The notes under the pieces: model-generated | What the model was told of the DNA's origin: nothing | Seen by the model: only the letters and a program-made list of their open reading frames with translations | Database searches by the model: none | Virus record (IMG/VR): IMGVR_UViG_3300025769_012879 | Coordinates: 32,001 to 96,000 of that record | Strand: one strand, 5' to 3' | From: a virus | Length of the DNA: 64,000 bases | Program-made: the position numbers and the translations under genes | Shown: positions 1 to 64,000 of the stretch, in pieces | How positions within the stretch are numbered: position 1 is the first letter of the stretch | How the letters are laid out: each line of letters starts with the position of its first letter

Positions 1-736
1 TTTTAACTTTTTATGCGTTGCACAGTGGGGACCTAGAAAGAATATAGAAAACACAATAAGGTATTTTGTAGAAGAGTTCAAGGATGAGGAAGTTGGTCTT
101 GTCTTGAAAGTTTCAATCAAGGATGGTTCAACAATAGATTTTTACGAAGCAAAAAAGAGACTGACAGCACTTTTAAGTTCATATCCTGATAGAAAATGCG
201 ATGTTAACTTAATTCATGGATATATGAGCAAGGAAGAGTTAAGTTCTCTCTACACTCATCCACAAATCAAAGCAATGATTAACTTTGGTCACGGAGAAGG
301 TTATGGTTTGCCATTATTTGAAGCAGCAGCAGTCGGACTTCCAGTAATTACTCATGATTGGGGTGGGCAAAAAGACTTTCTATACGCACCAAAGAAGGAT
401 AAGAAGGGTAAAGAAAAGATTAAACCACATTTCAGCAAAATCTCTTATGATTTAAATCCAATTCAAAAAGAAGCAGTCTGGGATGGTGTTTTGCAACCTG
501 AAACAAAATGGGCGTTTCCTCACTGGGGATCGTGTCGTATTGCCATGAGACAGTGCTTTGAAAACTACGGACTCTTCTCTGGACAAGCAAAGAAGTTGAA
601 GAAGTGGGTGGTCAAAACTTTCACTAAAGAGAGTATAGAAAAAGAGTTTATTGAAAAGTCTTTAGGGGATTATTTTATCCTGAACGATATTCACGATGAA
701 ATCGATGATATGATAAGTGGATTAATGGATGATTAA
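1..736 (+). CDS. Glycosyltransferase, GT-B/GT4-like (5' partial; frame is open from position 2)
   Basis: Frame 2 reads FNFLCVAQWGPRKN... into the listed ORF; GT4 motif GEGYGLPLFEAAAVGLPVI. Confidence 0.85.
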   Translation, partial: FNFLCVAQWGPRKNIENTIRYFVEEFKDEEVGLVLKVSIKDGSTIDFYEAKKRLTALLSSYPDRKCDVNLIHGYMSKEELSSLYTHPQIKAMINFGHGEGYGLPLFEAAAVGLPVITHDWGGQKDFLYAPKKDKKGKEKIKPHFSKISYDLNPIQKEAVWDGVLQPETKWAFPHWGSCRIAMRQCFENYGLFSGQAKKLKKWVVKTFTKESIEKEFIEKSLGDYFILNDIHDEIDDMISGLMDD

Positions 737-3164
737 AAAAATAATATTTGTCTCAGATTTTTTCACTGAACAATTGACTGGAGGCGCGGAATTAACTTTT
801 GAGGCGCTGATTGAATCATGTATATTTTCACATATAAAAGTGAATTCGAAGCAGTTAACAAAAACTTTTATTAATGACAATAAAGACAATTATTGGATTT
901 TTGGAAATACTCATACTTTAAATGATGAGTTGTTGTTTTATATTAGTAAAAATTTAAATTATTCAACAATACAGTTTGATTACAAGTTTTGTAAGTATCG
1001 ACTACCAGAACTTCACGAGGAGAAGGGAGAAAATCCTTGTGATTGTAGTTCAAGTCGCCACGGTAAGATTTATTCAATCTTTTTAGCAAAATCTAACTCT
1101 ATTTGGTGGATGTCTAAAGAACAAAGAGATATTCACTTTTCCCACTTTCCTTATTTAGAAAAAACAGAAAATCATGTTTTAAGTTCCGTTTTTTCAGATA
1201 GTAACTTAAAGTTTTTTGAAGAGCATGAAAAGCAAGATAAAAATAATAAATACATTATTTTAAACTCAAATTCATGGGTCAAGGGAGTTCAAAAATCAAT
1301 AGAATATGCCGAGAAGAACAAACTTGACTATGATCTAGTTGAAAAGTTAACACATGATCAACTTTTAAGGACTTTAAGTGAATATAGTGGTTTGATATTT
1401 TTACCACAAGGGAAAGATACCTGTCCTCGTATAACAATTGAAGCAAAATTACTTGACTGTGAATTGATATTAAATGATAATGTCCAACACAAGGACGAAG
1501 AATGGTTTGAGAATAAAGATAAAATTATCGAGCATCTTAAAGAAAGTAAGAAACTATTTTGGAAGTATTTTGAAGATTTGTTTTTGAATAGTCTTGAAGG
1601 AGACGAAGATATACATTTCAAATTGGTTGTGACTTGTAGAAATGCGGAAGATACAATTGTTAAAACTATTAATAGTATTAAGGAACAAACATACTCAAAC
1701 TTTGAGTGCATTATTTCAGATGATTACTCAACTGATAAAACCTGCTCAATAATTGAAAGAGAAATTGACGGTGACAGTAGATTTAAGTTGGTTAAAAATG
1801 ATAAACAATCATTTCCTTGTAAAAATACTGAGATAGCAATTGACTCTTCTACAGATATAAAAGACGATGACGTAATATTTGTTCTTGGTGGTGATGATTG
1901 GTTACCAAGTAGAATAGTCTTGAGCAGACTTGCGTATCACTACAAATTAAATGATTGTTGGTGTACTTATGGTTCCTGGTGGACACAGAACAAAGAAATG
2001 ACTCCTTTTTATATGCAACAGTACAGAGCAGACATTGTAAAATTAAATCTCTTTAGAAGTTCTCCCTGGGTAGCATCTTCTCCAAGAACATTCAAATATT
2101 TCTTATGGGATAAGATTGACAAAGAGGATCTTACGGATGTTGATGGGGAATACTATAAGTGTGCAACAGATTTTGCCTACTTCATACCAATATTGGAAAT
2201 GGCAGGAAATAGAAGTTTGTACATAAACGATATTTTGTACACATATAATCGTGAAACACCAATGAATATGGATAAAATATATCCTGGCAAACAGCACGAA
2301 AATGAATTAAAGATAAGAAAAAGAAAGAGGTACTCACCGTTAAACTCTAACTATCCAAACTGGAGTATCGCTTGCATATCTTATAATGATGCTAAATACT
2401 TGCAAGGGTTTTTGAACTCCTGTTTAGGTCAAGAAGGTCTCAAAGACATATTTGTTGTTGACCATAGAAGTGATGATAATACCCATGATGTTTTAGAGAG
2501 AATGAAAGATAAGTGCTCTGAGCATGGTATAGAACTAAACTCAGTAAGATGTGAACAAGATTTTAGTGCCAACTTTACTATGGCAGATTTAAGACTGATG
2601 AGTGTGAAGGGGTGTAAACAAGAACTTGTTTCTATACAAGATGCAGATAACCTGCTTGGTCCAAACATGCCAGAACTTGTTAGAGCAGCGTCAATAGTTT
2701 TGAATAAAGACCGTAAAAAATATCTCTTCGGTGTATCATATCCAGTGCCCGTCGTTTATGACGGGATAGAGATTCACAACAAAAAAGTTGTTAATCATGG
2801 TCGATGCATCATGCATAACCCAATACCAAGAATTTTATTAAAAAGTCGCACTGATTGCTATCAAGACGGAAGATATTATAGATTCAAAGACATTCATGCT
2901 CCAAACGGAGAAAATGATAGTTTGGTAGTTAGGATGCCATACGCTGCAAGCACAAACATTTCTTTGAGTTTTAGAGATAAAGAGAGGCAAAAGTTAAGAA
3001 GTGTGATGGGTGATTATTTTGAGAAATCAACAAGTGGAGAAGTTGATAAAGGTTATTTAGATAGTTTTAAAGATGGTGATCTCGGCAAGGGAGAAGTGTT
3101 TGATATTGACGGCATGGAAAACCCAATATTCTCAATTGTTGATGAGGAATATAATTGTCAATGA
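729..3164 (+). CDS. Multi-domain glycosyltransferase (GT-B-like N-terminal domain plus two GT2/GT-A-like domains)
   Basis: DTCPRITIEAKLL (GT-B-like); VVTCRNAEDTI...IISDDYSTD (GT2); ACISYND...VVDHRSDD...IQDADN (second GT2 with DxD). Confidence 0.8.
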   Translation: MIKKIIFVSDFFTEQLTGGAELTFEALIESCIFSHIKVNSKQLTKTFINDNKDNYWIFGNTHTLNDELLFYISKNLNYSTIQFDYKFCKYRLPELHEEKGENPCDCSSSRHGKIYSIFLAKSNSIWWMSKEQRDIHFSHFPYLEKTENHVLSSVFSDSNLKFFEEHEKQDKNNKYIILNSNSWVKGVQKSIEYAEKNKLDYDLVEKLTHDQLLRTLSEYSGLIFLPQGKDTCPRITIEAKLLDCELILNDNVQHKDEEWFENKDKIIEHLKESKKLFWKYFEDLFLNSLEGDEDIHFKLVVTCRNAEDTIVKTINSIKEQTYSNFECIISDDYSTDKTCSIIEREIDGDSRFKLVKNDKQSFPCKNTEIAIDSSTDIKDDDVIFVLGGDDWLPSRIVLSRLAYHYKLNDCWCTYGSWWTQNKEMTPFYMQQYRADIVKLNLFRSSPWVASSPRTFKYFLWDKIDKEDLTDVDGEYYKCATDFAYFIPILEMAGNRSLYINDILYTYNRETPMNMDKIYPGKQHENELKIRKRKRYSPLNSNYPNWSIACISYNDAKYLQGFLNSCLGQEGLKDIFVVDHRSDDNTHDVLERMKDKCSEHGIELNSVRCEQDFSANFTMADLRLMSVKGCKQELVSIQDADNLLGPNMPELVRAASIVLNKDRKKYLFGVSYPVPVVYDGIEIHNKKVVNHGRCIMHNPIPRILLKSRTDCYQDGRYYRFKDIHAPNGENDSLVVRMPYAASTNISLSFRDKERQKLRSVMGDYFEKSTSGEVDKGYLDSFKDGDLGKGEVFDIDGMENPIFSIVDEEYNCQ

Positions 3165-4261
3165 AAAAGAAGGTGTGTTTTATAGCAGCAAACGATTATG
3201 CTAATTGTTTAACTGAGTGGCGCAATTGCTTGAATACATATTCAGACAAATATGAGGCAAAAATAATTTGCTTTCATAAGCACACTTTTAAATACAGTTC
3301 TCAGCATGATTGGGATATTGACGGTTCTACATCTGAAGATTTAGAGTCCGCTAAGAATTGGTTGCTACAAAGTGATATAGTGATTGTCGCAGAAGAAATT
3401 GGCGTACATTGTAATAGAGGCGTTGCGGAAGAATATTCGAATAAAGGAGAAATTTCAAATATTGATGAATATAGGAGCAGCACTTTACTTAAGATTGATA
3501 ATTTGTTTCAAATTGAACTTTATGGAAAAGATAAACCGAAAAAAATGATCAATTTTCACTCTGGAAGCGTCTATAGGAGACAGTATAAACCCCTCAACTA
3601 TTTTAGTTTTGAATATCAAAAAACCTTTTATGGTCCAGATCTCTATAGATTGGGACCTAACAAGGAAAAAGATAGAGTTGTTTACTGCACTTATGTTTCT
3701 GGTCTTTCTTCAAGTCAAACTAAAAAAATGATTGATGAAAAGTTTAACAAAGAAAAAATAATAATTTCTCACACACCATCAAATGTTAAAAATAAGGGCA
3801 CTAAGTCTATAAATAGAGTTGTTAATAGGGTGTTAAAAAATATAAAAAATCCTGACAGATTTGAGTATGTTGTAAGAACTGGTGTATCTCATGATGAGAT
3901 AATTGATCTAAAAAAGAATTCTCACATTTGTATAGGTGAGTTTACAGATCAATCTTTTGATATTGGTGGATTTGGTGTTAGTACGATTGAAAGTGCTGCT
4001 TATGGAAATGTCTGTCTTGCATCAACTTACAACATAACAGAGGACGCTGTTAATAAAGCAAATGAGGGAGTTGGCAGCAAACAAATGAAAATTGTTGATA
4101 TTGGAAACACTGAATCTTATTTTGAAAAAGTTCTTACAAGAATTTTATCTCTTGAAACAGATAAAATTAAAAAACTTGCAAATGTGACGTATAATTGGTA
4201 TGAGGAATACTTGTCACCAATGTCTGTGTGCAAGAAATTAGAATATGAGTTTGAAAACTAA
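3161..4261 (+). CDS. Putative GT-B glycosyltransferase
   Basis: HTPSNVKNKGT and GGFGVSTIESAAYG resemble GT4-type motifs; lies within the sugar cluster. Confidence 0.6.
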   Translation: MKKKVCFIAANDYANCLTEWRNCLNTYSDKYEAKIICFHKHTFKYSSQHDWDIDGSTSEDLESAKNWLLQSDIVIVAEEIGVHCNRGVAEEYSNKGEISNIDEYRSSTLLKIDNLFQIELYGKDKPKKMINFHSGSVYRRQYKPLNYFSFEYQKTFYGPDLYRLGPNKEKDRVVYCTYVSGLSSSQTKKMIDEKFNKEKIIISHTPSNVKNKGTKSINRVVNRVLKNIKNPDRFEYVVRTGVSHDEIIDLKKNSHICIGEFTDQSFDIGGFGVSTIESAAYGNVCLASTYNITEDAVNKANEGVGSKQMKIVDIGNTESYFEKVLTRILSLETDKIKKLANVTYNWYEEYLSPMSVCKKLEYEFEN

Positions 4262-4874
4262 AATAGGTATAGTTGATTATGGATTGGGTAACGTTGGATC
4301 CATACAGAACATGCTTAAAAAGATTGGATATCATGATGTTTGCGTTGTAAAAAGTAAAAATGATTTCAATAAAGTTTCAAAATTAATTTTACCCGGCGTT
4401 GGTGCTTTTGATACAGCAATGAAAAAAATCCAAGATAGTTTTGGAATTGAGTATCTAAAAGATCAGATTATAAATAAAAAACAATCAACTCTTGGCATAT
4501 GTCTAGGTATGCAAGTTTTGGCAAACGATAGCGAAGAAGGTTGTTTGAAAGGACTTGAACTTATAGATTGTTCTGTCAAAAAGATAATTGTTGAAGAAGG
4601 GACAAATTTAAAAATTCCACACATGGGTTGGAATTATGTAAAAACAGAAAAAGAAAATCTATTAATGAGTGGATTGGAAAACAAAGATTACTATTTTGTT
4701 CATTCCTATTATGTTGATTGTCATAATCAAGAAAATGTCTTAATGACAACAAATTACCATAAGGACTTTGCTTCTGTGATATCCCGTGATAATATTTACG
4801 GTGTTCAATTTCACCCTGAAAAAAGTCATAAGCATGGTATGAAATTACTGAAAAACTTTGTTGAACTATGCTGA
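4245..4874 (+). CDS. hisH: Class I glutamine amidotransferase, HisH-like (WbuY type)
   Basis: IVDYGLGN, LPGVG, GICLG (catalytic Cys), PHMGWN, FVHSY, QFHPEK. Confidence 0.93.
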   Translation: MSLKTKIGIVDYGLGNVGSIQNMLKKIGYHDVCVVKSKNDFNKVSKLILPGVGAFDTAMKKIQDSFGIEYLKDQIINKKQSTLGICLGMQVLANDSEEGCLKGLELIDCSVKKIIVEEGTNLKIPHMGWNYVKTEKENLLMSGLENKDYYFVHSYYVDCHNQENVLMTTNYHKDFASVISRDNIYGVQFHPEKSHKHGMKLLKNFVELC

Positions 4875-5638
4875 GAAAAAGAATAATACCATGTCTTTTA
4901 ATGCTGGATGGCAATTTAGTAAAGACGAGAAAATTTAAAGAACCAAAATATGTTGGCGATCCAATAAATGCTGTAACCATCTTCAATGATAAAGAGTTGG
5001 ATGAGATTATCTTACTAGATATTGGTTGTTCAAAAAATAATACTGAAATAAACTACGATATTCTTGAAAAGGTTGTTAAAGAATGCTTTATCCCTCTAAC
5101 CTATGGCGGTGGAGTGCAAACTATAGACCAGATGAAAAAAATCTTTTCTTTGGGAGTAGAGAAAATAGTAGTAAACAATTCAGCAATAAACAATCCTAAA
5201 CTTTTAAAAGAAGCAGTTAAAATGTTTGGATCACAGAGTATAATAGCAGGAGTTGATGTTAAGAAAAGTTTTTTTAAGAAAAACAAGATCTTTTCACACG
5301 TAAGCGGAAAAACCTTAAATAAACCGTTAGAGAAATATTTTATCGAATTGCAAGAAATTGGAGTTGGTGAAGTGTTTTTAAACTCTGTTGACGGAGATGG
5401 GACCTGGGAGGGTTACGATGTCAGTACCAACAAAGCAATATCAAAACTTTTAAATGTGCCAATTATTGCTTGCGGAGGCGCGGGAAACCATAAACATATT
5501 CATTCTCTGTTTAATAGTACAGATGTTATGGCAGCAGCGCTTGGAAGTATGGCAGTTTATCAAAAGAAAGATTTTGGCGTTTTAATAAATTTTCCGCTAA
5601 AAAAAGAAAGAGAGAGAATTTTATATGAAAGAGTGTAA
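4868..5638 (+). CDS. hisF: HisF-like TIM-barrel subunit (WbuZ type, polysaccharide-associated)
   Basis: RIIPCL, LVKT..F...YVGDPINAV, DEIILLDI, PLTYGGG, IACGGAG. Confidence 0.9.
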   Translation: MLRKRIIPCLLMLDGNLVKTRKFKEPKYVGDPINAVTIFNDKELDEIILLDIGCSKNNTEINYDILEKVVKECFIPLTYGGGVQTIDQMKKIFSLGVEKIVVNNSAINNPKLLKEAVKMFGSQSIIAGVDVKKSFFKKNKIFSHVSGKTLNKPLEKYFIELQEIGVGEVFLNSVDGDGTWEGYDVSTNKAISKLLNVPIIACGGAGNHKHIHSLFNSTDVMAAALGSMAVYQKKDFGVLINFPLKKERERILYERV

Positions 5639-6758
5639 TATATGTCTATATAACGACGATGCGATACCACACATCGATTTTGATGAGAATGGGGTGTGCA
5701 ATTATTGCAAGCAGCATGAAACAATGTCAGTAGAGTTTCCCATTGGGGAATCTGGTGATCAAAAACTAAATGACATTATTCAGCAGATAAAAGAAGATGG
5801 TAAAACAAAGCAATACGACGTTGTTGTTGGGTTTAGCGGTGGATGTGATTCTTCTTACCTACTAGACTTGGCAGTTAAGCATGGGTTGAGACCATTAGCA
5901 GTTCATTATGACAACACATGGAACTCTAAGATTGCAGTTGAAAATATTTACAAACTAACAAAAAAACTAAATGTAGACTTATATACACACGTTGTCGACA
6001 CAAAAGAACACAATTTGGTTTATAGGTCTCTATTGAACGCATCAGTTCCAGATATTGATAGTCACAATGATATGGGGTTACAAACAACTTTGTATCTAGC
6101 GGCAGAGAAATATAACATTAAATACATTTGGCAGGGTCACGCTTTTAGAACTGAGGGGATTACCCCGCATGGATGGACCTATATTGATGCAAAGTACGTT
6201 CAGAGCGTCCACACAGCGAATGGTGGCAAGAAAATCAAGACAATACCATTAATGTGGTTGCACAAATGGTTTAAATGGATGCTATACAATAAAATAAAAA
6301 GAATAAGACCTCTCTATTATATTGATTATAAGAAGCAGGAAGTTAAGAAATATCTAAAAGAGAAGTATGATTGGGAATGGTATGGTGGTCATCATATGGA
6401 GAATAAGACTGCATACTTTGTAAACAACTATTGGTTGCCTAATAAGTTTAAAATAGACACTAGAATTGTAGAGTTATCAGCACAGATTAGATCGGGACAC
6501 ATGACAAAACAGGAAGCAAAGGAAGTTTTGTCAGAAAAAATGACATACGATGACAGTTTGACAGATGAGGTTAAAAGTCGTTTAGGGTTGACAGATGAAG
6601 AGTTTGGTGTTATAATGAGGAACCCTAATAAAAGTTTCAAAGATTTTAAAAACTACAAAAAGACTTTTGAAAATTTAAGATGGGTTTTTTGGTTACTATA
6701 CAAAACAAACTTTGTACCAAAAAGTTTTTACGATAAATACACAAAAAAATATGATTAA
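5625..6758 (+). CDS. N-acetyl sugar amidotransferase (WbuX/WbpG/PseA family, PP-loop)
   Basis: N-terminal CxxC...CxxC, PP-loop SGGCDSS, HYDNTWNS; directly follows the HisH/HisF pair. Confidence 0.9.
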   Translation: MKECNICLYNDDAIPHIDFDENGVCNYCKQHETMSVEFPIGESGDQKLNDIIQQIKEDGKTKQYDVVVGFSGGCDSSYLLDLAVKHGLRPLAVHYDNTWNSKIAVENIYKLTKKLNVDLYTHVVDTKEHNLVYRSLLNASVPDIDSHNDMGLQTTLYLAAEKYNIKYIWQGHAFRTEGITPHGWTYIDAKYVQSVHTANGGKKIKTIPLMWLHKWFKWMLYNKIKRIRPLYYIDYKKQEVKKYLKEKYDWEWYGGHHMENKTAYFVNNYWLPNKFKIDTRIVELSAQIRSGHMTKQEAKEVLSEKMTYDDSLTDEVKSRLGLTDEEFGVIMRNPNKSFKDFKNYKKTFENLRWVFWLLYKTNFVPKSFYDKYTKKYD

Positions 6759-7401
6759 AAAAGTTATTATACTCGGAACAGGTGGAAATTGCCTGGATAT
6801 ATTAGACACAATCAACGATATTAATGAAAAAGAAAAGAAATATGAATGTGTCGGTTTTTTAGACGACAATGAAAGCATGTGGGGCAAAACCTTAATGGGT
6901 AAAAAAGTTTTAGGTCCGCTCAAACTTGCTAAAGATTATGATGATTGCTTTTTTGTAAATGGAATAGGGAGCGATAGAACCTTTCTGTTTAAAAAGAAGA
7001 TTATCGATTCAACTGGTGTAACACTAGATAAGTTTGAAACAATTATTCATCCCACTGCAAGTGTTTCTAGGACTGCAAAACTTGGTAATGGAGTTGTTGT
7101 ATTTCAAAATGTTACAATTACCACAAATGTGGAGGTGGGTAATCATGTTATTATTTTACCCAATTCAATAGTAAGTCACGACTCAATAGTTGGTGATTAT
7201 TGTTGTATAACTGGCGGTGTTGCTATTTCTGGAATGGTTAAGATAGGAGAGTTCTGCTATGTTGGTACTGGCAGTTCAATTAGAAATGGTGTGACAGTAG
7301 GTAAGAACAGTTTGATAGGCATGGGAGGCGTAGTTACAAAAGATATTGAGTCTGAATCAGTTGTTTACGGAGCACCCGCAAAATTTATTAGGAAAACATG
7401 A
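6751..7401 (+). CDS. Sugar acetyltransferase, NeuD/PglD family (left-handed beta-helix)
   Basis: ILGTGG N-terminal domain, GFLDD, TIIHPTA, hexapeptide repeats, VYGAPAK. Confidence 0.9.
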   Translation: MIKKVIILGTGGNCLDILDTINDINEKEKKYECVGFLDDNESMWGKTLMGKKVLGPLKLAKDYDDCFFVNGIGSDRTFLFKKKIIDSTGVTLDKFETIIHPTASVSRTAKLGNGVVVFQNVTITTNVEVGNHVIILPNSIVSHDSIVGDYCCITGGVAISGMVKIGEFCYVGTGSSIRNGVTVGKNSLIGMGGVVTKDIESESVVYGAPAKFIRKT

Positions 7402-8366
7402 AGAGAATTTTAAAAGATAAAAACATTTTAGTTACAGGCGGCGCTGGTTTTATTGGCGGTTCTTTGGTTAGAAAACTACAATCAGATAACAATGTTGTAG
7501 TATACGATAATCTTTTTCACGAAAGATTAGATTTTTCGGAAATAAAGAACTCAATTAAGTTTGTAAAAGGTGACATCTTGGACTATGATTTACTAGAAAG
7601 TGTCATACGAGAAAATAAAATAAATGTTGTTGTTCATGCTGCCGCGATTGCAGGTATAGACACGGTTACTAAAAACCCTGTTAATACAATGGAGGTTAAC
7701 GCAATTGGCACATTTAATGTCTTGAGGGCATGTACCGCAAACATGGAAAACATCGAGCAGGTTCTTGAGTTTTCAACTTCTGAGGTCTTTGGTCCAACCG
7801 CCTACAAGACAACAGAGAAAGATAAGACTGTAACTTGTGCTACTGGTGATGCACGTTGGATATATGCCGTTAGTAAACTGGCAGGAGAACACATGTCTAG
7901 TTGTTATCACAAGCAATACAACTTACCAGTAACCACTGTGCGACCATTTAATGTTTATGGTCCAGGTCAGGTTGGCGACAGCGCAATGCGAACATTTGTT
8001 TTAAACGCCTTAAGTGATAAGGATATAACAATACATGGTGATGGATCTCAAATAAGAGCATGGTGCTATATTGACGACTTTATTGACTGCATTATGAAGT
8101 GTCTGAGCGATGATAGCGCAATAGGTGAATGTTTTAACATAGGAGACTCAAAGTCCGTAGTTACAATATTTCACTTGGCAAAAATGATAAAAAGATTAGC
8201 GAAGTCTAATTCAGAAATTAAATTTGTATCTGCAAATCAGGCAGATGTTTCCTTGAGAATTCCTAGTGTAGAAAAAGCAAAAAATGTTTTAGGATTTGAA
8301 GCGGCAGTAGGAATTGAAGAAGGGATTGAAAAAACAATCGAATATTTTAGAGGTAAAAATGATTAA
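7398..8366 (+). CDS. NAD-dependent nucleotide-sugar epimerase/dehydratase (extended SDR)
   Basis: VTGGAGFIG, STSEVFG, YAVSK (YxxxK), RPFNVYGP. Confidence 0.92.
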   Translation: MKRILKDKNILVTGGAGFIGGSLVRKLQSDNNVVVYDNLFHERLDFSEIKNSIKFVKGDILDYDLLESVIRENKINVVVHAAAIAGIDTVTKNPVNTMEVNAIGTFNVLRACTANMENIEQVLEFSTSEVFGPTAYKTTEKDKTVTCATGDARWIYAVSKLAGEHMSSCYHKQYNLPVTTVRPFNVYGPGQVGDSAMRTFVLNALSDKDITIHGDGSQIRAWCYIDDFIDCIMKCLSDDSAIGECFNIGDSKSVVTIFHLAKMIKRLAKSNSEIKFVSANQADVSLRIPSVEKAKNVLGFEAAVGIEEGIEKTIEYFRGKND

Positions 8367-9462
8367 GTTTTTTGATTACACAAGAGTGTTAAAACCACAT
8401 AAAGAAGAGATTTATGAAAGAATGGATCGGATATTTGACGATGGAATATTCATTCTAGGAGGTCAAGTAAAGGAGTTCGAAGATAAGTTCGCGGAATATA
8501 CTGGAGCAAAGCACGCTGTAGGTGTTTCAAGCGGCACAGACGCCCTGCTAACGATCTTTATGGCACTAGACCTAGAACCAGGGGATGAGGTCATAGTAAC
8601 GCCATATACGTTTGTGGCGTCGATTACATCTATTGTTAGGGCGGGATTGAAACCAGTATTTGTTGACGTTGAAAAAGACTCTTATCATCCCACAGTTGAT
8701 TCAATTATTGAAAAGTGGACTGATAAAACAAAAGCAGTTTTGTACGTGCATTTGTTTGGAGAGGCGATTGACTTAGATAAGTTAAAAAAGCACTGTGAAC
8801 AAAATGATGCATTCTTAATTGAAGACTGTGCTCAATCTTTTGGATCAAAATACAGTGATGGAAAAAGTGTTGGCACCATCGGAGATGCTGGAGCATTTAG
8901 TTTCTTTCCAGCAAAAAACTTAGGGTGCTTGGGCGATGGGGGAATGGTCATAACTTCAAATGATGCCTTGCATGAAAAAGTATCAATGATTCGAAAGCAT
9001 GGGTCTAAAAAGAGGTATTACCACGAAATTTTGGGTGGTAACTTTCGCCTGGATACAATTCAAGCAGCAGCATTGAATGTTCTCTTGCCACAGATAGATA
9101 CTTGGGTTTCTAAAAGAAAAGATAACGCCAATTATTATTTAAAAAATATAAGAAATAACAATATAATAGGGTTACCGGAAGACTATCCAGGTAATTCATG
9201 GAATCAGTTTGTAATTCGAACCAAGTTTAGAGATGAGTTGCAGAAGCATCTAAAAGAGAACGGCGTTCAAACTTTTATATACTGGGAATTGGGATGTCAC
9301 AAGCAAGAAGTCTTTAAAGACGAAGACTTTTCTAAGGTGCAAATGAACAACACAGATGAGATTTGTGATCAAGTATTGGCGTTGCCAGTTTATCCAATGT
9401 TGAAAGAAGAAGAGCGTAAAAAGGTTGTAGAGTTAATTAACTCTTTTAAGGTAGGAGAATAA
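8359..9462 (+). CDS. DegT/DnrJ/EryC1/StrS PLP-dependent sugar aminotransferase (WbpE-like)
   Basis: SSGTDAL, EDCAQSFG, SFFPAKNLG (PLP Lys), GGNFRLDTIQAA; GAGGT RBS before ATG 8359. Confidence 0.93.
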   Translation: MIKFFDYTRVLKPHKEEIYERMDRIFDDGIFILGGQVKEFEDKFAEYTGAKHAVGVSSGTDALLTIFMALDLEPGDEVIVTPYTFVASITSIVRAGLKPVFVDVEKDSYHPTVDSIIEKWTDKTKAVLYVHLFGEAIDLDKLKKHCEQNDAFLIEDCAQSFGSKYSDGKSVGTIGDAGAFSFFPAKNLGCLGDGGMVITSNDALHEKVSMIRKHGSKKRYYHEILGGNFRLDTIQAAALNVLLPQIDTWVSKRKDNANYYLKNIRNNNIIGLPEDYPGNSWNQFVIRTKFRDELQKHLKENGVQTFIYWELGCHKQEVFKDEDFSKVQMNNTDEICDQVLALPVYPMLKEEERKKVVELINSFKVGE

Positions 9463-9463
9463 A

Positions 9464-9856
9464 ATGATACATGAGACAGCAAATTTGTATGATTCTTGTA
9501 CTATAGGAGATAATACAAAAATCGGTGCATTTTCAGAAATAGGAAAAGATGTAAAGATTGGAGATAATTGTTCAATTGGTTACGGTGTATTTATACCAGA
9601 GAACGTAATTCTAGAAGATGGTGTTTTTATAGGTCCTGGTACTGTATTTACAAATGATAAATACGCCCCATCAAGAGGGAAGTGGAGAGATGATCCCCCA
9701 ACAGTTGTGAAGGCGGGGGCAACAATAGGCGCAAATTGCACGATTCTACCTAGTTTAACCATTGGTGAGGGTGCTAGAGTTGGCGCTGGTTCTGTAGTCA
9801 CAAGAGACGTTGAGCAGGGATCCATTGTTTTTGGAAATCCTGCTAAAAAGAGATAA
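9464..9856 (+). CDS. Hexapeptide-repeat N-acetyltransferase (WbpD-like)
   Basis: IGPGTVFTND, GATIGANCTI, GAGSVVTRDV, GNPAK; AGGAG RBS. Confidence 0.88.
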   Translation: MIHETANLYDSCTIGDNTKIGAFSEIGKDVKIGDNCSIGYGVFIPENVILEDGVFIGPGTVFTNDKYAPSRGKWRDDPPTVVKAGATIGANCTILPSLTIGEGARVGAGSVVTRDVEQGSIVFGNPAKKR

Positions 9857-9886
9857 AACAAATTAAAATTATTTAAGGAGACATAA

Positions 9887-10795
9887 GTGAAAAATTTTGG
9901 TCTAATTGGTGCAGCGGGATATATTGCACCAAGACACATGCAAGCAATTAAAGAAACAGGAAACAATTTGAAGGTAGCGTTAGATCCATCTGATTCTGTT
10001 GGAATTATGGATTCATACTTTCCAGACGCTTCTTTTTTTACAGAGACGGAAAGATTTGATAGACACATAGACAAGTTAAAGCATAAGGGTCAAGGATTAG
10101 ATTACATATCTGTTTGCTCACCCAATTATCTTCACGATTCTCATGTCCGTCTTGGGTTGAGGGCAGGTTGTGATGTGATTTGTGAAAAACCACTGGTTTT
10201 AAACCCCAAAAACATTGACTATCTCAAGATTCTAGAGGAGCAGACTGGTAAAAAAATTAATAACATTTTACAATTAAGACACCACTATATCATAAAAGAG
10301 TTGAAAAATAGTGTTGAAAACTCTCCAAAAGATAAGATTTATGATTTTGATTTGACATACATTACTTCTCGTGGGTTGTGGTACCACCACTCTTGGAAGG
10401 GAGATGAAAGTAAGTCTGGTGGACTTGTAACTAACATTGGTGTTCACTTTTTTGATATGCTTATGTGGATTTTTGGAGGTGTTGAGGAGAACATTGTCCA
10501 TGAGAGAAACAAAAGCGCTGTTAGCGGAACTCTTAGACTTGAAAGAGCAAATGTAAGATGGTTTTTAAGTTGCGACTACAATAGATTACCACAGGAAGTC
10601 AAGGACAAGGGACAAAGGACCTTTAGGAATATTTCTATAGACGGAAACGAAATGGAATTCAGTAAGGGATTTACAGATTTACATATTAAAAGTTATCAAG
10701 AAATTTTGAATGGAAATGGTTTTAGGATTGAAGAAGTCAAACCGTCAATTCAATTGGTATATGATATTGCAAAATCAGAACTAGTGGAGGTATAA
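9887..10795 (+). CDS. wbpB: Gfo/Idh/MocA oxidoreductase, WbpB-like (UDP-GlcNAcA 3-dehydrogenase)
   Basis: IGAAGYIAPRH, CSPNYLHDSH, CEKPLV, TYITSRG.WY..SWKGD..KSGG..TNIGVHFFD, GFTDLH..SY. Confidence 0.88.
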   Translation: MKNFGLIGAAGYIAPRHMQAIKETGNNLKVALDPSDSVGIMDSYFPDASFFTETERFDRHIDKLKHKGQGLDYISVCSPNYLHDSHVRLGLRAGCDVICEKPLVLNPKNIDYLKILEEQTGKKINNILQLRHHYIIKELKNSVENSPKDKIYDFDLTYITSRGLWYHHSWKGDESKSGGLVTNIGVHFFDMLMWIFGGVEENIVHERNKSAVSGTLRLERANVRWFLSCDYNRLPQEVKDKGQRTFRNISIDGNEMEFSKGFTDLHIKSYQEILNGNGFRIEEVKPSIQLVYDIAKSELVEV

Positions 10796-10796
10796 A

Positions 10797-10979
10797 ATGA
10801 TTTTATCTGATCAAGCGTTAGGTGCAGTAATGATGGCACTACAGAAATCTTTACTAGAACAATCAGACATTGTTCCAGTTTTAAAGAGTTTTAATTTTAC
10901 AGCAGATGGAGAGGAGTTAACAGTTGACAACCCACCATCATTCAAGTTGGACGAGTTTGATGATGCAGAAGATAGTTGA
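10797..10979 (+). CDS. Small hypothetical protein
   Basis: 60-aa ORF with GGAGG RBS, tightly packed. Confidence 0.7.
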   Translation: MILSDQALGAVMMALQKSLLEQSDIVPVLKSFNFTADGEELTVDNPPSFKLDEFDDAEDS

Positions 10980-11319
10980 GAAACCTTGGGGGCATGAAAA
11001 GATTATCGTTCATACTGACAAGTATGTTATGAAAAAACTGTTCATTAAAGCAGGTCAGCGATTGTCTAGGCAGTTTCATGTCCAGAAAGACGAAACAGTA
11101 TATGTTTGCCAGGGAATGCTTCTTCTAGATTTGTCAAGAAATGATAATGAGAGTAATATTGTGAAACTGAAAGAGGGTAAGTCTTGGAGAATTACACCAA
11201 ATACAATTCACAGATTTACTGCACCAGAGAATCAAGATGTTGTACTATATGAGGTCTCAACACCAGAATTAGACGATGTTGTACGCCTTTCAGACGATTA
11301 TGGGAGAGCAGGTGCCTAA
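10960..11319 (+). CDS. Cupin protein (mannose-6-phosphate isomerase type II C-terminal-like)
   Basis: VEKPWG, LSRQFHVQKDET, HRF, EVSTPELDDVVRLSDDYGR. Confidence 0.85.
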   Translation: MMQKIVEKPWGHEKIIVHTDKYVMKKLFIKAGQRLSRQFHVQKDETVYVCQGMLLLDLSRNDNESNIVKLKEGKSWRITPNTIHRFTAPENQDVVLYEVSTPELDDVVRLSDDYGRAGA

Positions 11320-11578
11320 GTATCATTATAAATGTAACAGTTGTACGAGAGAGTGGTGGGAGTGGTTACCCGTTTCCGAATCAAATAGAAAGGTATGCCC
11401 TCATTGTCAGGGACCACCCCCACAAAAAATTCCCACTGGATTCACGGTGATCGGAGGGAAAGTTGAAGAAAAAAAAGATTCCAAAGAAAATGTAGTATCT
11501 CATATTGAAGAAAATAGAGAAATTCTTAAAAAAATGAGAGAACAAGCAAAAACCAAGGATGTGTTTGAAAATGATTGA
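11312..11578 (+). CDS. FmdB-like zinc-ribbon protein
   Basis: GTG start gives MPKYHYKCNSC...CPHC, the FmdB-type pattern. Confidence 0.7.
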   Translation: MPKYHYKCNSCTREWWEWLPVSESNRKVCPHCQGPPPQKIPTGFTVIGGKVEEKKDSKENVVSHIEENREILKKMREQAKTKDVFEND

Positions 11579-11843
11579 AAGTTTAGCAATAATAGGGACA
11601 ATAATCTTTATTGGTCTTTTTTTCGGGTCTGTTTGGTTCAATGTGTTTTTAATAAGAAAACTTTTGTACTTCAATGAAAATTTTGATCAGATTGATCTAT
11701 CGGTGGATAGTTTTACAAAACACCTAGAGGAGTTGTATGATTTGCCGATGTTTTATGGCGATGAGAATTTAGAAAAATTATTAGAGCATTCAAGAGAGTT
11801 AAGAAGAGATTTAGAAGAGTTTAAGAGCAAATATTCACAATGA
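11571..11843 (+). CDS. Membrane-anchored hypothetical protein
   Basis: N-terminal hydrophobic helix followed by a helical soluble part; overlaps both neighbours. Confidence 0.65.
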   Translation: MIESLAIIGTIIFIGLFFGSVWFNVFLIRKLLYFNENFDQIDLSVDSFTKHLEELYDLPMFYGDENLEKLLEHSRELRRDLEEFKSKYSQ

Positions 11844-12529
11844 GAAAAAGAAAAAAGAGAACAAAAAATTTATATTTTACTAAGATACATGAAGAAGCGA
11901 TAGTGCAATACGCAAGATCAACAAACTTGGCAGAAAAAACAAAACTATACGCGACATTAATACAACCAGCATTTAATGAACTTGTAGATAAGATTGTTTA
12001 CACATATAAGTTTAACAATCTTCCAAATATTGATTATTTAAAGGATGATTGTAAGGTTTGGTTGACAACAATCTTGGATAAGTATAATCCAGATAGAGGG
12101 TCTAAGGCATTCTCATATTTCAGCGTAATCACCAAGAACTGGTTCATCCATAAGGTAAAAAAGAACGCTCAGGCAGCAAAGAGAGAGATTCCCATGGAAG
12201 ACGTCCTAAAGACTTCTCAGAGTGAATTTATTGTAGTTGACAACCCCTACGAGAGAGACCGTGAGAAAAGAGAGTTTTGGGAGTCGCTCACATTGTTTGT
12301 GAAGAGTTTGGAAAAGAACACCTCGGTAATTAAAAACGAAAATGATCGTAAAGTCATATCTTCAATTGAATATATGCTTGAAAACATGGATAAATTAGAA
12401 ATTTTAAATAAAAAAGCAATTTATTTATACTTGCGTGAAATGACAGGGTTGACAACAAAGCAATTAGCACCAACACTTAGAAAGGTTAAGGTAGAATACA
12501 GGCATTTCATTACAAAATGGAATAACTAA
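11840..12529 (+). CDS. Phage late-transcription sigma factor (T4 gp55-like)
   Basis: KYNPDRGSKAFSYFSVITKNWF matches the sigma region 2 pattern of gp55-like proteins; directly precedes the virion genes. Confidence 0.75.
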   Translation: MRKRKKRTKNLYFTKIHEEAIVQYARSTNLAEKTKLYATLIQPAFNELVDKIVYTYKFNNLPNIDYLKDDCKVWLTTILDKYNPDRGSKAFSYFSVITKNWFIHKVKKNAQAAKREIPMEDVLKTSQSEFIVVDNPYERDREKREFWESLTLFVKSLEKNTSVIKNENDRKVISSIEYMLENMDKLEILNKKAIYLYLREMTGLTTKQLAPTLRKVKVEYRHFITKWNN

Positions 12530-12543
12530 ATTTAAAGTTATTT

Positions 12544-12551
12544 CTATTTAT
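12544..12551 (+). promoter_or_regulatory. Candidate late promoter CTATTTAT
   Basis: Intergenic, 23 nt before ATG 12567, upstream of a GAGGT RBS; same motif recurs before other structural genes. Confidence 0.55.
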
Positions 12552-12566
12552 TTTTGAGGTGTTTTC

Positions 12567-12881
12567 ATGAATAAAGAAAAACTTATAGAAGAAGCGCTAA
12601 ATAACATTCGTAATGATAGAAGCACTACAGAGAACCTATTAGTAGATCTACAGCAAGAAATAAACCAAAATCAGGTTGAAAATGTAAAAGCGGGCATAGT
12701 GGCAGCAAAGTATGTTGAAACACTTCAACGTTCAAATGAACAACTTGTAAAGGTTCTTCATTTAATTCAAAAAGCAGAACAGCAAAATGGCAGTATTGAA
12801 CTATCTGACAATGAAAAAGATAATCTCTTTGAGTTGATTCAAGGGGAAATGAACGAACGAGCAGCAGGTGATGAAGGGTGA
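12567..12881 (+). CDS. Hypothetical helical/coiled-coil protein
   Basis: 104-aa ORF with RBS; first gene after the candidate late promoter. Confidence 0.7.
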   Translation: MNKEKLIEEALNNIRNDRSTTENLLVDLQQEINQNQVENVKAGIVAAKYVETLQRSNEQLVKVLHLIQKAEQQNGSIELSDNEKDNLFELIQGEMNERAAGDEG

Positions 12882-13435
12882 AGTCTTATCAGAAATATAA
12901 AGTAGAAGACCGCGCCTTGGTAACTTCTGCTATGAGAGGAAAAATAATAAGTCCAGGCGTTGTGATTCAGCACACTCTCAATAATTTGGTGCATTCAGAA
13001 AAGTCTGAACAGGAAATATTCCCAGTTGCGGTCCCTTTAAGAAAGGTTGTGTACATCACAGGTGGTAAGGTTGATCCAAACCTCAGTAGATACTTTCTTA
13101 GTTACGAAAACAACACAGACGATTATGTTTTAATGTTTGTTGAAATCCCAGGGATTAGTTTGCCATATGGCAATTTTTTTAACAAAGAAATTTCAAAAGA
13201 AGAATTTGAAGACTCTCTTATACCAATTTACGTCAAAAAAGAGCACATAAAAGAAATACCAGAGATTGGATCTATAGTGCTGGTGAAATACGAGGATCCA
13301 TCAGATCCTCTAACAGCAGAATATAATGGATTGCCTAGCAAAGATATTAGTGATGGTTTTTACAACACATATCAAAAACCAACATCGGCACAGTCATCAT
13401 TTCCAAGTGGGGCACCAACAGGAGATGCAACATGA
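12878..13435 (+). CDS. Hypothetical protein, possibly OB-fold part of the baseplate spike
   Basis: IPEIGSIVLVKYED resembles the gp5/gpV OB-fold motif; coupled to the next gene. Confidence 0.4.
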   Translation: MKSYQKYKVEDRALVTSAMRGKIISPGVVIQHTLNNLVHSEKSEQEIFPVAVPLRKVVYITGGKVDPNLSRYFLSYENNTDDYVLMFVEIPGISLPYGNFFNKEISKEEFEDSLIPIYVKKEHIKEIPEIGSIVLVKYEDPSDPLTAEYNGLPSKDISDGFYNTYQKPTSAQSSFPSGAPTGDAT

Positions 13436-14460
13436 CAATCAATGGATCAGTTTTAGAAAGAATTAATGAAGAACTTGAGGAACAAAGAAAAGTTATTGCT
13501 GAGGTTTCAAAAGGTAACACTTCAGCAGCATTAAGAAAAAACTTACAAAAACCAGACTTTACTGAAAATTCTGTCCTCGGAGGAGTTGTCAATCCTGGTG
13601 AGGCAGATTCAGTAATCGCACAATTACAAGACGCAAGATATGGAACACCTTTTACTGGCAAGGGAAAGGGTGGTGATTTTTCTAATAAAATTGTAATTGG
13701 TGTTGGATTTTTAAATGAACAAAAAACAGATGGAGATGTAATAGATCTGTCAGATCCAAACTTAAGATATGGTGCTGGAATAACAATCTATCAAAGAACT
13801 GATGTTGGAAAACCAAATACATTTTTAAGAGATATTGGAGGCGAATCGGGATCTAATACTGAAGAAAGGCAAAAACGCACAGAAAGAATGGCAACCACAC
13901 CAACGCCACAAAAGGCAATCTCTCTTCTGGACATGACTGGTGATGTTGTTCAAATAAAAGGTCGACAACAAGTTAACATAATCTCAGGTTATGATTTTTC
14001 AATACCAAACTATGGAACAAGTAAAGACGAAAGAAGCAACACTGATTATTTGGGTGTAAATCTTATTGGTGGTGGCAACCCATCAGATGAGGAGTTGCGA
14101 AATACTTCAGGCGAGTTTGGTTTACAATCAATACCAAAGGGTGAAAATTTACAAGAAGCGTTGCAACAAATAGGAAATAGAATCAATGAAAATGCTAAAA
14201 TACTAGGTAAAGTTATTAGAGGTTTGGCGATTCTAGAATCGACGTTACTTGCTCACACGCATGTTGTTCAGGCTGGTCCATTTCCAGGTATTGCACCACC
14301 CAGTATTGATTTTGCTATAGGCAGTAGTGTTAGAATCCCCGCTTTGATTAAAACAGCGCTTTCAAGTTTGACGCAAGTTTACAATTCAACTGCTCAGAAG
14401 GTCAACATGTCTGTTGTCTCAAAGGGGCATATTAACAGTAGGTGGAATAAAACGAACTAA
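13432..14460 (+). CDS. Putative baseplate central spike (gp5/gpV-like C-terminal part)
   Basis: LQSIPKGENL followed by helix and HxH (LLAHTH); upstream of the gp25-like gene. Confidence 0.5.
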   Translation: MTINGSVLERINEELEEQRKVIAEVSKGNTSAALRKNLQKPDFTENSVLGGVVNPGEADSVIAQLQDARYGTPFTGKGKGGDFSNKIVIGVGFLNEQKTDGDVIDLSDPNLRYGAGITIYQRTDVGKPNTFLRDIGGESGSNTEERQKRTERMATTPTPQKAISLLDMTGDVVQIKGRQQVNIISGYDFSIPNYGTSKDERSNTDYLGVNLIGGGNPSDEELRNTSGEFGLQSIPKGENLQEALQQIGNRINENAKILGKVIRGLAILESTLLAHTHVVQAGPFPGIAPPSIDFAIGSSVRIPALIKTALSSLTQVYNSTAQKVNMSVVSKGHINSRWNKTN

Positions 14461-14461
14461 G

Positions 14462-16255
14462 ATGGCAACTAAACAAGAAGAAGCAAAAAAAGTAGCGGTA
14501 ACTGACGGTGGTGTAACACCACAAACAACAGCAGGTTGGGTAATTTCTACACAAGAAATAATTACACAACTTGATACGGGTGCAACTCAAATTGCAAATT
14601 TGACAAATCAGTTAAATGCAACACTGTCACAACTTGCTGGATTGGACTTAAATGGAAAGTGTAAGGGCGCGACGATTCCTACTACAGAGGGTGGGGATAC
14701 TTCTTTCTCAAGCGCAGCAAAAGGTTGTAACCCTTTCAGAGAAGATATTGAATCTCTTGGTGACGATCCTAGCGCAGCAGAAGTAACTGCTTTAGTTTTA
14801 AAAGTTATTGCCAAACTCACAGGACCGTCCAGGTTCCCAGCGTGCGTGTCAGAACAATACACCAAAATTTTAAGCATCATACCAGTTGAGTTTTATTTAC
14901 TTCTTTTACTAAAAAAACTTGTTGAAAATAGTTTAATAACTGTCGAAGAGATAGAAACTGTGGGTGCATGTAAAAATGTCCCAGGGTTAACTAAAAAGGT
15001 TAAGAACTTAGACTTCTCAATACCACAAGTACAAATTCCTACATTGCCGACACTGCCATATATTAATATTCCAGACCTGTATGACATTCTAATAAATTTA
15101 ATTTTAGAGGGCATCTGTTTTGGTTTGTGTACTGCTATAACACCGCTAATACAAAAATTAGCAGAAGCGGTGCAAGAATCAAATCAAAATGTTTTAGAGT
15201 CACTCTTCCCAGTAACAGAATCAGAGAGTCAACCTTTAAAGAAGGTACCAGTTGGTCAGTTCTTAAATGATGCTGTATTGACTGAAATAAAATCATTTGT
15301 TAATAAAAACATACCAAATCCTGATGACATCTCAAAAGAACAAATAAAAAATTACATTATTAATGTTCAATCAGATGACTCAATTACACAAGAACAATTT
15401 TTATTTTTATTATTGGGTAAACTTGACTGTGGAGTTGTTGAGAAGGTTCAAAAAATCCCTGAAACTATAAAAGTTTTTGATTTAGATAGTGAAAATAAAG
15501 TTTTAGGGTTCTTCTCTTTTGTTGGTAGCGTAATAAACATGTTAAGTTTTGCCAATTCATCAAAAACTGGTATTTGTGATCCAGATCCTTGTGAAATTAA
15601 TCCAGATACAGTACAAGGTATAAGTGACATATGTTCTCTATTTGCAGATCCAACCGCAAATATTTCAGCAAATGATCTGTTAAATGAGTCAGGTGTTTCA
15701 AACTTTATTTCTGATAATTTAAAAGAACTTTTTGATAATATTGCAAAATTAAATAAAACTTATAATCCAGTTATTGGACTTGAAGGCACAACCGATGACC
15801 CAGCAGAGGCAGCGAAACAGAGAGATAACATACAATCACAGTCATATATTAAAAAATACAGTGATTTTATTCTAAACTTTAATGAGATTTTAATCGTTTC
15901 ATATGATAATGTAAGTCAAACCACAGATTTTGAAAGAACAACTATAAGAGATGTAGTTTTTAAAATTAGAGACAAGTATTATCTTGAAACATTCCCATTC
16001 GCTCGCGTTTATGCGCTTAAGGAGTTACAAGGTCAGCAAAAATTGATTTCATCAGATGATTTTACTGGTAATAACGGCATAACAAATATTGGTTTGTCAC
16101 CAAAATCAGATTTTAAATATAATGGATATTCTAGATTTTCTAGTCAGCAAATAAAGAACAAACTAAATGCTTTATCCGAAGATCTCGATATAAAAATAGA
16201 AGAGACTAATTCTGACATGGAAGACTTTTTGCTTCTGAAGGCAGAATACTTATAA
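14462..16255 (+). CDS. Hypothetical virion/baseplate-region protein
   Basis: Long ORF between spike and wedge genes; helical, several Cys. Confidence 0.6.
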   Translation: MATKQEEAKKVAVTDGGVTPQTTAGWVISTQEIITQLDTGATQIANLTNQLNATLSQLAGLDLNGKCKGATIPTTEGGDTSFSSAAKGCNPFREDIESLGDDPSAAEVTALVLKVIAKLTGPSRFPACVSEQYTKILSIIPVEFYLLLLLKKLVENSLITVEEIETVGACKNVPGLTKKVKNLDFSIPQVQIPTLPTLPYINIPDLYDILINLILEGICFGLCTAITPLIQKLAEAVQESNQNVLESLFPVTESESQPLKKVPVGQFLNDAVLTEIKSFVNKNIPNPDDISKEQIKNYIINVQSDDSITQEQFLFLLLGKLDCGVVEKVQKIPETIKVFDLDSENKVLGFFSFVGSVINMLSFANSSKTGICDPDPCEINPDTVQGISDICSLFADPTANISANDLLNESGVSNFISDNLKELFDNIAKLNKTYNPVIGLEGTTDDPAEAAKQRDNIQSQSYIKKYSDFILNFNEILIVSYDNVSQTTDFERTTIRDVVFKIRDKYYLETFPFARVYALKELQGQQKLISSDDFTGNNGITNIGLSPKSDFKYNGYSRFSSQQIKNKLNALSEDLDIKIEETNSDMEDFLLLKAEYL

Positions 16256-16273
16256 CTAAAGGCGTTGATATAG

Positions 16274-17455
16274 ATGATAGGTTTTAAACAGTATACAATA
16301 GCAGCATTAGAATACTTGATTGGTGAAAGAATGAGAAATTATTTTCTCTTTTACTATGGTCCAAGAATTCTTTTATATGTTGAAAATAGAGATTTTTTTT
16401 ACAAAGGCGATAACTTAATAACTGTAGAAGAGGGCGCACAGAAAACTTATGATCTTTACAGAAACAATACAAAAGTTTTATACCCTGAAGATACAAGTTT
16501 TGATTTTGGTACCATAAGTGAGAGCACGCTGCCTTATTATGAATTTGCAGCAGATTACTTAAAACAGAATGGCAGAGTTGCAACAATAACACCGCCTGAC
16601 CCTAGCGTGAGCATAACACCTCTTAGAGAACTATTTTTTCAACAATTATATAAATTTAAGTTGCAAATTAGTTTAGATATTACTGCACTTTCTGTAGATC
16701 AGCGCACTGTTATAAAAGACTTTTTAGATTATTTAAAAACACCTACTGAAAGTTCTCAAAAAATAGCACTAGATGAGAGCGAATATGATTTGCAACTTAG
16801 AACGCTATTAAACGGTTCTAATTTTTCAGTATTTAAGTTTTTTAAATTTCAAAATGACGTAGGTCAAGATTCAGGACCTTGTTGTGCTTTTGCGGATAAA
16901 ATGCCATTGCAACCAAGCGTTGAAGGATCGCAAGACCCGCTTGAACTAGAACCAAGCAGGGCGCTTGTTTCATTTTCGGCGTCTACTACAGAATTAGATA
17001 AGAAACTGGCAAGAATTATAAAGGCATGTGCGGGGTTTGGAACTGATGAGAAGGCAATTAAAGATACAGTTAAAAACATGAGTCAAGCGGAAAAGTGTTA
17101 TGTTTGTAAAAGGAAGAAAGAGTTTAAAGGTCCAAGATCCATTCTTGCAGAGATTGAGAGCGAGTTGAGTGGTACTACACTTTTATTTGTTTATGATGCC
17201 TTAAATTGTAAACAATTCGGATGGAGTAAAAAAGAAGGAAATGTTAAAGGATCAACAATTGCACAAGGATCTGCTGCGGCATCAAAGTGTAAAAAACCTT
17301 TTGAAGAGCAGAATGTTGACAAAGGTGATTTTTCAAATATTGCAGATGTTGCAGACAGTAAAAAGTTCTACAGAAACATTGCCTTGAGGAACGCGGTGAA
17401 TAATACGAATGATATTATAGATCAGAACCTAATTAGTGTAATAGACGGAGAGTAA
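16274..17455 (+). CDS. Hypothetical protein with one annexin-like repeat
   Basis: IIKACAGFGTDEKAI...ILAEIESELSG. Confidence 0.6.
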   Translation: MIGFKQYTIAALEYLIGERMRNYFLFYYGPRILLYVENRDFFYKGDNLITVEEGAQKTYDLYRNNTKVLYPEDTSFDFGTISESTLPYYEFAADYLKQNGRVATITPPDPSVSITPLRELFFQQLYKFKLQISLDITALSVDQRTVIKDFLDYLKTPTESSQKIALDESEYDLQLRTLLNGSNFSVFKFFKFQNDVGQDSGPCCAFADKMPLQPSVEGSQDPLELEPSRALVSFSASTTELDKKLARIIKACAGFGTDEKAIKDTVKNMSQAEKCYVCKRKKEFKGPRSILAEIESELSGTTLLFVYDALNCKQFGWSKKEGNVKGSTIAQGSAAASKCKKPFEEQNVDKGDFSNIADVADSKKFYRNIALRNAVNNTNDIIDQNLISVIDGE

Positions 17456-17458
17456 AAA

Positions 17459-17839
17459 ATGCCAGTAGGTATATCAGCAAAACTTCCACTTGCATACACA
17501 AAGGTCGACGGACCATATCTTTTAACAAAAGATTTGCAAGAAAATGCAAGACAGAATTTAAAAAATTTAATTTTTACAATTCCTGGTGAAAGAATTATGA
17601 ATACTGATTTTGGCGTTGGGTTTAGTTCTTTATTGTTTGAGAATTACAACCAACAAATGATTGAGGGGTTGAAGGAAAGACTATTTACACAGGTGGATAG
17701 ATATCTACCATTTATAAATATTTTAAATGTAATTACTAGAATAGAGGAAAACACTGCTTATTTGAGAGTTGAATATTACATACCAAACATTGCAGTTTCT
17801 GATACTTTGGAACTTGACGTTAAAAATAATTTTGAGTAG
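17459..17839 (+). CDS. Baseplate wedge subunit, gp25/GPW-like
   Basis: QNLKNLIFTIPGERIMNTDFGVG...LFE...YLPFINI. Confidence 0.88.
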   Translation: MPVGISAKLPLAYTKVDGPYLLTKDLQENARQNLKNLIFTIPGERIMNTDFGVGFSSLLFENYNQQMIEGLKERLFTQVDRYLPFINILNVITRIEENTAYLRVEYYIPNIAVSDTLELDVKNNFE

Positions 17840-17847
17840 GGAAAGAG

Positions 17848-19641
17848 ATGCCAAATAAAAAAGTAAAACCAGTAAAATATGCCAGCAAAAACTTTGAAGA
17901 AATAAAGCAACAGTTGGTGACATATGCAAAAACTTATTATCCTGATACATACAAGGATTTTAATCAGGCGTCTTTTGGTTCTTTAATGCTTGACACAGTT
18001 GCCTACATAGGTGACATGCTTTCGTTTTATATCGATTATCAATCAAACGAATCTTTTATTGATAGCGCAATAGAAACTCAGAATCTTTTAAAGTTAGCAA
18101 AGCAATTTGGATATAAAAACCCTGCTTCTTTTTCATCAGCAGGCAAATGCGCCTTTTATGTTCAGGTCCCTGCCAATACTGATGGAACACAAAATTTCGA
18201 TTTAATTCCTACTCTTAAAGAGGGAACAACTCTTTCAAGTAACACCGGAACATCATTTACACTTACATCAGATGTAGACTTCACAAAAACAGATACAGAA
18301 ATTGTTGTTGCAGCAGAAGTTGAAGGAGTTCCAACAATATATGCCTATAAGTCTTACGGCGATGTTTTATCTGGTATTATAGAGACTGAGATATTGGAAG
18401 TCACCCAATACGAAAAGTTTTTAAAATTAACTTTGGATGCAGATGAGATAACTGAAATTATTTCTGTAGTGGATAAAGAGGGTAATGAGTATTATGAGGT
18501 TCCCTATCTTTCTCACAATGTAATTCTACAACCAATAAGAAATCCAAATATTGAAGGCGGCGAAGATGCCCCATATATTTTAAGAGAGAAATTGTCATCT
18601 AGAAGATTCATAGTTGACGTTGATGAGAACGGTAAAACCTCCTTACAGTTTGGATATGGTTCAGAAGACAGCATAAAAGAAGATGATTACCCTGATCCAT
18701 CTAGAACTTCATTGCAGAGGTATGCCAGAACATATTATTCAGACGATAGTTTTGATCCAAATGTTTTATTGGAAAATGATAAGTTTGGTGTCGTACCACC
18801 TGTTGGTGGATTAAGTGTAACTTTTAGACGCAACAATGGTGATTCTGTTAATGTGCCAGTAAATTCTGTAGATTCTGTTGATGAACCACAATTATCTTTT
18901 AACACTGATAGTCCTCCCTCTTCTGAGAATCTTTCTTTTATCAGATCATCACTTGATGTTGATAACGAAGAAGCAATATTGGGGAATGTCGCAGATGTTA
19001 CCCAGGAAGAAATTAGAATCAGAGCATTAAACGCCTATTCTTTGCAGAATAGAGCAGTGACTCAACAAGATTACATTAGTTTAATATATCGAATGCCAGC
19101 AAAGTTTGGCGCTATTAAAAGAGCAAATATCGTTCAGGACAAGGATTCATTTAAAAGAAACTTAAACTTGTACGTCATATCTGAGGATATAGATGGAAAT
19201 CTAACAACAACACCATCAACAGTCAAAGAGAATTTGAAGGTTTGGTTGAATCAATATAAAATGATTAATGACACAATCGATATTTTAGATGGGTATGTGG
19301 TAAATTATTTTGTAGAATACAAAGTTTTGGGCGCATTAGATTACTCACAGTCAGAAGTTTTAAACCAGTGTAATGACGCAATAAAGCAGTTGTTGGCAAC
19401 TCAATCTTTGTTTGGGCAACCATTTTACATTTCTGACATCTATAAAGTATTAAATGATCTTGATTCTGTTATTGACACTCAAGATGTGCAAATTAAACAA
19501 AGATTTGGTGAAAATTATAGTCCATTTGCTTTTGATATCAACGGTGCAACAACTGACGATGGCAGATTTATCATTGTACCAGAAAATGCAATTATGGAAT
19601 TAAAATCACCAGATGAAAATATTATTGGAGTGGTAGTCTAA
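17848..19641 (+). CDS. Baseplate wedge protein, T4 gp6/baseplate J-like
   Basis: YPDTYKDFNQASFG.LMLD..AYIGD.LSFY.D, LQFGYG, QNRAVTQQDY. Confidence 0.88.
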   Translation: MPNKKVKPVKYASKNFEEIKQQLVTYAKTYYPDTYKDFNQASFGSLMLDTVAYIGDMLSFYIDYQSNESFIDSAIETQNLLKLAKQFGYKNPASFSSAGKCAFYVQVPANTDGTQNFDLIPTLKEGTTLSSNTGTSFTLTSDVDFTKTDTEIVVAAEVEGVPTIYAYKSYGDVLSGIIETEILEVTQYEKFLKLTLDADEITEIISVVDKEGNEYYEVPYLSHNVILQPIRNPNIEGGEDAPYILREKLSSRRFIVDVDENGKTSLQFGYGSEDSIKEDDYPDPSRTSLQRYARTYYSDDSFDPNVLLENDKFGVVPPVGGLSVTFRRNNGDSVNVPVNSVDSVDEPQLSFNTDSPPSSENLSFIRSSLDVDNEEAILGNVADVTQEEIRIRALNAYSLQNRAVTQQDYISLIYRMPAKFGAIKRANIVQDKDSFKRNLNLYVISEDIDGNLTTTPSTVKENLKVWLNQYKMINDTIDILDGYVVNYFVEYKVLGALDYSQSEVLNQCNDAIKQLLATQSLFGQPFYISDIYKVLNDLDSVIDTQDVQIKQRFGENYSPFAFDINGATTDDGRFIIVPENAIMELKSPDENIIGVVV

Positions 19642-21116
19642 TGGCAATCAGAAGATTTAAAGCAACAAAAGATAATACCATCACTAACGCGTTTAAAGCG
19701 AACCTTACTACTCGTGGTACTGGTTCAAACATGGGTGAATCAGATATTCTAGAAGTTTTTAGTATATATGCACAAGCAAACACCGCTTCTAGTGAGTTAT
19801 CAAGAGTTTTAATTGAGTTTGACATCAACGCTTTGTCAGCATCAAGAGACAGTGGCAATATCCCAGATTCTGGATCTGTTGATTTTTACTTAAGAATGTT
19901 TAATGCTGAACATTCTTCAACCACCCCAACAAACTATACTCTTACAGTCGCAGCAATCTCACAGTCATGGACAGAAGGAATTGGTCTTGATATGGATGAT
20001 TACTCTGATCCTGGCGCTTCAAACTGGATTGATGCAAGTTCCACTACTACATGGACCATTCAAGGTGGTGATTACCTTACTGGAACATTGGATACCGTTT
20101 CAACACAAGTATTCCCCACAGGTATCGAAGATTTACAGGTTGATGTAACTCATCAAGTTGAAGAGTGGTTAAATAACAATACTGCTAGTTATGGATTTGG
20201 CGTATTTTTAACATCATCTTTAGAAGAGGCAGCAACTTCATACTACACAAAGAAATTCTTTGCAAGAGATAGTCAATACTTTTTGAAGCGACCCGTTATT
20301 GAAGCAAGGTGGAACGACAACAGAGGCGATGATGCTGCTAATTTCTATTTGAGTTCATCTAGAGTTCCAGCAGCAGATAACTTAAATAAACTATACCTTT
20401 ACAACTATGTTAGAGGTCAGTTGCAAAATATACCAGGAGTTGGAACTGGAGATATTTTATTGAGTGTTTACTCTGGTTCTAATTCTGTTTTAGATACATC
20501 AAAGATAGGACTTCCTGTTGGCGGCGGTGTTGTTGCCAATGGGGATAGAAACATTACGGGTAGTTATGTTTCAACAGGTATTTATTCAGCAGAGTTTGCC
20601 TACACAAGTTCAGGTATAACTGAAATATATCCAGTTTGGCACAGCGGATCAACAGAATACTTAACTGCATCAGCAGTTACAGTGAATACTTTTGAGACAC
20701 AAACACCCTACCCTATAAATTCTTATAAAACAAGTATTACGAACCTACAGTCTGAATATGGATCATCTGACGTTGCTCACTTTAGAGTGTTTGTACAAAA
20801 CAAAAACTTTGAAGCAACTGTTTATACTATTGCATCAACAGCAGTTGAACCAACAATTGTAGAGAAAATGTATTACAAGGTTCAAAGATTTGTTGATGAG
20901 CAGGTAGTAATTGATTACGGCACTGGGTCTGGAAATGCAAGTTATTCACAACTTTCTTATGATTCTGCTGGAAATTATTTTGATTTGGATATGAGCGTCT
21001 TCGAACCAGATTTTTCATATCAAATTAGTTTTTTAATTAATGACGCAGGTAATTACTATGAACTAAAAGATAAATTTAAATTTAGAGTAATTGACGAAAA
21101 CGACCTACCGGGTTAA
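19641..21116 (+). CDS. Virion structural protein (baseplate-associated, beta-rich)
   Basis: Overlaps the gp6-like gene; SRVLIEFD, SQSWTEGIG; Ser/Thr-rich. Confidence 0.65.
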   Translation: MAIRRFKATKDNTITNAFKANLTTRGTGSNMGESDILEVFSIYAQANTASSELSRVLIEFDINALSASRDSGNIPDSGSVDFYLRMFNAEHSSTTPTNYTLTVAAISQSWTEGIGLDMDDYSDPGASNWIDASSTTTWTIQGGDYLTGTLDTVSTQVFPTGIEDLQVDVTHQVEEWLNNNTASYGFGVFLTSSLEEAATSYYTKKFFARDSQYFLKRPVIEARWNDNRGDDAANFYLSSSRVPAADNLNKLYLYNYVRGQLQNIPGVGTGDILLSVYSGSNSVLDTSKIGLPVGGGVVANGDRNITGSYVSTGIYSAEFAYTSSGITEIYPVWHSGSTEYLTASAVTVNTFETQTPYPINSYKTSITNLQSEYGSSDVAHFRVFVQNKNFEATVYTIASTAVEPTIVEKMYYKVQRFVDEQVVIDYGTGSGNASYSQLSYDSAGNYFDLDMSVFEPDFSYQISFLINDAGNYYELKDKFKFRVIDENDLPG

Positions 21117-21148
21117 TAAAAATCTAATAGCAAAATAATTATAAAGAC

Positions 21149-24100
21149 ATGGGTACAAAAAGTTTTTTTAACAAGCAGAAGTCACAAGAAGTAAAAGTTC
21201 GCGGACAAGAAAAATCAACAATCGCAGATATCAGAGATGATATTGAATCTGAAGATTATGTAAAAGAACATACAATAGATAAGTTAAACTTTTTACCTGA
21301 GTTGGACTTTGAAGATCCCAAAAATTTTGTAAAATACGGATCTGCAAAAGATTACTATGTTGATTTAGTTGATAGCGTTGTTCAATCATATCCATATGAT
21401 GGATCTCTCGCAGAAAAATTAAATTATCGAAATGGATTGGTTGCAATTCAAAAACACGAGTTTGATAAAAACTATCCAAGGTTTGTTGGTTATGCAAACT
21501 TTGGAGATGAAAGTTACTCTGCTGTTCTTGGAACTCCATTCACAGTAGGCGACATAACTTTTACTTTTGGTCAGAACGTAACAGATCATTACGTTATAAC
21601 AGACAACTACTCTAAAAATCTTGTATATAATTCTACTTCAAGTCAGGTTGGCAGTATTGAACTTAACTTTTCTGAAGGAGTAACGGTAGAATTTTGGATG
21701 AAAAAGGAATTTTTTCCTGATCCTAGTGAAACACAGAATGAGGTTATTTTCTCTATTAGTAACGAGAGAACCGCAACTGACCTATTTCAAATTACAACTG
21801 ATGTAACTGGATCGGGTAAAGAGAAATTATATGCAACTTTTTCAAAGACAACTTCTTATGAACCAGAGTTCGTATACGAATTTGACACCGGCATTTCACA
21901 ATCCAATGGTCTTGGTTTGGCAGATGGCAACTGGCACCATTATGCGTTTGCCTTCTCTACCAGTTCAACTGGATATGTTGGAGAGTTTTACGTTGACGGT
22001 CGATTTAGGGAAAAGAAGTTTTACACGCATCCAAGTCCACAATTCAATTTGACGGGTACTCTTGATGCCACAGTCGCCGCCTCATCTCACTATACATATT
22101 TGGGGGACGGTTCGCTTCTTGGTTCTATTGACGAAGTTCGTCTTTGGAAAACCGCAAGAAACGCCAAAGAAATTGGCGTAAATTACTTTTTTGATGTCGG
22201 CGGCGGCGGCAATACCGACACAACAAAAGTTAATGACAACAATCCATTAGGATTATCGCTATATTATAAGTTTAATGAGAGCAACACAGGTGATTCTAAT
22301 GTTGATAGTGTTGTATTGGATTATTCTGGGCGTTTAACAGATGGAGTCTGGGTTGGATACAATACCACCTCAAGAACTTCGGGATCTGCAATAATTGAAT
22401 CAGGTACCACTAGAGAAGTTGGTGAACCAATTATATATTCAACTCACCCAGATGTTGTTACATACAAAGCAGATAAAATAACTTCTGGTTCATTGTATGA
22501 CGCTGAAAACATTGGCAGCATGTACGACATGCTACCACAGTGGATAAGCGACGACGATGCCGCCAACGGTCTTCTAATTCGTAAGATGATGCAGATTATG
22601 TCTAGTTACCTAGACACGCTTCACGCGCAAATTACGGCGATTTCACAACTACAAGATGGATCTTATGTTAGTGGGTCAAATGCCAAACCAAATCCATTCT
22701 CAAAAAGAAATCTGATTTCTTATGGATTTGACATCCCAGATGTGTTTATTGACCCAGGCGTTATTGAAGAAATATACTTTAAAGACGAGAAAAGAGTTTA
22801 TGAAGAAAAATTATATAATCTAAAAAACTTAATTTTTCAAAACATATTTAACAACTTAAATTACATTAATAAATCTAAAGGTACAGAGAAGTCATTTAGA
22901 AACTTGTTCCGCTGCTTTGGAGTTGACAATGAACTTGTTCGTTTGAACATGTATGCAGATGGTCAAGAATATGAATTAAAAGAGAACTATGTAGCGTCAC
23001 AAGCAAAAAGAAACATTATTGATTTGTCCGGTTACAACGATGGAAATAGTAGATCATCAGTAATCTACACATTCGCAGATCCATCTAAAAGCACCGATGA
23101 GACAGGTGATAGTGGATACATCCCATCCTCATCAAACGTTTATATTCCATTGACTTTTGAAAACCAGTTTCAATTTCCTAAGTTTGTAGATTTTCCTGAC
23201 AATTATTTGGACAAATTATCAAAAGTTTCATTGTTCGGTGTACACAGCGCCAGTAGTGACACTACAAGCACAACTATCCCAACGGGCGATTTGAACTTTA
23301 AGGTATATGCAGAGACAAATACAAACAATAAAACACAATTTGTCTTAGAGACCAATATTGGAACTGTTACTGAATTAACATCTTCATTCTACGAGGATGT
23401 TTATGACAACACCAATTGGACTTTCGCTGTTAGAACAAAACCAAGAGAATATCCTTTTGCTCAACATGTAACAGCATCAGATGTATTCGATTTAGAATTT
23501 TACGGTGTAAATTATGTTTCAGGGTATAAATTACATGAATTTACTGCTTCGGCAGAGGTGAATTTAAACGACGACATAGGACAATTTATAACAGGGTCCA
23601 ACAAGAGATTGTATGTTGGAGCAGATAGGGAGAACATTACAGGGTCTCTAAACTATAAATCAAATACAAGGTTGGTATCATCACGCGTTTGGTTTGATTA
23701 CCTTGAAGATCAAGAACTTAGAAACCATGCAAAAGACGTTACAAATTACGGTAGAGAGTATCCATATCAAAATTCATTCATATTTGAAAATGGAGAGTCA
23801 GAAAGTTATGTTCCAAGAATTAGCACTTTGGCACTTCACTGGAATTTTGAAAATATTACAGGTTCTGACTCAAGCGGCAAGTTCTTAATTCAAGATACCA
23901 CATCTGGATCAAGTTATGAACTCGATTCAAGGTTTGCAGGTGGAGAATACTCTAGATATGTTGGTCCAAACTACAGCGGACAAGGTTCAGAATTTTCTAC
24001 TAACTCAACAGACGTTGTAGATTTTCTATTTGTTGATACAGCAGAACAACAGTTGCCAGAAAACTTATATAGTTCTGATTTAATTGAGATTAGGCAAGGG

Positions 24101-27100
24101 GATGACAGTATCTTTAAAAAGGATAGTCGTCCAAGCAAATACTATTTTGCAGTTGAGACAAGTTTATATGATTCAATATCACATGACATTCTTGGATTCT
24201 TTGCTTCTATTAACGACTTTAATAGTCTTATTGGAGCACCTGAAAATGCATATCGACCAAACTACAAAAACTTAGAAAAACTAAGACAATTGTTTTTTGA
24301 AAACGTAACAAATGAACCTGATTTAGAAAAGTTTGTAAATCTTTACAAATGGATGGATGGTGCATTAGACAGTGTTATTAGCAACTTAATACCTGCTTCT
24401 GCAAAAACATCAGACCAAGTTAGAAACATAGTTGAAAGTCACATACTAGAAAGAAGTAAATATATAAGAAAATACTTATCAGTTTTGGAATACACTATTC
24501 CATTTAACGCCAATTTAAACAATAATAGCAACGTTCTATTGCCAACTAATGAAGGTGTGACAAGTATACAGATTAATCCACCTTCAGGTGCTCCTCTTGT
24601 CAGCACAATTAAATCTGTGTCTTCAATGACAAACTATGTTGACTCAGAAATTATAGGAAATACATCTCCAAAATATAAACAAGGATTACAACCTGGAAAC
24701 AAAACGTTTAAGGACAAAACAAGTTTTGCTACAAGTGCTGAACTTAGTACGCCAACAGCGCAGACTAAAGATTCACCATCTCAAATTGTTAGTTCTAAAG
24801 ACTTATCATCGCCATTGCCAGGAACCTTTTTTGGATCACCTCTCGATCAGGGTACAAAGCAGTTATGGTTCTTAAATAAAGCAGAAAGAAACCCAGGCGG
24901 TCTTTTATCAACTGGTGTTGAATCTGTTGATGCTGCAAGAGTTCAGCAACAATATAACAATTATCAGGTTTTAACTGGTTCTAGACAACCCGTTTACACA
25001 TTTAGAGCAAATGCTAGTAAACCAATATCACAAAATACAACATATGGTGGCGAAAATAAAAAGTCTTACTTTGCTAGTTCTTTCAATGGTACTAATGACG
25101 AAACTAAAGATGGATTAGATATTGAAGTCCTTAAAACCGTTCTGAACCGTGATGATCAACCTTACTATGACTATGTTGACTCTTTAGATCGAACTTTTGG
25201 TGGGCATAGAATGCCACCAACAAAAATAACAAATCTATCAAATTCACAGAATTTGAATGGTCAAAATTATTTGCCGTTTAACATAATCAGTGCATCAACT
25301 GCGGTGAATGCTTGGCAAGAAGAATTATTTACAGAAGGTCACGAGATTGATATTGTTTCATCTCACCAAGATTACGTTGTAGATGGTGGATCGCTACAGG
25401 GACCATTTACCAAGGATCATGCTGGTGGGTGGATGTATCGACACAATGCGCCACTTTTAACATCTTCACACCTGAGAAAAGAAGGTTATACCTTCATGCC
25501 AATAAACTCTACAAACCTAAGAGTTTTAAGTCCAAGATATTACAATTCAGGCGGTAGTCCAGTATACAATTCAGCGCGACCATATGGTGCCCTTTTAAGA
25601 GAAGAAGTGGCACAAAGACCAGTGGTAATAAAAAATATAAGTGGGTCAAACTATTTTCACGATTACCAGATAGTGCAAACAGCAGGTAGAAAAGAAAATA
25701 ACAGATATTATGTAAAGTCCAATGGATACACTGGAACAGTAAACAGTGTAAGTGATATTGGATATGACGAAGCAGGAGTCTTCATCTACAAAGATTTCAC
25801 TGTTTTAAACAGAGATACAACAGGAAGTAACACCTTTGTAATTGTAAACAGGTTTAGTGCTCCAGGCGGTCCAGAAGTTAGTTCATTCTCTTTCTTGGAT
25901 GTTGAGGCAGCAGAATATTCAGTTTATAACAATCTCAACTATAGAAACTTAGTAGTTAGAATTGAAAACAATAAGTTGTTGACAAGACACACATTGACAG
26001 GTGGTTATGATTCAGTTCTTTTACAACCAACAGCATCTTTTTACAAACCTCAAAGAAATGGTGTGTACACTGTATCCTCTTCATTGACAACAGTTGAACC
26101 AGTATTTGATAACTCTTACGTTAATTACTCAATCCCAAGAACAGATGTTCAATACGCTTGGGTAGCAAGTTCTTGGATTGCGAGAAAAACAGGTTATCCC
26201 AATGAAGCAACACTAACTTCTGATTCTGGACTCTTAACTGCAAGCGGAATAAATAATCTCGGTGGCAACGAAAGCGACTTTGATTACAACATAACTTCTA
26301 GTGATTACTCACCAGTTTATGGTTTCAGATTTTCCGAAAACATAAGAAACATAGATAAGAGTCACGCTCAGTTTGAAATTAATAGCAACAATGAATCAGT
26401 GCCATTTAATGGAGTAAACTTTATAATTGTAGGTGATGTAGATACCGACAATAATCTCTTTACCACTTCATCAACAACTGAAGGTAATTATTTATCAAGA
26501 GCAACATTTGACTCATCAACATCACCATTAGTTTTGAATGCATTCTTATTGTCAGAAAATGGTCCATATCAATATCCAACATTCAAACAAATTAGAACTG
26601 CTGATCACAGGGTTGCTAGAAAGTTAAGAAAAGAGAATATATACGTCAGCAATAGAGACAAATACATTCTTGGCAACACCAAAGTGTTGAAGAACGGTGA
26701 AAAGTATACTATTAATCAGACTCCAGTCACAAACAAATACAAACCAGTTGTTCAATACATAGATGATACAACTGGTACAATAAAGTACGAGTTTGGTAAT
26801 GATTTAAATTACTTTGCAACAACCTATATCTCATCAGCAAATGAGAACGTGAATTACAATTTTGAATTTAACGTACCAAGAAATGACATCTTAGATACTG
26901 ACTTTTACAAGTTTAGTCAAAAATATAAGATTGTAAGATACAAAGAAGTAAATTACCCAAAAAATGAAAACCAATACAAGAATGAATCAAGAAATCGAAT
27001 AAACTACTTGTCTTTCTGGGTAAGTGATGACATTGAAAACAGAATTGATAATTCTTTTGTCAACTCTCAGGGATACACAATTAGTGGTTCAGAATGGTCA

Positions 27101-29983
27101 ATGGACGTTAGTCCATCTGGATCAGGAGAGGAAGAGAAGTCCGGTGAATTAATGAGAAACACTGGATCTACTGGTGTTGGCACTGTAGCATTTGGCGAGG
27201 TAAATGCAAGATATGCATTCAACTTGGGTGAGTGTAGACCTAAAAACTTAGTTCAATCTCAAGCAGGTACTGGTGCCTTCTACACAACTTATGAAGACTT
27301 TTCAGCAGATACGAGATTGATTGGTCAAGACGAGACCATAGTTCCAGAGTTTACTATATCTGATTACATAGATACAGTTGTAAACGAGTATCAGGGCAAC
27401 TTCTTAAATGAGGATATCTACGGATACACACTAACTGGTAGTGAGGATTTGCATGGTAATCATTTTGCTGAAAGATTTTTAAAGACCGAAAAAATAGATT
27501 ACTTGAAAGAGTTAAAAGAGTTTTATGGCGAACCAACAGCAATCAGGTTAAGTTTTGACGCAACAAAGAAATTGTTGCCAAGAACTGGATTTTATCCACA
27601 ACAGAGAGTTGTGGAACTAGCACAACAGTTCTCGTCTTCTTATAAAGACTCTACAATTACCATTGGAGCAACAAACTATACCAACCCAACCGGCGGCGGT
27701 GGTGAAGAAACATGGTCAACTGCATTGTTGCCATTTTGGGCACCAGGAGTTGGTCTCAACTCCATTAAATCAGGTTTTGCAGTAGAATTTCCTTATAAGT
27801 CTACTGGCACTGCGGATCCAATTGCTGGAGTTGAAGAAAGGTTTGATGCAGCAGCACCATTTGAATCAATTTTAAGTCCTAGCGAGTATGTTGAATTAGT
27901 TTATCACATAGCAAATAGTGGAACAGCAGAACTACAAAGCACCGCGTCAGTCAATAAAACAGACGGGGTTTACGAGATGATGTCACACAACTTCTTTGCA
28001 GAGGTTCCAGACTTCTTCTTAGAAGACCTTGCTTCATTTAGATCTGCACCTGCTGCTACTTGGCAGTTTGAAGGACCTTTATCTTCTAGCACTGATGGCG
28101 TTAAGAAGTTTGCTATGGACATTTATATTGAAGATCCAGTCGATTTCTTAATGTACGGTGGTGGAGATGCATTTGGACCTTTCCCATACAACAACCATGC
28201 CCCACCTGGATATTATTGGAACTCTTCTGGTGTCATTCCCGCTGAATATTGTGAGTTCTTAACAAATACGGGTGCAAATCGTTCTGGATATACAAGAGCA
28301 AAAATTGTTTTTGATCCAACAAACCTTCTTTCTACTGATGGAAGGTTGGGTAAAACATCTTTCTCATTGCAAGATATTGTTGCTAACTCTACAATAGAAC
28401 ATACAAACTTCTTAGTAGAAAGAGACGGTGTGTCACCAGCAGATACCACATTTATGACTCTATCTGCAAGTTTGGACATGTTTGTTCAGGGCGAAGAAAA
28501 CAGATGGATAATTAGAAGTAAGTGGGAGTGTCCAGTTCTGAACTTTGCTGATGCTACCGCAGAAACAGATGGTTCTGAAACTGCTGTTAAAGGCATGTGG
28601 CACCAGTATGGAGAATTAGCAGGTTCTAATGCAAGAAAAAGATTGAATGTTAGGGTTGACGATTCAGAATATATTAATAGTACAGCAACTGGGTCCTTGG
28701 CAGAAGCGGTTGGTTTTGACAAAAAGTCTATTGCGTTTGGTAAAATAAAACCAAAGAAGGTTGTAGAGGAAGCAATTTGTGCAATTCCTTACTATGTTGA
28801 CTGCGACACTGGTGAAGAAAAATTCTTTGAAATTCCAATGAACATTTTTGAAAACAGATATTCATTGGTAAGAAGAAATTCAGTAACAGTTGATTCAATT
28901 TCAGATATGATCAGAAAGATGGACAAGTATGTTTTACCCCCACCATACGATTTTGTCCACATCCGTGACAGTAAAAACTCTGCTTTGAATAGTAAGGAAG
29001 ACTTTTTACCTGCAAGACCACCTTTCTCTATTTACTTTTTTGAATTCAATAGTGAATTGAGTAGACAAGATCTTGCAAATATTTGGCAAGGTGTAATGCC
29101 ATCAATCGCGACATCAGCAGAGAAGCAGAAGGTAGTTTTAGAGCACCCAATTGTTGATGGCGAGTTATTATCACCAACAATCTTTAGATACAACAAGTTG
29201 ACAGGCATACCTAACGACATTAAGTGGAAGATTTTTAAAGTCAAGAAAAGAGCAGCATACGATTATTACAGAATGTTGCAGGATAAAACAGACTCCCCAA
29301 CTTACAAGAGGTTGGGCGTAGATAGATTCTCTTTCAATTACCCATACGATCAATTCAGTTTGGTAGAACTTGGAAAAATGGATGTTGAGTTTGAAGTATT
29401 AAATGATGCTCCAAGTAGAATAAAAGAAATTTCTGGAGGTGGATACGTCAGACCCGAAGAGGCAATTGTAAGGTCTGCTGGCATTGGACAACCAGTTCAA
29501 GTGAGAACTTCAACAACTCAACAAGAAACTACAGCAGATAGAGAAGTTCAGAGAATAGCGGAGACAGTGGATAGAGAGGTTCAGACGATCCAGAGAGAAG
29601 CGGAAAGTGTACCAAGTACAATAGATCCTTTTGTACCTACTATCCAGACAACTTCCACAGCGCCTGAACCAACAATAGAACCCTTTGTTCCAAGTTTGCA
29701 AGCATCGTTAACAGCAGGAACACCAACAGTTGAGACATTTATACCTAGTGTTGACAGGGGTGATGTGACAGTAACCACAAGCACTGTAAACGAATCAGGA
29801 ACAATTACGACAGGAGATCCACAACTAGCGCAGACATCAATTTCAGTACCTACTTGTACAGAAGATGATAAATCTGAGTATGACGCACTACAAATACTCG
29901 TCAGTGATGTGGGTTTTGCAGCACTTCCCAGAGAACAGCAACTTAGATTCAATGAGTTAGCGCAGAAATGCCCCAGAAACTAA
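21149..29983 (+). CDS. Giant (2944 aa) baseplate/tail protein with LamG-like domains
   Basis: LamG motifs TVEFWMK, WHHYAF, GSIDEVRLW; KSKGTEKSFRNLFRCFG resembles the gp7/P2 gpI wedge motif. Confidence 0.75.
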   Translation: MGTKSFFNKQKSQEVKVRGQEKSTIADIRDDIESEDYVKEHTIDKLNFLPELDFEDPKNFVKYGSAKDYYVDLVDSVVQSYPYDGSLAEKLNYRNGLVAIQKHEFDKNYPRFVGYANFGDESYSAVLGTPFTVGDITFTFGQNVTDHYVITDNYSKNLVYNSTSSQVGSIELNFSEGVTVEFWMKKEFFPDPSETQNEVIFSISNERTATDLFQITTDVTGSGKEKLYATFSKTTSYEPEFVYEFDTGISQSNGLGLADGNWHHYAFAFSTSSTGYVGEFYVDGRFREKKFYTHPSPQFNLTGTLDATVAASSHYTYLGDGSLLGSIDEVRLWKTARNAKEIGVNYFFDVGGGGNTDTTKVNDNNPLGLSLYYKFNESNTGDSNVDSVVLDYSGRLTDGVWVGYNTTSRTSGSAIIESGTTREVGEPIIYSTHPDVVTYKADKITSGSLYDAENIGSMYDMLPQWISDDDAANGLLIRKMMQIMSSYLDTLHAQITAISQLQDGSYVSGSNAKPNPFSKRNLISYGFDIPDVFIDPGVIEEIYFKDEKRVYEEKLYNLKNLIFQNIFNNLNYINKSKGTEKSFRNLFRCFGVDNELVRLNMYADGQEYELKENYVASQAKRNIIDLSGYNDGNSRSSVIYTFADPSKSTDETGDSGYIPSSSNVYIPLTFENQFQFPKFVDFPDNYLDKLSKVSLFGVHSASSDTTSTTIPTGDLNFKVYAETNTNNKTQFVLETNIGTVTELTSSFYEDVYDNTNWTFAVRTKPREYPFAQHVTASDVFDLEFYGVNYVSGYKLHEFTASAEVNLNDDIGQFITGSNKRLYVGADRENITGSLNYKSNTRLVSSRVWFDYLEDQELRNHAKDVTNYGREYPYQNSFIFENGESESYVPRISTLALHWNFENITGSDSSGKFLIQDTTSGSSYELDSRFAGGEYSRYVGPNYSGQGSEFSTNSTDVVDFLFVDTAEQQLPENLYSSDLIEIRQGDDSIFKKDSRPSKYYFAVETSLYDSISHDILGFFASINDFNSLIGAPENAYRPNYKNLEKLRQLFFENVTNEPDLEKFVNLYKWMDGALDSVISNLIPASAKTSDQVRNIVESHILERSKYIRKYLSVLEYTIPFNANLNNNSNVLLPTNEGVTSIQINPPSGAPLVSTIKSVSSMTNYVDSEIIGNTSPKYKQGLQPGNKTFKDKTSFATSAELSTPTAQTKDSPSQIVSSKDLSSPLPGTFFGSPLDQGTKQLWFLNKAERNPGGLLSTGVESVDAARVQQQYNNYQVLTGSRQPVYTFRANASKPISQNTTYGGENKKSYFASSFNGTNDETKDGLDIEVLKTVLNRDDQPYYDYVDSLDRTFGGHRMPPTKITNLSNSQNLNGQNYLPFNIISASTAVNAWQEELFTEGHEIDIVSSHQDYVVDGGSLQGPFTKDHAGGWMYRHNAPLLTSSHLRKEGYTFMPINSTNLRVLSPRYYNSGGSPVYNSARPYGALLREEVAQRPVVIKNISGSNYFHDYQIVQTAGRKENNRYYVKSNGYTGTVNSVSDIGYDEAGVFIYKDFTVLNRDTTGSNTFVIVNRFSAPGGPEVSSFSFLDVEAAEYSVYNNLNYRNLVVRIENNKLLTRHTLTGGYDSVLLQPTASFYKPQRNGVYTVSSSLTTVEPVFDNSYVNYSIPRTDVQYAWVASSWIARKTGYPNEATLTSDSGLLTASGINNLGGNESDFDYNITSSDYSPVYGFRFSENIRNIDKSHAQFEINSNNESVPFNGVNFIIVGDVDTDNNLFTTSSTTEGNYLSRATFDSSTSPLVLNAFLLSENGPYQYPTFKQIRTADHRVARKLRKENIYVSNRDKYILGNTKVLKNGEKYTINQTPVTNKYKPVVQYIDDTTGTIKYEFGNDLNYFATTYISSANENVNYNFEFNVPRNDILDTDFYKFSQKYKIVRYKEVNYPKNENQYKNESRNRINYLSFWVSDDIENRIDNSFVNSQGYTISGSEWSMDVSPSGSGEEEKSGELMRNTGSTGVGTVAFGEVNARYAFNLGECRPKNLVQSQAGTGAFYTTYEDFSADTRLIGQDETIVPEFTISDYIDTVVNEYQGNFLNEDIYGYTLTGSEDLHGNHFAERFLKTEKIDYLKELKEFYGEPTAIRLSFDATKKLLPRTGFYPQQRVVELAQQFSSSYKDSTITIGATNYTNPTGGGGEETWSTALLPFWAPGVGLNSIKSGFAVEFPYKSTGTADPIAGVEERFDAAAPFESILSPSEYVELVYHIANSGTAELQSTASVNKTDGVYEMMSHNFFAEVPDFFLEDLASFRSAPAATWQFEGPLSSSTDGVKKFAMDIYIEDPVDFLMYGGGDAFGPFPYNNHAPPGYYWNSSGVIPAEYCEFLTNTGANRSGYTRAKIVFDPTNLLSTDGRLGKTSFSLQDIVANSTIEHTNFLVERDGVSPADTTFMTLSASLDMFVQGEENRWIIRSKWECPVLNFADATAETDGSETAVKGMWHQYGELAGSNARKRLNVRVDDSEYINSTATGSLAEAVGFDKKSIAFGKIKPKKVVEEAICAIPYYVDCDTGEEKFFEIPMNIFENRYSLVRRNSVTVDSISDMIRKMDKYVLPPPYDFVHIRDSKNSALNSKEDFLPARPPFSIYFFEFNSELSRQDLANIWQGVMPSIATSAEKQKVVLEHPIVDGELLSPTIFRYNKLTGIPNDIKWKIFKVKKRAAYDYYRMLQDKTDSPTYKRLGVDRFSFNYPYDQFSLVELGKMDVEFEVLNDAPSRIKEISGGGYVRPEEAIVRSAGIGQPVQVRTSTTQQETTADREVQRIAETVDREVQTIQREAESVPSTIDPFVPTIQTTSTAPEPTIEPFVPSLQASLTAGTPTVETFIPSVDRGDVTVTTSTVNESGTITTGDPQLAQTSISVPTCTEDDKSEYDALQILVSDVGFAALPREQQLRFNELAQKCPRN
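29530..29760 (+). repeat. Imperfect coding repeats near the C-terminus of the 2944-aa protein
   Basis: ADREVQRI / VDREVQTI (11-aa period), then TIDPFVPTIQ / TIEPFVPSLQ / TVETFIPSVD (18-aa period). Confidence 0.75.
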
Positions 29984-30005
29984 TTACTGATAGAGAGAGT
30001 ATTGA

Positions 30006-30884
30006 ATGACGTTTTTTAATAAAAAAGAGGAAGTAGTTGAGTTGAAACTGACTAGGGTTGGGCGAGAAAAACTCTCTCAAGGAAAGTTTGCTCCAACACA
30101 CTATGAATTTTTAGATGAAGACGTATTGTATGATAAGTACAACTATATCTCAGGTTCATACGAAGAGCAGAATGAAATAAAAAAAAGAATTAAAGAAAAT
30201 ATATCTTTAAGATACCCAACTGCTAAACAGGGAGCAATCTCATCTAAAGGCACAAAATCAATAGAAAATAAGTTAATAGAGAGTTTGGGAACTTTCATAC
30301 CTTATTCAAATTTAAAACCCGCTTGGGATTTAAAAGCAATAGACGGAACAATCTTCACTGGATCTGGTGAGATTGAATATACTTCACTAGAGGCGCGAAG
30401 AGAGGGAACTGTTAACCCTTCTTATGAGAAAATACCGCAGTTAGATTTAGTATGTGATTATAACTACAACATCTTTATTTTATTTGATAAAAATAATACA
30501 AAAAAGAATAAAGATTTCTATGCTGCTGTGGACGAAAATCCATTTATTACAATTAACGACTTATTGAAGGAGGATGAATTTGACGCATTTATGCTTTTCA
30601 AAAAGGGGTTTAACGATTTTACGATGACAGTCGAAGAGGATAACGTTTTAAAAGAAAAAGAAATGTTTACCTTGGAAGTTTATGAATACAAATATTCTAA
30701 TGAATTTCAAAAAATAGAGTTAGAAAAACTTTACTTTGATTCAGAGGACATAGATGAGACCTCTGTGCAATGGTATTTTGACATTTCAACTGATGGTGCA
30801 GTAGAACCAGCAAGAGAAGGTTTTACATTTGTTAATGAAAAAGTTGAAGTTGAAGGACCAGATGATGAGTGCGAGGACGTTTAA
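30006..30884 (+). CDS. Tail/baseplate-associated protein; N-terminus paralogous to 36700
   Basis: VELKLTRVGREKLSQG...EFLDEDVLYD. Confidence 0.6.
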   Translation: MTFFNKKEEVVELKLTRVGREKLSQGKFAPTHYEFLDEDVLYDKYNYISGSYEEQNEIKKRIKENISLRYPTAKQGAISSKGTKSIENKLIESLGTFIPYSNLKPAWDLKAIDGTIFTGSGEIEYTSLEARREGTVNPSYEKIPQLDLVCDYNYNIFILFDKNNTKKNKDFYAAVDENPFITINDLLKEDEFDAFMLFKKGFNDFTMTVEEDNVLKEKEMFTLEVYEYKYSNEFQKIELEKLYFDSEDIDETSVQWYFDISTDGAVEPAREGFTFVNEKVEVEGPDDECEDV

Positions 30885-30898
30885 AGAGGTTATCTAAT

Positions 30899-32593
30899 AT
30901 GGCAATTTTAACAAAAGATTCACTCATAGAAAGTCAAATCCCAGGTCAGAAATTATATCCTTTTGGGTCTGATCCTGATTTATCTGCGGTTTTAGCACAA
31001 AATTTTTTATTAAGTGGTCAAAAAATCATCTTTGATTTAAAGGTTGATAAGGATTTTTCTGCTGACTATGACTCATTTAGAATTGTAAACTTGAGTTCAA
31101 AAAGTATTGCAAAATTAAAAGAAGAAAATTTTCCATTTAATTTAGGTGACGAAACATTTGATATATTGTTTAATGAGAAAGACAATTCAAGAGATTACGT
31201 TTTAAAAGATTTAAATAAGATAGAGTTAGACTATGGTAGTGACAGTACAGGAAGAGTTTTAGTAGTCTTTGTTAACGAACCAAAGAGATTGTCAGAGATA
31301 TTTTTACTTTCATTTAGTTTAGAAGATGTTCAAATAGCAACTAAGAAAATAGTTAAGCAAAAAATTAAAGTTAAGAAAGGTAATGATTTCTTCTTTAAAG
31401 AACTAAAAAAGAATACGTTAGTCTCCAATCTTTTATTTTCCTACTCTAAGGATAAAGATTTAAGTGGGTTGTTCTGTGTTGATAGGAAAGCAGTCGCAGA
31501 AAAATATGCCGCTTTCCCAAATTTAATAAAAGAAGCAGATTTGAAAATTTTTGATGAGTTTTTATACAAAATCAAATTTAAGTTTAGAAAGTACGATAAC
31601 TCTAAAAATGGTTATTCAATTGCCAATAACAGAGATATTAATGTAGATGAGATTCTACCAGTAGAGAATCTTATCGTAAAAAATTCAAATTATATGCGGT
31701 TTTATAACTTTAAACAAAAGTTTCACGATTCTGTATCAAATTATCAAGGTTCAATCAAATTGTTTGTTAATGATGTTAGTATAAGAATTGCTAAGAATAA
31801 ACTTGTTAATTTACAAAAGAATAAAAAGCAAATAGATCCAGAAACTTTAAAAACTTTTATTGATGAGGTTTACGGTAAAAAGATTCCAAGATACCTAATG
31901 AGGTATAGACTAAACATAAATAATCTCTCAATAGAGCAGTTAAAGAAACTAGTTTTGCTTTTGGAAGACGAAATAACTTTAAAAATAGATATTGCATCTG
32001 AAAAAAGAAATGCAAATGAGAATGCAGCATCACAATACTTTTCGCCAAAGTTTTTTATTGCCAACTTCCTTAGTCCTACCATAGAGAATAATTTTAAAGG
32101 AAAAATAAGTTTTAAGGATTATAAAGATAACTCATTTATAAGTTTTGATAGTGGGCAATTTTTTAAAACAAAAAGCGCTTTAGATTTTGATTTAAATTCC
32201 AAGAACGTTAAAGTCATTGAGAATAAAACTTTTTCGAAAGTAGAAGATATAAGACCTATAAAAGAATTTTTACTTTCATATAAAAAAGATGAGCAAATAG
32301 TTAATAGCGGTTTAAAAAATAAGACAGAGTGTGGCACACAAGAGTTGAAAGCAGACGAAAGCGTCAACTTACCAATGGACAAGAAAGAGTTGGTGTTAAG
32401 CATTACAAAAAATCTAAAGCAAGATATCTATTATTTAGATTCAGTAAACGATACTGCTGCCGGTTTAATATTTAAAAAAGTTGATGAAAATACTTTACCA
32501 ACTTTGGAAATAGGTCAGAAACTTTTACTTAGAATTAATAATTATAACGAGTATTATGATTCTTATTTTTACTTGGTGAATAATTTAGGATAA
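30899..32593 (+). CDS. Hypothetical protein (Lys/Asn/Phe-rich)
   Basis: Long ORF; GAGGT RBS before ATG 30899. Confidence 0.6.
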   Translation: MAILTKDSLIESQIPGQKLYPFGSDPDLSAVLAQNFLLSGQKIIFDLKVDKDFSADYDSFRIVNLSSKSIAKLKEENFPFNLGDETFDILFNEKDNSRDYVLKDLNKIELDYGSDSTGRVLVVFVNEPKRLSEIFLLSFSLEDVQIATKKIVKQKIKVKKGNDFFFKELKKNTLVSNLLFSYSKDKDLSGLFCVDRKAVAEKYAAFPNLIKEADLKIFDEFLYKIKFKFRKYDNSKNGYSIANNRDINVDEILPVENLIVKNSNYMRFYNFKQKFHDSVSNYQGSIKLFVNDVSIRIAKNKLVNLQKNKKQIDPETLKTFIDEVYGKKIPRYLMRYRLNINNLSIEQLKKLVLLLEDEITLKIDIASEKRNANENAASQYFSPKFFIANFLSPTIENNFKGKISFKDYKDNSFISFDSGQFFKTKSALDFDLNSKNVKVIENKTFSKVEDIRPIKEFLLSYKKDEQIVNSGLKNKTECGTQELKADESVNLPMDKKELVLSITKNLKQDIYYLDSVNDTAAGLIFKKVDENTLPTLEIGQKLLLRINNYNEYYDSYFYLVNNLG

Positions 32594-32596
32594 AAC

Positions 32597-35500
32597 ATGG
32601 CTGATTTTGAAAAAGCAGGTAACGATTTATACGGCGCAAGCGAAGGCGATTCTGCCGGTCCCGGTCAAGATTTTTCGGGAGGCGGGGATCAGTCTGGACA
32701 ATCTGGACCATTAAATGAATTTCCATCAGCAGAAGGATCTGCGCCAGGAGAGGCACCTTCAAGTTTTCCTGTGGGCGACCTTCCAGTAGAAGGAGACTTT
32801 TCTGCGTTTGTACCAGTAGATGAAGGCATTCTTGGCGGTGGTGCTGACGGTAGTGGTCAGATAACAGGAGAAACGCCACCAGAAGGTCCCCCACCAAATG
32901 CAATCGGACCCACTGGTGATGATCAACTTGATACAGACATTGCAGAGGCAACTGCCCCTGGAGACATAACAACTCCAGATATCACTTTAACACCTGAAAT
33001 AGTTGCAAAAGATTTGAAACCTGGACCAAAGAAAGTAATTAAAAATCCTAGTTTATTTGATGTGAGTTTGTTAAAATCACCAGATGATTTAAAAAATTAC
33101 TTATCAGACCCTATTGCATTCATGGGCAACTATGTTTGGAATTATGACGTAACTTCCAACCAAATGGTCTTTAGATATACATTGCCTGATGATGTAATTC
33201 AAGATATAAATAAGATTACCAATCAATTTATAAAAGAATGTGAAATTTTGATATTTAATAATAAAGAAGTCTACAACCAAGATGAGGATACCAATCTACT
33301 CCTTAGAAAAATCATAATAGATAATCTTTTTCGACAGTTATTTGGTAAAAAGGTTAGAGAGTTCTTGGAGTCTAAATACCCAAATAGAGATTTGTCATTT
33401 TTAGTAGAAGAGGCAAAGATTACAGATGAAAAGTTCTCTCCATTGTTTAACGAAAATATTAAATTCTTTTGGTTTTGGTTAAATCAAGTTTGTTCAAAAA
33501 ATGTAGGAGTCCAGCAAAGTAGAATTTCAATTAATTTTAACGCAGAGTCTGCAAAACCGTTAAACTTGGTTTTTTATTACCTTGTACAATATTACTTGGG
33601 TGTTCCAAATTTAAATAACACCGAACAACAGAAGTCAATAATACCAAATGAAGAGAGTGTTATAGAGGCGTTACTAAAAACTGAATCAACAGATAAACCA
33701 AAACCAGGGCAAAAATTATTTAAATCTGTGCAGACTTATGATTATTACTACTTGTTATTTATAGACGCTATAAAAGACAATATTTTCACAAACACAAACA
33801 ACTACATCCGAAAAAATGCTAAAAACTTAATTGTAAGTGAACCAGTGATAAACTTTCAAGGTTCACCATTTTTTGGAGAAGGCATTCAGAGTCTAAGCGA
33901 AAAACAAAAAAAGTTGCTTGCAATTCCAAAAATAATAAATGAGTGTAAAAATATTGATGGTTCGAAAGATGAAACTTCTTTAAAACTTTTTTATAAAGAG
34001 GGAAGTGATGACATACTAGATAAGAATATTCCTGCTGGAAATCTTGGATGTTCGACTAAAGTTAAAAAGTGGGACGAGGCAAAAAATATAATTTTTGATT
34101 ATGATAGTGTTTTATCATCAAACCCAAGAAAAAATCTATCACTGCCATACTATAATAAATTAAACGTTGAATACAGTACTGCAATACCAAAAGAAGTCAA
34201 CATCTACGAAGCATTTAAGAACGACATTGCAAAAAAAGACACAACCAAATTATCAAGTTTCTTTAAGTCCCAAAAAGAGTTTTCCACATTGGCAACTTTA
34301 AAAGCGGCAGGTGATTTAGAATTAAGTGAAGTTTTAGTAGATAAAAGTTTGGTTGATGGAAAGAATTTTAAAGTTGCTAATTTAATATTGTCAAGTTATG
34401 AAAAGGGAGAAGGTCCTACAGAGTTTTACAAACTTTTATCAAATAAAAATCCTGAATTATATGTGAAAGGGTTCTCTCAATTGGCACCGTTCAATGGCGT
34501 TTTTCCTATTACTTCAAAGGTTAGAAAAAGAAGAGAAAACCAATCAATAGTTCAATCTTTTTATGTAAACGTATACGATACTAATTTAAATGGCGGCAAT
34601 AAACTTTACTCTTTGTATGATTCCCAACTAAAATATGGGGCAGGATACAAATATGAATTGCTTGAATTGATGAACTTTATTGAGGTAAATTATCAATACG
34701 AAAATGTATTCATAGATGACACAAAGGAAGTCATAACTGATACCCTCTCTGGAAAAGTTGCTGGACGAAAAATTGATATTGTTTTTGATGTTTCTCAGAA
34801 CTATAAAAATATTATTAACTCTTACAAGCAAGACGAAACAGATTTAAGCACATCATATGTTGATTTGCCACCAGTACCTTTGTACATGGAAGTATTTCCA
34901 TTGAAGGGTATGAACGATAAATTAGCATTTGCTTTTCAGAAATTTTCACAATCAAAGAAAGTTATTTATAAATCAATATCTAAAAAATTGTGGACAGAAG
35001 GTTGGAGTCAATCTAGAGAGTATTATATAAAGAATTCAAAAATAGAAGAAAAGTCAGTGCCTGAAGACAGAATTTATTTTTCTGATCAAAGCATAAAGAA
35101 GATAAACATATATTTCAAGAAAGGCGAAAAACCAACAAGTTTGTTAGAAATGACTGAAAAGTTTGGTGAACTTAACATATTTGAGGATTCATATTCTAAG
35201 TCTTTTAATTTGGAACCAAATGTTAAATATTATTTTGCATCAAAATCTGAATCCTTCACTGGACTTGAATCTTATTTTAGCGATGTGTATGAAGTTGAGT
35301 TAGTTGATGAAGGTGGTACTGTTTTCCCAATAGTAAAAGTTGTAGAGTTGGGCAAGATCAGACAAAGAATGGAGAGCATCAGTCTGTCAGATAAATTCAG
35401 AATTCAACCTGCCATGTTGCAGCAGGCACCCAATATTGAAAAAGATACGATAGGTTTCCTATCACCATCTGTTTTTTCTGATATAGAAGAGACTAGACCA

Positions 35501-36646
35501 AGATTTAAAGTACGATTGACTTCAAAAAAGACAGGCAGAAAGGTCGACTTCAACATAATTTATAAAAGAAAAATTAGTTTAGGTGCTCTCGATGCGGGAG
35601 AACTTAGTGTTGATTCGGTTAAGAAAGAAGACATCTTAATAAGTTATAAATCAAAATTTACAGAAAAAGCAGTGTCAGTTGCTGTTGATCCAGAGGTTGC
35701 TGATTTGGGTCCTGGTGCCAAATGGGGAGACATACTTACAGATCCCAATATTATTGATGTGATTTCCGGTGTCTTTTCTGATGAAAAATTAATTGAAGCG
35801 GCAATTGCTGCTGGTTTTAATGCAACTGGAATAATAAATGGTATTGTACCAACAATTGTAAATTATGCAGCAGAAAAAGAGAAAAAAGATGCTGAGGCAG
35901 CAGCAGCGGTTAGCACTGGCATTATTTCACCTATTGGTGCTCAAGTTGGTGAAATTATAGCAGCAGATCAAAAAGAACTCAAAAAACAAAAGGAAGACCT
36001 CGGTGCGGCGATTGGATTGGGAGTTAAGACAAAAATTTCAGGAGATGACTTAATTCAAGCGGGTTTAAATTTGACAAATCCTTGCTGCAAATCTGTTCTA
36101 AATGTGCCAGACGGTGTTGGTGGTCTAAAGGGTGAGACACAAAAAACCGACTTTAAAAGGTTGGACGATATTTACAATCTTGTAAAGCAAAAGAACTTTA
36201 ATAAAGATCAATTATTTAAATTAGTGAAAGATACAATCACGCCCACGCCCACCCTTGCTCTCCCGAAAGAGGGGGTAAATCCAGGCGTAACTAAATTAAA
36301 GAATCTGGAAGCGCTCTGTTATTTTTGTAAGCGCGTAGAATACAAATCTACTGGAAAATCATTGTTTGCAATAATTGAAGAAAAATTATCAGGAGCAGAC
36401 CTCACAAAGTTTATAGACTTGATTGACTGTACAAAATTGGGTTGGCAGGATAAAAGAGGGCAAGTGCCAGCAAATAAATTTTATTGGAAATCCTCAGAAA
36501 TAACTATTCTCAATGCTAGTCCTATGTCTTTAGTTGTAACAGGCAAATGCCCGGTGCCAACAAAGAATGCATTTAATGCACCAGGGTCAGAGGATCTTAG
36601 TAATACTGATACGACACCAGGGTTCACACCAAATTTTGGAGATTAA
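32597..36646 (+). CDS. Large putative virion protein with acidic Gly/Pro-rich N-terminus
   Basis: 1349-aa ORF inside the tail/baseplate block. Confidence 0.6.
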   Translation: MADFEKAGNDLYGASEGDSAGPGQDFSGGGDQSGQSGPLNEFPSAEGSAPGEAPSSFPVGDLPVEGDFSAFVPVDEGILGGGADGSGQITGETPPEGPPPNAIGPTGDDQLDTDIAEATAPGDITTPDITLTPEIVAKDLKPGPKKVIKNPSLFDVSLLKSPDDLKNYLSDPIAFMGNYVWNYDVTSNQMVFRYTLPDDVIQDINKITNQFIKECEILIFNNKEVYNQDEDTNLLLRKIIIDNLFRQLFGKKVREFLESKYPNRDLSFLVEEAKITDEKFSPLFNENIKFFWFWLNQVCSKNVGVQQSRISINFNAESAKPLNLVFYYLVQYYLGVPNLNNTEQQKSIIPNEESVIEALLKTESTDKPKPGQKLFKSVQTYDYYYLLFIDAIKDNIFTNTNNYIRKNAKNLIVSEPVINFQGSPFFGEGIQSLSEKQKKLLAIPKIINECKNIDGSKDETSLKLFYKEGSDDILDKNIPAGNLGCSTKVKKWDEAKNIIFDYDSVLSSNPRKNLSLPYYNKLNVEYSTAIPKEVNIYEAFKNDIAKKDTTKLSSFFKSQKEFSTLATLKAAGDLELSEVLVDKSLVDGKNFKVANLILSSYEKGEGPTEFYKLLSNKNPELYVKGFSQLAPFNGVFPITSKVRKRRENQSIVQSFYVNVYDTNLNGGNKLYSLYDSQLKYGAGYKYELLELMNFIEVNYQYENVFIDDTKEVITDTLSGKVAGRKIDIVFDVSQNYKNIINSYKQDETDLSTSYVDLPPVPLYMEVFPLKGMNDKLAFAFQKFSQSKKVIYKSISKKLWTEGWSQSREYYIKNSKIEEKSVPEDRIYFSDQSIKKINIYFKKGEKPTSLLEMTEKFGELNIFEDSYSKSFNLEPNVKYYFASKSESFTGLESYFSDVYEVELVDEGGTVFPIVKVVELGKIRQRMESISLSDKFRIQPAMLQQAPNIEKDTIGFLSPSVFSDIEETRPRFKVRLTSKKTGRKVDFNIIYKRKISLGALDAGELSVDSVKKEDILISYKSKFTEKAVSVAVDPEVADLGPGAKWGDILTDPNIIDVISGVFSDEKLIEAAIAAGFNATGIINGIVPTIVNYAAEKEKKDAEAAAAVSTGIISPIGAQVGEIIAADQKELKKQKEDLGAAIGLGVKTKISGDDLIQAGLNLTNPCCKSVLNVPDGVGGLKGETQKTDFKRLDDIYNLVKQKNFNKDQLFKLVKDTITPTPTLALPKEGVNPGVTKLKNLEALCYFCKRVEYKSTGKSLFAIIEEKLSGADLTKFIDLIDCTKLGWQDKRGQVPANKFYWKSSEITILNASPMSLVVTGKCPVPTKNAFNAPGSEDLSNTDTTPGFTPNFGD

Positions 36647-36670
36647 TAAAAACATTTTATCAAATATATG

Positions 36671-36680
36671 ACTATTTATA
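36671..36680 (+). promoter_or_regulatory. Candidate late promoter ACTATTTATA
   Basis: Intergenic; core 28 nt before ATG 36700, upstream of AGGAG RBS. Confidence 0.6.
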
Positions 36681-36699
36681 TTGATTAGGAGCAAATCAA

Positions 36700-37644
36700 A
36701 TGGCAAGTTTTTTAGATAATAGTGGCGATATAATTTTAGATGCCGTGCTTACAGACACAGGTAGAAAATTATTGGCAGAGGCACAAGGACAATTTAGTAT
36801 TGTTACGTTTTCTTTTTCAGATGACGAGATCAACTACAACCTTTTCGATGCCACCGCCTCCACCGCCAACCAAGATTTAAATATTTTAAGAACACCAGTT
36901 TTTGAAGCGATGACCAATGCTGCATCTTCTTTGAAATATGAACTGATATCACTACAGAACAACAATATATTATTTTTGCCAACAACAAAGATTAACACCA
37001 ACGAAGCAAATGGTGCATTCCCAGGATTCCCATTTGCAGCGTCCGCGTATGGAACAGACACTTTTGTTTTATTAGCAAGCAGTGTTGCTTCTCAGAAATT
37101 TTTAGATAATGGACCGTTACCAGCAGGATTCATTGATGGTGTAAACTACTTTGGTGTTTTGGGTAGCAAAATCATATTGGACCAAGGTTTAGACACAACA
37201 CAAATAAGTTGGACCAACTTAATAAACAACGACGACTTAATAGAGGAGAGTTGGATATTTGAGGGAGATGAAAGACTTTTAGTTCCTTTGACGCCTGATG
37301 CTCAAAACTTTGCCGCTCCTTCTTTTGTGGATAGCGACAATATTGCAACATACCTATTAGAAGATAATGAATACTATCAGCAGGGTGCTGACGGAAGTCA
37401 AGCACTTGCTAAGAAGGAAACATCTCCAATTGCAGGTCCAAGAGGTCCAAGAACATTAATACCAATCGCAGCAGGCGAATTAGTCTTGGGAAGTAGTTAT
37501 CTTCACGATCAGATTGGAACCACAGAGAGTGGTTATTTCCCAGATGGTACAGACGCAAAAGTTATTGATACTAAGTTTAGACTAAAAGGAAATAACACTG
37601 GAATGACTGTAGAAGTACCAGTTAGAGTAGTAAGAGAAGCATAA
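36700..37644 (+). CDS. Tail/baseplate structural protein
   Basis: FLDNSGDIILDAVLTDTGRKLLA...FSFSDDEINY. Confidence 0.65.
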   Translation: MASFLDNSGDIILDAVLTDTGRKLLAEAQGQFSIVTFSFSDDEINYNLFDATASTANQDLNILRTPVFEAMTNAASSLKYELISLQNNNILFLPTTKINTNEANGAFPGFPFAASAYGTDTFVLLASSVASQKFLDNGPLPAGFIDGVNYFGVLGSKIILDQGLDTTQISWTNLINNDDLIEESWIFEGDERLLVPLTPDAQNFAAPSFVDSDNIATYLLEDNEYYQQGADGSQALAKKETSPIAGPRGPRTLIPIAAGELVLGSSYLHDQIGTTESGYFPDGTDAKVIDTKFRLKGNNTGMTVEVPVRVVREA

Positions 37645-37668
37645 TTTTAAAGGAAAAAGGAAACAAAA

Positions 37669-38757
37669 ATGGCAATTAGAAAACCGCTAGCACAGGAAGA
37701 TATAACTGCAACTAAAACATTGTTGCACGAAAGTTTACCAATTACTGGTACAATTTTTTCTGGTACTTACGACACTGACGATCTTACAAGAGGAACAAAT
37801 ATTAAGACCTATGGTCACGGCATGTTTCAGTCTGTTTATGATTACCCTTACCTAAGTTCCTCAGCAAACCACATCATGGACCTAACTTTAGGTATTAGAA
37901 ATGAGACAGTTGCCTCTCAGAGTGTTGATAAGGCAAACATTTACAGTGAGTTTGCTCAGATGTTGGCAGGATATGATTCCACTGCATCAATCGAACCATT
38001 GAGAGTTTCAGGAACCGCAACTGGTGATATTATCCAGAATCCTATGTTCATTAGCGTTGCTAGACTTCTACAGAAGGATGAAATTCAAAAAGGTTCATTT
38101 AAGTTAACACTAGGTTTGGATGAAGACTACTCTACACCTTTCACCAATCTATTTTACATTAGTGATTTTGGTGCAACTGAATCTTACAATTCCGTTAACT
38201 CTCCTCTTGGCGAGTTCGGCATTCTTAGAAGTGGATCATCAACTGATGCAACCGATGCAGCAAACAACGACGCTGTTGGTTTAGTTTACTATCAGGCAGG
38301 AATTGTTGTTCTAGATATGTCCGCAACAATTGATTTAGCAATGGCAAATCAATCATTAACCGGCGATGATTTTGAGTTTGTGAAAAGCAGCACAACATCA
38401 CCAAACTTGTTAACTTACACAGGAAGTTATGAGTCAGGAACAATTGATCAAAACGCTGATGCATTAAGACACAGAATTTACAATATGGAATTCAACAACA
38501 CAACAGAATTGAATTCAACAATTTACTTCTGTAGAGCAGGACATAATGAATTCAACTATAGTTCAAACCCAACATACTTGTCTTCTAGTCAAATAAGGGT
38601 TAAGGGTAACAATCCCAAGGCGAATCCCATTAGTTATATCACAACAGTTGGATTATACTCTGCTGAAGGTGCGCTTGTCGCGGTTGGTAAATTTAGTGAA
38701 CCATTAAGAAAGGATTCTACGACTGAATTGACTGTCCGTGTAAGATTGGATTACTAA
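37669..38757 (+). CDS. Tail/baseplate structural protein; paralog of 38769
   Basis: C-terminal YFCRA..NEFNYSSNPTY...YITTVGLY...LVAVGKFSEPLRK. Confidence 0.65.
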   Translation: MAIRKPLAQEDITATKTLLHESLPITGTIFSGTYDTDDLTRGTNIKTYGHGMFQSVYDYPYLSSSANHIMDLTLGIRNETVASQSVDKANIYSEFAQMLAGYDSTASIEPLRVSGTATGDIIQNPMFISVARLLQKDEIQKGSFKLTLGLDEDYSTPFTNLFYISDFGATESYNSVNSPLGEFGILRSGSSTDATDAANNDAVGLVYYQAGIVVLDMSATIDLAMANQSLTGDDFEFVKSSTTSPNLLTYTGSYESGTIDQNADALRHRIYNMEFNNTTELNSTIYFCRAGHNEFNYSSNPTYLSSSQIRVKGNNPKANPISYITTVGLYSAEGALVAVGKFSEPLRKDSTTELTVRVRLDY

Positions 38758-38768
38758 GAGATGTTGAA

Positions 38769-40100
38769 ATGCCAAAAAAGAAATTTGGACCAGATGATGT
38801 ATTTCATAACACAGTAAAGACGTACCCAAAGTATAATTTTACATACTATTTTAATAACTCGTATATAAATAATCGACAAACAGATGGTCAAAATGTAGTA
38901 AGCGGCACTCTGTCTTTATATGAACTAAATGTAGACAGAGAAGTTGGAACTACTGATTTAATAAGTAATTTCATTATTAAAGGTGAAAATGATCTAAATT
39001 TTGTACCTTCAAATGTTGCTGACCCTTTGACAAATCAAGAGTATAAAGTTTTAAATCCCGGTACAATTATGAGAGGTACTTACCCAATAACCTCTTCAAT
39101 ATCAAGAGAGAGGTTGATCGGTAATGGTGCAGCAGCACCCTTTAGCGGATTCGATATCTTAGAGGGCATTTCAGAGGCAGAATCAGTTCGAAAAATAATT
39201 GCTTTACAAAATGTTTATCAATATAACGAAATTTATAGCAATAAATTTAACTATTCTGACTTTTATATATCCGGTGCCATAAATGCAAAGGCGACAACAA
39301 TACAAGAAGCAGCATCGCCATATCAAAAATATATGTCATTGTTCTGTTTCCCAGAAATATTTAAAGCGCAGAGAGTCAGACCTGGATCTCTTGAACTTAA
39401 TTTTTATATTACTGGCACACTCATTGGCACAGCAAAAGATACAAAAAGAAACGGAGAGATAGTAGAAACATATGGACCCCGAACGGGATCAACTGTTGGT
39501 ACCATATCATACAAAGAAGGAATTATGATACTGACAGGAAACTATGTTTTAGATAGTTCTGTTCAAGATGGATATTTAAGTCCTAGTTTCCATTTGGACC
39601 ATAGTGATCCACTTAGTGCGAGTTATAAAGATTCACCACGATGGGCACACTTTGGTGCATATCAATCATTTATAACCAACTCTTTAGACCCAGTTTCTGG
39701 TTCCTATGCTCCAGTTTCCTCATCATACGAGTTGAAGTTTGAAGGAACAAACGCAATTCCAACTTTAACTATGTTTTGTCACGCCAATAAAAATGAAATG
39801 AACTGGAGCAACAATTTGTCTTATTTAGATAGAGAATATGCTACAGGATCAACATATCAAGAGATAGTTGTGGCACAGACTGGATCAAACTATTACAAGG
39901 AAAAAGAAACACTAACTGTTAAAAACACTATTTCAAGTTCATTCGACAACTATTCAGCATCATATTCAGACCAAACTTTTATTTCAAAGATTAATATTTT
40001 TGATAATGATGGTAATATAATAGCAGTAGCAAAATTAGCAAAACCTGTGACTAAAACAAACAGCACAGATTATACTTTTAAATTAAAAATTGACTTATGA
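38769..40100 (+). CDS. Tail/baseplate structural protein; paralog of 37669
   Basis: C-terminal MFCHA..NEMNWSNN.SY...FISKINIF...IIAVAKLAKPVTK. Confidence 0.65.
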   Translation: MPKKKFGPDDVFHNTVKTYPKYNFTYYFNNSYINNRQTDGQNVVSGTLSLYELNVDREVGTTDLISNFIIKGENDLNFVPSNVADPLTNQEYKVLNPGTIMRGTYPITSSISRERLIGNGAAAPFSGFDILEGISEAESVRKIIALQNVYQYNEIYSNKFNYSDFYISGAINAKATTIQEAASPYQKYMSLFCFPEIFKAQRVRPGSLELNFYITGTLIGTAKDTKRNGEIVETYGPRTGSTVGTISYKEGIMILTGNYVLDSSVQDGYLSPSFHLDHSDPLSASYKDSPRWAHFGAYQSFITNSLDPVSGSYAPVSSSYELKFEGTNAIPTLTMFCHANKNEMNWSNNLSYLDREYATGSTYQEIVVAQTGSNYYKEKETLTVKNTISSSFDNYSASYSDQTFISKINIFDNDGNIIAVAKLAKPVTKTNSTDYTFKLKIDL

Positions 40101-40627
40101 TATTAGGATTAGACGTTTCAACCAGCATCACAGGATATACAATCCTTGATAGTAATGGAGACCTTATAGAATACGGTTCTATTGATACGAGAAAGCACAA
40201 AAACTTTTTTACCAAAGCAGGGGTGGTTGAACAGAAATTAATCGCTCTGAGGCAATCCTACGCGGTTCAAGCGATATATATCGAACAGTCCCTACAATCA
40301 TTTCGTTCTGGTTTCTCATCTGCACAAACTCTATCAACTCTTTCACGTTTTAATGGTGTGGTTAGTTGGATTTGTTTTACGTTGTTTAATTTAGAACCAG
40401 AATATATTGCAGCGGTGTCAGCACGGCGAATTTGTGGGATAAAAGTACCAAGAGGTACTAAAGCAAAACCAGTGGTGTTGCAATTTGTTCTTGACAACGA
40501 ACCCCAGTTTGTTGTAGAATATACCAACAAAGGCAACCCACGTCCTGACAGTTATGATAAAGCAGACAGTTGGGTGATTGCCAAATCTGGTTTTAGCGAA
40601 TGGCAACAAAAGAACAAAAAATCTTAA
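40097..40627 (+). CDS. RuvC-like Holliday junction resolvase
   Basis: MILGLDVSTSITG, IYIEQ, DKADSWVIA: acidic catalytic pattern of the RNase H fold. Confidence 0.8.
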   Translation: MILGLDVSTSITGYTILDSNGDLIEYGSIDTRKHKNFFTKAGVVEQKLIALRQSYAVQAIYIEQSLQSFRSGFSSAQTLSTLSRFNGVVSWICFTLFNLEPEYIAAVSARRICGIKVPRGTKAKPVVLQFVLDNEPQFVVEYTNKGNPRPDSYDKADSWVIAKSGFSEWQQKNKKS

Positions 40628-41538
40628 AAAAATTATTGGGTGATTACTACGAGAGCAGCGATGAAATGCTGTTCTCTTGTCCTTTTTGTAATCATCATAA
40701 GAAGAAGATGTCCATCAATCTTGAGAAGAATGTATGGAAGTGTTGGGTTTGTGATTCATCAGGTAGGTCTGTTGATTTTTTGGTAAAGAAGTTTGGGTCT
40801 GCACAAGATCTAAAAGATTGGGGTCTTGATAGAGAACTAAACTTTGAGAACATCGAGTTTATTCTTTTTGGAGAAAAAGTTGAAGTTAAGAAGGAGACGG
40901 TGTTTTTACCGGAAGGATTTATTCCTCTATTTGCACCCGGTCGCTCTTATCATAAGCAAAGGGCGCTAAAGTACATGCGAAAGCGTGGATATGATGACGA
41001 TCAGATTTTTAGAATGAAAGTCGGCACATGTACAAAAGGCGAATATAAAGGTAGAGTTATTGTCCCCTCATTTGATGAACAGGGCGATTTAAATTATTTT
41101 ATTGCTAGAACTTATGCTAATGACTTTCCAAAATACAAAAACCCGAAAGTATCAAAAGCATCAATGGTTTTTAATGAGTTGACAATCAACTTCAATCGTC
41201 CTATAATAATAGTTGAAGGTGTTTTTGATGCAATGCGTGTTGGAGAAAACGCTGTCCCAATTTTGGGATCAACAATTAAATCTGACCATCTATTGTTTCA
41301 GAGAATTGTAGAGAACAGAACACCAGTTTATATTGCGTTGGATGAAGACGCACATAAGAAAGAAAAGAAAATAATTCAGTTATTTTTGAATTATGGCATT
41401 GATGTTAAGAAGGTTGACACATCTGGATATGAAGATATTGCAGCGATGCCAAGAGAAGTGGTAGAAGAGAGAATTGAGAACGCAACTGATATGGGTGGAT
41501 TAAACTTATTGTATCAGTTGATTGACGAGGTTGCATGA
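40600..41538 (+). CDS. DNA primase (zinc finger plus TOPRIM)
   Basis: CPFC...WKCWVC, FIART, KYKNP, IVEGVFDA, ALDEDA. Confidence 0.85.
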   Translation: MATKEQKILKKLLGDYYESSDEMLFSCPFCNHHKKKMSINLEKNVWKCWVCDSSGRSVDFLVKKFGSAQDLKDWGLDRELNFENIEFILFGEKVEVKKETVFLPEGFIPLFAPGRSYHKQRALKYMRKRGYDDDQIFRMKVGTCTKGEYKGRVIVPSFDEQGDLNYFIARTYANDFPKYKNPKVSKASMVFNELTINFNRPIIIVEGVFDAMRVGENAVPILGSTIKSDHLLFQRIVENRTPVYIALDEDAHKKEKKIIQLFLNYGIDVKKVDTSGYEDIAAMPREVVEERIENATDMGGLNLLYQLIDEVA

Positions 41539-44500
41539 GATTTGCACACATAGCAGACACACACATAAAAAATTTAAAATATCATAAAGAGTATAAAGCA
41601 GTATTCAAGCAACTTTATGCTTCTTTGAAAGAACGGGAAGTGGATTACATTATCCACTGTGGCGATATCGCACACACAAAGACCCAAATCTCACCAGAGT
41701 TCGTTGAGTTATGCTCCGACTTCCTGAAGAATTTGGGAGATATTGCCCCCACATACATTATTTTAGGAAACCATGATGGCAACCTACGAAACTCTTATCG
41801 TCAGGATGCTATTACTCCTATTGTGGATGCTTTGAATCATCCAAACTTACATCTACTCAAAGATGCTGGCGAGACACACTTAGATGATAAGTTTTGTCTA
41901 AATGTTTTATCAGTGTTCGATGAAGAAAATTGGGTCAAACCAACTGACCCAGATAAAATTAACATAGGACTTTACCATGGTGCGATTAAATATAGCCGAA
42001 CCGACATTGGATTCGTTATGGAGCACGGAGAGCACAGCATTTCTATTTTTGATGATTGTGACTATGCTATGCTTGGGGATATCCATAAAACTCAAATCTT
42101 AAATAAGGAAGGCACAATCGCTTATGCTGGTTCTACAATTCAGCAAAACTTTGGTGAGACAGACGATAAGGGTATGTTCATCTGGGATATTCAGTCCAAA
42201 ACTGAATTCAGCAGAGAAAAAATTAATTTTGTAAATCCAAAACCATTTATTACAATCCGTCTAACAAAGACGGGTAGAATTCCAAAAGGTTTTAAATGTC
42301 CAGATGGTGCAAGACTACGATTAGTAGCAGATACAAACATACCTCTAGAGCGCCTCAGAAGGGCAGTAGACATCGCAAAACATCGTTTTAAACCCGAGAG
42401 TATTACTTTCCTTAATAAAGCGAACAGCGGCGATTTGTCGGTGGAAAATAGTGTTGACACAGAATTGTTTGAAAACTTACGCGATGAGAAGACACAGCAA
42501 GATCTAATTAAAGAGTACCTTAAAGACTATAATGTCGGGGAGGACACACTGAATGAAGTTTTCGCTCTTAACTCAAAGTACAACAAGGTTGTTGAGGAGA
42601 GCGAAGACATTTCTAGAAACGTCCACTGGCGCATTAAGAAGTTTAGTTGGGACAATCTATTCAATTATGGTGAGGGCAACTCTATTGACTTTGATAAGTT
42701 GTCTGGCACTGTTGGAATCTTTGGTAAGAATTACAGCGGAAAGTCTAGCGTCATTGATGCTTTACTTTACACAATTTATAATAATACTTCTAAAAATATT
42801 CGAAAGACTTACAACATTATCAACCAAAACAAAGATTATGGATCTGGTTTGGTGGAGATTGAGGCTAACAATAAAACTTATCAAATCACCCGCAGGTCCG
42901 ATAAATATGTTAAGAAACTTAAGGGCAAGACTACAAATGAAGCAAAGACCCAAGCAGACTTTGATTATGTGGACCAGGTATCAGGAGAGATTGGTTCACT
43001 CAATCAGACGGCACGAGGTGGAACAGACAAAGCAATCCGAAACGTCTTCGGAGATTTAGACGACTTCCTAAACACATCTATGTCTTCTCAGTTGGGAGCA
43101 TTAGGATTTATCAACGAGGGATCAACCCGCCGTAAAGAAATTTTAGCAAAGTTCCTTGACTTAGAGTTCTTTGAGAAGAAGTTTAAGTTAGCAAAGGAAG
43201 ATGCTGCTGATTTACGAGGAGCGCTTCGCAGGGTTCAAGATGTTGATTATGATGAAGATATCAAGAAGACTAAGAACGACATCTTTAGAGCAGGTGCAGC
43301 AGTAGCAAGACAAAAGAACTTATGCACGGAACTAAAGCAAAACTTAAGTTCTGTGATTGAAGAGATCGCTGAGTTAGAAAATAAACTTACTCAGATTCCA
43401 GAGGATCCAATCTCTATTCGTCAGGTTCGTCAGGACTTAGAACGATTGAATCATAACGAGAAATCTTTCAAGGAGAAGATTAACTCTCTAAATAAGGAGA
43501 TCAAAGATAAGGAAGAGTTTTTAGAGAAGGCAGATGCTTTATTAGAGACAATTGATATTCTAAATCTCAACAAGCAAAAGGAAGAAGCGGACGGACTACA
43601 AGATAAGATTGATTCTCTTTTGAGAGAGCAACAAAGGAAAGAAAAGGAAAAGGAAACGAGTCTACGTCAGATCGAGATTCTAACAGACATCCCTTGTGGA
43701 GATAAGTTCTTAACTTCTTGTAAGTTCATCAAAGATGCTCATAATGCAAAGCAGGATCTTTCTATCACAAAGAAGGTTTTGTCTGAGGTTGAAGACAAGT
43801 TAAAACTAAATGCTGGTGAATTATCTAACATTGACGTTGAGAAGGTCGGCAGCACTATCAATAACTGGACTCGATTAACTGAGAAGAGAAAGGATGAGCA
43901 ATCTAAGTTAACCAATCTAAACTTGGACCTAGAGCGGACTAACTCTGCCTTACAGAAGTTAGAGGGCGAGATTAAAGAGTTAAACGAGACAGCCGATTAC
44001 TACGAAGAACACAAAGAGGTTCTTGAGAATATCGAAAAGGTTATGTCGGAGTTAGAACTTGCAAAGACAAACAAAGAGAGAACAGAGCAGGAACTACAAG
44101 ATTGTGAAGACCAGATCTACACACTTGTTGGTAAAGAAGGGGCATTAGAGCAGAAACTAGAGAACTTAAAAGACCTCAAGACAGAGAAGAATAGATTAAA
44201 CACAGAATACTCTGCTTACGACCTATTCATGACTTGTATGCACTCTAACGGCATCGCATTTGATGTAATCAAGAAGGCATTGCCAGTAATCAATACGGAG
44301 ATTGCTAAAGTTCTATCTAACATTGTTGAGTTTGAGGTGTTCTTTGAGAATAGTGAGAATAAACTAAACATTCTAATTAAGCATCCAAAGCATGACCCAC
44401 GACAACTTGAAACTTGTTCAGGTGCAGAGAAGACCCTTGCTGCTGTTGCTATTAGAATTGCTCTACTAAATGTAAGCAATATGCCAAAATCAAATTTATT

Positions 44501-44690
44501 CATACTTGACGAACCAGGAACTGCTTTAGATGCTGAAAACATGGAAGGTTTTGTAAGGATCTTAGATCTTGTAAAAGGATATTTCGATGTTACATTACTA
44601 ATTACTCACATAGAGAGTTTGAAAGATATTGTCGATATGACTATTGAAATCTCTAAAACCGAAGACGGATACGCTTACGTCAATCAATAA
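41535..44690 (+). CDS. Fused Mre11/SbcD nuclease and Rad50/SbcC ATPase (gp47-gp46-like)
   Basis: HIADTH, GDIAH, GNHD, LGDIH; Walker A GKNYSGKSS, coiled coil, CSGAEK signature, FILDEPG Walker B. Confidence 0.92.
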   Translation: MRFAHIADTHIKNLKYHKEYKAVFKQLYASLKEREVDYIIHCGDIAHTKTQISPEFVELCSDFLKNLGDIAPTYIILGNHDGNLRNSYRQDAITPIVDALNHPNLHLLKDAGETHLDDKFCLNVLSVFDEENWVKPTDPDKINIGLYHGAIKYSRTDIGFVMEHGEHSISIFDDCDYAMLGDIHKTQILNKEGTIAYAGSTIQQNFGETDDKGMFIWDIQSKTEFSREKINFVNPKPFITIRLTKTGRIPKGFKCPDGARLRLVADTNIPLERLRRAVDIAKHRFKPESITFLNKANSGDLSVENSVDTELFENLRDEKTQQDLIKEYLKDYNVGEDTLNEVFALNSKYNKVVEESEDISRNVHWRIKKFSWDNLFNYGEGNSIDFDKLSGTVGIFGKNYSGKSSVIDALLYTIYNNTSKNIRKTYNIINQNKDYGSGLVEIEANNKTYQITRRSDKYVKKLKGKTTNEAKTQADFDYVDQVSGEIGSLNQTARGGTDKAIRNVFGDLDDFLNTSMSSQLGALGFINEGSTRRKEILAKFLDLEFFEKKFKLAKEDAADLRGALRRVQDVDYDEDIKKTKNDIFRAGAAVARQKNLCTELKQNLSSVIEEIAELENKLTQIPEDPISIRQVRQDLERLNHNEKSFKEKINSLNKEIKDKEEFLEKADALLETIDILNLNKQKEEADGLQDKIDSLLREQQRKEKEKETSLRQIEILTDIPCGDKFLTSCKFIKDAHNAKQDLSITKKVLSEVEDKLKLNAGELSNIDVEKVGSTINNWTRLTEKRKDEQSKLTNLNLDLERTNSALQKLEGEIKELNETADYYEEHKEVLENIEKVMSELELAKTNKERTEQELQDCEDQIYTLVGKEGALEQKLENLKDLKTEKNRLNTEYSAYDLFMTCMHSNGIAFDVIKKALPVINTEIAKVLSNIVEFEVFFENSENKLNILIKHPKHDPRQLETCSGAEKTLAAVAIRIALLNVSNMPKSNLFILDEPGTALDAENMEGFVRILDLVKGYFDVTLLITHIESLKDIVDMTIEISKTEDGYAYVNQ

Positions 44691-44704
44691 CCAGAGAGGA
44701 TAGA

Positions 44705-44899
44705 ATGGTGGCAGTAGTAAAAGCATTTGCAGATAAACATTTAGAAAGATTCGTATCAAAGAAACTTTTGGTATGGTTAACAACAACAGGTCTACTCCTT
44801 GCCGAGAAGGTAGATTCAGAGCAGTGGATAATAATCGCCACAGCATACGTCGGTACACAGGGATTCGTTGATGTCGTTGCCCGTTTCAAAGGTAAATAA
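44705..44899 (+). CDS. Small two-helix membrane protein (holin-like)
   Basis: SKKLLVW...WIIIATAYVGTQGFVD; 64 aa; GAGG RBS. Confidence 0.5.
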   Translation: MVAVVKAFADKHLERFVSKKLLVWLTTTGLLLAEKVDSEQWIIIATAYVGTQGFVDVVARFKGK

Positions 44900-44902
44900 A
44901 CA

Positions 44903-45577
44903 ATGAAAAGTATGAAACTCATAATGGAGAACTTTAATAAGTTCTTAGCAGAGCAAGTAGATTTAGACAAAGCACAAGAACTTATTGACGCGAACCCTTA
45001 TCTTAAAGGAAAGTTACAAGCAAGTGAAGACAATATGATCGACAGTGACAAATATGTCCTATTTGTTTCAGAAGATTCACTAGAACATGTAAAAGATAGA
45101 CATATGGATGCCGATGCACCGGGATCTCTATTTAAAGATGATATTGATCTAAAAGATACAATAAAAAATTTATTAAGCAAAGACCCTTCAGAAGAAGCAG
45201 GTGACAGAGTTAAATGGTTGGGTGTTGAAATGGATGAAGATATTGGTGATATGGGTGTTAAATTAGACGATCCTGAAAAAGTCGCTGATATGAAAGATTA
45301 TACAATGCCCGATGGAAGACAGGAAAATGTAAAAATTACTGCTGGCGAAAGAGACTCCACCAACAAAATCACTTTAATTACATCAGAGTTGGGTGAATTA
45401 GACGACAAAAAAGTTTTATCTTTGATTACCGCTTTTCCAGGTGGGACTGATATAGACGGCAAAGAAATGCCAATGGATAGAAATCAGTTTGCTGAGGAAG
45501 GTTTTTACTTTGTTTTACCAGAAGGTAGTCCATTGTTGACTGATGAAGAACCAGCAGATACCGAAGAAGAGGCATAA
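44903..45577 (+). CDS. Acidic protein with EndoU-like toxin motifs and a possible cleavable N-terminal leader
   Basis: MKLIMENFNKFLAE leader; LEHVKDRH...GSLF and LITAFPG. Confidence 0.4.
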   Translation: MKSMKLIMENFNKFLAEQVDLDKAQELIDANPYLKGKLQASEDNMIDSDKYVLFVSEDSLEHVKDRHMDADAPGSLFKDDIDLKDTIKNLLSKDPSEEAGDRVKWLGVEMDEDIGDMGVKLDDPEKVADMKDYTMPDGRQENVKITAGERDSTNKITLITSELGELDDKKVLSLITAFPGGTDIDGKEMPMDRNQFAEEGFYFVLPEGSPLLTDEEPADTEEEA

Positions 45578-45981
45578 TGAACTGGTTAATCACCAAACAA
45601 ATCCTCCAAAAAGTTTGGTTTTACATTAAAAATTATTGGTGGGTTGGAGCACTAATCGCATTAGGTTTTGTGCTCCACAAGTTTTTTCTATTTGATAAAG
45701 ATGTTTTAGGTGGTCTTTACGAAGAGAAGGCAAAACAAAACGAAAAAGAATTAAAAGTTATAAACGAAACTCACAAGCACGAAAGAGTAGAGAAAGAAAG
45801 AGCAACTGAAGATTTTAAGGTTGCTGTGGAAGCACTTGAAGAAGAACGAAAACAAGCAGGCGAAAAAGTCAAGAAAGAAGAGAAGAAAAGAATCAAAGAA
45901 ATCGTTGCTATGCCTGAAGAGGAAAGAGTGTCTGCTCTTGCTGATGAGTTTGGTTTAGAGATTGTTGAGGTCGAAGAATGA
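45577..45981 (+). CDS. Membrane-anchored coiled-coil protein (i-spanin-like)
   Basis: N-terminal transmembrane helix followed by a Glu/Lys-rich coil. Confidence 0.45.
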   Translation: MNWLITKQILQKVWFYIKNYWWVGALIALGFVLHKFFLFDKDVLGGLYEEKAKQNEKELKVINETHKHERVEKERATEDFKVAVEALEEERKQAGEKVKKEEKKRIKEIVAMPEEERVSALADEFGLEIVEVEE

Positions 45982-46415
45982 GAATCACAGCAATCATTTT
46001 ACTAATAATTCTTTTACCAGCACTCTGTTTTGCTAATGGTAAAGTAGCAGCAATAAAGAAAGGGCAGAAAGCACCTTTCGACGGCATCTTACTAGATAAG
46101 AAAGCAGAAGCAACCATAACTGTCAAAAGAGAATCGGCAGTTAAAATCTGCGAGATCGATAAGAACTACACGATTAAAAAATTAAAATCAGAGTGCGACT
46201 TTAATAAAAGAATCCTAACAATAGAAAAGGATTCAGATAAGAAAAAGCACAACGCTCTAATGAACCTCAAGAATGCCGAAGTTAAAAGATTAGAGATTGC
46301 CCTTAAAAAATCACAGAAACCAGATTATAGTAGATTATGGTTTGTTGGCGGTTTTGTAGCCGGTGTGGGTTTGTCCATCGGCATCTTCTATGCCGCCGCA
46401 CAGGCGAGTAAATGA
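45978..46415 (+). CDS. Exported protein with C-terminal membrane anchor (spanin-like candidate)
   Basis: Signal peptide MRITAIILLIILLPALCFA; C-terminal LWFVGGFVAGVGLSIGIFYAAA. Confidence 0.45.
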   Translation: MRITAIILLIILLPALCFANGKVAAIKKGQKAPFDGILLDKKAEATITVKRESAVKICEIDKNYTIKKLKSECDFNKRILTIEKDSDKKKHNALMNLKNAEVKRLEIALKKSQKPDYSRLWFVGGFVAGVGLSIGIFYAAAQASK

Positions 46416-46780
46416 AAAAAGACCTAAACTACATCGCTGGATTAGAGAAGGCAATAAAACAAAAGTACGGTGAGGAAGCAGTTCAGAGTCCCTCTTCTAA
46501 TTGGACGCCGGAAAAAGAAAAAGAATACCTTCAACAACTAAAAGAAAATAAGATTAAAGAATTGTCTGCCGATCGCGTTGAAGAGCGTGAGGGGTTTTTA
46601 TTTTCTGCAAAACTAATTAAGAAGGATAGTAAGAATGTTTGTGATGTATGCTCAAATATTCTAAAACAGCAGGACATGCTGTACGAAACAAAATACGAAT
46701 GCTGTCGGAACTGTTATATACAATATGTAGAAGGCAGGGAAGAGAGATGGAAACAAGGTTGGAGACCAGATAATGTCTAA
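46412..46780 (+). CDS. Hypothetical zinc-finger protein
   Basis: CDVC...CCRNCYIQYVEGREERW. Confidence 0.65.
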   Translation: MKKDLNYIAGLEKAIKQKYGEEAVQSPSSNWTPEKEKEYLQQLKENKIKELSADRVEEREGFLFSAKLIKKDSKNVCDVCSNILKQQDMLYETKYECCRNCYIQYVEGREERWKQGWRPDNV

Positions 46781-47264
46781 AGAAGCACTAGAAGTCCTAA
46801 GAGGAATTAGTCAAGCAATGGGTTATGCTTATGATGGCGGCGAAAAAATTGGATTACGCCGCGATGAAAAAGATATGATGCTACAATCCAGAGATGGTTG
46901 TATGGATGGTTTTGGCGTAAAGATGGCAGGCAATAAACTAATTGTCAATTACCACTCAGAAGCACCAATGCCAGAGGTACACAAGAAAGGACCAAGCGCT
47001 TTTGAGGCAGAAGTCGAGCAGAGATTTGCCAATATTGTTAAGTTTCTTAAGAAGCAGTATAAAAATGCAACAGGTAAGACCTTATCTCTAAATCCAGACG
47101 GTGATGCTGACGTTCTTTTACAGTACATGAATCGCAAGAGAAGTTGGATCCAAGCAACAAAGGTATACACTATTGGCGGTTTAGGTTCGGGTGTTGTTGA
47201 ACCAGAGAAGAAACCATTCGATCCAATTAGAGATTTCTTAAAGACACATAAATACGGGAAGTAA
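46773..47264 (+). CDS. Hypothetical protein upstream of terminase
   Basis: 163-aa ORF; stop overlaps terminase ATG. Confidence 0.65.
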   Translation: MSKEALEVLRGISQAMGYAYDGGEKIGLRRDEKDMMLQSRDGCMDGFGVKMAGNKLIVNYHSEAPMPEVHKKGPSAFEAEVEQRFANIVKFLKKQYKNATGKTLSLNPDGDADVLLQYMNRKRSWIQATKVYTIGGLGSGVVEPEKKPFDPIRDFLKTHKYGK

Positions 47265-48853
47265 TGGCGCGTGGTTTAACCAAGACGCAGATAAAGAAAG
47301 AGATTATCGCCTGCGGTAAAGACCCAAACTACTTTATCAACAATTACGGAAAGATTGCTCACCCAATGAAGGGAACAATTCCCTTCTCTATGTATCCTTT
47401 CCAAAAAGATGTTGTAAAAGATTTTCAAGATAATCGTTTCAATATTATTCTAAAGGCAAGACAGTTGGGTCTCTCAACTGTTTCTGCTGTTTATATTGCG
47501 TGGTTTGTTCTATTCCATAAGAATAAAAATGTTGTCGTAATGGCAACCAAACTATCAACCGCTGCAAACTTGGTTAGAAAGGTAAAGTTTGCTCTAAAAG
47601 CAATTCCTGAGTGGATGAAACTAACAGAGTTGGTAATTGATAACAAAAACTCTTTTGAGTTGTCCAATGGTTCACAAGTAAAAGCAATTTCAACATCAGG
47701 CGATGCTGGTCGTTCAGAAGCACTTTCTTTGCTTGTTATTGATGAGGCAGCGATCATTGAAGGTCTTGACGACTTGTGGGCAGGTTTGTATCCTACTCTA
47801 TCAACTGGTGGTGATTGCATTATTATCTCAACTCCAAAGGGTGTTGGTAACCTTTATCACAAACTATATTCAGAAGCGGAGCAAGGTCTAAACGATTTTA
47901 ATCCAATCAGTTTGCCATGGCATGTCCACCCAGACAGAGATCAAGCGTGGTTTGAAAAAGAAACTCGCAACATGTCTGCAAGAGAGATTGCACAGGAGTT
48001 AGAGTGTAACTTTAACATGTCCGGTGACACTCTCATCAATGGTAAGGATTTAGTTCGTATTGAAAATGAAGAATTGTTAGAACCAGAATACAAAACTGGA
48101 TTTGATCGCAACCTGTGGATTTGGAAAAATGCAGAGGAAGGTAAAAAATATTTCATGGTTGCTGACGTTGCCCGTGGTGATGGTAAAGATAACTCTACCT
48201 TCTATGTGTTTGAATCCGATACTATGGAGATTTGCTGTGAATATCAAGGCAAATTACCACTTGATAGTTTTGCACGTATAATTTATGACACATCAAAGAG
48301 TTATGGTATGTGCATGACTGTTGTAGAGAATAACTCAGTTGGTATGACCGTATTAACAAAATTAAAAGATTACGGTCACCCAAACATTTACCACTCAAAG
48401 AAGTCAACACACGAGTATGTTGAGACATCTTACACAGAACAAACATCTGTGATTGCTGGTTTTTCCACCACAGTTAAAACCAGACCTATGATTATCGCTA
48501 AATTAGAAGAGTTTATTCGTAATAAGGTATTAAAGATTAGATCAAAAAGATTGTTTAACGAATTAAAAACATTTATTTGGAATAATGGCAAAGCAGAAGC
48601 GATGCGTTCATATAATGATGACTTAGTTATGGCGTGTGCTATTGGATGTTGGGTAAGAGATACAGCATTAACTGCAAATCAACAAGAAATAGAGTATAAA
48701 AAATCTATGCTTTCTGCTATAATGACAAGCAATAAGTCATTAGATACTAGAATTGTTGGGATGGAAAGGAATCAGCAAGATAATTATATCTATGGTGGCA
48801 ACGCAAAACAAAAAACAGTAAAGATACATAAACTACCGTTTTTTATGAAATAG
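47264..48853 (+). CDS. terL: Terminase large subunit (T4 gp17-like)
   Basis: MYPFQ, KARQLGLS (Walker A), LLVIDEAA (Walker B), ISTPKG, ADVARG, VVENN, NDDLVMA. Confidence 0.95.
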   Translation: MARGLTKTQIKKEIIACGKDPNYFINNYGKIAHPMKGTIPFSMYPFQKDVVKDFQDNRFNIILKARQLGLSTVSAVYIAWFVLFHKNKNVVVMATKLSTAANLVRKVKFALKAIPEWMKLTELVIDNKNSFELSNGSQVKAISTSGDAGRSEALSLLVIDEAAIIEGLDDLWAGLYPTLSTGGDCIIISTPKGVGNLYHKLYSEAEQGLNDFNPISLPWHVHPDRDQAWFEKETRNMSAREIAQELECNFNMSGDTLINGKDLVRIENEELLEPEYKTGFDRNLWIWKNAEEGKKYFMVADVARGDGKDNSTFYVFESDTMEICCEYQGKLPLDSFARIIYDTSKSYGMCMTVVENNSVGMTVLTKLKDYGHPNIYHSKKSTHEYVETSYTEQTSVIAGFSTTVKTRPMIIAKLEEFIRNKVLKIRSKRLFNELKTFIWNNGKAEAMRSYNDDLVMACAIGCWVRDTALTANQQEIEYKKSMLSAIMTSNKSLDTRIVGMERNQQDNYIYGGNAKQKTVKIHKLPFFMK

Positions 48854-48863
48854 GAACTGACCA

Positions 48864-50843
48864 ATGGCAGACAATAAAAACAATCCAAGAAATCCAAACA
48901 GTCCTCTGTTCCAAAGACTAACAAGACTATTTTCCGGTCCAATTGTAAACTACAGAGCACAACAAGTAAGAAATAATCGAAAGTATTCAGTAGACAAGTA
49001 TGGATCTAAATTTAGATCAGTGGGCGGTCAGTCATTTAAAAGAAAGTCATACAATCCATACGAATCAATCTCAACTGCGATGATGAACAACTATAATCGC
49101 GTTGAAAGGTACGCTGACTTTGATCAGATGGAATTTATGCCCGAGTTAGCATCTGCTTTAGATATTTATGCTGATGAAATCACAACACATTCTGAATTTC
49201 ATAGATCATTAATTATTGACTGTCAAAATGAAGAAATTAAAGATATATTAGAAACACTGTTTCACAAAGTTTTAAATATTGATGCTAACCTTTTTGGTTG
49301 GGTGCGCTCCATGTGCAAATACGGTGATTTCTTTGGATATCTAGATATTGATGAGGAAATTGGTATCAAGTCATTTATTGGTCTCCCAGTAAGTGAAATT
49401 GAGAGAATGGAAGGCACTGATCAATCTAATCCAAATTACGTTCAATACCAATGGAATACAGGTGGGTTAACATTTGAAAATTGGCAGATGGCGCACTTTA
49501 GAGTTTTAGGTAATGATAAGTATGTCCCATACGGTACATCTGTTTTAGATCCAGGTCGTAGAATCTGGAGGCAATTAACTCTTCTTGAAGATGCTATGAT
49601 TGCGTACAGAGTTGTTCGCTCGCCATCAAGAAAACAATTTAAAATTGATGTTGGTGGTATTCCACCAGAAGAAGTAGAGCAATACATGCAGAAAATCATC
49701 ACTATGATGAAGCGCCACCAAGTTGTTGATGATACAAGTGGTAGAGTTGATTTACGTTACAATCCACTATCAATTGAAGAGGACTATTACATCCCAACAA
49801 GGAATGGACAAGCATCAGTAGATATTAGTCAAGTTCAAGGCGATACTTGGGGAACTGCTATTGATGATATCAAATACCTACAAAACAAGTTGTTCGCTGC
49901 AATTAAAATTCCAATGTCTTACTTGATTCGAGGTGAAGGTGGAACTGAAGAACAAGCAGCACTTTCTCAAAAAGATATTAGGTTTGCAAGAACAATTCAA
50001 AGAATTCAGAGGGCAGTTGTTGCAGAATTAGATAAAATGGCAACAATTCACTTGTACACTCTTGGTTACAGAGGAAATGATTTAATAAACTTTAATATAA
50101 AGTTGCACAACCCATCCAGAATCGCTTCTATGCAGGAATTAGAAACTTTGAAGAGTAAACTAGAGATTGCTTCAACTGCAAGGTCTGACGTGTATAGCAA
50201 CCGCTGGATTGCAAAAAATATTTTAGGCATATCAGAACAGGAACTAATCAGAAACACAAGAGAGAAATTCCACGATAAGCAGATAGAAACAGCATTGGCA
50301 AAGATTGCAACCGAACAAGGTGAAGGACTTGCTGCTGAAACATTGACCGGTGGTGGATTCGGCGGTGTTGGTGATATTGGACTAGGAGGCGATACTGAGG
50401 TTGGTGGAGAAATTGCTGCCCCCGAAACTGAAGTTACTGCTGGTTTAGAAACCGCACCAGAACCTGCTGCACCAGAACCTGCTACTCCAGCACCCGAACC
50501 AGAAGCAGGCGGCGGTGAAGACGTTCTATTAGCAACTCCAGAAGGTGGTGGCAAGAAACCAGATAAACCAGCAGCAATTTATACAGAATACGAAGATGGT
50601 TCCCACACGACCAAAGGTTCTAAAGGAAAAAAGTATTGGTCTGTTAAACATGACAAGCGAGAGAAAGCAGGTCGTAAAGAGTCCTGGGGTGCAACTAAAC
50701 AAAGAAAACCACGCGATATTAATAAGGCATTATCAATAGGTACGCTTGTTAAAGAAAACAAATCTAATTATAGTGAAGAGTTTGAAAATAAAATGTCTTC
50801 ATTGAATGAGGAAATGGATAGAATACTATCAGAGGATTTATAG
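48864..50843 (+). CDS. Portal protein (T4 gp20-like)
   Basis: ASALDIYADE, PYGTSVL, QLTLLEDAMIAYRVVR.P, FKIDVG, EEDYYIP.R, IDDIKYL. Confidence 0.93.
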   Translation: MADNKNNPRNPNSPLFQRLTRLFSGPIVNYRAQQVRNNRKYSVDKYGSKFRSVGGQSFKRKSYNPYESISTAMMNNYNRVERYADFDQMEFMPELASALDIYADEITTHSEFHRSLIIDCQNEEIKDILETLFHKVLNIDANLFGWVRSMCKYGDFFGYLDIDEEIGIKSFIGLPVSEIERMEGTDQSNPNYVQYQWNTGGLTFENWQMAHFRVLGNDKYVPYGTSVLDPGRRIWRQLTLLEDAMIAYRVVRSPSRKQFKIDVGGIPPEEVEQYMQKIITMMKRHQVVDDTSGRVDLRYNPLSIEEDYYIPTRNGQASVDISQVQGDTWGTAIDDIKYLQNKLFAAIKIPMSYLIRGEGGTEEQAALSQKDIRFARTIQRIQRAVVAELDKMATIHLYTLGYRGNDLINFNIKLHNPSRIASMQELETLKSKLEIASTARSDVYSNRWIAKNILGISEQELIRNTREKFHDKQIETALAKIATEQGEGLAAETLTGGGFGGVGDIGLGGDTEVGGEIAAPETEVTAGLETAPEPAAPEPATPAPEPEAGGGEDVLLATPEGGGKKPDKPAAIYTEYEDGSHTTKGSKGKKYWSVKHDKREKAGRKESWGATKQRKPRDINKALSIGTLVKENKSNYSEEFENKMSSLNEEMDRILSEDL

Positions 50844-50844
50844 A

Positions 50845-51642
50845 ATGAATCATAATAAGAGAAGAAATACTGCATTTTTATATGAGGCACTAGTCAGAGA
50901 ATTGACTAAAAGCGTTGTTGCAAAAGATAATGAAAGAAAATCTGCTGTAATGGCAGTAATAAAAGAGTTCTTTAACAACAACAGTGTGTTAAAGCAAGAT
51001 TTAAATCTTTACAAAGAGATTGTAGAAACACGCGGAACAACTAAAGACGCAGCAGAGAAGATTATTGGATACGTTCGTAAAGAACGTGAGAGATTAAATG
51101 CTGAAAAGTTGTTTGAAGCACAGACACGTCTTATCAATAAGATTCACAACAACTTGAGTGAAGATGTATTTTCTAACTTCGTGCCAAACTATAAAGCATT
51201 AGCAAGCGTTTATCAAATGTTTTCACCAAACACAAAGATTAAAAACAAAGTTCTAATGGAAAATGTTGTTGTTCAATACATGTCTTCACTTCCTCAACAA
51301 CTAAATGAAGAAAAAAAGATTAATAATGCAACAATGAGAATCTTCTCTTCTAAATTTAACAATCACTACAATGAACTTCTAGAGGAACAAAGAGTCTTAT
51401 TGTCAAAGTATATCTCATCATTTGCAGACAATGGTCTTGAATTAAAGATGTACCTTAATGATGAATTGACAAGAATTAAAGAGGCAATTGGTAACGCAAA
51501 GTTTGAAGGCGAATTGCAGGAAAAAATTAATAAAGTGTCTTCTGTAATTGATGGATTTAAGGGCGAGTTAATCAATGAAGATATGCTTAAGCAAATTATG
51601 AAAATGCAACAACTTGTGAGTGAGATTGGAAACAATGATTAG
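50845..51642 (+). CDS. Head-region hypothetical protein (helical)
   Basis: HNKRRNTAFLYEALVRE; directly after portal. Confidence 0.7.
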   Translation: MNHNKRRNTAFLYEALVRELTKSVVAKDNERKSAVMAVIKEFFNNNSVLKQDLNLYKEIVETRGTTKDAAEKIIGYVRKERERLNAEKLFEAQTRLINKIHNNLSEDVFSNFVPNYKALASVYQMFSPNTKIKNKVLMENVVVQYMSSLPQQLNEEKKINNATMRIFSSKFNNHYNELLEEQRVLLSKYISSFADNGLELKMYLNDELTRIKEAIGNAKFEGELQEKINKVSSVIDGFKGELINEDMLKQIMKMQQLVSEIGNND

Positions 51643-52234
51643 TATTGATGAAATCAAAGTTAAGATTGATGAGGAAAAACCAGATAAGATTACTATATCT
51701 GTTGTTGAACCACAACCAACATCAATTGATGTAAGTGTTGAACCCATTCCATCACAACCAATTTCATTAGATATTCGACGAACATTAGATAATAATTACA
51801 TTATTTATGATCACCCACTTTTTGATATTGTAATCAATCCAGACAAAAAGAAGATCATGACTTTTGTGAAAAAATTCTCTAAGACAGAAGCGTACCCTCA
51901 CCAAGATTCATTTTTTAATTTTTTAAAGCATAGGGGTGTTATTTTGCCCGACACTGTTAAGGGTGGAAATATTTTTGGCAGCATTGAAGCAACTTATCCA
52001 GCAAATAAAAAAATTGATGTCATTAAAGTAGTTCTTTTAAATATTTTTATGTTCTTTAGAGAAGAGTTACCAGCGCTTAAGAAAGTGCTTGATTATGATT
52101 TTGAAGTTGATAAAATGCTTGTAGACCCAGACGCAGAGGACAGCACAGAATACGGCGAAGTCCCACAGCAGAAAAAGAAAGGTACAATGGATCCTTTCTA
52201 TACACAATACTACGGTTTACTTTACAGGATATAA
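51635..52234 (+). CDS. Head-region hypothetical protein
   Basis: Overlaps previous ORF; about 199 aa. Confidence 0.65.
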   Translation: MISIDEIKVKIDEEKPDKITISVVEPQPTSIDVSVEPIPSQPISLDIRRTLDNNYIIYDHPLFDIVINPDKKKIMTFVKKFSKTEAYPHQDSFFNFLKHRGVILPDTVKGGNIFGSIEATYPANKKIDVIKVVLLNIFMFFREELPALKKVLDYDFEVDKMLVDPDAEDSTEYGEVPQQKKKGTMDPFYTQYYGLLYRI

Positions 52235-52531
52235 ATGTCTTTACTTTGGTTCGTATTAACGTGTTATGGTTTAACACAAATTTTGGTATATGGTTCAATT
52301 TTTAATGGTATAAGACCCAAATATGGTTTTTTAGGTGATTTACTAAAATGCCCCATGTGTACAGGATTTTGGGTTGGTGCATTAGTTTTTCTAATTTCGC
52401 CTTGTACTGAACTATTTACTTTTGAGTATAATATAATCAACATGCTTTTATGCGGTTGGTTGAGTTCAGGGACATCATATGTGCTCTGTACTGTTTTCGG
52501 AGACGAGGGAATAAATGTCAAAGGGAATTAA
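52235..52531 (+). CDS. Small membrane protein with CxxC (DUF1360-like)
   Basis: LGDLLKCPMCTGFWVG between hydrophobic helices. Confidence 0.7.
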   Translation: MSLLWFVLTCYGLTQILVYGSIFNGIRPKYGFLGDLLKCPMCTGFWVGALVFLISPCTELFTFEYNIINMLLCGWLSSGTSYVLCTVFGDEGINVKGN

Positions 52532-52625
52532 CAATTACGTTGAAACTAAGTGGATGCTCCAACCTCCACGCCTTTGCTGCAAGGGCAGTTGTATCGGGCG
52601 GGTGACGCCCGCAGGAGAATTTTGA
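52515..52625 (+). CDS. Small Cys-rich ORF absent from the track (36 aa, MSKGINNYVETKWMLQPPRLCCKGSCIGRVTPAGEF)
   Basis: GAGG upstream; overlaps previous gene; TGA overlaps next ATG (TGATG). Confidence 0.5.
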   Translation: MSKGINNYVETKWMLQPPRLCCKGSCIGRVTPAGEF

Positions 52626-53005
52626 TGAATCTAAGTGAGATTAAAAAGATGGTCATAACATCTCTCATTCAAGAGAGAGTTGGTTATTACGGTGCTATGG
52701 ACGGTGATGCCGGTGGTGCTGCTGATACACCCGATATTCAGGGCATTGTTGATGATGCTGAAAAAGAAATAAAGCAGATGATTGCCGCTCAAGGCAATAT
52801 CATTGACGCTGTTGCAGCAGAGATCGCTGAAATCGCAGGACCTGCATTGGTTCAGGCAGGCGTTCCAGGTGGAGATGTTGTTAAATTAGTATCAGACTTT
52901 TTAACTCACATGCATAGTGCAGTCGATGATGCAAAAAAGAAAAGAGAGCAAGTTGGCGCAGAACCATCCACACCAGAATTAAACACAAAAGTGGAGGACG
53001 AATAA
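52625..53005 (+). CDS. Head-region hypothetical protein
   Basis: AGGAG RBS before ATG 52625; MNLSEIKKMVITSLIQE. Confidence 0.65.
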   Translation: MNLSEIKKMVITSLIQERVGYYGAMDGDAGGAADTPDIQGIVDDAEKEIKQMIAAQGNIIDAVAAEIAEIAGPALVQAGVPGGDVVKLVSDFLTHMHSAVDDAKKKREQVGAEPSTPELNTKVEDE

Positions 53006-53620
53006 ATGTCTGACAAGGTATTATTAAGAGAATATTATGCCCTTTGTGAAGGTGGATACTGTCAAGATCTTTTAACTGAGGCAGAAAAGCAAGATATCAA
53101 AAAAAATAACGCTTGGTATCTAACTGGTATTTTACAAAAGGGTAATACCAAAAACGGTAATGGTAGAAAGTATCCATCTCACGTTCTTGAAAGAGAGATG
53201 AAAAACTACGATATGCTTATCAAGCAGAAGAGAGCATTCGGTGAGTTGGACCACCCAGACACATCAGTTGTTGATTTAAAGAATGCATCGCACATGGTTA
53301 CTCGTTATTGGATGGATGGTGATACCGTCATGGGTGCTATTAAGATTTTAGATACTCCCTGTGGTGAGATCGTAAAAGGCATTGTTAAATCAGGTGGTCA
53401 AGTTGGTATTTCATCAAGAGGTCTTGGATCTGTTGTAAATGAGTCAAACGGTACAAGCATTGTTCAAGAAGATTTTACTTTAATCTGCTTTGATATTGTT
53501 GCTGATCCATCAACTCCAGGTGCATTCATGAACCCACAAAAAATTAGGGAGTCAAAAGAGTTAAAGGTTCACGATAAAGATTATCGTGTGAACTCATTAC
53601 TAAACTCAATTTTGGATTAA
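53006..53620 (+). CDS. Prohead maturation protease (T4 gp21-like)
   Basis: NGNGRKYP, GELDHP, ASH, GISSRGLGS, FDIVADPSTPGAF. Confidence 0.93.
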   Translation: MSDKVLLREYYALCEGGYCQDLLTEAEKQDIKKNNAWYLTGILQKGNTKNGNGRKYPSHVLEREMKNYDMLIKQKRAFGELDHPDTSVVDLKNASHMVTRYWMDGDTVMGAIKILDTPCGEIVKGIVKSGGQVGISSRGLGSVVNESNGTSIVQEDFTLICFDIVADPSTPGAFMNPQKIRESKELKVHDKDYRVNSLLNSILD

Positions 53621-53621
53621 A

Positions 53622-54041
53622 ATGAAGAAAGAACAATTTAAGAAAATGTTGAAACCCATTATCAAAGAGTGTATTCAAGAGGCACTAGTTGAGTCAAATT
53701 TAATTTCAGGAATCATCTCTGAGGTTGTAAAGGGAATGGGCGCTCAACCACAGCAGGCACAAATCACTGAGCAAAAGAAAAAATATGAGAGTGATGAAGA
53801 TGCAAAGAAAAGACGCCAAGCAAAAGAGAAAAAGTTGAATAAAACAAGAAAAACTCTTTTAGGCGCAATTAATAAAGATGCTTACGGTGGTGTTGATTTA
53901 TTTGAAGGCACAACACCAATGCAAGAATCAAAATCAGGCGGTCCAGGCAGCGCACTTGCAGGTGTTGCACCAGATGATGCTGGTATTGATATTTCAGGAA
54001 TTTTAAACATTGGCGGCGATAAGTGGTCAAAATTAATATGA
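53622..54041 (+). CDS. Head-region hypothetical protein
   Basis: MKKEQFKKMLKPIIKECIQEAL; 1 nt after the protease gene. Confidence 0.7.
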   Translation: MKKEQFKKMLKPIIKECIQEALVESNLISGIISEVVKGMGAQPQQAQITEQKKKYESDEDAKKRRQAKEKKLNKTRKTLLGAINKDAYGGVDLFEGTTPMQESKSGGPGSALAGVAPDDAGIDISGILNIGGDKWSKLI

Positions 54042-54048
54042 GGTTAAA

Positions 54049-54273
54049 ATGAGTGCAACTAACGTCCATGTGACAGCAAGAAGAAACGAATCAGGTGAAG
54101 CGCTAATCAAAAGATTTAGCAGAAAGGTAAAGAGAGAGGGGATTATCGAAGAGTGCAAAAAAAGAATGTACTATGAAAAACCCTCTGTAAAAAGAAGAAG
54201 AGATAAGTTAAGAAGAAAAAGAGTTTTAAAGAAACTATTTATGAAACAGAGCGGAGAGAAAGATGTCAGATAA
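54049..54273 (+). CDS. rpsU: Phage-encoded 30S ribosomal protein bS21
   Basis: ESGEALIKRFSRKVKREGIIEECKKRMYYEKPSVKRRR matches the bS21 pattern; GAGGT RBS. Confidence 0.88.
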   Translation: MSATNVHVTARRNESGEALIKRFSRKVKREGIIEECKKRMYYEKPSVKRRRDKLRRKRVLKKLFMKQSGEKDVR

Positions 54274-54730
54274 CGGAAACATCCAAGCAAATACAAGTTA
54301 TGCAGATCAAAGATTTCAGTATAACAGTCCCGGTGTTGGCGCAGTTGGTCAATACCAGACCAGTGGTATTCCATATGCCACCGCATCTGTTCTTGTTCAG
54401 AGTATTCTGAATGGTGAAGGTGCCACAGAGGTCCCATTCCCATATGTTACAAAGTTTGTAACAGTTGTAAATGAACACAGTGGTTCATCAGCAAAACTCA
54501 GAGTTGGTTTTAGCGCAGCAGGAATTACTGGATCGGGTGCTCCATCTGGACATGGAGACAATTACTTTATATTAGATAACGGTGAATCATACACTGGTGA
54601 ATTTAGAGTATCAAAAGTTTTTATTGCAGGTGATTCATCTGCAACAACCGCTTCTGTAATTGCTGGCATGACTGGCATTCCATCAACCAAACTAAAAACT
54701 AACTGGTCAGGAACCTCTGGAGTAGGTTAA
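54263..54730 (+). CDS. Putative head decoration/structural protein
   Basis: Ser/Gly/Thr-rich beta protein; CTATTTA at 54235 lies 28 nt upstream. Confidence 0.55.
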   Translation: MSDNGNIQANTSYADQRFQYNSPGVGAVGQYQTSGIPYATASVLVQSILNGEGATEVPFPYVTKFVTVVNEHSGSSAKLRVGFSAAGITGSGAPSGHGDNYFILDNGESYTGEFRVSKVFIAGDSSATTASVIAGMTGIPSTKLKTNWSGTSGVG

Positions 54731-56058
54731 TGATAATAAGTGGCTTCGGCGGAAAAGGCGGGTCTTTATCAAGTCGTTCTTCTGGAGTTACCACTGAAGA
54801 AGATAAGTCCGGTGGATTTTTAAACATTGTAAAATCTATTGCTGGGGATGACTTACTTTTTTGTTTAGATCCAGGTTCAATTACTGTTGATATTGGTCAA
54901 ACAGTAAATGAGTGGTTTGATTCGCTTGGAGCATTTGATACTCACTTCACAGCACAAGATGTTGCAAACCGCAAACCTTCTTTTAGTTTATACAACAATA
55001 AACCAGTTCTCGACTTTGACGGCACTAACAATGCTTTTAGATCAGCAGCAGTTGTTTCGCAACTAAATAATAAAAAAGCATTATCTTTGATTTATTTTGC
55101 AAAAGTAAATGGTGGCAGCGGTTTTAAAACAATTTTAGAACTTGATGCTTTGTGGTACAATGTAAACGGGTTTACAGCAGGCGTCGAACGCGATGCGGCT
55201 GATTATACAATATATAATGCACAAGACCAACACCCAGATGGACTCAACACAGGCGGCGTTGCTGGCAGCAACGGAACAAATGTTGATGTTGATTTACCAA
55301 TAGTTCATGGCGTTGTTTATAATCGCAACGGCGCAGGCGGCTCTGCTGGCACAACCACAAGACCATTTGTAAATGGTGTTGCAATGACAGCCGCACAAAC
55401 TTACACAGGCGGCAACACATACAACATTGATAGTGCCTGGGTAAGTGATAAATTGCTTTTCATGGGTGCTCGCGGCACAACAGTACTTAACTTCAATGGT
55501 TCAATTGGAACATTTATCGCTGTCACAAGAGCCCTTACAGACGACGAAATGGGAAGGTTGTCGAGAGCAGTTTTAAGAAAACATAACTTAGGAACTGATG
55601 CTCCCGCGATTCCTGCTCCCTCTGGAGGAGGTGGCGATAGTGGAGTCACTTATAATATTGATGAGGTCGCAGGGCAGAACATTACAGACACCGCTGGTAC
55701 TCTTTACGATGATGGCGGTCCAACTGGTACTTATTCACAAACCGACTACACAACTTACATTGTTCCAGGCGCAGGTAAGAAAGTTGTAATTACAATGAGA
55801 GAGTTTGAAATGGGTCCTGGCGACGGCAACTTTAACGAAAAATTACGTTTCTTTAATACCACTTCAGGTATTCTAAACTTCTACGGTAGTATGACAGATG
55901 GAGGATCCAATGCTCCAACACAAGATCAAGTTATTAATGGTGTTGATGGCGGTACAGTTACCATTATCTTTGACCAGTCAGGTTATTATGGCGCAGGCGG
56001 GTTCTTTAGTCAGGACGCCGAAGGATTTAAATTAACTTGGGAAATAGTTGATGTGTAA
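54730..56058 (+). CDS. Putative head fibre/adhesin: LamG-like lectin domain plus C-terminal CUB-like domain
   Basis: NNKPVLDFDG, FNGSIG..IAV.RAL; Pro/Gly linker; AGTLYDDGGPTGTY...VVITMREFE...EGFKLTWE. Confidence 0.65.
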   Translation: MIISGFGGKGGSLSSRSSGVTTEEDKSGGFLNIVKSIAGDDLLFCLDPGSITVDIGQTVNEWFDSLGAFDTHFTAQDVANRKPSFSLYNNKPVLDFDGTNNAFRSAAVVSQLNNKKALSLIYFAKVNGGSGFKTILELDALWYNVNGFTAGVERDAADYTIYNAQDQHPDGLNTGGVAGSNGTNVDVDLPIVHGVVYNRNGAGGSAGTTTRPFVNGVAMTAAQTYTGGNTYNIDSAWVSDKLLFMGARGTTVLNFNGSIGTFIAVTRALTDDEMGRLSRAVLRKHNLGTDAPAIPAPSGGGGDSGVTYNIDEVAGQNITDTAGTLYDDGGPTGTYSQTDYTTYIVPGAGKKVVITMREFEMGPGDGNFNEKLRFFNTTSGILNFYGSMTDGGSNAPTQDQVINGVDGGTVTIIFDQSGYYGAGGFFSQDAEGFKLTWEIVDV

Positions 56059-56075
56059 TAATAGGAATAAATAAT

Positions 56076-56315
56076 ATGTCTACATGCCCACAACCAATAA
56101 CTTATTATATCCAAACTGAATCTATTGCAGGTCAGGTAGGAATACAAATAGAGAAAAATTTTACAAAATACAGAGTTATTGGTATTTGGGGACATGTCAC
56201 TCCACCACCCTCTGTTGAGTGGATACAAACAGAGTGGCACGGATTTGATGTTCACGAGTGGGTCACCTCGTTAGGTTATGTCTTTGTACCAATACTTCCC
56301 CGCCCAATTCCATAA
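56076..56315 (+). CDS. Small hypothetical protein
   Basis: 79-aa ORF with AGGA RBS. Confidence 0.55.
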   Translation: MSTCPQPITYYIQTESIAGQVGIQIEKNFTKYRVIGIWGHVTPPPSVEWIQTEWHGFDVHEWVTSLGYVFVPILPRPIP

Positions 56316-56334
56316 AGCATTTTACCTTTTTTAC

Positions 56335-56350
56335 AACTATTTATTGTAGC
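56335..56350 (+). promoter_or_regulatory. Candidate late promoter AACTATTTATTGTAGC (scaffold-capsid unit)
   Basis: Identical 16-mer at 62107-62122. Confidence 0.65.
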
Positions 56351-56369
56351 GTAAATTAGGAGTTTACTT

Positions 56370-57392
56370 ATGTCATCTATGTTAGAACAAGCAATTATCG
56401 ACGCAACTGCCCTTAGAGAAGCAGCAATTAAGAGCGCTGAACAAGCAGTTGTAGAAAAATATTCAACCGATATTAAAGAAGCAGTTGAGAAACTTATGGA
56501 AGAAAATGATTTCGAAGAGAATAAGACTGTTGATGAGCAGATTGTAGAGGCAGATGAGAAGGGCAGAGGTTATGCTTTTGCTGAAGACACTGAACTAAGC
56601 GATCTTGAGGCACATGAGGTGGTTGACATTGATGTTAAATCTCTCTTTGAGCAAGTTCAAAAAGAACAACTTCAAGAAGAAGTTGAATTGGAAGAAGATA
56701 TTTTTGAAGAAGAATACGATCTAAGTGAAATAGTTGATGAAGTTTCTGATGTCTTAGACGAAATGGGTGACACCGATGAGCAACTTGAAGACATGGTAGA
56801 ACTTGAAGAAGAGTTGGAAGAGTCAATGAAGTTTGACTTTGATCCAGTTCCAGAGGGACAAACAACCGCTTTTGGTGCAACAAGGGCACAGCAGGCAGAA
56901 CAAGCAATGTTAATGGACGTCATGCTCGCCGTTGAAGAAGAGAACTCTAAATTAGAAAGCAAGAACGAATCTTTGGTTAAGACCAATAAAGAATTAACTG
57001 AGTCTAACCAAAAACTAAAAGAAACCGTGCAGAATATTGCAGATAAGTTTGAAGAGATCAAACTAGTAAACAGCAAGTTGTTCTACACAAACAAAACTTT
57101 AATGGACGACTCCCTGAATGAGCGACAAAAGGGTAACCTTGTCGAGTCCATTAATAACGCTCAGACATCTGAGCAAGCGAAGATTGTCTATGAAACTCTA
57201 AAAAGCACAGTGGGCAATGCTACTACAAATAAGCAACCGGAATCATTGAGTGAGGCAGTAGGCAAGCGATCTTCAACATCTTTATTGCTAAAAGCAAGAA
57301 AAAGCGACGAAAAGCAAGTTGTTAACGAAGGTAACATCTTTGCTGATCGTATGCAAATTTTAGCAGGCATTAAACATCAAAAGGAGGATTAA
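56370..57392 (+). CDS. Prohead core/scaffolding protein
   Basis: Very acidic coiled coil directly upstream of MCP; ends RMQILAGI. Confidence 0.8.
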   Translation: MSSMLEQAIIDATALREAAIKSAEQAVVEKYSTDIKEAVEKLMEENDFEENKTVDEQIVEADEKGRGYAFAEDTELSDLEAHEVVDIDVKSLFEQVQKEQLQEEVELEEDIFEEEYDLSEIVDEVSDVLDEMGDTDEQLEDMVELEEELEESMKFDFDPVPEGQTTAFGATRAQQAEQAMLMDVMLAVEEENSKLESKNESLVKTNKELTESNQKLKETVQNIADKFEEIKLVNSKLFYTNKTLMDDSLNERQKGNLVESINNAQTSEQAKIVYETLKSTVGNATTNKQPESLSEAVGKRSSTSLLLKARKSDEKQVVNEGNIFADRMQILAGIKHQKED

Positions 57393-57395
57393 ACA

Positions 57396-59234
57396 ATGTC
57401 AAACATAGTCGAAAGATTAACAGAAAACATCGTTGCTCGTGACCTCCGTCAAGAAGGCGCTGCCCTAGTTTCCAAATGGGAAAAAACAGGTCTACTTGAG
57501 GGTCTCGGTGATGATAGAACAAAGGACAACATGTCCCGTCTCTTAGAGAACCAAGCCAAGGAACTTCTACGTGAGGCTTCCACAATGGCAGCAGGTGATG
57601 TCGAAGGTTTCGCCGCCGTCGCATTCCCAATCGTCCGTCGTGTATTCGGCGGTCTACTCGCTAACGATCTCGTTAGTGTTCAACCAATGAGTCTACCAAG
57701 TGGTCTCATCTTCTTCCTAGACTTCCAGAAGGCAAATGCCCGTCTAGGTGATGACGCTGCTGATTCCGTTTACGGTGGTGGCGTTGTTGGTCAGGCAATC
57801 ACAGGTGGTGTATCACTAACCGGTCGTAACGCTGAAAAGTCACTTTACAGTCTAAACAACGGTTACTCCTCACCAGTTTCCGGTGCAGTAACTGACATGA
57901 ACGTCGGTCTAGAAGTTGTCGCTTCAGGTGCTATCGACTCATCAGGTCTATTCCAGTTCATGGATAACGATCCTGCTGACCAGATCACAATCGAAGAGGC
58001 AAGAAGAATTCTTCGTTACGATCCAGATCTACCATCAGGAACTGGTATCATCATCGCTGAGGGTGAGGCAACTGACTTACCACAACTCAACCGTGATGAC
58101 TTGGTTGCTATTTCTTACCGTGACGAGAATGGTGCAGTCCTATCAGGTACTGCTGCTCAGTTCTCACTAACACAGGTTCGTCGTTTGACCACCTATGCTA
58201 CTGCTTCAAACGGTACACCAAACAACGCTAGAATCTTCTCAGTGTTCACCACAACTGCTTCCGTTAACGTAGCAAATGATTCTACTGCTCTTCTTGACGC
58301 TGCTGCCAACATTCCAGTTGATCAGACAGTCGCAAGAGTTCAGTACGCTACTGCTGATAACTTCGCAACAGGATTGGGCGATCCCGGTTCAGTCGCTGGT
58401 ACAGCAAGTTGGTTGCTAGAAGGTGACGTTGAGGGTGCTGCCCCAACATTTGGTGATGTAAGCAATGAGATCCCAGAGATCGACATCAAAGTAGATTCAG
58501 TTGCTGTAACAGCAGTAACTAAGAAACTACGTGCTAAGTGGTCACCAGAGTTAGGTCAAGACCTAAACGCTTACCACAACCTCGACGCCGAGGTAGAGTT
58601 AACTGGTATTCTTTCTGAGCAGGTCGCTCTAGAAATCGATCGTGAGATCCTAGAAGACCTCATCAAGAGAGCAACTGCCGGTACACTACACTGGTCACGT
58701 CAACCCGGTCGTTTCGTTAACCGCGAGACTGGTGCTGATTTAGAGGAAGCCAGTTCCTCAACTGGTTACCCAGAGTTTACTGGTACCGTTTCTGAGTGGT
58801 ACGAGACCCTCATTGAGACAATCAATGACGTTTCTGCTCGTATCCACAGAAAGACACTTCGCGGTGGTGCTAACTTCCTAGTTTGCTCACCAGAAGTTGC
58901 CAACATCCTTGAGTTCACCGCTGGTTTCCGCGCAAGCGTCAGCGTTGATTCAAATGGTACCGCTGGTGCTGTAAACGTTGGTTCAATCTCTAAGAAGTTT
59001 GACGTATACGTCGACCCATACTTCCCACGTAACGTAGTTCTCGTTGGTCGTAAGGGTGCTAGTTTCCTAGAGAGCGGTTACGTTTACGCTCCATACGTCC
59101 CACTACAGGTCACTCCAACCATCTTTGGTACAGAGGACTTTGCACCACGTAAGGGTGTAATGACTCGCTACGCCAAGAAGATGGTTCGTCCTGACATGTA
59201 CGGTCTAGTAATTTGCCATAACTTGGTTGGTTAA
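57396..59234 (+). CDS. Major capsid protein (T4 gp23-like)
   Basis: KWEKTGLLEG, LLENQ, VSVQPM..PSGLIF, KLRAKWSPE..QDL.AYH..DAE.EL, EIDREI, YAPYVPL, GVMTRY; AAGGAGG RBS. Confidence 0.96.
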   Translation: MSNIVERLTENIVARDLRQEGAALVSKWEKTGLLEGLGDDRTKDNMSRLLENQAKELLREASTMAAGDVEGFAAVAFPIVRRVFGGLLANDLVSVQPMSLPSGLIFFLDFQKANARLGDDAADSVYGGGVVGQAITGGVSLTGRNAEKSLYSLNNGYSSPVSGAVTDMNVGLEVVASGAIDSSGLFQFMDNDPADQITIEEARRILRYDPDLPSGTGIIIAEGEATDLPQLNRDDLVAISYRDENGAVLSGTAAQFSLTQVRRLTTYATASNGTPNNARIFSVFTTTASVNVANDSTALLDAAANIPVDQTVARVQYATADNFATGLGDPGSVAGTASWLLEGDVEGAAPTFGDVSNEIPEIDIKVDSVAVTAVTKKLRAKWSPELGQDLNAYHNLDAEVELTGILSEQVALEIDREILEDLIKRATAGTLHWSRQPGRFVNRETGADLEEASSSTGYPEFTGTVSEWYETLIETINDVSARIHRKTLRGGANFLVCSPEVANILEFTAGFRASVSVDSNGTAGAVNVGSISKKFDVYVDPYFPRNVVLVGRKGASFLESGYVYAPYVPLQVTPTIFGTEDFAPRKGVMTRYAKKMVRPDMYGLVICHNLVG

Positions 59235-59258
59235 TTGCTAATGCGTAGTTAAGGGTTG

Positions 59259-59295
59259 CCCCTCATCCGTTTCGACGGGTGGGGGGTTTCTCTTT
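59259..59295 (+). terminator. Rho-independent terminator after the major capsid gene
   Basis: CCCCTCATCCGT-TTCG-ACGGGTGGGGGG: 12-bp stem with 2 G-U pairs and UUCG loop, followed by TTTCTCTTT. Confidence 0.88.
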
Positions 59296-59300
59296 AATAA

Positions 59301-59310
59301 AACTATTTAG
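59301..59310 (+). promoter_or_regulatory. Candidate late promoter AACTATTTAG
   Basis: Immediately after the terminator; core 27 nt before ATG 59330. Confidence 0.6.
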
Positions 59311-59329
59311 ATAGTAGGAGATTACGTGA

Positions 59330-60619
59330 ATGTCAGTACCAGATTTAACACCGTTAAGTAATTCAAGCAAAGTAATTTTGCCAATTACAGGAACACCCGA
59401 TAATGTAAATGCTTCAAGCAACCCATTACCATTTGGTTTTTATATGCAAGGACCAGATTCCGCAGCATTTGCTTCAGGTGCAGCAGATCAGGTTAGTTTT
59501 GTTTACAAGAAATTAGGTGGCGATGTATTAGATATTGAATTAACTCAATACAATGTTTATGCAGCATATGAAGAAGCAGTGTTGGAATATTCATACTTGG
59601 TAAACATTCACCAAGCAAAGAACTCGTTAAACAACCTACTTGGCGCTACAACCGCTTCTTTTGATGAAGACGGACAGATTGTCGCTGGTGATGCTTTAAG
59701 CGGTTCTAACATCGAAATGGCGCTTCCTAGATATACGTTTGATTACACAAGAAGAGTTGCTGAAGGCATTGCTTCTGAAGCGGGTGCTGGTGGTGGTTTA
59801 ACTTACTATACAGCATCATTTGTTCCAACTGCTAGTGTGCAAGATTACGATTTACAGCAAATCGTTAGTTCATCAATTACAAATGGAACGTTGACATTAA
59901 ACAGCGGCGACACAGTTGGCGATAATAAAATTATTATTAGAAACGTTTATTACAAAACACCAAGATCAATGTGGAGATTCTTTGCATATTATGGTGGTTT
60001 GAATGTTATTGGTAACTTATCAACATATGGTCAATATGCTGACGATTCAACTTTTGAAATTGTTCCAACTTGGCAGAACAAACTTCAGGCAATAATGTAT
60101 GAAGATTCAATTTACACCAGAACTTCACACTATTCATACGAAGTTATTAATAATAAATTAAGATTGTTCCCAACTCCAAGCACTGTTGGTTCACCAGATA
60201 GATTTTATTTTAGATTTACTGTAAAGAAAGATTCATTTGAGGAATATCCAGATCGTAAAACTGGAACAAAGGGTGTCAATAACATGAACAACCTACCATT
60301 CCAGAATATTCCATATGCATCAATCAACTCAATTGGTAAGCAATGGATTCGTAGATTTGCTCTAGCACTTTGCAAGGAAATGCTTGGACAGATCAGAGGA
60401 AAGATGGGCAACGCCGTTCCACTTCCAGGTGGTAACATTACACTTAATGCACCTTCTTTGTTGGCAGAAGCAGCAAAAGAAATGGGTGATTTAAGAACAG
60501 AACTTAAGACAGTATTAGACGAATTAACTTATGAGAAATTGTTAACAAAAGACTCTAATATGACCAAGGCAACTGCGGAAACACTCAAACAAGTCCCAGT
60601 TCCATTATTTGTAGGGTAA
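59330..60619 (+). CDS. Neck/head-tail adaptor protein (T4 gp13-like)
   Basis: KKLGGDVLDIEL, WIRRFALALCKEMLGQIRGK, PGGNITLN..L..EA. Confidence 0.8.
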   Translation: MSVPDLTPLSNSSKVILPITGTPDNVNASSNPLPFGFYMQGPDSAAFASGAADQVSFVYKKLGGDVLDIELTQYNVYAAYEEAVLEYSYLVNIHQAKNSLNNLLGATTASFDEDGQIVAGDALSGSNIEMALPRYTFDYTRRVAEGIASEAGAGGGLTYYTASFVPTASVQDYDLQQIVSSSITNGTLTLNSGDTVGDNKIIIRNVYYKTPRSMWRFFAYYGGLNVIGNLSTYGQYADDSTFEIVPTWQNKLQAIMYEDSIYTRTSHYSYEVINNKLRLFPTPSTVGSPDRFYFRFTVKKDSFEEYPDRKTGTKGVNNMNNLPFQNIPYASINSIGKQWIRRFALALCKEMLGQIRGKMGNAVPLPGGNITLNAPSLLAEAAKEMGDLRTELKTVLDELTYEKLLTKDSNMTKATAETLKQVPVPLFVG

Positions 60620-60625
60620 TAAAGA

Positions 60626-61111
60626 ATGGCAGATGATAAATGGACAAGACCTGATGCGCCACCGCCTCCACTTTTTACGGGGCAGAAAGAGGCAGACTTT
60701 GTTAAGCAGATCAATGACGAGGTTATTGAGCGTGTTGCTGGTCAACAAATTCTTTATTTTGCTATCTCAAGAGAACACTCAAATTATCATCCACTTTACG
60801 GCGAGGCAATAGAAAAAACATACTTACCACCAGTTAGAGTGTACAGTCGTGTAAAGTGGAATGGTACAAAAACTGAGTTTACAAAGTACGGTGTTGATAG
60901 AAGACCACAAATTGTAGTCGATTTTCATAAGAGGCGCTTAACAGAGGATCAGGATCTTTATGTTCGTGTCGGTGACTTTGTTCGCTATGGCGATTTCGAT
61001 TATGAGATTGTTGAATTGAGTGAACCAAAACTACTCTTTGATCAGACAGATAGAAGTTTTGAGATTAGTGCAACTTGTATTTTAGCAAGAGAAGGAAAAT
61101 TTAACCCATAG
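60626..61111 (+). CDS. Head closure/neck protein (T4 gp14-like)
   Basis: Position after gp13-like gene; LYGEA..K, GDFV.Y....YEI. Confidence 0.65.
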   Translation: MADDKWTRPDAPPPPLFTGQKEADFVKQINDEVIERVAGQQILYFAISREHSNYHPLYGEAIEKTYLPPVRVYSRVKWNGTKTEFTKYGVDRRPQIVVDFHKRRLTEDQDLYVRVGDFVRYGDFDYEIVELSEPKLLFDQTDRSFEISATCILAREGKFNP

Positions 61112-61120
61112 GATTATTAA

Positions 61121-62089
61121 ATGCTACCAAAGTATATTGAAGAAAATTACAAGTTTAACAATTATCGTGATGCTCTAAGAAAAGCAGAAACTCTTGGGTG
61201 TGTTGGAACACATACAGAGGATGGAAACTATTACCCATGTAAGAATGCTGATGAATTATATAAATCAGCATATTCAGTGCAGTATGATACACTAGTCCCT
61301 TCTACATTTGAAACAATTGATATGGCGCTTTACGATTGGTTGAATCAAACTATTGATTTATTCGCAACTCGTAATGATGGTTGGCGCAAAGTTCCAATCA
61401 TTTGGTTAACTCAAGAGAGAGCATTTCAAATTAAAGACGATAGAGAAATGAGAGAGTTGGGTACTGAGTCTTTAAAATTTCCAATGATCTCAGTACAAAG
61501 AACAACTGTTAAAAAAACAGATCCAAAAGACTCTCCGATACCAGCAAAACTATTTGCTAATAGTGACGGAACAACATTAACAATTGCTAGGAAAGTCAAG
61601 CAATCTAAAACTAAAAACTTTGCAAATGCAACAAGTTTAAGACTTTATAAACAAAATAACTTTAAATTTAAAAATGAAAAAGTTGTTTATGAAATGGCAA
61701 CAGTTCCTTTGCCAATTTATCATGATTTGAATTATGAAATAAATTTAAGAGCAGAGTATCAACAACAAATCAACGACATGATTAGACCTTTTGCAACTTT
61801 TAACAATAACATAAATCAATTCATGATTAGAGATAGTGGACACAGTTATGAGGCATTTTTAGAAACAGACTATGGTGTAACAAGTAACATAAGCAATCTT
61901 GATAGTAATGAAAAAGTATATGAAGCAAGCATTAAGATAAAAGTCATAGGATACATTATGGGTGCTGGTGAAAATCAAAAAGGTCCACAAGTTGCAAGAA
62001 AAGAAAATTTTGTTGAAGTACGTTTCCCTAGAGAACATGTTATGTTGGGCGATATCAATGAATTCTCAGATGACGGATATAGACCCTAG
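61121..62089 (+). CDS. Tail terminator/sheath stabiliser (T4 gp15-like) with N-terminal Cys/His extension
   Basis: KVPIIW...ER, FPMISV.R, P.P......YEI; position directly before sheath. Confidence 0.65.
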   Translation: MLPKYIEENYKFNNYRDALRKAETLGCVGTHTEDGNYYPCKNADELYKSAYSVQYDTLVPSTFETIDMALYDWLNQTIDLFATRNDGWRKVPIIWLTQERAFQIKDDREMRELGTESLKFPMISVQRTTVKKTDPKDSPIPAKLFANSDGTTLTIARKVKQSKTKNFANATSLRLYKQNNFKFKNEKVVYEMATVPLPIYHDLNYEINLRAEYQQQINDMIRPFATFNNNINQFMIRDSGHSYEAFLETDYGVTSNISNLDSNEKVYEASIKIKVIGYIMGAGENQKGPQVARKENFVEVRFPREHVMLGDINEFSDDGYRP

Positions 62090-62106
62090 TCTTTGCCGTA
62101 TTTCTA

Positions 62107-62122
62107 AACTATTTATTGTAGC
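62107..62122 (+). promoter_or_regulatory. Candidate late promoter AACTATTTATTGTAGC (tail sheath)
   Basis: Identical to 56335-56350; upstream of GGAG RBS and ATG 62141. Confidence 0.65.
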
Positions 62123-62140
62123 ATAATTGGGAGATATTTT

Positions 62141-64000
62141 ATGAGTGCCAGAAAATTTAAGTTTATTTCACCCGGCGTTTTCCTAAACGAGATTGATAAT
62201 ACACAACTACCAAACGAACCAGCAGAGACTGGTCCATTGTTTGTTGGTAGAGCAAAGTATGGTCCAGCAATGAGACCTGTAACAGTTGACTCATTTGCTG
62301 AGTTTGTACAGTTATATGGTGAACCAGTTCCAGGTGGAAAGTCTGATGATGTTTGGAGAAACGGCAATGAGCAGTCTCCTATGTACGGTACTTACACTGC
62401 ACAATCCTGGTTAAGAAACTCATCAACCTGCACCTACGTTAGAATGTTGGGTTCTGAGCATACTGAAGCAACCACAGCAGGAAAGGCAGGTTGGAAAATC
62501 ACAGGTGTTTCCCCACTTGGACTTGATATTCCCCATGGTGGACAGTTCCCAGAGTTTACAGGCGATGCAACTGGTTCTGCTTACGGACTCTTTGTATTCC
62601 CAAACCAACTTAGTGGTTCTGAGACAGAAAGCGCTCACGGAACTGGATCATTGGTCGCAACATGGTATGTAGAGGACGGTCTTGTTGGACTAGTAGGTAA
62701 AGACACCTTTGGTTCAAACGTTAATGCTGATACCGCGCCTACTGGTATGTGTACTTTGATTGCATCAGACGATAGCGGCAAATTCACAGTTGTAATTACA
62801 GGTTCAACTGGATACGATAAAGATCGTATCATAAGTTTTTCATTGAATGAGAATAATAAAGATTATCTCAGAAATGTTTTTAACACAAACCCAGCATTAG
62901 TCAATAAGTCAATTACTAAATCATCTCAACGAGAGAGATACTGGTTGGGCGAGACTTATGCTAGAGAGTTTAGTCAAAAATTAACACGAGGTGTAGTTAC
63001 AGGATCTGGTGGCGCTTCCCAGGGATCACCCAATGCAACTTACTTGGGTGCAATAATTCCCCTAGCAACCGGTTCTGATGCAAGACATAGTAACAGGCAA
63101 ATACCTTTTGAGAGAGGTACAACAAGAAATAACCCAGCAACAGGTATGGTTTTTGGTCAGGACTTGGGTGGCGCTGCTGCTTCAGGTTCTTACACATATG
63201 GTAATATGACTGAGTTGTTTAAGTTCCACGCCCTAGATCATGCTGAGTGGGCACAGAACAATCTCAAGGTTTCTATTGCCAATATTAACTATTCGCAAGA
63301 TCAGTTCAATAAGTTTGGTACATTTGACGTTCTAGTTCGCCGCGCTAGTGATACAGACGCAGCACCAGTTGTTTTGGAGAGATTCAGCAATTGTAACTTA
63401 GACGCAAACTCTTTAGACTATGTTGCAAGAAAAATTGGCGATCAGTTCTTACAGTTCGATCCAGTTACAAGAAGATTAAGAACAAGAGGTGAGTACCCTA
63501 ACAGTTCAAAATACATTAGAATTGAAATGGATGCTGACGATTACGATTCTCAATTGTTGCCATTCGGATATTACGGTCCTTTAAAGTACAAAGATATTGA
63601 AGTGGATAGAGAGACAAACACTCAGCAGAATAACTTTGGTACTGGCATATTTGGACTAGGTGCCAAAAATATCTTCGATGGTGCTCAAGACCAATTAATT
63701 ATTACAGGTTCAGGTCTCGGCGCTAGTGGATTCAAGGGACCAGGACTTAAGTTGCTTTACCCATCTCACGAATTGAGAATTTCTGGTAACCAAGATGGTT
63801 TAGCAGACCAAACTGACGCTTACTGGGGTGTTTGGACTGGTATCTCTAAGACAAGTAACAAGTTTAACCGCGATTACGCCGACTTGAATAGAAACAGATC
63901 AGACATTATCACTGCGCCACTAACTGATACCGCGTACAGTGAGTACCAATACATCTTTACTCTTGACGAAGTTGTATCTGGATCATCAGATGGTATTCTA
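62141..64000 (+). CDS. Contractile tail sheath protein (3' partial; not in ORF track because it has no stop in the window)
   Basis: MSARKFKFISPGVFLNEID...FVGRAKYGPAMRPVTV.S..EF...YGEP is a typical sheath N-terminus. Confidence 0.9.
   Translation, partial: MSARKFKFISPGVFLNEIDNTQLPNEPAETGPLFVGRAKYGPAMRPVTVDSFAEFVQLYGEPVPGGKSDDVWRNGNEQSPMYGTYTAQSWLRNSSTCTYVRMLGSEHTEATTAGKAGWKITGVSPLGLDIPHGGQFPEFTGDATGSAYGLFVFPNQLSGSETESAHGTGSLVATWYVEDGLVGLVGKDTFGSNVNADTAPTGMCTLIASDDSGKFTVVITGSTGYDKDRIISFSLNENNKDYLRNVFNTNPALVNKSITKSSQRERYWLGETYAREFSQKLTRGVVTGSGGASQGSPNATYLGAIIPLATGSDARHSNRQIPFERGTTRNNPATGMVFGQDLGGAAASGSYTYGNMTELFKFHALDHAEWAQNNLKVSIANINYSQDQFNKFGTFDVLVRRASDTDAAPVVLERFSNCNLDANSLDYVARKIGDQFLQFDPVTRRLRTRGEYPNSSKYIRIEMDADDYDSQLLPFGYYGPLKYKDIEVDRETNTQQNNFGTGIFGLGAKNIFDGAQDQLIITGSGLGASGFKGPGLKLLYPSHELRISGNQDGLADQTDAYWGVWTGISKTSNKFNRDYADLNRNRSDIITAPLTDTAYSEYQYIFTLDEVVSGSSDGIL

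Follow-up and report, generated by a model that had tools for sequence, protein, structure and literature searches.

The 64,000-nucleotide window (positions 32,001 to 96,000 of IMG/VR virus record IMGVR_UViG_3300025769_012879) belongs to a 141-kb contig, about 78% complete, of an uncultured T4-like aquatic phage that carries its own 13-kb set of genes predicted to synthesize and attach a rare amino sugar of bacterial type (Table 1). Pfam and NCBIfam profile searches recover every enzyme listed in the first-pass annotation at the place given there, all on the plus strand, but the island starts outside the window, 1.8 kb upstream at a second GT4 glycosyltransferase (GT4a); GT4b begins 556 nt before the window (L002:12444), and a PD-(D/E)XK nuclease also lies upstream of it. 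From the nuclease onwards the genes overlap or abut as a single tightly packed block as far as the late sigma gene; the identity of that gene is less firm, being a weak PHROG match, though its copies in relatives are conserved at 53-56% identity. In related phages the 60-aa ORF always lies directly upstream of the sigma gene.

Table 1. Features of the glycan island and candidate acceptor proteins (window positions unless prefixed L002).
Feature	Position	Strand	Evidence
GT4a, 423-aa GT4, precedes GT4b outside the window	L002:11176-12447		
GT4b, C-terminal part of 430-aa GT4	1..736	+	Pfam Glycos_transf_1
811-aa protein, N-terminal ~290-aa domain plus two GT2 domains	729..3164	+	PF00535, E 4e-24 (two stretches); PF13704
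368-aa probable GT-B-fold glycosyltransferase	3155..4261	+	no Pfam match
HisH-type glutaminase subunit (WbuY role)	4245..4874	+	TIGR01855, 230 bits (cut-off 105)
HisF2/AglZ/WbuZ-type cyclase-like subunit, acetamidino formation	4868..5638	+	NF038364, 323.4 bits (cut-off 310)
WbuX/WbpG-type PP-loop N-acetyl-sugar amidotransferase	5625..6758	+	TIGR03573, 221 bits (cut-off 203)
Sigma-70 consensus, putative promoter	6588..6616	+	perfect: TTGACA, 17-nt spacer, TG-extended TATAAT
NeuD/PglD/VioB-type N-acetyltransferase	6712..7401	+	TIGR03570, 190 bits (cut-off 161)
UXS/ArnA-type SDR, predicted to oxidize C-4 of a UDP-uronic acid and decarboxylate it	7398..8366	+	motifs FSTSEVFG, YAVSK, GSQIRAW
DegT aminotransferase, C-3 (WbpE/QdtB) class	8314..9462	+	PF01041, E 1e-106
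Compact 130-aa LbH N-acetyltransferase (WbpD/WlbB role), short left-handed beta-helix	9464..9856	+	PDB: FdtD, 7S43, QdtC, WlbB
WbpB/WlbA UDP-GlcNAcA 3-dehydrogenase orthologue	9887..10795	+	PDB 3OA2 'WbpB', E 1.8e-105, full length
Conserved 60-aa ORF	10797..10979	+	57-67% identical in related phages
131-aa cupin	10924..11319	+	PF01050, E 5e-12
FmdB-type zinc-ribbon protein	11276..11578	+	TIGR02605, 37 bits (cut-off 31)
Probable gp55-like late sigma factor, end of packed block	11840..12529	+	phrog_234, E 5e-4
Candidate acceptor, 491-aa virion protein after baseplate wedge gene	19641..21116	+	10 [ST][GA]S, 1.5 expected, z = 6.9
Candidate acceptor, 2,944-aa giant virion protein	21149..29983	+	24 [ST][GA]S, 6 expected, z = 7.2
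Candidate acceptor, 443-aa virion-block protein	38769..40100	+	6 [ST][GA]S, 1.0 expected, z = 5.4
Candidate acceptor, 985-aa protein, extends beyond window end	62141..64000	+	10 [ST][GA]S, 1.9 expected, z = 6.0

PDB matches and a tree of DegT sequences bear out the earlier identification of WbpB, a C-3 aminotransferase and a 3-N-acetyltransferase. The aminotransferase, which matches QdtB (4e-82) and WbpE (5e-61), is the only DegT of the contig, present in one copy and not chimeric; the phage DegTs form a clade of their own (100% support) within the WbpB-adjacent group, set apart from the group that follows the decarboxylase (99%). The best solved relatives of the LbH enzyme (66-70% identical in related contigs L087-L089) are all 3-N-acetyltransferases (FdtD, QdtC and WlbB). 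The HisH-HisF-WbuX acetamidino set was likewise rightly recognized: all three subunits exceed the curated NCBIfam cut-offs, and the SGGxDS loop of WbuX is invariant in the alignment. The NeuD-type enzyme has as its best PDB matches VioB, PerB and PglD, a class that acylates C-4 amino sugars, and is 58% identical to the acetyltransferase downstream of an ArnB-like DegT in contig L058. About 100 nt upstream of its start lies the sigma-70 consensus, the sole 12/12 match in 14.5 kb. The cupin, which had no match in a PDB sequence search and has homologues in 9 related loci, could be a keto-sugar isomerase or epimerase.

The several glycosyltransferase domains previously reported are also present: GT4b and two GT2 domains, with GT4a outside the window. 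Homologues of the 811-aa protein follow GT4b in 10 related loci; its N-terminal domain is mainly viral, its nearest ESM-Atlas clusters being viral and some of them GT1. The 368-aa protein has no sequence match in the PDB or Pfam and looks like a GT-B glycosyltransferase from its Atlas model (TM 0.72-0.75 to GT1-family clusters), whose counterpart from single-sequence AF2 was of poor quality (pLDDT 39); homologues at 28% identity adjoin the decarboxylase in viral contigs L092-L094.

The first-pass annotation had noted that WbpA and WbpI are missing from the window; they are missing from the entire 141-kb contig (about 78% complete), and the proposed inspection of the upstream flank, extended to the contig, found neither Wzx nor a phosphoglycosyl transferase. 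The contig encodes no polytopic membrane protein and no protein with more than three hydrophobic segments. Among 83 related phage loci, none of 1,376 ORFs has four or more such segments, as against 104 proteins in homologous bacterial clusters, and Wzx, Wzy, ligase and initiating transferase are found in 0 of the 83. At about 78% completeness, the contig leaves room for WbpA, export genes or a C-4 aminotransferase in the part not recovered. The earlier argument from the lack of a flippase, phosphoglycosyl transferase and membrane glycosyltransferase to a cytoplasmic acceptor keeps its absences but loses its last element, which fails to discriminate between acceptors because O-antigen GT4 and GT2 enzymes are also soluble or peripheral. 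From the lack of export genes we infer that the sugar is most likely placed on proteins of the phage's own particle rather than on the host surface.

The virion proteins themselves give an indirect clue in the same direction. The tripeptide [ST][GA]S occurs 68 times in the virion block against 25 expected, and elsewhere 23 times against 24.5; T[GA]S outnumbers its mirror S[GA]T by 42 to 16 in virion proteins (p = 9e-4), as against 11 to 14 elsewhere. The sites are isolated and their contexts varied, and in the 491-aa protein non-repetitive as well. The enrichment could instead express a structural preference of fibre and baseplate proteins.

A doubtful but possible alternative is that the phage sugar enzymes and peripheral glycosyltransferases feed the undecaprenyl-phosphate, flippase and polymerase of the host; the O-antigen, capsule or S-layer glycan would then be altered during infection, for example blocking superinfection or reducing the sticking of progeny to debris. 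The enzymes are of bacterial O-antigen type, their closest homologues lie in bacterial polysaccharide clusters with polytopic membrane proteins, the hypervariable cassette resembles O-antigen loci, and the phage relies on the host for UDP-GlcNAcA at least. O-antigen GT4 and GT2 enzymes need no transmembrane segment; soluble ones also serve lipid-linked O-antigen assembly, and use of the host carrier and flippase is compatible with the lack of a membrane glycosyltransferase. However, O-antigen conversion usually involves one or more membrane components of phage origin, and none of the 83 phage loci has the lipid-carrier genes named above. Moreover, the GT4 pair is constant while the sugars change, a better fit to a fixed phage acceptor than to diverse lipid-linked acceptors of hosts, and the directional tripeptide excess is limited to virion proteins.

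The identity of the sugar depends on the SDR, which has the signature of UXS/ArnA decarboxylases (T-S-E, YxxxK and a conserved Arg); its best PDB match is 8VR2 (E 6e-97), and its second-best is human UXS1 (7e-44). Bacterial homologues, 50-53% identical, recur in the order WbpB, LbH, DegT, SDR, ArnB/perosamine-synthetase (Per)-class DegT, and NeuD or LbH, sometimes ending with HisH-HisF-WbuX; the ArnB/Per-class C-4 DegT follows the SDR homologue in 26 bacterial loci, a second N-acyltransferase also accompanies the decarboxylase homologue, and the bacterial HisH-HisF-WbuX trio is linked as often to this decarboxylase/C-4 amine module as to WbpB. Three more viral contigs (L092, L093 and L094) combine a decarboxylase 51-52% identical, a second N-acyltransferase, HisH-HisF-WbuX and the WbpB trio with one DegT; the second N-acyltransferase is an LbH enzyme in L094 and a formyltransferase in L092 and L093, where this two-domain protein follows the SDR and reproduces the ArnA domain pair. 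An ArnB-type C-4 aminotransferase was found neither in the present contig nor in these three, and the predicted NeuD step is therefore left without a demonstrated substrate. Since motifs and bacterial pairing mark the SDR as UXS/ArnA-type, the 2,3-diacetamido uronic acid, taken for the end product in the first-pass annotation, more probably serves as an intermediate, with a di- or tri-N-acyl pentose as the probable end product.

It is unlikely that synthesis ends at a 2,3-diacetamido (3-acetamidino) uronic acid, as it does in P. aeruginosa O5, with the SDR acting as a C-4 epimerase or other non-decarboxylase. GlcNAc3NAmA would need no more than WbpB, the C-3 aminotransferase, the 3-N-acetyltransferase and HisH-HisF-WbuX, the hisH2-hisF2-wbpG genes of P. 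aeruginosa O5 are arranged alike, and the contig lacks a C-4 aminotransferase; WbpI and/or WbpA are present in relatives L087-L089 and L093-L094, so that the mannuronic acid form is probably made there. Yet the SDR motif reads T-S-E, where uronate or hexose 4-epimerases have S-S-S/A and dehydratases T-D-E, and the SDR keeps the UXS Arg; ArnB/Per-class aminotransferases come after its bacterial homologues, and the ArnA-like pair in L092 and L093 speaks for decarboxylation. A uronic acid product would also leave the NeuD/VioB-type acetyltransferase without a role. This alternative bears on the sugar alone and could go with any acceptor.

DNA, the other cytoplasmic acceptor suggested earlier, finds no support: that the glycosyltransferases put the sugar on a hydroxymethylated base, in the manner of T4 and of the clusters of phages in Pyle et al., is very improbable. 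That preprint describes glycosylation of 5hmC by phage glycosyltransferases related to LPS enzymes (Pyle et al., bioRxiv 10.1101/2023.12.21.572611), and the T4 DNA alpha-glucosyltransferase family is the rank-17 ESM-Atlas neighbour of the 368-aa protein. But no thymidylate-synthase (ThyA)-family hydroxymethylase was found in the contig (about 78% complete), five or six glycosyltransferase domains and a tailored N-acyl sugar far exceed the need of any reported DNA glycan, and the motif signal sits in virion proteins. A search of the contig for TET/JBP gave no match, with an uninformative control. Misjoining of bacterial DNA to a phage contig, which the bacterial-type enzymes and a GC skew slightly above that of the downstream sequence might suggest, has a negligible probability, because the GC content of the island (0.33-0.37) is like that of the remaining contig, strand and gene packing carry on without a break into the phage genes at either end, many independent viral contigs and a cultured phage share these flanks and core genes, and the phage DegTs form their separate clade; with its synteny repeated in dozens of independent viral contigs, the island is genuine phage DNA.

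Several known systems come close. Like the Wbp/Wlb pathway (P. aeruginosa O5 WbpA/B/E/D/I with HisH2-HisF2-WbpG; Bordetella WlbA-D), which yields UDP-2,3-diacetamido-2,3-dideoxy-D-mannuronic acid, also as the 3-acetamidino derivative, the phage combines a WbpB orthologue with enzymes of the C-3 aminotransferase and 3-N-acetyltransferase types, and its HisH-HisF-WbuX/WbpG genes keep the order seen there; unlike it, the contig has no WbpA, WbpI (which related phages have), Wzx, Wzy or WbpL, adds the predicted decarboxylating SDR and the NeuD/VioB-type acetyltransferase, and belongs to a lytic-type T4-like phage. With the ArnA/ArnB route to UDP-4-amino-4-deoxy-L-arabinose it shares the catalytic signature of the SDR, and two phage contigs have both ArnA activities, but neither this phage nor three others have the ArnB-type aminotransferase, and the substrate is probably 2,3-diacetamido uronate rather than UDP-GlcA. 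Grouped with this route is the one proposed for 2,3,4-triacetamido-2,3,4-trideoxy-L-arabinose, a sugar of Psychrobacter cryohalolentis (PMC8040287). The acetamidino subunits correspond to AglXYZ, WbuXYZ and PseA-type systems (Methanococcus maripaludis flagellin glycan; E. coli O145 L-FucNAm).

Analysis of the gene content suggests that the sugar would be made and attached as follows: supply of UDP-GlcNAcA by the host, as the contig lacks WbpA; oxidation at C-3 by WbpB, amination by the phage DegT and acetylation by the compact LbH enzyme to UDP-2,3-diacetamido-2,3-dideoxy-glucuronate, the enzyme classes being clear and the substrates presumed; C-4 oxidation and removal of the carboxylate by the SDR to UDP-4-keto-2,3-diacetamido-pentose, as its motifs and bacterial context predict; reduction of the 4-keto group, or its amination, which would have to fall to the same DegT acting twice or to a host enzyme, followed by acetylation by the NeuD/VioB-type enzyme; conversion of one acetamido to an acetamidino group by HisH/HisF2/WbuX; and assembly of the glycan on a cytoplasmic acceptor by five or six soluble glycosyltransferase domains. 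The most likely acceptors would be outward-facing virion proteins, at Ser/Thr of the [ST]-[GA]-S tripeptide. Both acceptor and final sugar are thus inferred, and we give the whole reading, a hypervariable cassette for a decarboxylated amino sugar attached by soluble glycosyltransferases to virion proteins, a probability of roughly 0.5.

Virion glycosylation by phage-encoded glycosyltransferases was reportedly described in mycobacteriophages by Freeman and colleagues in 2023. Giant viruses have their own glycan machinery, including nucleotide-sugar enzymes (Chem Rev 2022, PMC9614988). As in those systems, the glycosyltransferases here are the phage's own, lie near structural genes and lack lipid-carrier machinery, and nucleotide-sugar enzymes are present as in giant viruses; in contrast, the phage lineage, candidate sequon and sugar chemistry differ, glycosylation is here a prediction, and the genes for sugar supply form an interchangeable cassette that follows a conserved glycosyltransferase pair. 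The cultured Baltic Sea Flavobacterium phage vB_FspM_immuto (MW353176), whose capsid is the nearest among cultured phages, has the same layout of PD-(D/E)XK nuclease, two glycosyltransferases (the first 35% identical to GT4a) and sugar cassette, but its cassette holds two aminotransferases, a PglD-like acetyltransferase, an SDR, a methyltransferase and other glycosyltransferases, without WbpB, WbuX or the decarboxylase. The nuclease-GT4a-GT4b block is syntenic in 75 viral contigs, and a hypervariable sugar cassette comes next. The best explanation of the island is that aquatic T4-like phages of a widespread lineage carry a hypervariable cassette of glycan genes, of which this is one version, at a fixed site flanked by the conserved nuclease-GT4-GT4 block on one side and the late sigma gene on the other.

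The source contig (141,045 bp, linear, ~78% complete by CheckV, with the window at bases 32001-96000) carries nearly all of its long ORFs on the + strand, and genes for terminase, portal, a T4-type major head protein and a baseplate wedge protein all lie in the window. The deposited phages nearest in capsid protein are Microcystis phage Mel-JY01, Flavobacterium phage immuto and Rhodothermus phage RM378, each at less than 52% identity; we therefore place the virus among distant myoviruses of T4-like type and aquatic origin. The first-pass annotation had read the sugar-gene island as a 2,3-diamino-uronic acid pathway and favoured a cytoplasmic acceptor, and each enzyme that it listed was recovered with Pfam and NCBIfam models. 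From the nuclease upstream of the island through the sigma gene, all junctions are overlaps or gaps of at most 30 nt, and late sigma and virion genes adjoin the island.

Genes of the sugar island in order (positions in the window; L002 denotes the stretch covering its upstream flank)
Feature	Position	Strand	Remarks
GT4a glycosyltransferase	L002:11176-12447		one more GT4; island start, upstream of the window
GT4b glycosyltransferase	1-736	+	gene starts 556 nt ahead of the window
811-aa protein	729-3164		two GT2 domains
368-aa protein	3155-4261		no Pfam match
HisH	4245-4874		
AglZ/HisF2	4868-5638		
WbuX	5625-6758		
NeuD/PglD/VioB-type acetyltransferase	6712-7401		
SDR	7398-8366		
DegT aminotransferase	8314-9462		
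LbH, hexapeptide acetyltransferase	9464-9856		130 aa
WbpB, Gfo/Idh/MocA dehydrogenase	9887-10795		
60-aa ORF			between WbpB and cupin
Cupin	10924-11319		
FmdB zinc ribbon, then 94-aa ORF			between cupin and sigma gene
gp55-like sigma	11840-12529		weak match (phrog_234, E 5e-4)

Ahead of GT4a, the 32-kb upstream flank encodes a PD-(D/E)XK nuclease; a PIN domain-PhoH fusion (438 aa, L002:8024-9340) adjoining a ClpP protease homologue just upstream of the island; and a short adenylosuccinate synthetase homologue (336 aa, L002:6114-7124, contig 25114-26124). The last aligns with true PurA at 5e-56, in two segments around an internal deletion, and with PurZ of phage phiVC8 at only 7e-18. PurZ and a 2-aminoadenine genome were therefore rejected, and a PurA-type auxiliary gene is the likelier interpretation. 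GT4a itself has a weak match to PF20706, 'GT4 in conflict systems' (E 6e-7), beneath a stronger Glycos_transf_1 match. Enrichment of the T4 late-promoter motif TATAAATA is not clear (10 matches versus 5 expected, with at least 10 in 5 of 100 shuffles), and generic promoter and terminator scans gave counts equal to those of shuffled sequence. A perfect sigma-70 consensus (TTGACA, 17 nt, TG-extended TATAAT; 6588-6616, + strand), the sole 12/12 match in 14.5 kb, lies within the 3' end of the WbuX gene, ~100 nt ahead of the NeuD start; as a candidate promoter, it could allow host RNA polymerase to drive the NeuD-to-sigma half of the island.

Comparison with solved structures suggests that UDP-GlcNAcA supplied by the host would be converted to UDP-GlcNAc3NAcA by WbpB, DegT and LbH, and these first three steps are well supported at the level of predicted enzyme class: the dehydrogenase is a WbpB/WlbA orthologue over its full length (PDB 3OA2, E 1.8e-105); the nearest PDB matches of DegT are the C-3 aminotransferases QdtB (4e-82) and WbpE (5e-61); and the best solved relatives of LbH are FdtD, 7S43, QdtC and WlbB (6e-24), all N-acetyltransferases of C-3 amines. 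DegT and LbH are accordingly assigned the roles of C-3 aminotransferase (WbpE) and 3-N-acetyltransferase (WbpD/WlbB), their substrates being predicted. The overlapping genes for HisH (TIGR01855), HisF2 (NF038364) and WbuX (TIGR03573) encode proteins that all exceed curated NCBIfam cut-offs, and this PP-loop amidotransferase with adjoining HisH-like and HisF-like partners is a predicted acetamidino-forming set of the WbuXYZ/AglXYZ kind. Closest to the NeuD-type enzyme are VioB, PerB and PglD, acetyltransferases that act on C-4 amines. For the GT-B-like 368-aa protein, a single-sequence AlphaFold model was unusable (pLDDT 39), and its ESM-Atlas feature neighbours include the T4 DNA alpha-glucosyltransferase family at rank 17 (score 0.96), those ranked closer being GT1-like or hypothetical viral clusters.

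The SDR would take the pathway beyond a uronic acid, by decarboxylating UDP-GlcNAc3NAcA to a 4-keto-pentose, a step supported by motif and context. Among solved structures it matches PDB 8VR2 best (E 6e-97) and human UDP-glucuronate decarboxylase next (7e-44); no description of the function of 8VR2, 8VR3 or 8VR5 was found in the literature searched, and these structures may belong to the triacetamido-arabinose pathway of Psychrobacter, a placement that is not used here as evidence. Aligned to UXS1, the SDR has FSTSEVFG, YAVSK and the arginine of GSQxRA (GSQIRAW). The combination of T-S-E with this arginine marks UXS/ArnA-type enzymes, which oxidize C-4 and decarboxylate; 4,6-dehydratases have T-D-E in the same position and 4-epimerases have S-S-S/A. 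Three observations led us to reject an RmlB/QdtA/QdtB/QdtC route, in which the cupin would act as 3,4-ketoisomerase and the product would be a 3-acetamido-6-deoxy sugar: T-S-E stands in the SDR where a dehydratase would have T-D-E, the orthology of WbpB is unambiguous, and a nucleotidyltransferase is lacking.

Homologues of the SDR occur in 80 bacterial loci (best identity 50-53%), 26 of which have a DegT gene directly after it; a frequent order is WbpB, LbH, DegT, SDR, a second DegT, then NeuD or LbH, with HisH-HisF-WbuX added in some. A maximum-likelihood tree separates WbpB-adjacent DegT proteins from those encoded after the SDR (supports 99% and 97%), and in locus L058 the after-SDR DegT has two C-4 aminotransferases, perosamine synthetase and ArnB, as its closest relatives. 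Gene order and DegT classes thus indicate that bacteria use this SDR in an ArnA/ArnB-like module of uronate decarboxylation, C-4 amination and acylation of the new amine. The phage has the SDR with its T-S-E/YxxxK/Arg signature and, adjoining it, the NeuD/VioB-type N-acyltransferase, but no dedicated ArnB/Per-class C-4 aminotransferase was found in the 141-kb contig (~78% complete), the single DegT of which nests with four other viral DegTs (100% support) in the WbpB-adjacent, C-3 clade. A chimeric DegT recombined from C-4 and C-3 enzymes was rejected, since over its whole length the protein is most similar to the phage and WbpB-adjacent groups.

Three further viral loci (L092-L094, two of them from records of 124 and 231 kb) have the same decarboxylase (51-52% identity), HisH-HisF-WbuX (46-59%), DegT and WbpB, and each encodes a 368-aa-protein homologue; L093 and L094 also have the LbH acetyltransferase, and L092 ends just past WbpB. 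The decarboxylase is followed by a two-domain formyltransferase in L092 and L093, and by an LbH acetyltransferase in L094. Only one DegT is visible in each of the three, which likewise lack an ArnB-type enzyme; decarboxylase and second N-acyltransferase without ArnB are thus a repeated phage design and not an accident of one contig. This recurrent absence points to an aminotransferase of dual specificity or to an undescribed pentose product. In L092 (6761-8649) and L093 (6640-8531) the UXS/ArnA-type decarboxylase directly precedes a formyltransferase with N- and C-terminal domains, and the pair is a predicted split version of the bifunctional ArnA protein.

WbpB is common to five viral contigs (49-72% identity), in four of which (L087-L089 and L091) it occupies the same position ahead of the sigma gene. 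A WbpI-type 2-epimerase is encoded in L087-L089 and a WbpA-type dehydrogenase in L088 and L089, so the full Wbp route is encoded in such relatives; in both L093 and L094, ORFs past LbH occupy the positions of WbpA and WbpI, and Pfam matches in L093, where the search was made, identify both enzymes. The WbpB-bearing relatives differ in tailoring genes, which include methyltransferases, a formyltransferase, an AsnB-type amidotransferase and a GDSL esterase. The WbpA-like dehydrogenases (L088:10930-11745, L089:11427-12245, L093:13391-14233) are only 271-280 aa long and match part of the N-terminal NAD-binding model and the central domain, with no C-terminal UDP-binding domain reported; truncation, splitting or miscalled starts may account for this. 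A separate WbuX-type amidotransferase family (38-41% identical) occurs in ~75 mostly short IMG/VR contigs (L095-L171), with no HisH, HisF or other island gene detected in their flanks. Viral WbuX matches required an alignment query, single-sequence scans having given zero, and L092-L094 were not among the matches listed by the viral SDR alignment scan. Among 50,697 deposited phage records, no WbpB or WbuX homologue was found, and the closest SDRs are 27-33% identical.

Equivalents of WbpA and WbpI, noted earlier as missing from the window, are absent from the whole 141-kb contig (~78% complete), which has no match to PF03721 (UDP-GlcNAc 6-dehydrogenase) or PF02350 (UDP-sugar 2-epimerase). The same inspection, including the upstream flank where the first-pass annotation had allowed for lipid-carrier genes, found no such genes: an initiating phosphoglycosyl transferase (PF02397) and Wzx (PF01943) are absent from this 78%-complete contig, no ORF of which exceeds ~3 hydrophobic segments, the island proteins having zero. 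ORFs with at least four hydrophobic segments number 0 of 1,376 (at least 100 aa) in 83 related phage loci (1.36 Mb) versus 104 in the bacterial loci with a homologous SDR (1.28 Mb); therefore the phage cassettes do without the lipid-carrier and export proteins encoded beside these enzymes in bacteria. As judged from gene content, the island is probably not a lipid-carrier (Wzx/Wzy or ABC) surface-polysaccharide or O-antigen conversion locus, having no recognizable initiating transferase, flippase, polymerase or ligase.

The most likely acceptor would be the phage's own outward-facing virion proteins. Virus-encoded glycosyltransferases lie near structural genes without export machinery, as is characteristic of virion glycosylation, and the tripeptide [ST]-[GA]-S occurs 68 times in the virion block versus 25 expected from per-protein shuffles, and 23 times versus 24.5 expected outside it. 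These sites stand singly in varied, non-repetitive surroundings, and position -1 shows a mild hydrophobic preference. Within virion proteins T-[GA]-S is found 42 times and its mirror S-[GA]-T 16 times (p = 9e-4), versus 11 and 14 times elsewhere; such a directional, virion-confined excess is the pattern expected of a sequon and is indirect evidence for glycosylation. The main rival to glycosylation of virion proteins is that the glycan is built via the lipid-carrier machinery of the host, the phage itself encoding none in the sequence at hand. Of the enzymes that could make a hydroxymethyl-pyrimidine for a DNA acceptor, no ThyA-family hydroxymethylase (PF00303) is encoded in the ~78%-complete contig, and a TET/JBP search of the contig, run without a working control, returned no match.

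The GT4 pair is conserved, and what follows it varies. Homologues of GT4a (48-79% identity) occur in 75 viral contigs that keep the synteny of nuclease (75), GT4a (71) and GT4b (61) and differ in downstream content; even the closest relatives (GT4a 75-79%, nuclease 85-91%) have no Wbp, WbuX or decarboxylase genes, and encode other DegT and SDR types instead. The distance from GT4b to the sigma gene is 1,050 nt in L325 and 4.6 kb in L298, and in most loci it exceeds the 10-kb flank. The same layout, with a nuclease-GT-GT block, is found at 48-60 kb in the cultured Flavobacterium phage immuto (L327, MW353176), studied for its 7-deazaguanine DNA modification (bioRxiv 10.1101/2023.04.13.536721). 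Its cassette is again a different one and encodes two aminotransferases, an SDR, a PglD-like 'pilin glycosylation protein', three further GTs and a methyltransferase.

A further-reaching reading is tentative, at a probability of roughly one in three: a widespread aquatic T4-like lineage may O-glycosylate its own outward-facing virion proteins at [ST]-[GA]-S by means of a conserved GT4 pair and a swappable rare-sugar cassette, a phage counterpart of O-antigen serotype diversity, which here would make a di- or tri-N-acyl pentose with an acetamidino group, the route being shortened by the use of one aminotransferase for both C-3 and C-4. Tailed phages are usually regarded as bare protein particles; to our knowledge, virion glycosylation by phage enzymes is documented only in a few actinobacteriophages, and on-board nucleotide-sugar pathways mainly in giant viruses. 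An abundant aquatic T4-like group carries complete O-antigen-grade sugar-tailoring pathways, swapped among close relatives and unaccompanied by export genes, and the cultured relative immuto makes the virion question directly testable. If carried by the virion, the glycan would bear on adsorption, on sticking to particles and mucus, on grazing and on how host defences recognize the phage, and phages would have 'serotypes' of their own.

What the first reader, a model, noticed from the sequence alone, without database searches (positions are those of the whole stretch)
19641..64000. Candidate glycosylation sequon [ST]-[GAS]-S in exterior virion proteins, suggesting a phage virion O-glycosylation system
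Seen: TGS/SGS/TAS/SAS/TSS/SSS, often after a hydrophobic residue (ITGS, LSGS, LTAS, VSSS), recurs in outward-facing structural proteins. By-eye counts are about 13 in 19641 (491 aa), 34 in the 2944-aa protein, 5 in 37669, 9 in 38769 (443 aa), 4 in 54263 (155 aa), 4 in MCP (3 in its central insertion), 5 in the neck protein and 9 in the first 620 aa of the sheath (all [ST]GS). I found none in terminase, portal, scaffold, primase or the 1051-aa Mre11-Rad50. Some tail-block ORFs (14462, 30899, 32597) also lack it. Inference: a short motif shared by unrelated folds but confined to exposed virion proteins behaves like a modification sequon. The glycosyltransferases and rare-sugar pathway at 1-11.3 kb are the obvious candidate writers, which would give a glycan-coated virion.
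Basis: partly seen in the sequence, partly recalled or inferred. Interest (0 to 1): 0.9.

Follow-up and report, generated by a model that had tools for sequence, protein, structure and literature searches.

The report
Sugar-tag-like motif on phage virion proteins
The outer particle proteins of this abundant marine T4-like phage and its relatives carry the short motif Ser/Thr-Gly/Ala-Ser four to six times more often than chance, and only in phages that also encode a conserved pair of sugar-transferring enzymes, so the motif is probably a sugar-attachment tag, though no chemistry has been measured.

Summary
Observation confirmed. [ST]-[GAS]-S is 4-6x enriched over whole-protein and local shuffles in nine late proteins: sheath, neck, MCP, a 2944-aa protein and five others. 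The core is φ-[ST]-[GA]-[ST]-φ. It is not a DNA word, a shared domain or a composition effect.

The same orthologues are enriched across the Far-T4 lineage. Sheath orthologues keep 7-19 sites but share only 2-6 positions, and 355 of 361 sites lie in the variable domains.

T4 shows no enrichment. All 13 genomes with an adjacent GT4a-GT4b glycosyltransferase pair are enriched, five of them predicted blind. All 3 genomes without GT4b are not. One of those three, LR756508, is nested among the positives and has lost both GT4b and the motif.

The rare-sugar genes vary between relatives. The conserved GT4 pair (GT4b = window 2-736) is therefore the better writer candidate. The island enzymes are soluble, and no hydroxymethylase for DNA glycosylation was found.

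The sequon reading is partly supported. The evidence is statistical and comparative; no modification has been measured. This scan has noted analogous but different motifs on other phage genomes, and those motifs are not enriched here. Cultured relatives (immuto, RM378) make the idea directly testable.

The parts
2..736 (+). C-terminal 244 aa of GT4b. The full gene is 430 aa and starts 556 bp upstream of the window, at G000 31444-32736. It is a GT-B/GT4 glycosyltransferase with an intact EX7E motif and is the best candidate for the motif-linked writer. Its partner GT4a (423 aa, G000 30176-31447) lies immediately upstream, outside the window.
   Evidence: Pfam Glycos_transf_1. EX7E conserved. 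Syntenic orthologues in every motif-positive genome and absent from LR756508, LR756511 and T4. One of only 10 proteins shared with both immuto and RM378.
729..3164 (+). 811-aa protein with three glycosyltransferase domains: an N-terminal GT1-like domain (residues 1-290) and two GT2 domains. It is a probable glycan-extending enzyme.
   Evidence: Pfam GT2 twice. PDB SpsA and heparosan synthase matches. The N-domain resembles viral ~290-aa proteins, some carrying PF00534. The N-domain recurs beside or fused to GT2 in G001, G003 and G005 only.
3155..4261 (+). 368-aa island protein of unknown family.
   Evidence: No Pfam, PHROG or NCBIfam hit. No homologue in the relatives examined.
4245..11319 (+). 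Nucleotide-sugar pathway: HisH- and HisF-like proteins and a PP-loop amidotransferase, a PglD-like acetyltransferase, an SDR epimerase/dehydratase, a DegT aminotransferase, a hexapeptide acetyltransferase, a GFO/MocA oxidoreductase and a cupin. It probably supplies a di-N-acyl/acetamidino sugar. This part of the island is variable and lineage-specific.
   Evidence: Pfam. Mostly absent from or replaced in G001-G005 and immuto. No TM segments.
19641..21116 (+). 491-aa late protein directly after the baseplate-wedge gene. It has 13 [ST][GAS]S sites, the highest density in the window.
   Evidence: 13 vs 2.8. Orthologues pooled 54 vs 9.3. Family of more than 4800 proteins whose consensus keeps the motifs. 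The fold is β-rich, pLDDT 64.
21149..29983 (+). 2944-aa giant tail/fibre-like protein with a ConA-like lectin domain and 34 sites.
   Evidence: 34 vs 10.9. Laminin_G_3. No internal repeats. Orthologues 82 vs 18.4.
30006..30884 (+). 292-aa late protein with 2 sites. The family as a whole is enriched.
   Evidence: 2 vs 0.25. Orthologues pooled 8 vs 1.0.
37669..38757 (+). 362-aa tail protein with 5 sites, a paralogue of 38769.
   Evidence: 5 vs 2.0. Orthologues 24 vs 6.5. BLAST to 38769 at E 3e-11.
38769..40100 (+). 443-aa tail protein with 9 sites.
   Evidence: 9 vs 1.9. Orthologues 33 vs 6.9.
54263..54730 (+). 155-aa protein in the head-gene block with 4 sites. Its function is unknown.
   Evidence: 4 vs 1.5. 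Orthologues down to below 50% identity keep 3.4-3.7 sites vs about 0.75 expected. Pooled 16 vs 3.9.
57396..59234 (+). Major capsid protein (T4 gp23 family) with a large insertion. It has 4 sites, 3 of them in or next to the insertion.
   Evidence: Pfam Gp23. 4 vs 1.7. Orthologues pooled 16 vs 8.7.
59330..60619 (+). Neck protein (gp13-like head-tail adaptor) with 5 sites, all in the N-terminal half outside the conserved adaptor core.
   Evidence: phrog_211 match to residues 195-397. 5 vs 1.2. Sites drift only within the class at conserved columns: TAS/TGS/TGT in 56 of 57 sequences and SAS/TAS/SGS in 57 of 57.
62141..64000 (+). Tail sheath, first 620 of 985 aa (the gene runs to 65098 in window numbering). 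There are 9 sites in the window part and 10 in all.
   Evidence: Foldseek top hits are T4 gp18 chains at E 4e-16. 9 vs 2.2. Positional turnover with maintained density, confined to positions 100-700.

Best explanation
The motif φ-[ST]-[GA]-[ST]-φ (φ = hydrophobic; no charge and no proline at the flanks) is an acceptor tag for cytoplasmic O-glycosylation of virion proteins before or during assembly. The proposed writers are the two soluble, catalytically intact GT4 glycosyltransferases, GT4a and GT4b, which are core genes of this Far-T4 phage lineage. The neighbouring GT2/GT1-like enzymes and the phage-specific nucleotide-sugar genes would then extend the glycan, whose composition differs between phages. 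The result would be a sugar coat on the outward-facing domains of sheath, neck, capsid, baseplate periphery and fibres.

Shown here: the enrichment, its protein-level nature, its restriction to a fixed set of late proteins, positional turnover with maintained density, a flank signature shared by three distant lineages, and co-variation with the GT4 pair.

Inferred: that the motif is modified at all, that the modification is a sugar, that GT4a/GT4b are the enzymes, and which Ser/Thr is the acceptor.
For: (1) The enrichment is robust to whole-protein shuffles, local shuffles and the reversed motif. TGS, TAS and SGS are the top tripeptides. Codons at the sites are heterogeneous.
(2) The motif-rich proteins are not homologous to each other and contain no repeats.
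(3) The same orthologous subset is enriched in G001-G005 while the rest of each proteome matches expectation.
(4) In the sheath, 106 alignment columns carry a site and 50 of them are singletons. Orthologues at 38-57% identity keep 7-19 sites but share only 2-6 with the query. 355 of 361 sites lie at positions 100-700 and 6 in the conserved core.
(5) Sites have no single secondary-structure context.
(6) T4 is negative: 13 vs 24 over 34 proteins, with the sheath at 1 vs 1.35.
(7) Every genome with the adjacent GT4a-GT4b pair is enriched: G000-G005, immuto and RM378, plus G007, G010, G011, G012 and G013, which were predicted before counting. Genomes without GT4b are not enriched: LR756508 has 0 of 634 ORFs enriched, LR756511 shows 61 vs 48 over 200 kb, and T4 is negative.
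(8) LR756508 groups with immuto on the MCP and TerL trees, so its loss of GT4b and of the motif is derived and coupled. Its GT4b slot holds an unrelated ORF.
(9) In an unbiased phyletic screen, GT4a and GT4b are among only 10 proteins shared with both immuto and RM378. Only GT4b and one structural protein are missing from LR756508.
(10) The same flank signature appears in three lineages and is absent from chance sites.
(11) Island proteins have no TM segments. No ThyA-family hydroxymethylase or DpdA is present, even in the 100%-complete G005.
Against: No chemical evidence of any modification is available. The co-variation amounts to only about two independent evolutionary events (one origin, one loss), and the negatives LR756508 and LR756511 are huge phages that differ in many other ways. 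GT4a and GT4b match no characterised protein O-glycosyltransferase family above cut-off; the SdgA/SdgB hits are far below it. LR756508 retains a GT4a-like gene and other GTs without having the motif, so a GT island alone does not predict the motif. The 36700 family co-varies equally well. Surface exposure could not be computed, and the 19641 model has low confidence. The GT island sits next to DNA-metabolism genes (a nuclease), so a role on DNA or another acceptor is not excluded.
Confidence: 0.6

Rival explanations
1. The motif is a lineage-specific structural preference with no modification. The β-rich outer domains of these phages would favour a small polar tripeptide between hydrophobic residues at strand ends and tight turns. 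The link with GT4b would then be shared ancestry plus one coincidental loss.
For: The hydrophobic flanks and the Pro and charge exclusion fit strand-turn-strand geometry. 37% of sites lie within 3 residues of a strand end. S/T and G/A/S exchanges are conservative substitutions anyway. In the sheath, motif S/T residues are no more conserved than other S/T residues.
Against: T4 and LR756508 have homologous sheath, neck and MCP folds without the motif. Sites occur in coil, strand and helix, with no significant strand-end preference (p 0.17). Density is maintained while positions turn over. The proteins involved have unrelated folds. Five blind predictions from GT4-pair presence succeeded.
Confidence: 0.2
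2. The motif is read by a different trans-acting factor, for example another Ser/Thr modification (phosphorylation, acylation) or an assembly chaperone. The GT island would then act on something else, such as phage DNA or host envelope glycans.
For: The acceptor specificity of GT4a/GT4b is unknown. The island lies next to a PD-(D/E)XK nuclease. Phage GTs are known to hypermodify DNA (Pyle et al. 2024, as cited in PMC12619734). The 36700 family co-varies as well as GT4b does.
Against: No ThyA-type hydroxymethylase or DpdA was found in four genomes, one of them complete. Immuto already has a DpdA/7-deazaguanine system for DNA modification yet keeps the GT pair. No export or lipid-carrier machinery and no TM segments were found in the island. 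No Ser/Thr kinase or other candidate writer emerged from the phyletic screen.
Confidence: 0.15
3. The enrichment is a statistical or compositional artefact of Ser/Thr/Gly-rich regions.
For: The enriched proteins are richer in S, T and G than average. The reversed motif is also mildly elevated, 37 vs 15.
Against: Block shuffles down to 10 aa keep p at or below 0.0005 for the main proteins. First-position specificity is sharp: 43 of 66 G-S pairs are preceded by S or T. Other [ST]-x-[ST] classes are not enriched. Control genomes of similar composition show nothing.
Confidence: 0.02

Closest known systems
Mycobacteriophage virion O-glycosylation (Che8-type; Freeman et al. 2023, Cell Host Microbe; known here only through its citation in PMC12619734; the paper itself was not held)
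   Same: Phage-encoded glycosyltransferases are proposed to decorate the phage's own structural proteins in the host cytoplasm, giving a glycan-coated particle.
   Different: There, glycans sit at the C-termini of the capsid and tail-tube subunits of siphoviruses of Actinobacteria, and were shown by MS. Here the candidate sites are a dispersed three-residue motif on sheath, neck, capsid insertion, baseplate periphery and fibres of T4-like myoviruses. The tail-tube region has no sites, the enzymes are a different conserved GT4 pair, and nothing has been shown chemically.
GtfA/GtfB O-GlcNAcylation of serine-rich-repeat adhesins, and SdgA/SdgB glycosylation of Ser-Asp repeats, in Gram-positive bacteria (from established knowledge)
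   Same: Adjacent pairs of soluble GT4-family enzymes glycosylate Ser in short small-residue contexts (S-A-S-type repeats) in the cytoplasm, and further GTs then extend the glycan.
   Different: Both phage GT4s keep EX7E, whereas GtfB is non-catalytic. No DUF1975 insertion is present. The SdgA/SdgB models score far below cut-off. The acceptors are isolated motifs in folded domains rather than long repeat tracts, and there is no accessory Sec system.
Bacteroidota general O-glycosylation, sequon D-[ST]-[AILVMT] (from established knowledge)
   Same: It is a short three-residue Ser/Thr sequon used proteome-wide in the probable host phylum.
   Different: That system is periplasmic and uses a lipid-linked donor. 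Its sequon is not enriched here: 32 vs 26 in the motif-rich proteins.
Other sequon-like motifs noted by this scan on other phage genomes: [S/T]-G-x-T, S-[G/A]-x-T, D-S-[A/D] and G-S-P (AI notes)
   Same: The pattern is the same: a short Ser/Thr motif enriched on outer virion proteins, density kept while positions move, and phage GTs nearby.
   Different: The motif and the candidate enzyme differ. None of those motifs is systematically enriched in this lineage, and no Maf-like gene is present.

Membership tests
Phage virion O-glycosylation (mycobacteriophage type) | Phage-encoded glycosyltransferases present | tested here: met
   GT4a, GT4b and a triple-GT 811-aa protein.
Phage virion O-glycosylation (mycobacteriophage type) | Glycans attached at the C-termini of the capsid and tail-tube subunits | tested here: not met
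   Candidate sites are dispersed. MCP sites lie at residues 269-453 of 612, and the late proteins just downstream of the sheath (65129, 65707) have no sites.
Phage virion O-glycosylation (mycobacteriophage type) | Glycan on virion proteins demonstrated chemically | not testable with these tools
   This needs MS or glycan staining of virions.
GtfA/GtfB-type SRRP glycosyltransferase pair | Two adjacent GT4-family genes | tested here: met
   GT4a and GT4b overlap by 4 bp and are syntenic in 13 genomes.
GtfA/GtfB-type SRRP glycosyltransferase pair | One subunit is catalytically inactive (GtfB), and GtfA carries a DUF1975 insertion | tested here: not met
   Both proteins keep EX7E. There is no DUF1975 Pfam hit and no GtfA/GtfB NCBIfam hit.
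GtfA/GtfB-type SRRP glycosyltransferase pair | The substrate is a long serine-rich repeat tract | tested here: not met
   No internal repeats were found, and the sites are isolated.
SdgA/SdgB Ser-Asp repeat O-glycosyltransferases | Match to the NCBIfam exception models above cut-off | tested here: not met
   24 and 16 bits against a cut-off of 800.
Bacteroidota general O-glycosylation | D-[ST]-[AILVMT] sequon enriched on the targets | tested here: not met
   32 vs 26.1.
N-glycosylation (N-x-S/T) | Sequon enriched on the targets | tested here: not met
   79 vs 74.9.
Maf-type flagellin glycosyltransferase systems | PF01973 (MptE-like) gene present | tested here: not met
   No hit in G000, which is 78% complete.
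T4-type DNA glycosylation | A pyrimidine hydroxymethylase (ThyA family) supplying hm-bases | tested here: not met
   No PF00303 hit in G000, G003, G004 or G005, the last 100% complete.
Bacterial autotransporter heptosyltransferases (TibC/Aah) | BAHT-family enzyme present | not tested
   No dedicated search was run. None of the island proteins hit such a model in the NCBIfam scan of four of them.
T4-like (Far-T4) myovirus | gp23 MCP, gp20 portal, gp17 terminase, gp21 protease and gp18 sheath | tested here: met
   Pfam Gp23, Portal_T4, Terminase_6N and Peptidase_S77. Foldseek gp18. The trees place it with immuto and RM378.

The most novel reading that the evidence does not exclude
Sequon-directed cytoplasmic O-glycosylation is a core, ancestral trait of the abundant aquatic Far-T4 phages. 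A conserved GT4a/GT4b pair primes φ-[ST]-[GA]-[ST]-φ loops on all outward-facing virion domains. Lineage-variable enzymes then build different glycans on top, and the sites drift in position like the glycan shield of enveloped animal viruses. This would be a previously unrecognised layer of phage-host and phage-grazer or particle interaction in the ocean.
Probability: 0.5. Interest if true: 0.9.

Novelty: new variant of a known kind. Interest (0 to 1): 0.78.

Why it matters
Virion glycosylation has been shown experimentally only in mycobacteriophages, where it alters immune recognition. If this finding holds, a defined short sequon and a conserved two-enzyme writer would extend the phenomenon to a very abundant group of aquatic T4-like phages; both the 19641 family and the GT4b family have more than 4000 homologues, many from Tara Oceans samples. 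It would give glycosylation sites that can be predicted from sequence. It would explain why glycosyltransferases are as conserved as capsid and tail genes in these phages. It would also bear on adsorption, stickiness to marine particles, resistance to proteases and host-range evolution. Two cultured members carry both the motif and the enzyme pair (Flavobacterium phage immuto and Rhodothermus phage RM378), so the question can be tested directly.

Tried and rejected
- DNA-level word: rejected because the codons are heterogeneous.
- Shared mobile domain or internal repeats: rejected. Only 37669 and 38769 are paralogues, and 21149 has no self-hits.
- Local S/T/G-rich composition: rejected by 10-40-aa block shuffles.
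- Generic property of myovirus structural proteins: rejected by T4 and by LR756508 and LR756511.
- Host-type Bacteroidota sequon and the N-x-S/T sequon: not enriched.
- Motifs noted elsewhere by the scan ([ST]G.T, S[GA].T, DS[AD], GSP): not systematically enriched here.
- GtfA/GtfB-like active/inactive pair: both GT4s keep EX7E.
- Maf-like writer: none found.
- Rare-sugar genes as the conserved writer: they vary among motif-positive relatives.
- Depletion of the motif in other late proteins as evidence of avoidance: about 30 families sit near zero, but T4 is also about 0.5x expectation, so this is not diagnostic.
- A single secondary-structure context: none found (p 0.17).
- PHROG annotation of most tail proteins gave nothing.
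- The sheath profile found nothing in LR756511.
- The Freeman 2023 paper is not held.
- The Far-T4 paper does not mention GTs.
- Literature searches found no precedent for this sequon.
- No complex prediction was run, because no binding claim is made.


Full report
WHAT THE WINDOW IS. The window is bases 32001-96000 of a 141-kb IMG/VR contig, 78% complete. All genes lie on the + strand. It carries a T4-type major capsid protein, portal, large terminase, prohead protease and an Mre11-Rad50 fusion, and a tail sheath whose model matches T4 gp18 (Foldseek E 4e-16). The nearest cultured relatives are Flavobacterium phage immuto (MCP 48% identical) and, further away, Rhodothermus phage RM378. That places it in the 'Far-T4' group (PMC4360716). 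It belongs to a very abundant aquatic lineage: 487 related contigs were found through the neck protein, and the 19641 and GT4b families each have more than 4000 homologues, many from Tara Oceans samples.

THE OBSERVATION. Against 2000 shuffles of each protein:
- 19641: 13 observed vs 2.8
- the 2944-aa protein: 34 vs 10.9
- 38769: 9 vs 1.9
- the sheath: 9 vs 2.2
- the neck: 5 vs 1.2

Terminase, portal, protease, Mre11-Rad50 and several tail proteins have none. Shuffling inside blocks of 40, 20 or 10 residues leaves the enrichment intact, and the reversed motif is weaker. Without any prior, TGS, TAS and SGS are the most over-represented well-populated tripeptides in these proteins and not in the rest of the proteome. 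Dissection shows a core of [ST]-[GA]-[ST], with Ser preferred at the third place. 43 of 66 Gly-Ser pairs are preceded by Ser or Thr. The codons are heterogeneous. The proteins are not homologous to each other, apart from the paralogues 37669 and 38769, and the giant protein has no internal repeats. The signal is therefore real, acts at the protein level, and is not explained by composition, repeats or a shared domain.

BEHAVIOUR IN RELATIVES. In five long relatives (G001-G005) the same orthologues are enriched and the remainder of each proteome matches expectation. Pooled over orthologues, nine late protein families have observed/expected ratios of 1.8-8.4 and about thirty sit near zero. At conserved neck-protein columns the residues drift only within the class: TAS/TGS/TGT in 56 of 57 sequences and SAS/TAS/SGS in 57 of 57.

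In the sheath the picture is turnover. 106 alignment columns carry a site in at least one of 33 orthologues, and 50 of those columns are singletons. Orthologues at 38-57% identity keep 7-19 sites but share only 2-6 with the query. 355 of 361 sites fall in query positions 100-700, the variable domains, against 6 in the conserved C-terminal core. Motif Ser/Thr in the sheath are no better conserved than other Ser/Thr. What is maintained is the number of sites, not particular positions.

On the two models (sheath pLDDT 79; 19641 pLDDT 64), 78% of sites include coil. A few lie in strands or helices, and there is no significant preference for strand ends. This is not one rigid structural element. 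Burial could not be computed.

CONTROLS. Phage T4 shows nothing: 13 sites vs 24 expected over 34 proteins, including all tail, fibre and head proteins. The host-phylum sequon D-[ST]-[AILVMT] and N-x-[ST] are not enriched.

THE GLYCOSYLTRANSFERASES. The island begins upstream of the window. The order is a PD-(D/E)XK nuclease, then GT4a (423 aa), then GT4b (430 aa; its last 244 residues are window 2-736). Next come an 811-aa protein with a GT1-like domain and two GT2 domains, an unknown 368-aa protein, and a pathway for a di-N-acyl/acetamidino sugar.

Across relatives the sugar-pathway genes are mostly absent or replaced. The nuclease-GT4a-GT4b arrangement is conserved in G001-G005 (44-75% identity) and in immuto (30-35%). 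Both GT4s keep the EX7E catalytic motif. They match no characterised family above cut-off. In an unbiased screen only ten proteins of this phage are detectable in both immuto and RM378: terminase, portal, MCP, neck, sheath, three tail proteins, GT4a and GT4b. The pair is thus as conserved as the virion core. The Far-T4 paper does not mention this.

CO-VARIATION. Immuto has the pair and shows the enrichment: tail spike 53 vs 12, a 373-aa protein 13 vs 1.8, sheath 8 vs 2.6. RM378 was found to have the adjacent pair and was then found to be enriched: 82 vs 36.8, with seven significant proteins.

The 484-kb uncultured phage LR756508 has homologous MCP, neck and sheath, but none of its 634 ORFs is enriched. 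It keeps the nuclease and a GT4a-like gene. Where GT4b should be, it has an unrelated 261-aa ORF followed by a CMP-sugar synthetase and a GT29-like gene. LR756511 has neither GT4 and no enrichment over 200 kb, a stretch that includes the head genes, a baseplate wedge gene and the large proteins downstream.

On the MCP and terminase trees LR756508 groups with immuto (99/98 for the immuto/LR756508/RM378 clade; 87/95 for immuto+LR756508). Its state is therefore a derived, coupled loss.

As a blind test, nine long relatives of LR756508's MCP were scored first for the GT4 pair. All five that have it (G007, G010, G011, G012, G013) then proved enriched, with 12, 2, 5, 7 and 8 significant proteins. 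The tally is 13 of 13 genomes with the pair enriched and 3 of 3 genomes without GT4b not enriched. This corresponds to only about two independent evolutionary events.

The flanking signature is shared by the marine clade, immuto and RM378: hydrophobic at -1 and just after the tripeptide, charged residues depleted at both flanks, and proline 0 of 406 just after the tripeptide in the marine clade. It is absent from chance occurrences in LR756508 and in non-enriched proteins.

ALTERNATIVES FOR THE GTs. DNA glycosylation of the T4 kind needs a ThyA-family hydroxymethylase. None is found in four genomes, one of them 100% complete, and no DpdA either. Immuto already has a DpdA/7-deazaguanine system yet keeps the pair. 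There is no flippase, polymerase or other membrane protein in the island that would serve host-envelope glycans. These points disfavour other acceptors but do not exclude them.

INTERPRETATION. The best-supported reading (about 0.6) is that φ-[ST]-[GA]-[ST]-φ is an acceptor tag for cytoplasmic O-glycosylation of outward-facing virion domains. The conserved GT4 pair, and GT4b in particular, would be the writer, and the variable enzymes would extend the glycan. A purely structural preference (0.2) does not explain why sister lineages with the same folds differ, or why the GT4 pair predicts the motif. A different trans-acting factor (0.15) cannot be excluded. An artefact is very unlikely.

COMPARISON WITH WHAT IS KNOWN. 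In mechanism this resembles mycobacteriophage virion glycosylation and the GT4-pair systems that glycosylate serine-rich adhesins. It fails the defining features of both: C-terminal sites in the first case, and an inactive partner, the DUF1975 insertion and repeat-tract substrates in the second. It is therefore filed as a new variant and not as a member of either.

This scan has noted analogous motifs on other phage genomes ([S/T]-G-x-T, D-S-[A/D], G-S-P). Those motifs are not systematically enriched in this lineage, and no Maf-like gene is present. This is therefore a distinct motif-enzyme combination.

LIMITS. Everything rests on sequence statistics and comparative genomics. No modification has been measured. 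The acceptor residue is not identified. The co-variation has few independent contrasts. The contig is incomplete. My gene calls are simple longest-ORF calls.

Noticed in passing
G000 30176-32736 (window -1824 to 736); L138:11176-13736: GT4a and GT4b are among only ten proteins of this phage still detectable by BLAST in both immuto and RM378, alongside terminase, portal, MCP, neck and sheath. This makes a glycosyltransferase pair a core gene set of Far-T4 phages, which the Far-T4 paper does not mention.
   Followed up: yes
G011:C1:62711-64200 (L275): In this 90%-complete relative GT4a is split into two ORFs (208 and 309 aa) while GT4b is intact, and the motif is still enriched (5 proteins). This may be a frameshift, a sequencing error or a truly split enzyme.
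   Followed up: partly
L149:37641-44877 (LR756508 302.6-309.9 kb): The motif-negative 484-kb phage has, in the syntenic place, a ThyA-family gene, a PD-(D/E)XK nuclease, a SLOG-domain protein, a GT4a-like gene, two unknown ORFs, a cytidylyltransferase and a GT29-like sialyltransferase. This looks like a different glycan system, possibly directed at DNA or at another acceptor.
   Followed up: partly
window 11559-11843: A 94-aa ORF at the end of the sugar island has a strong hydrophobic segment (Kyte-Doolittle 2.30), the only clear membrane-type segment near the island.
   Followed up: no
L154:25085-25387 (RM378): A 100-aa RM378 ORF next to the tail tube and sheath genes carries 5 [ST][GA]S sites against 0.46 expected.
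   Followed up: no
G007:C1:110811-153682 (L240-L242): This complete 253-kb relative encodes three proteins of 3866-4828 aa in a row. One has 269 motif sites against 68 expected, the most extreme case seen.
   Followed up: no
L138:6114-9340 (G000 25114-28340): Upstream of the island the phage encodes an adenylosuccinate synthetase, a ClpP-like protease and a PIN-PhoH fusion.
   Followed up: no
window 32597-36646, 14414-16255, 17848-19641, 30869-32593: Four large tail-block proteins have no [ST][GAS]S site at all against about 6 expected (whole-protein shuffles). T4 proteins are also below expectation, so this may be a generic property and not avoidance.
   Followed up: partly
window 36700-37644: This 314-aa protein of unknown family is the only protein besides GT4b that is shared with immuto and RM378 but missing from LR756508. 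It sits just upstream of the motif-rich paralogues 37669 and 38769.
   Followed up: no
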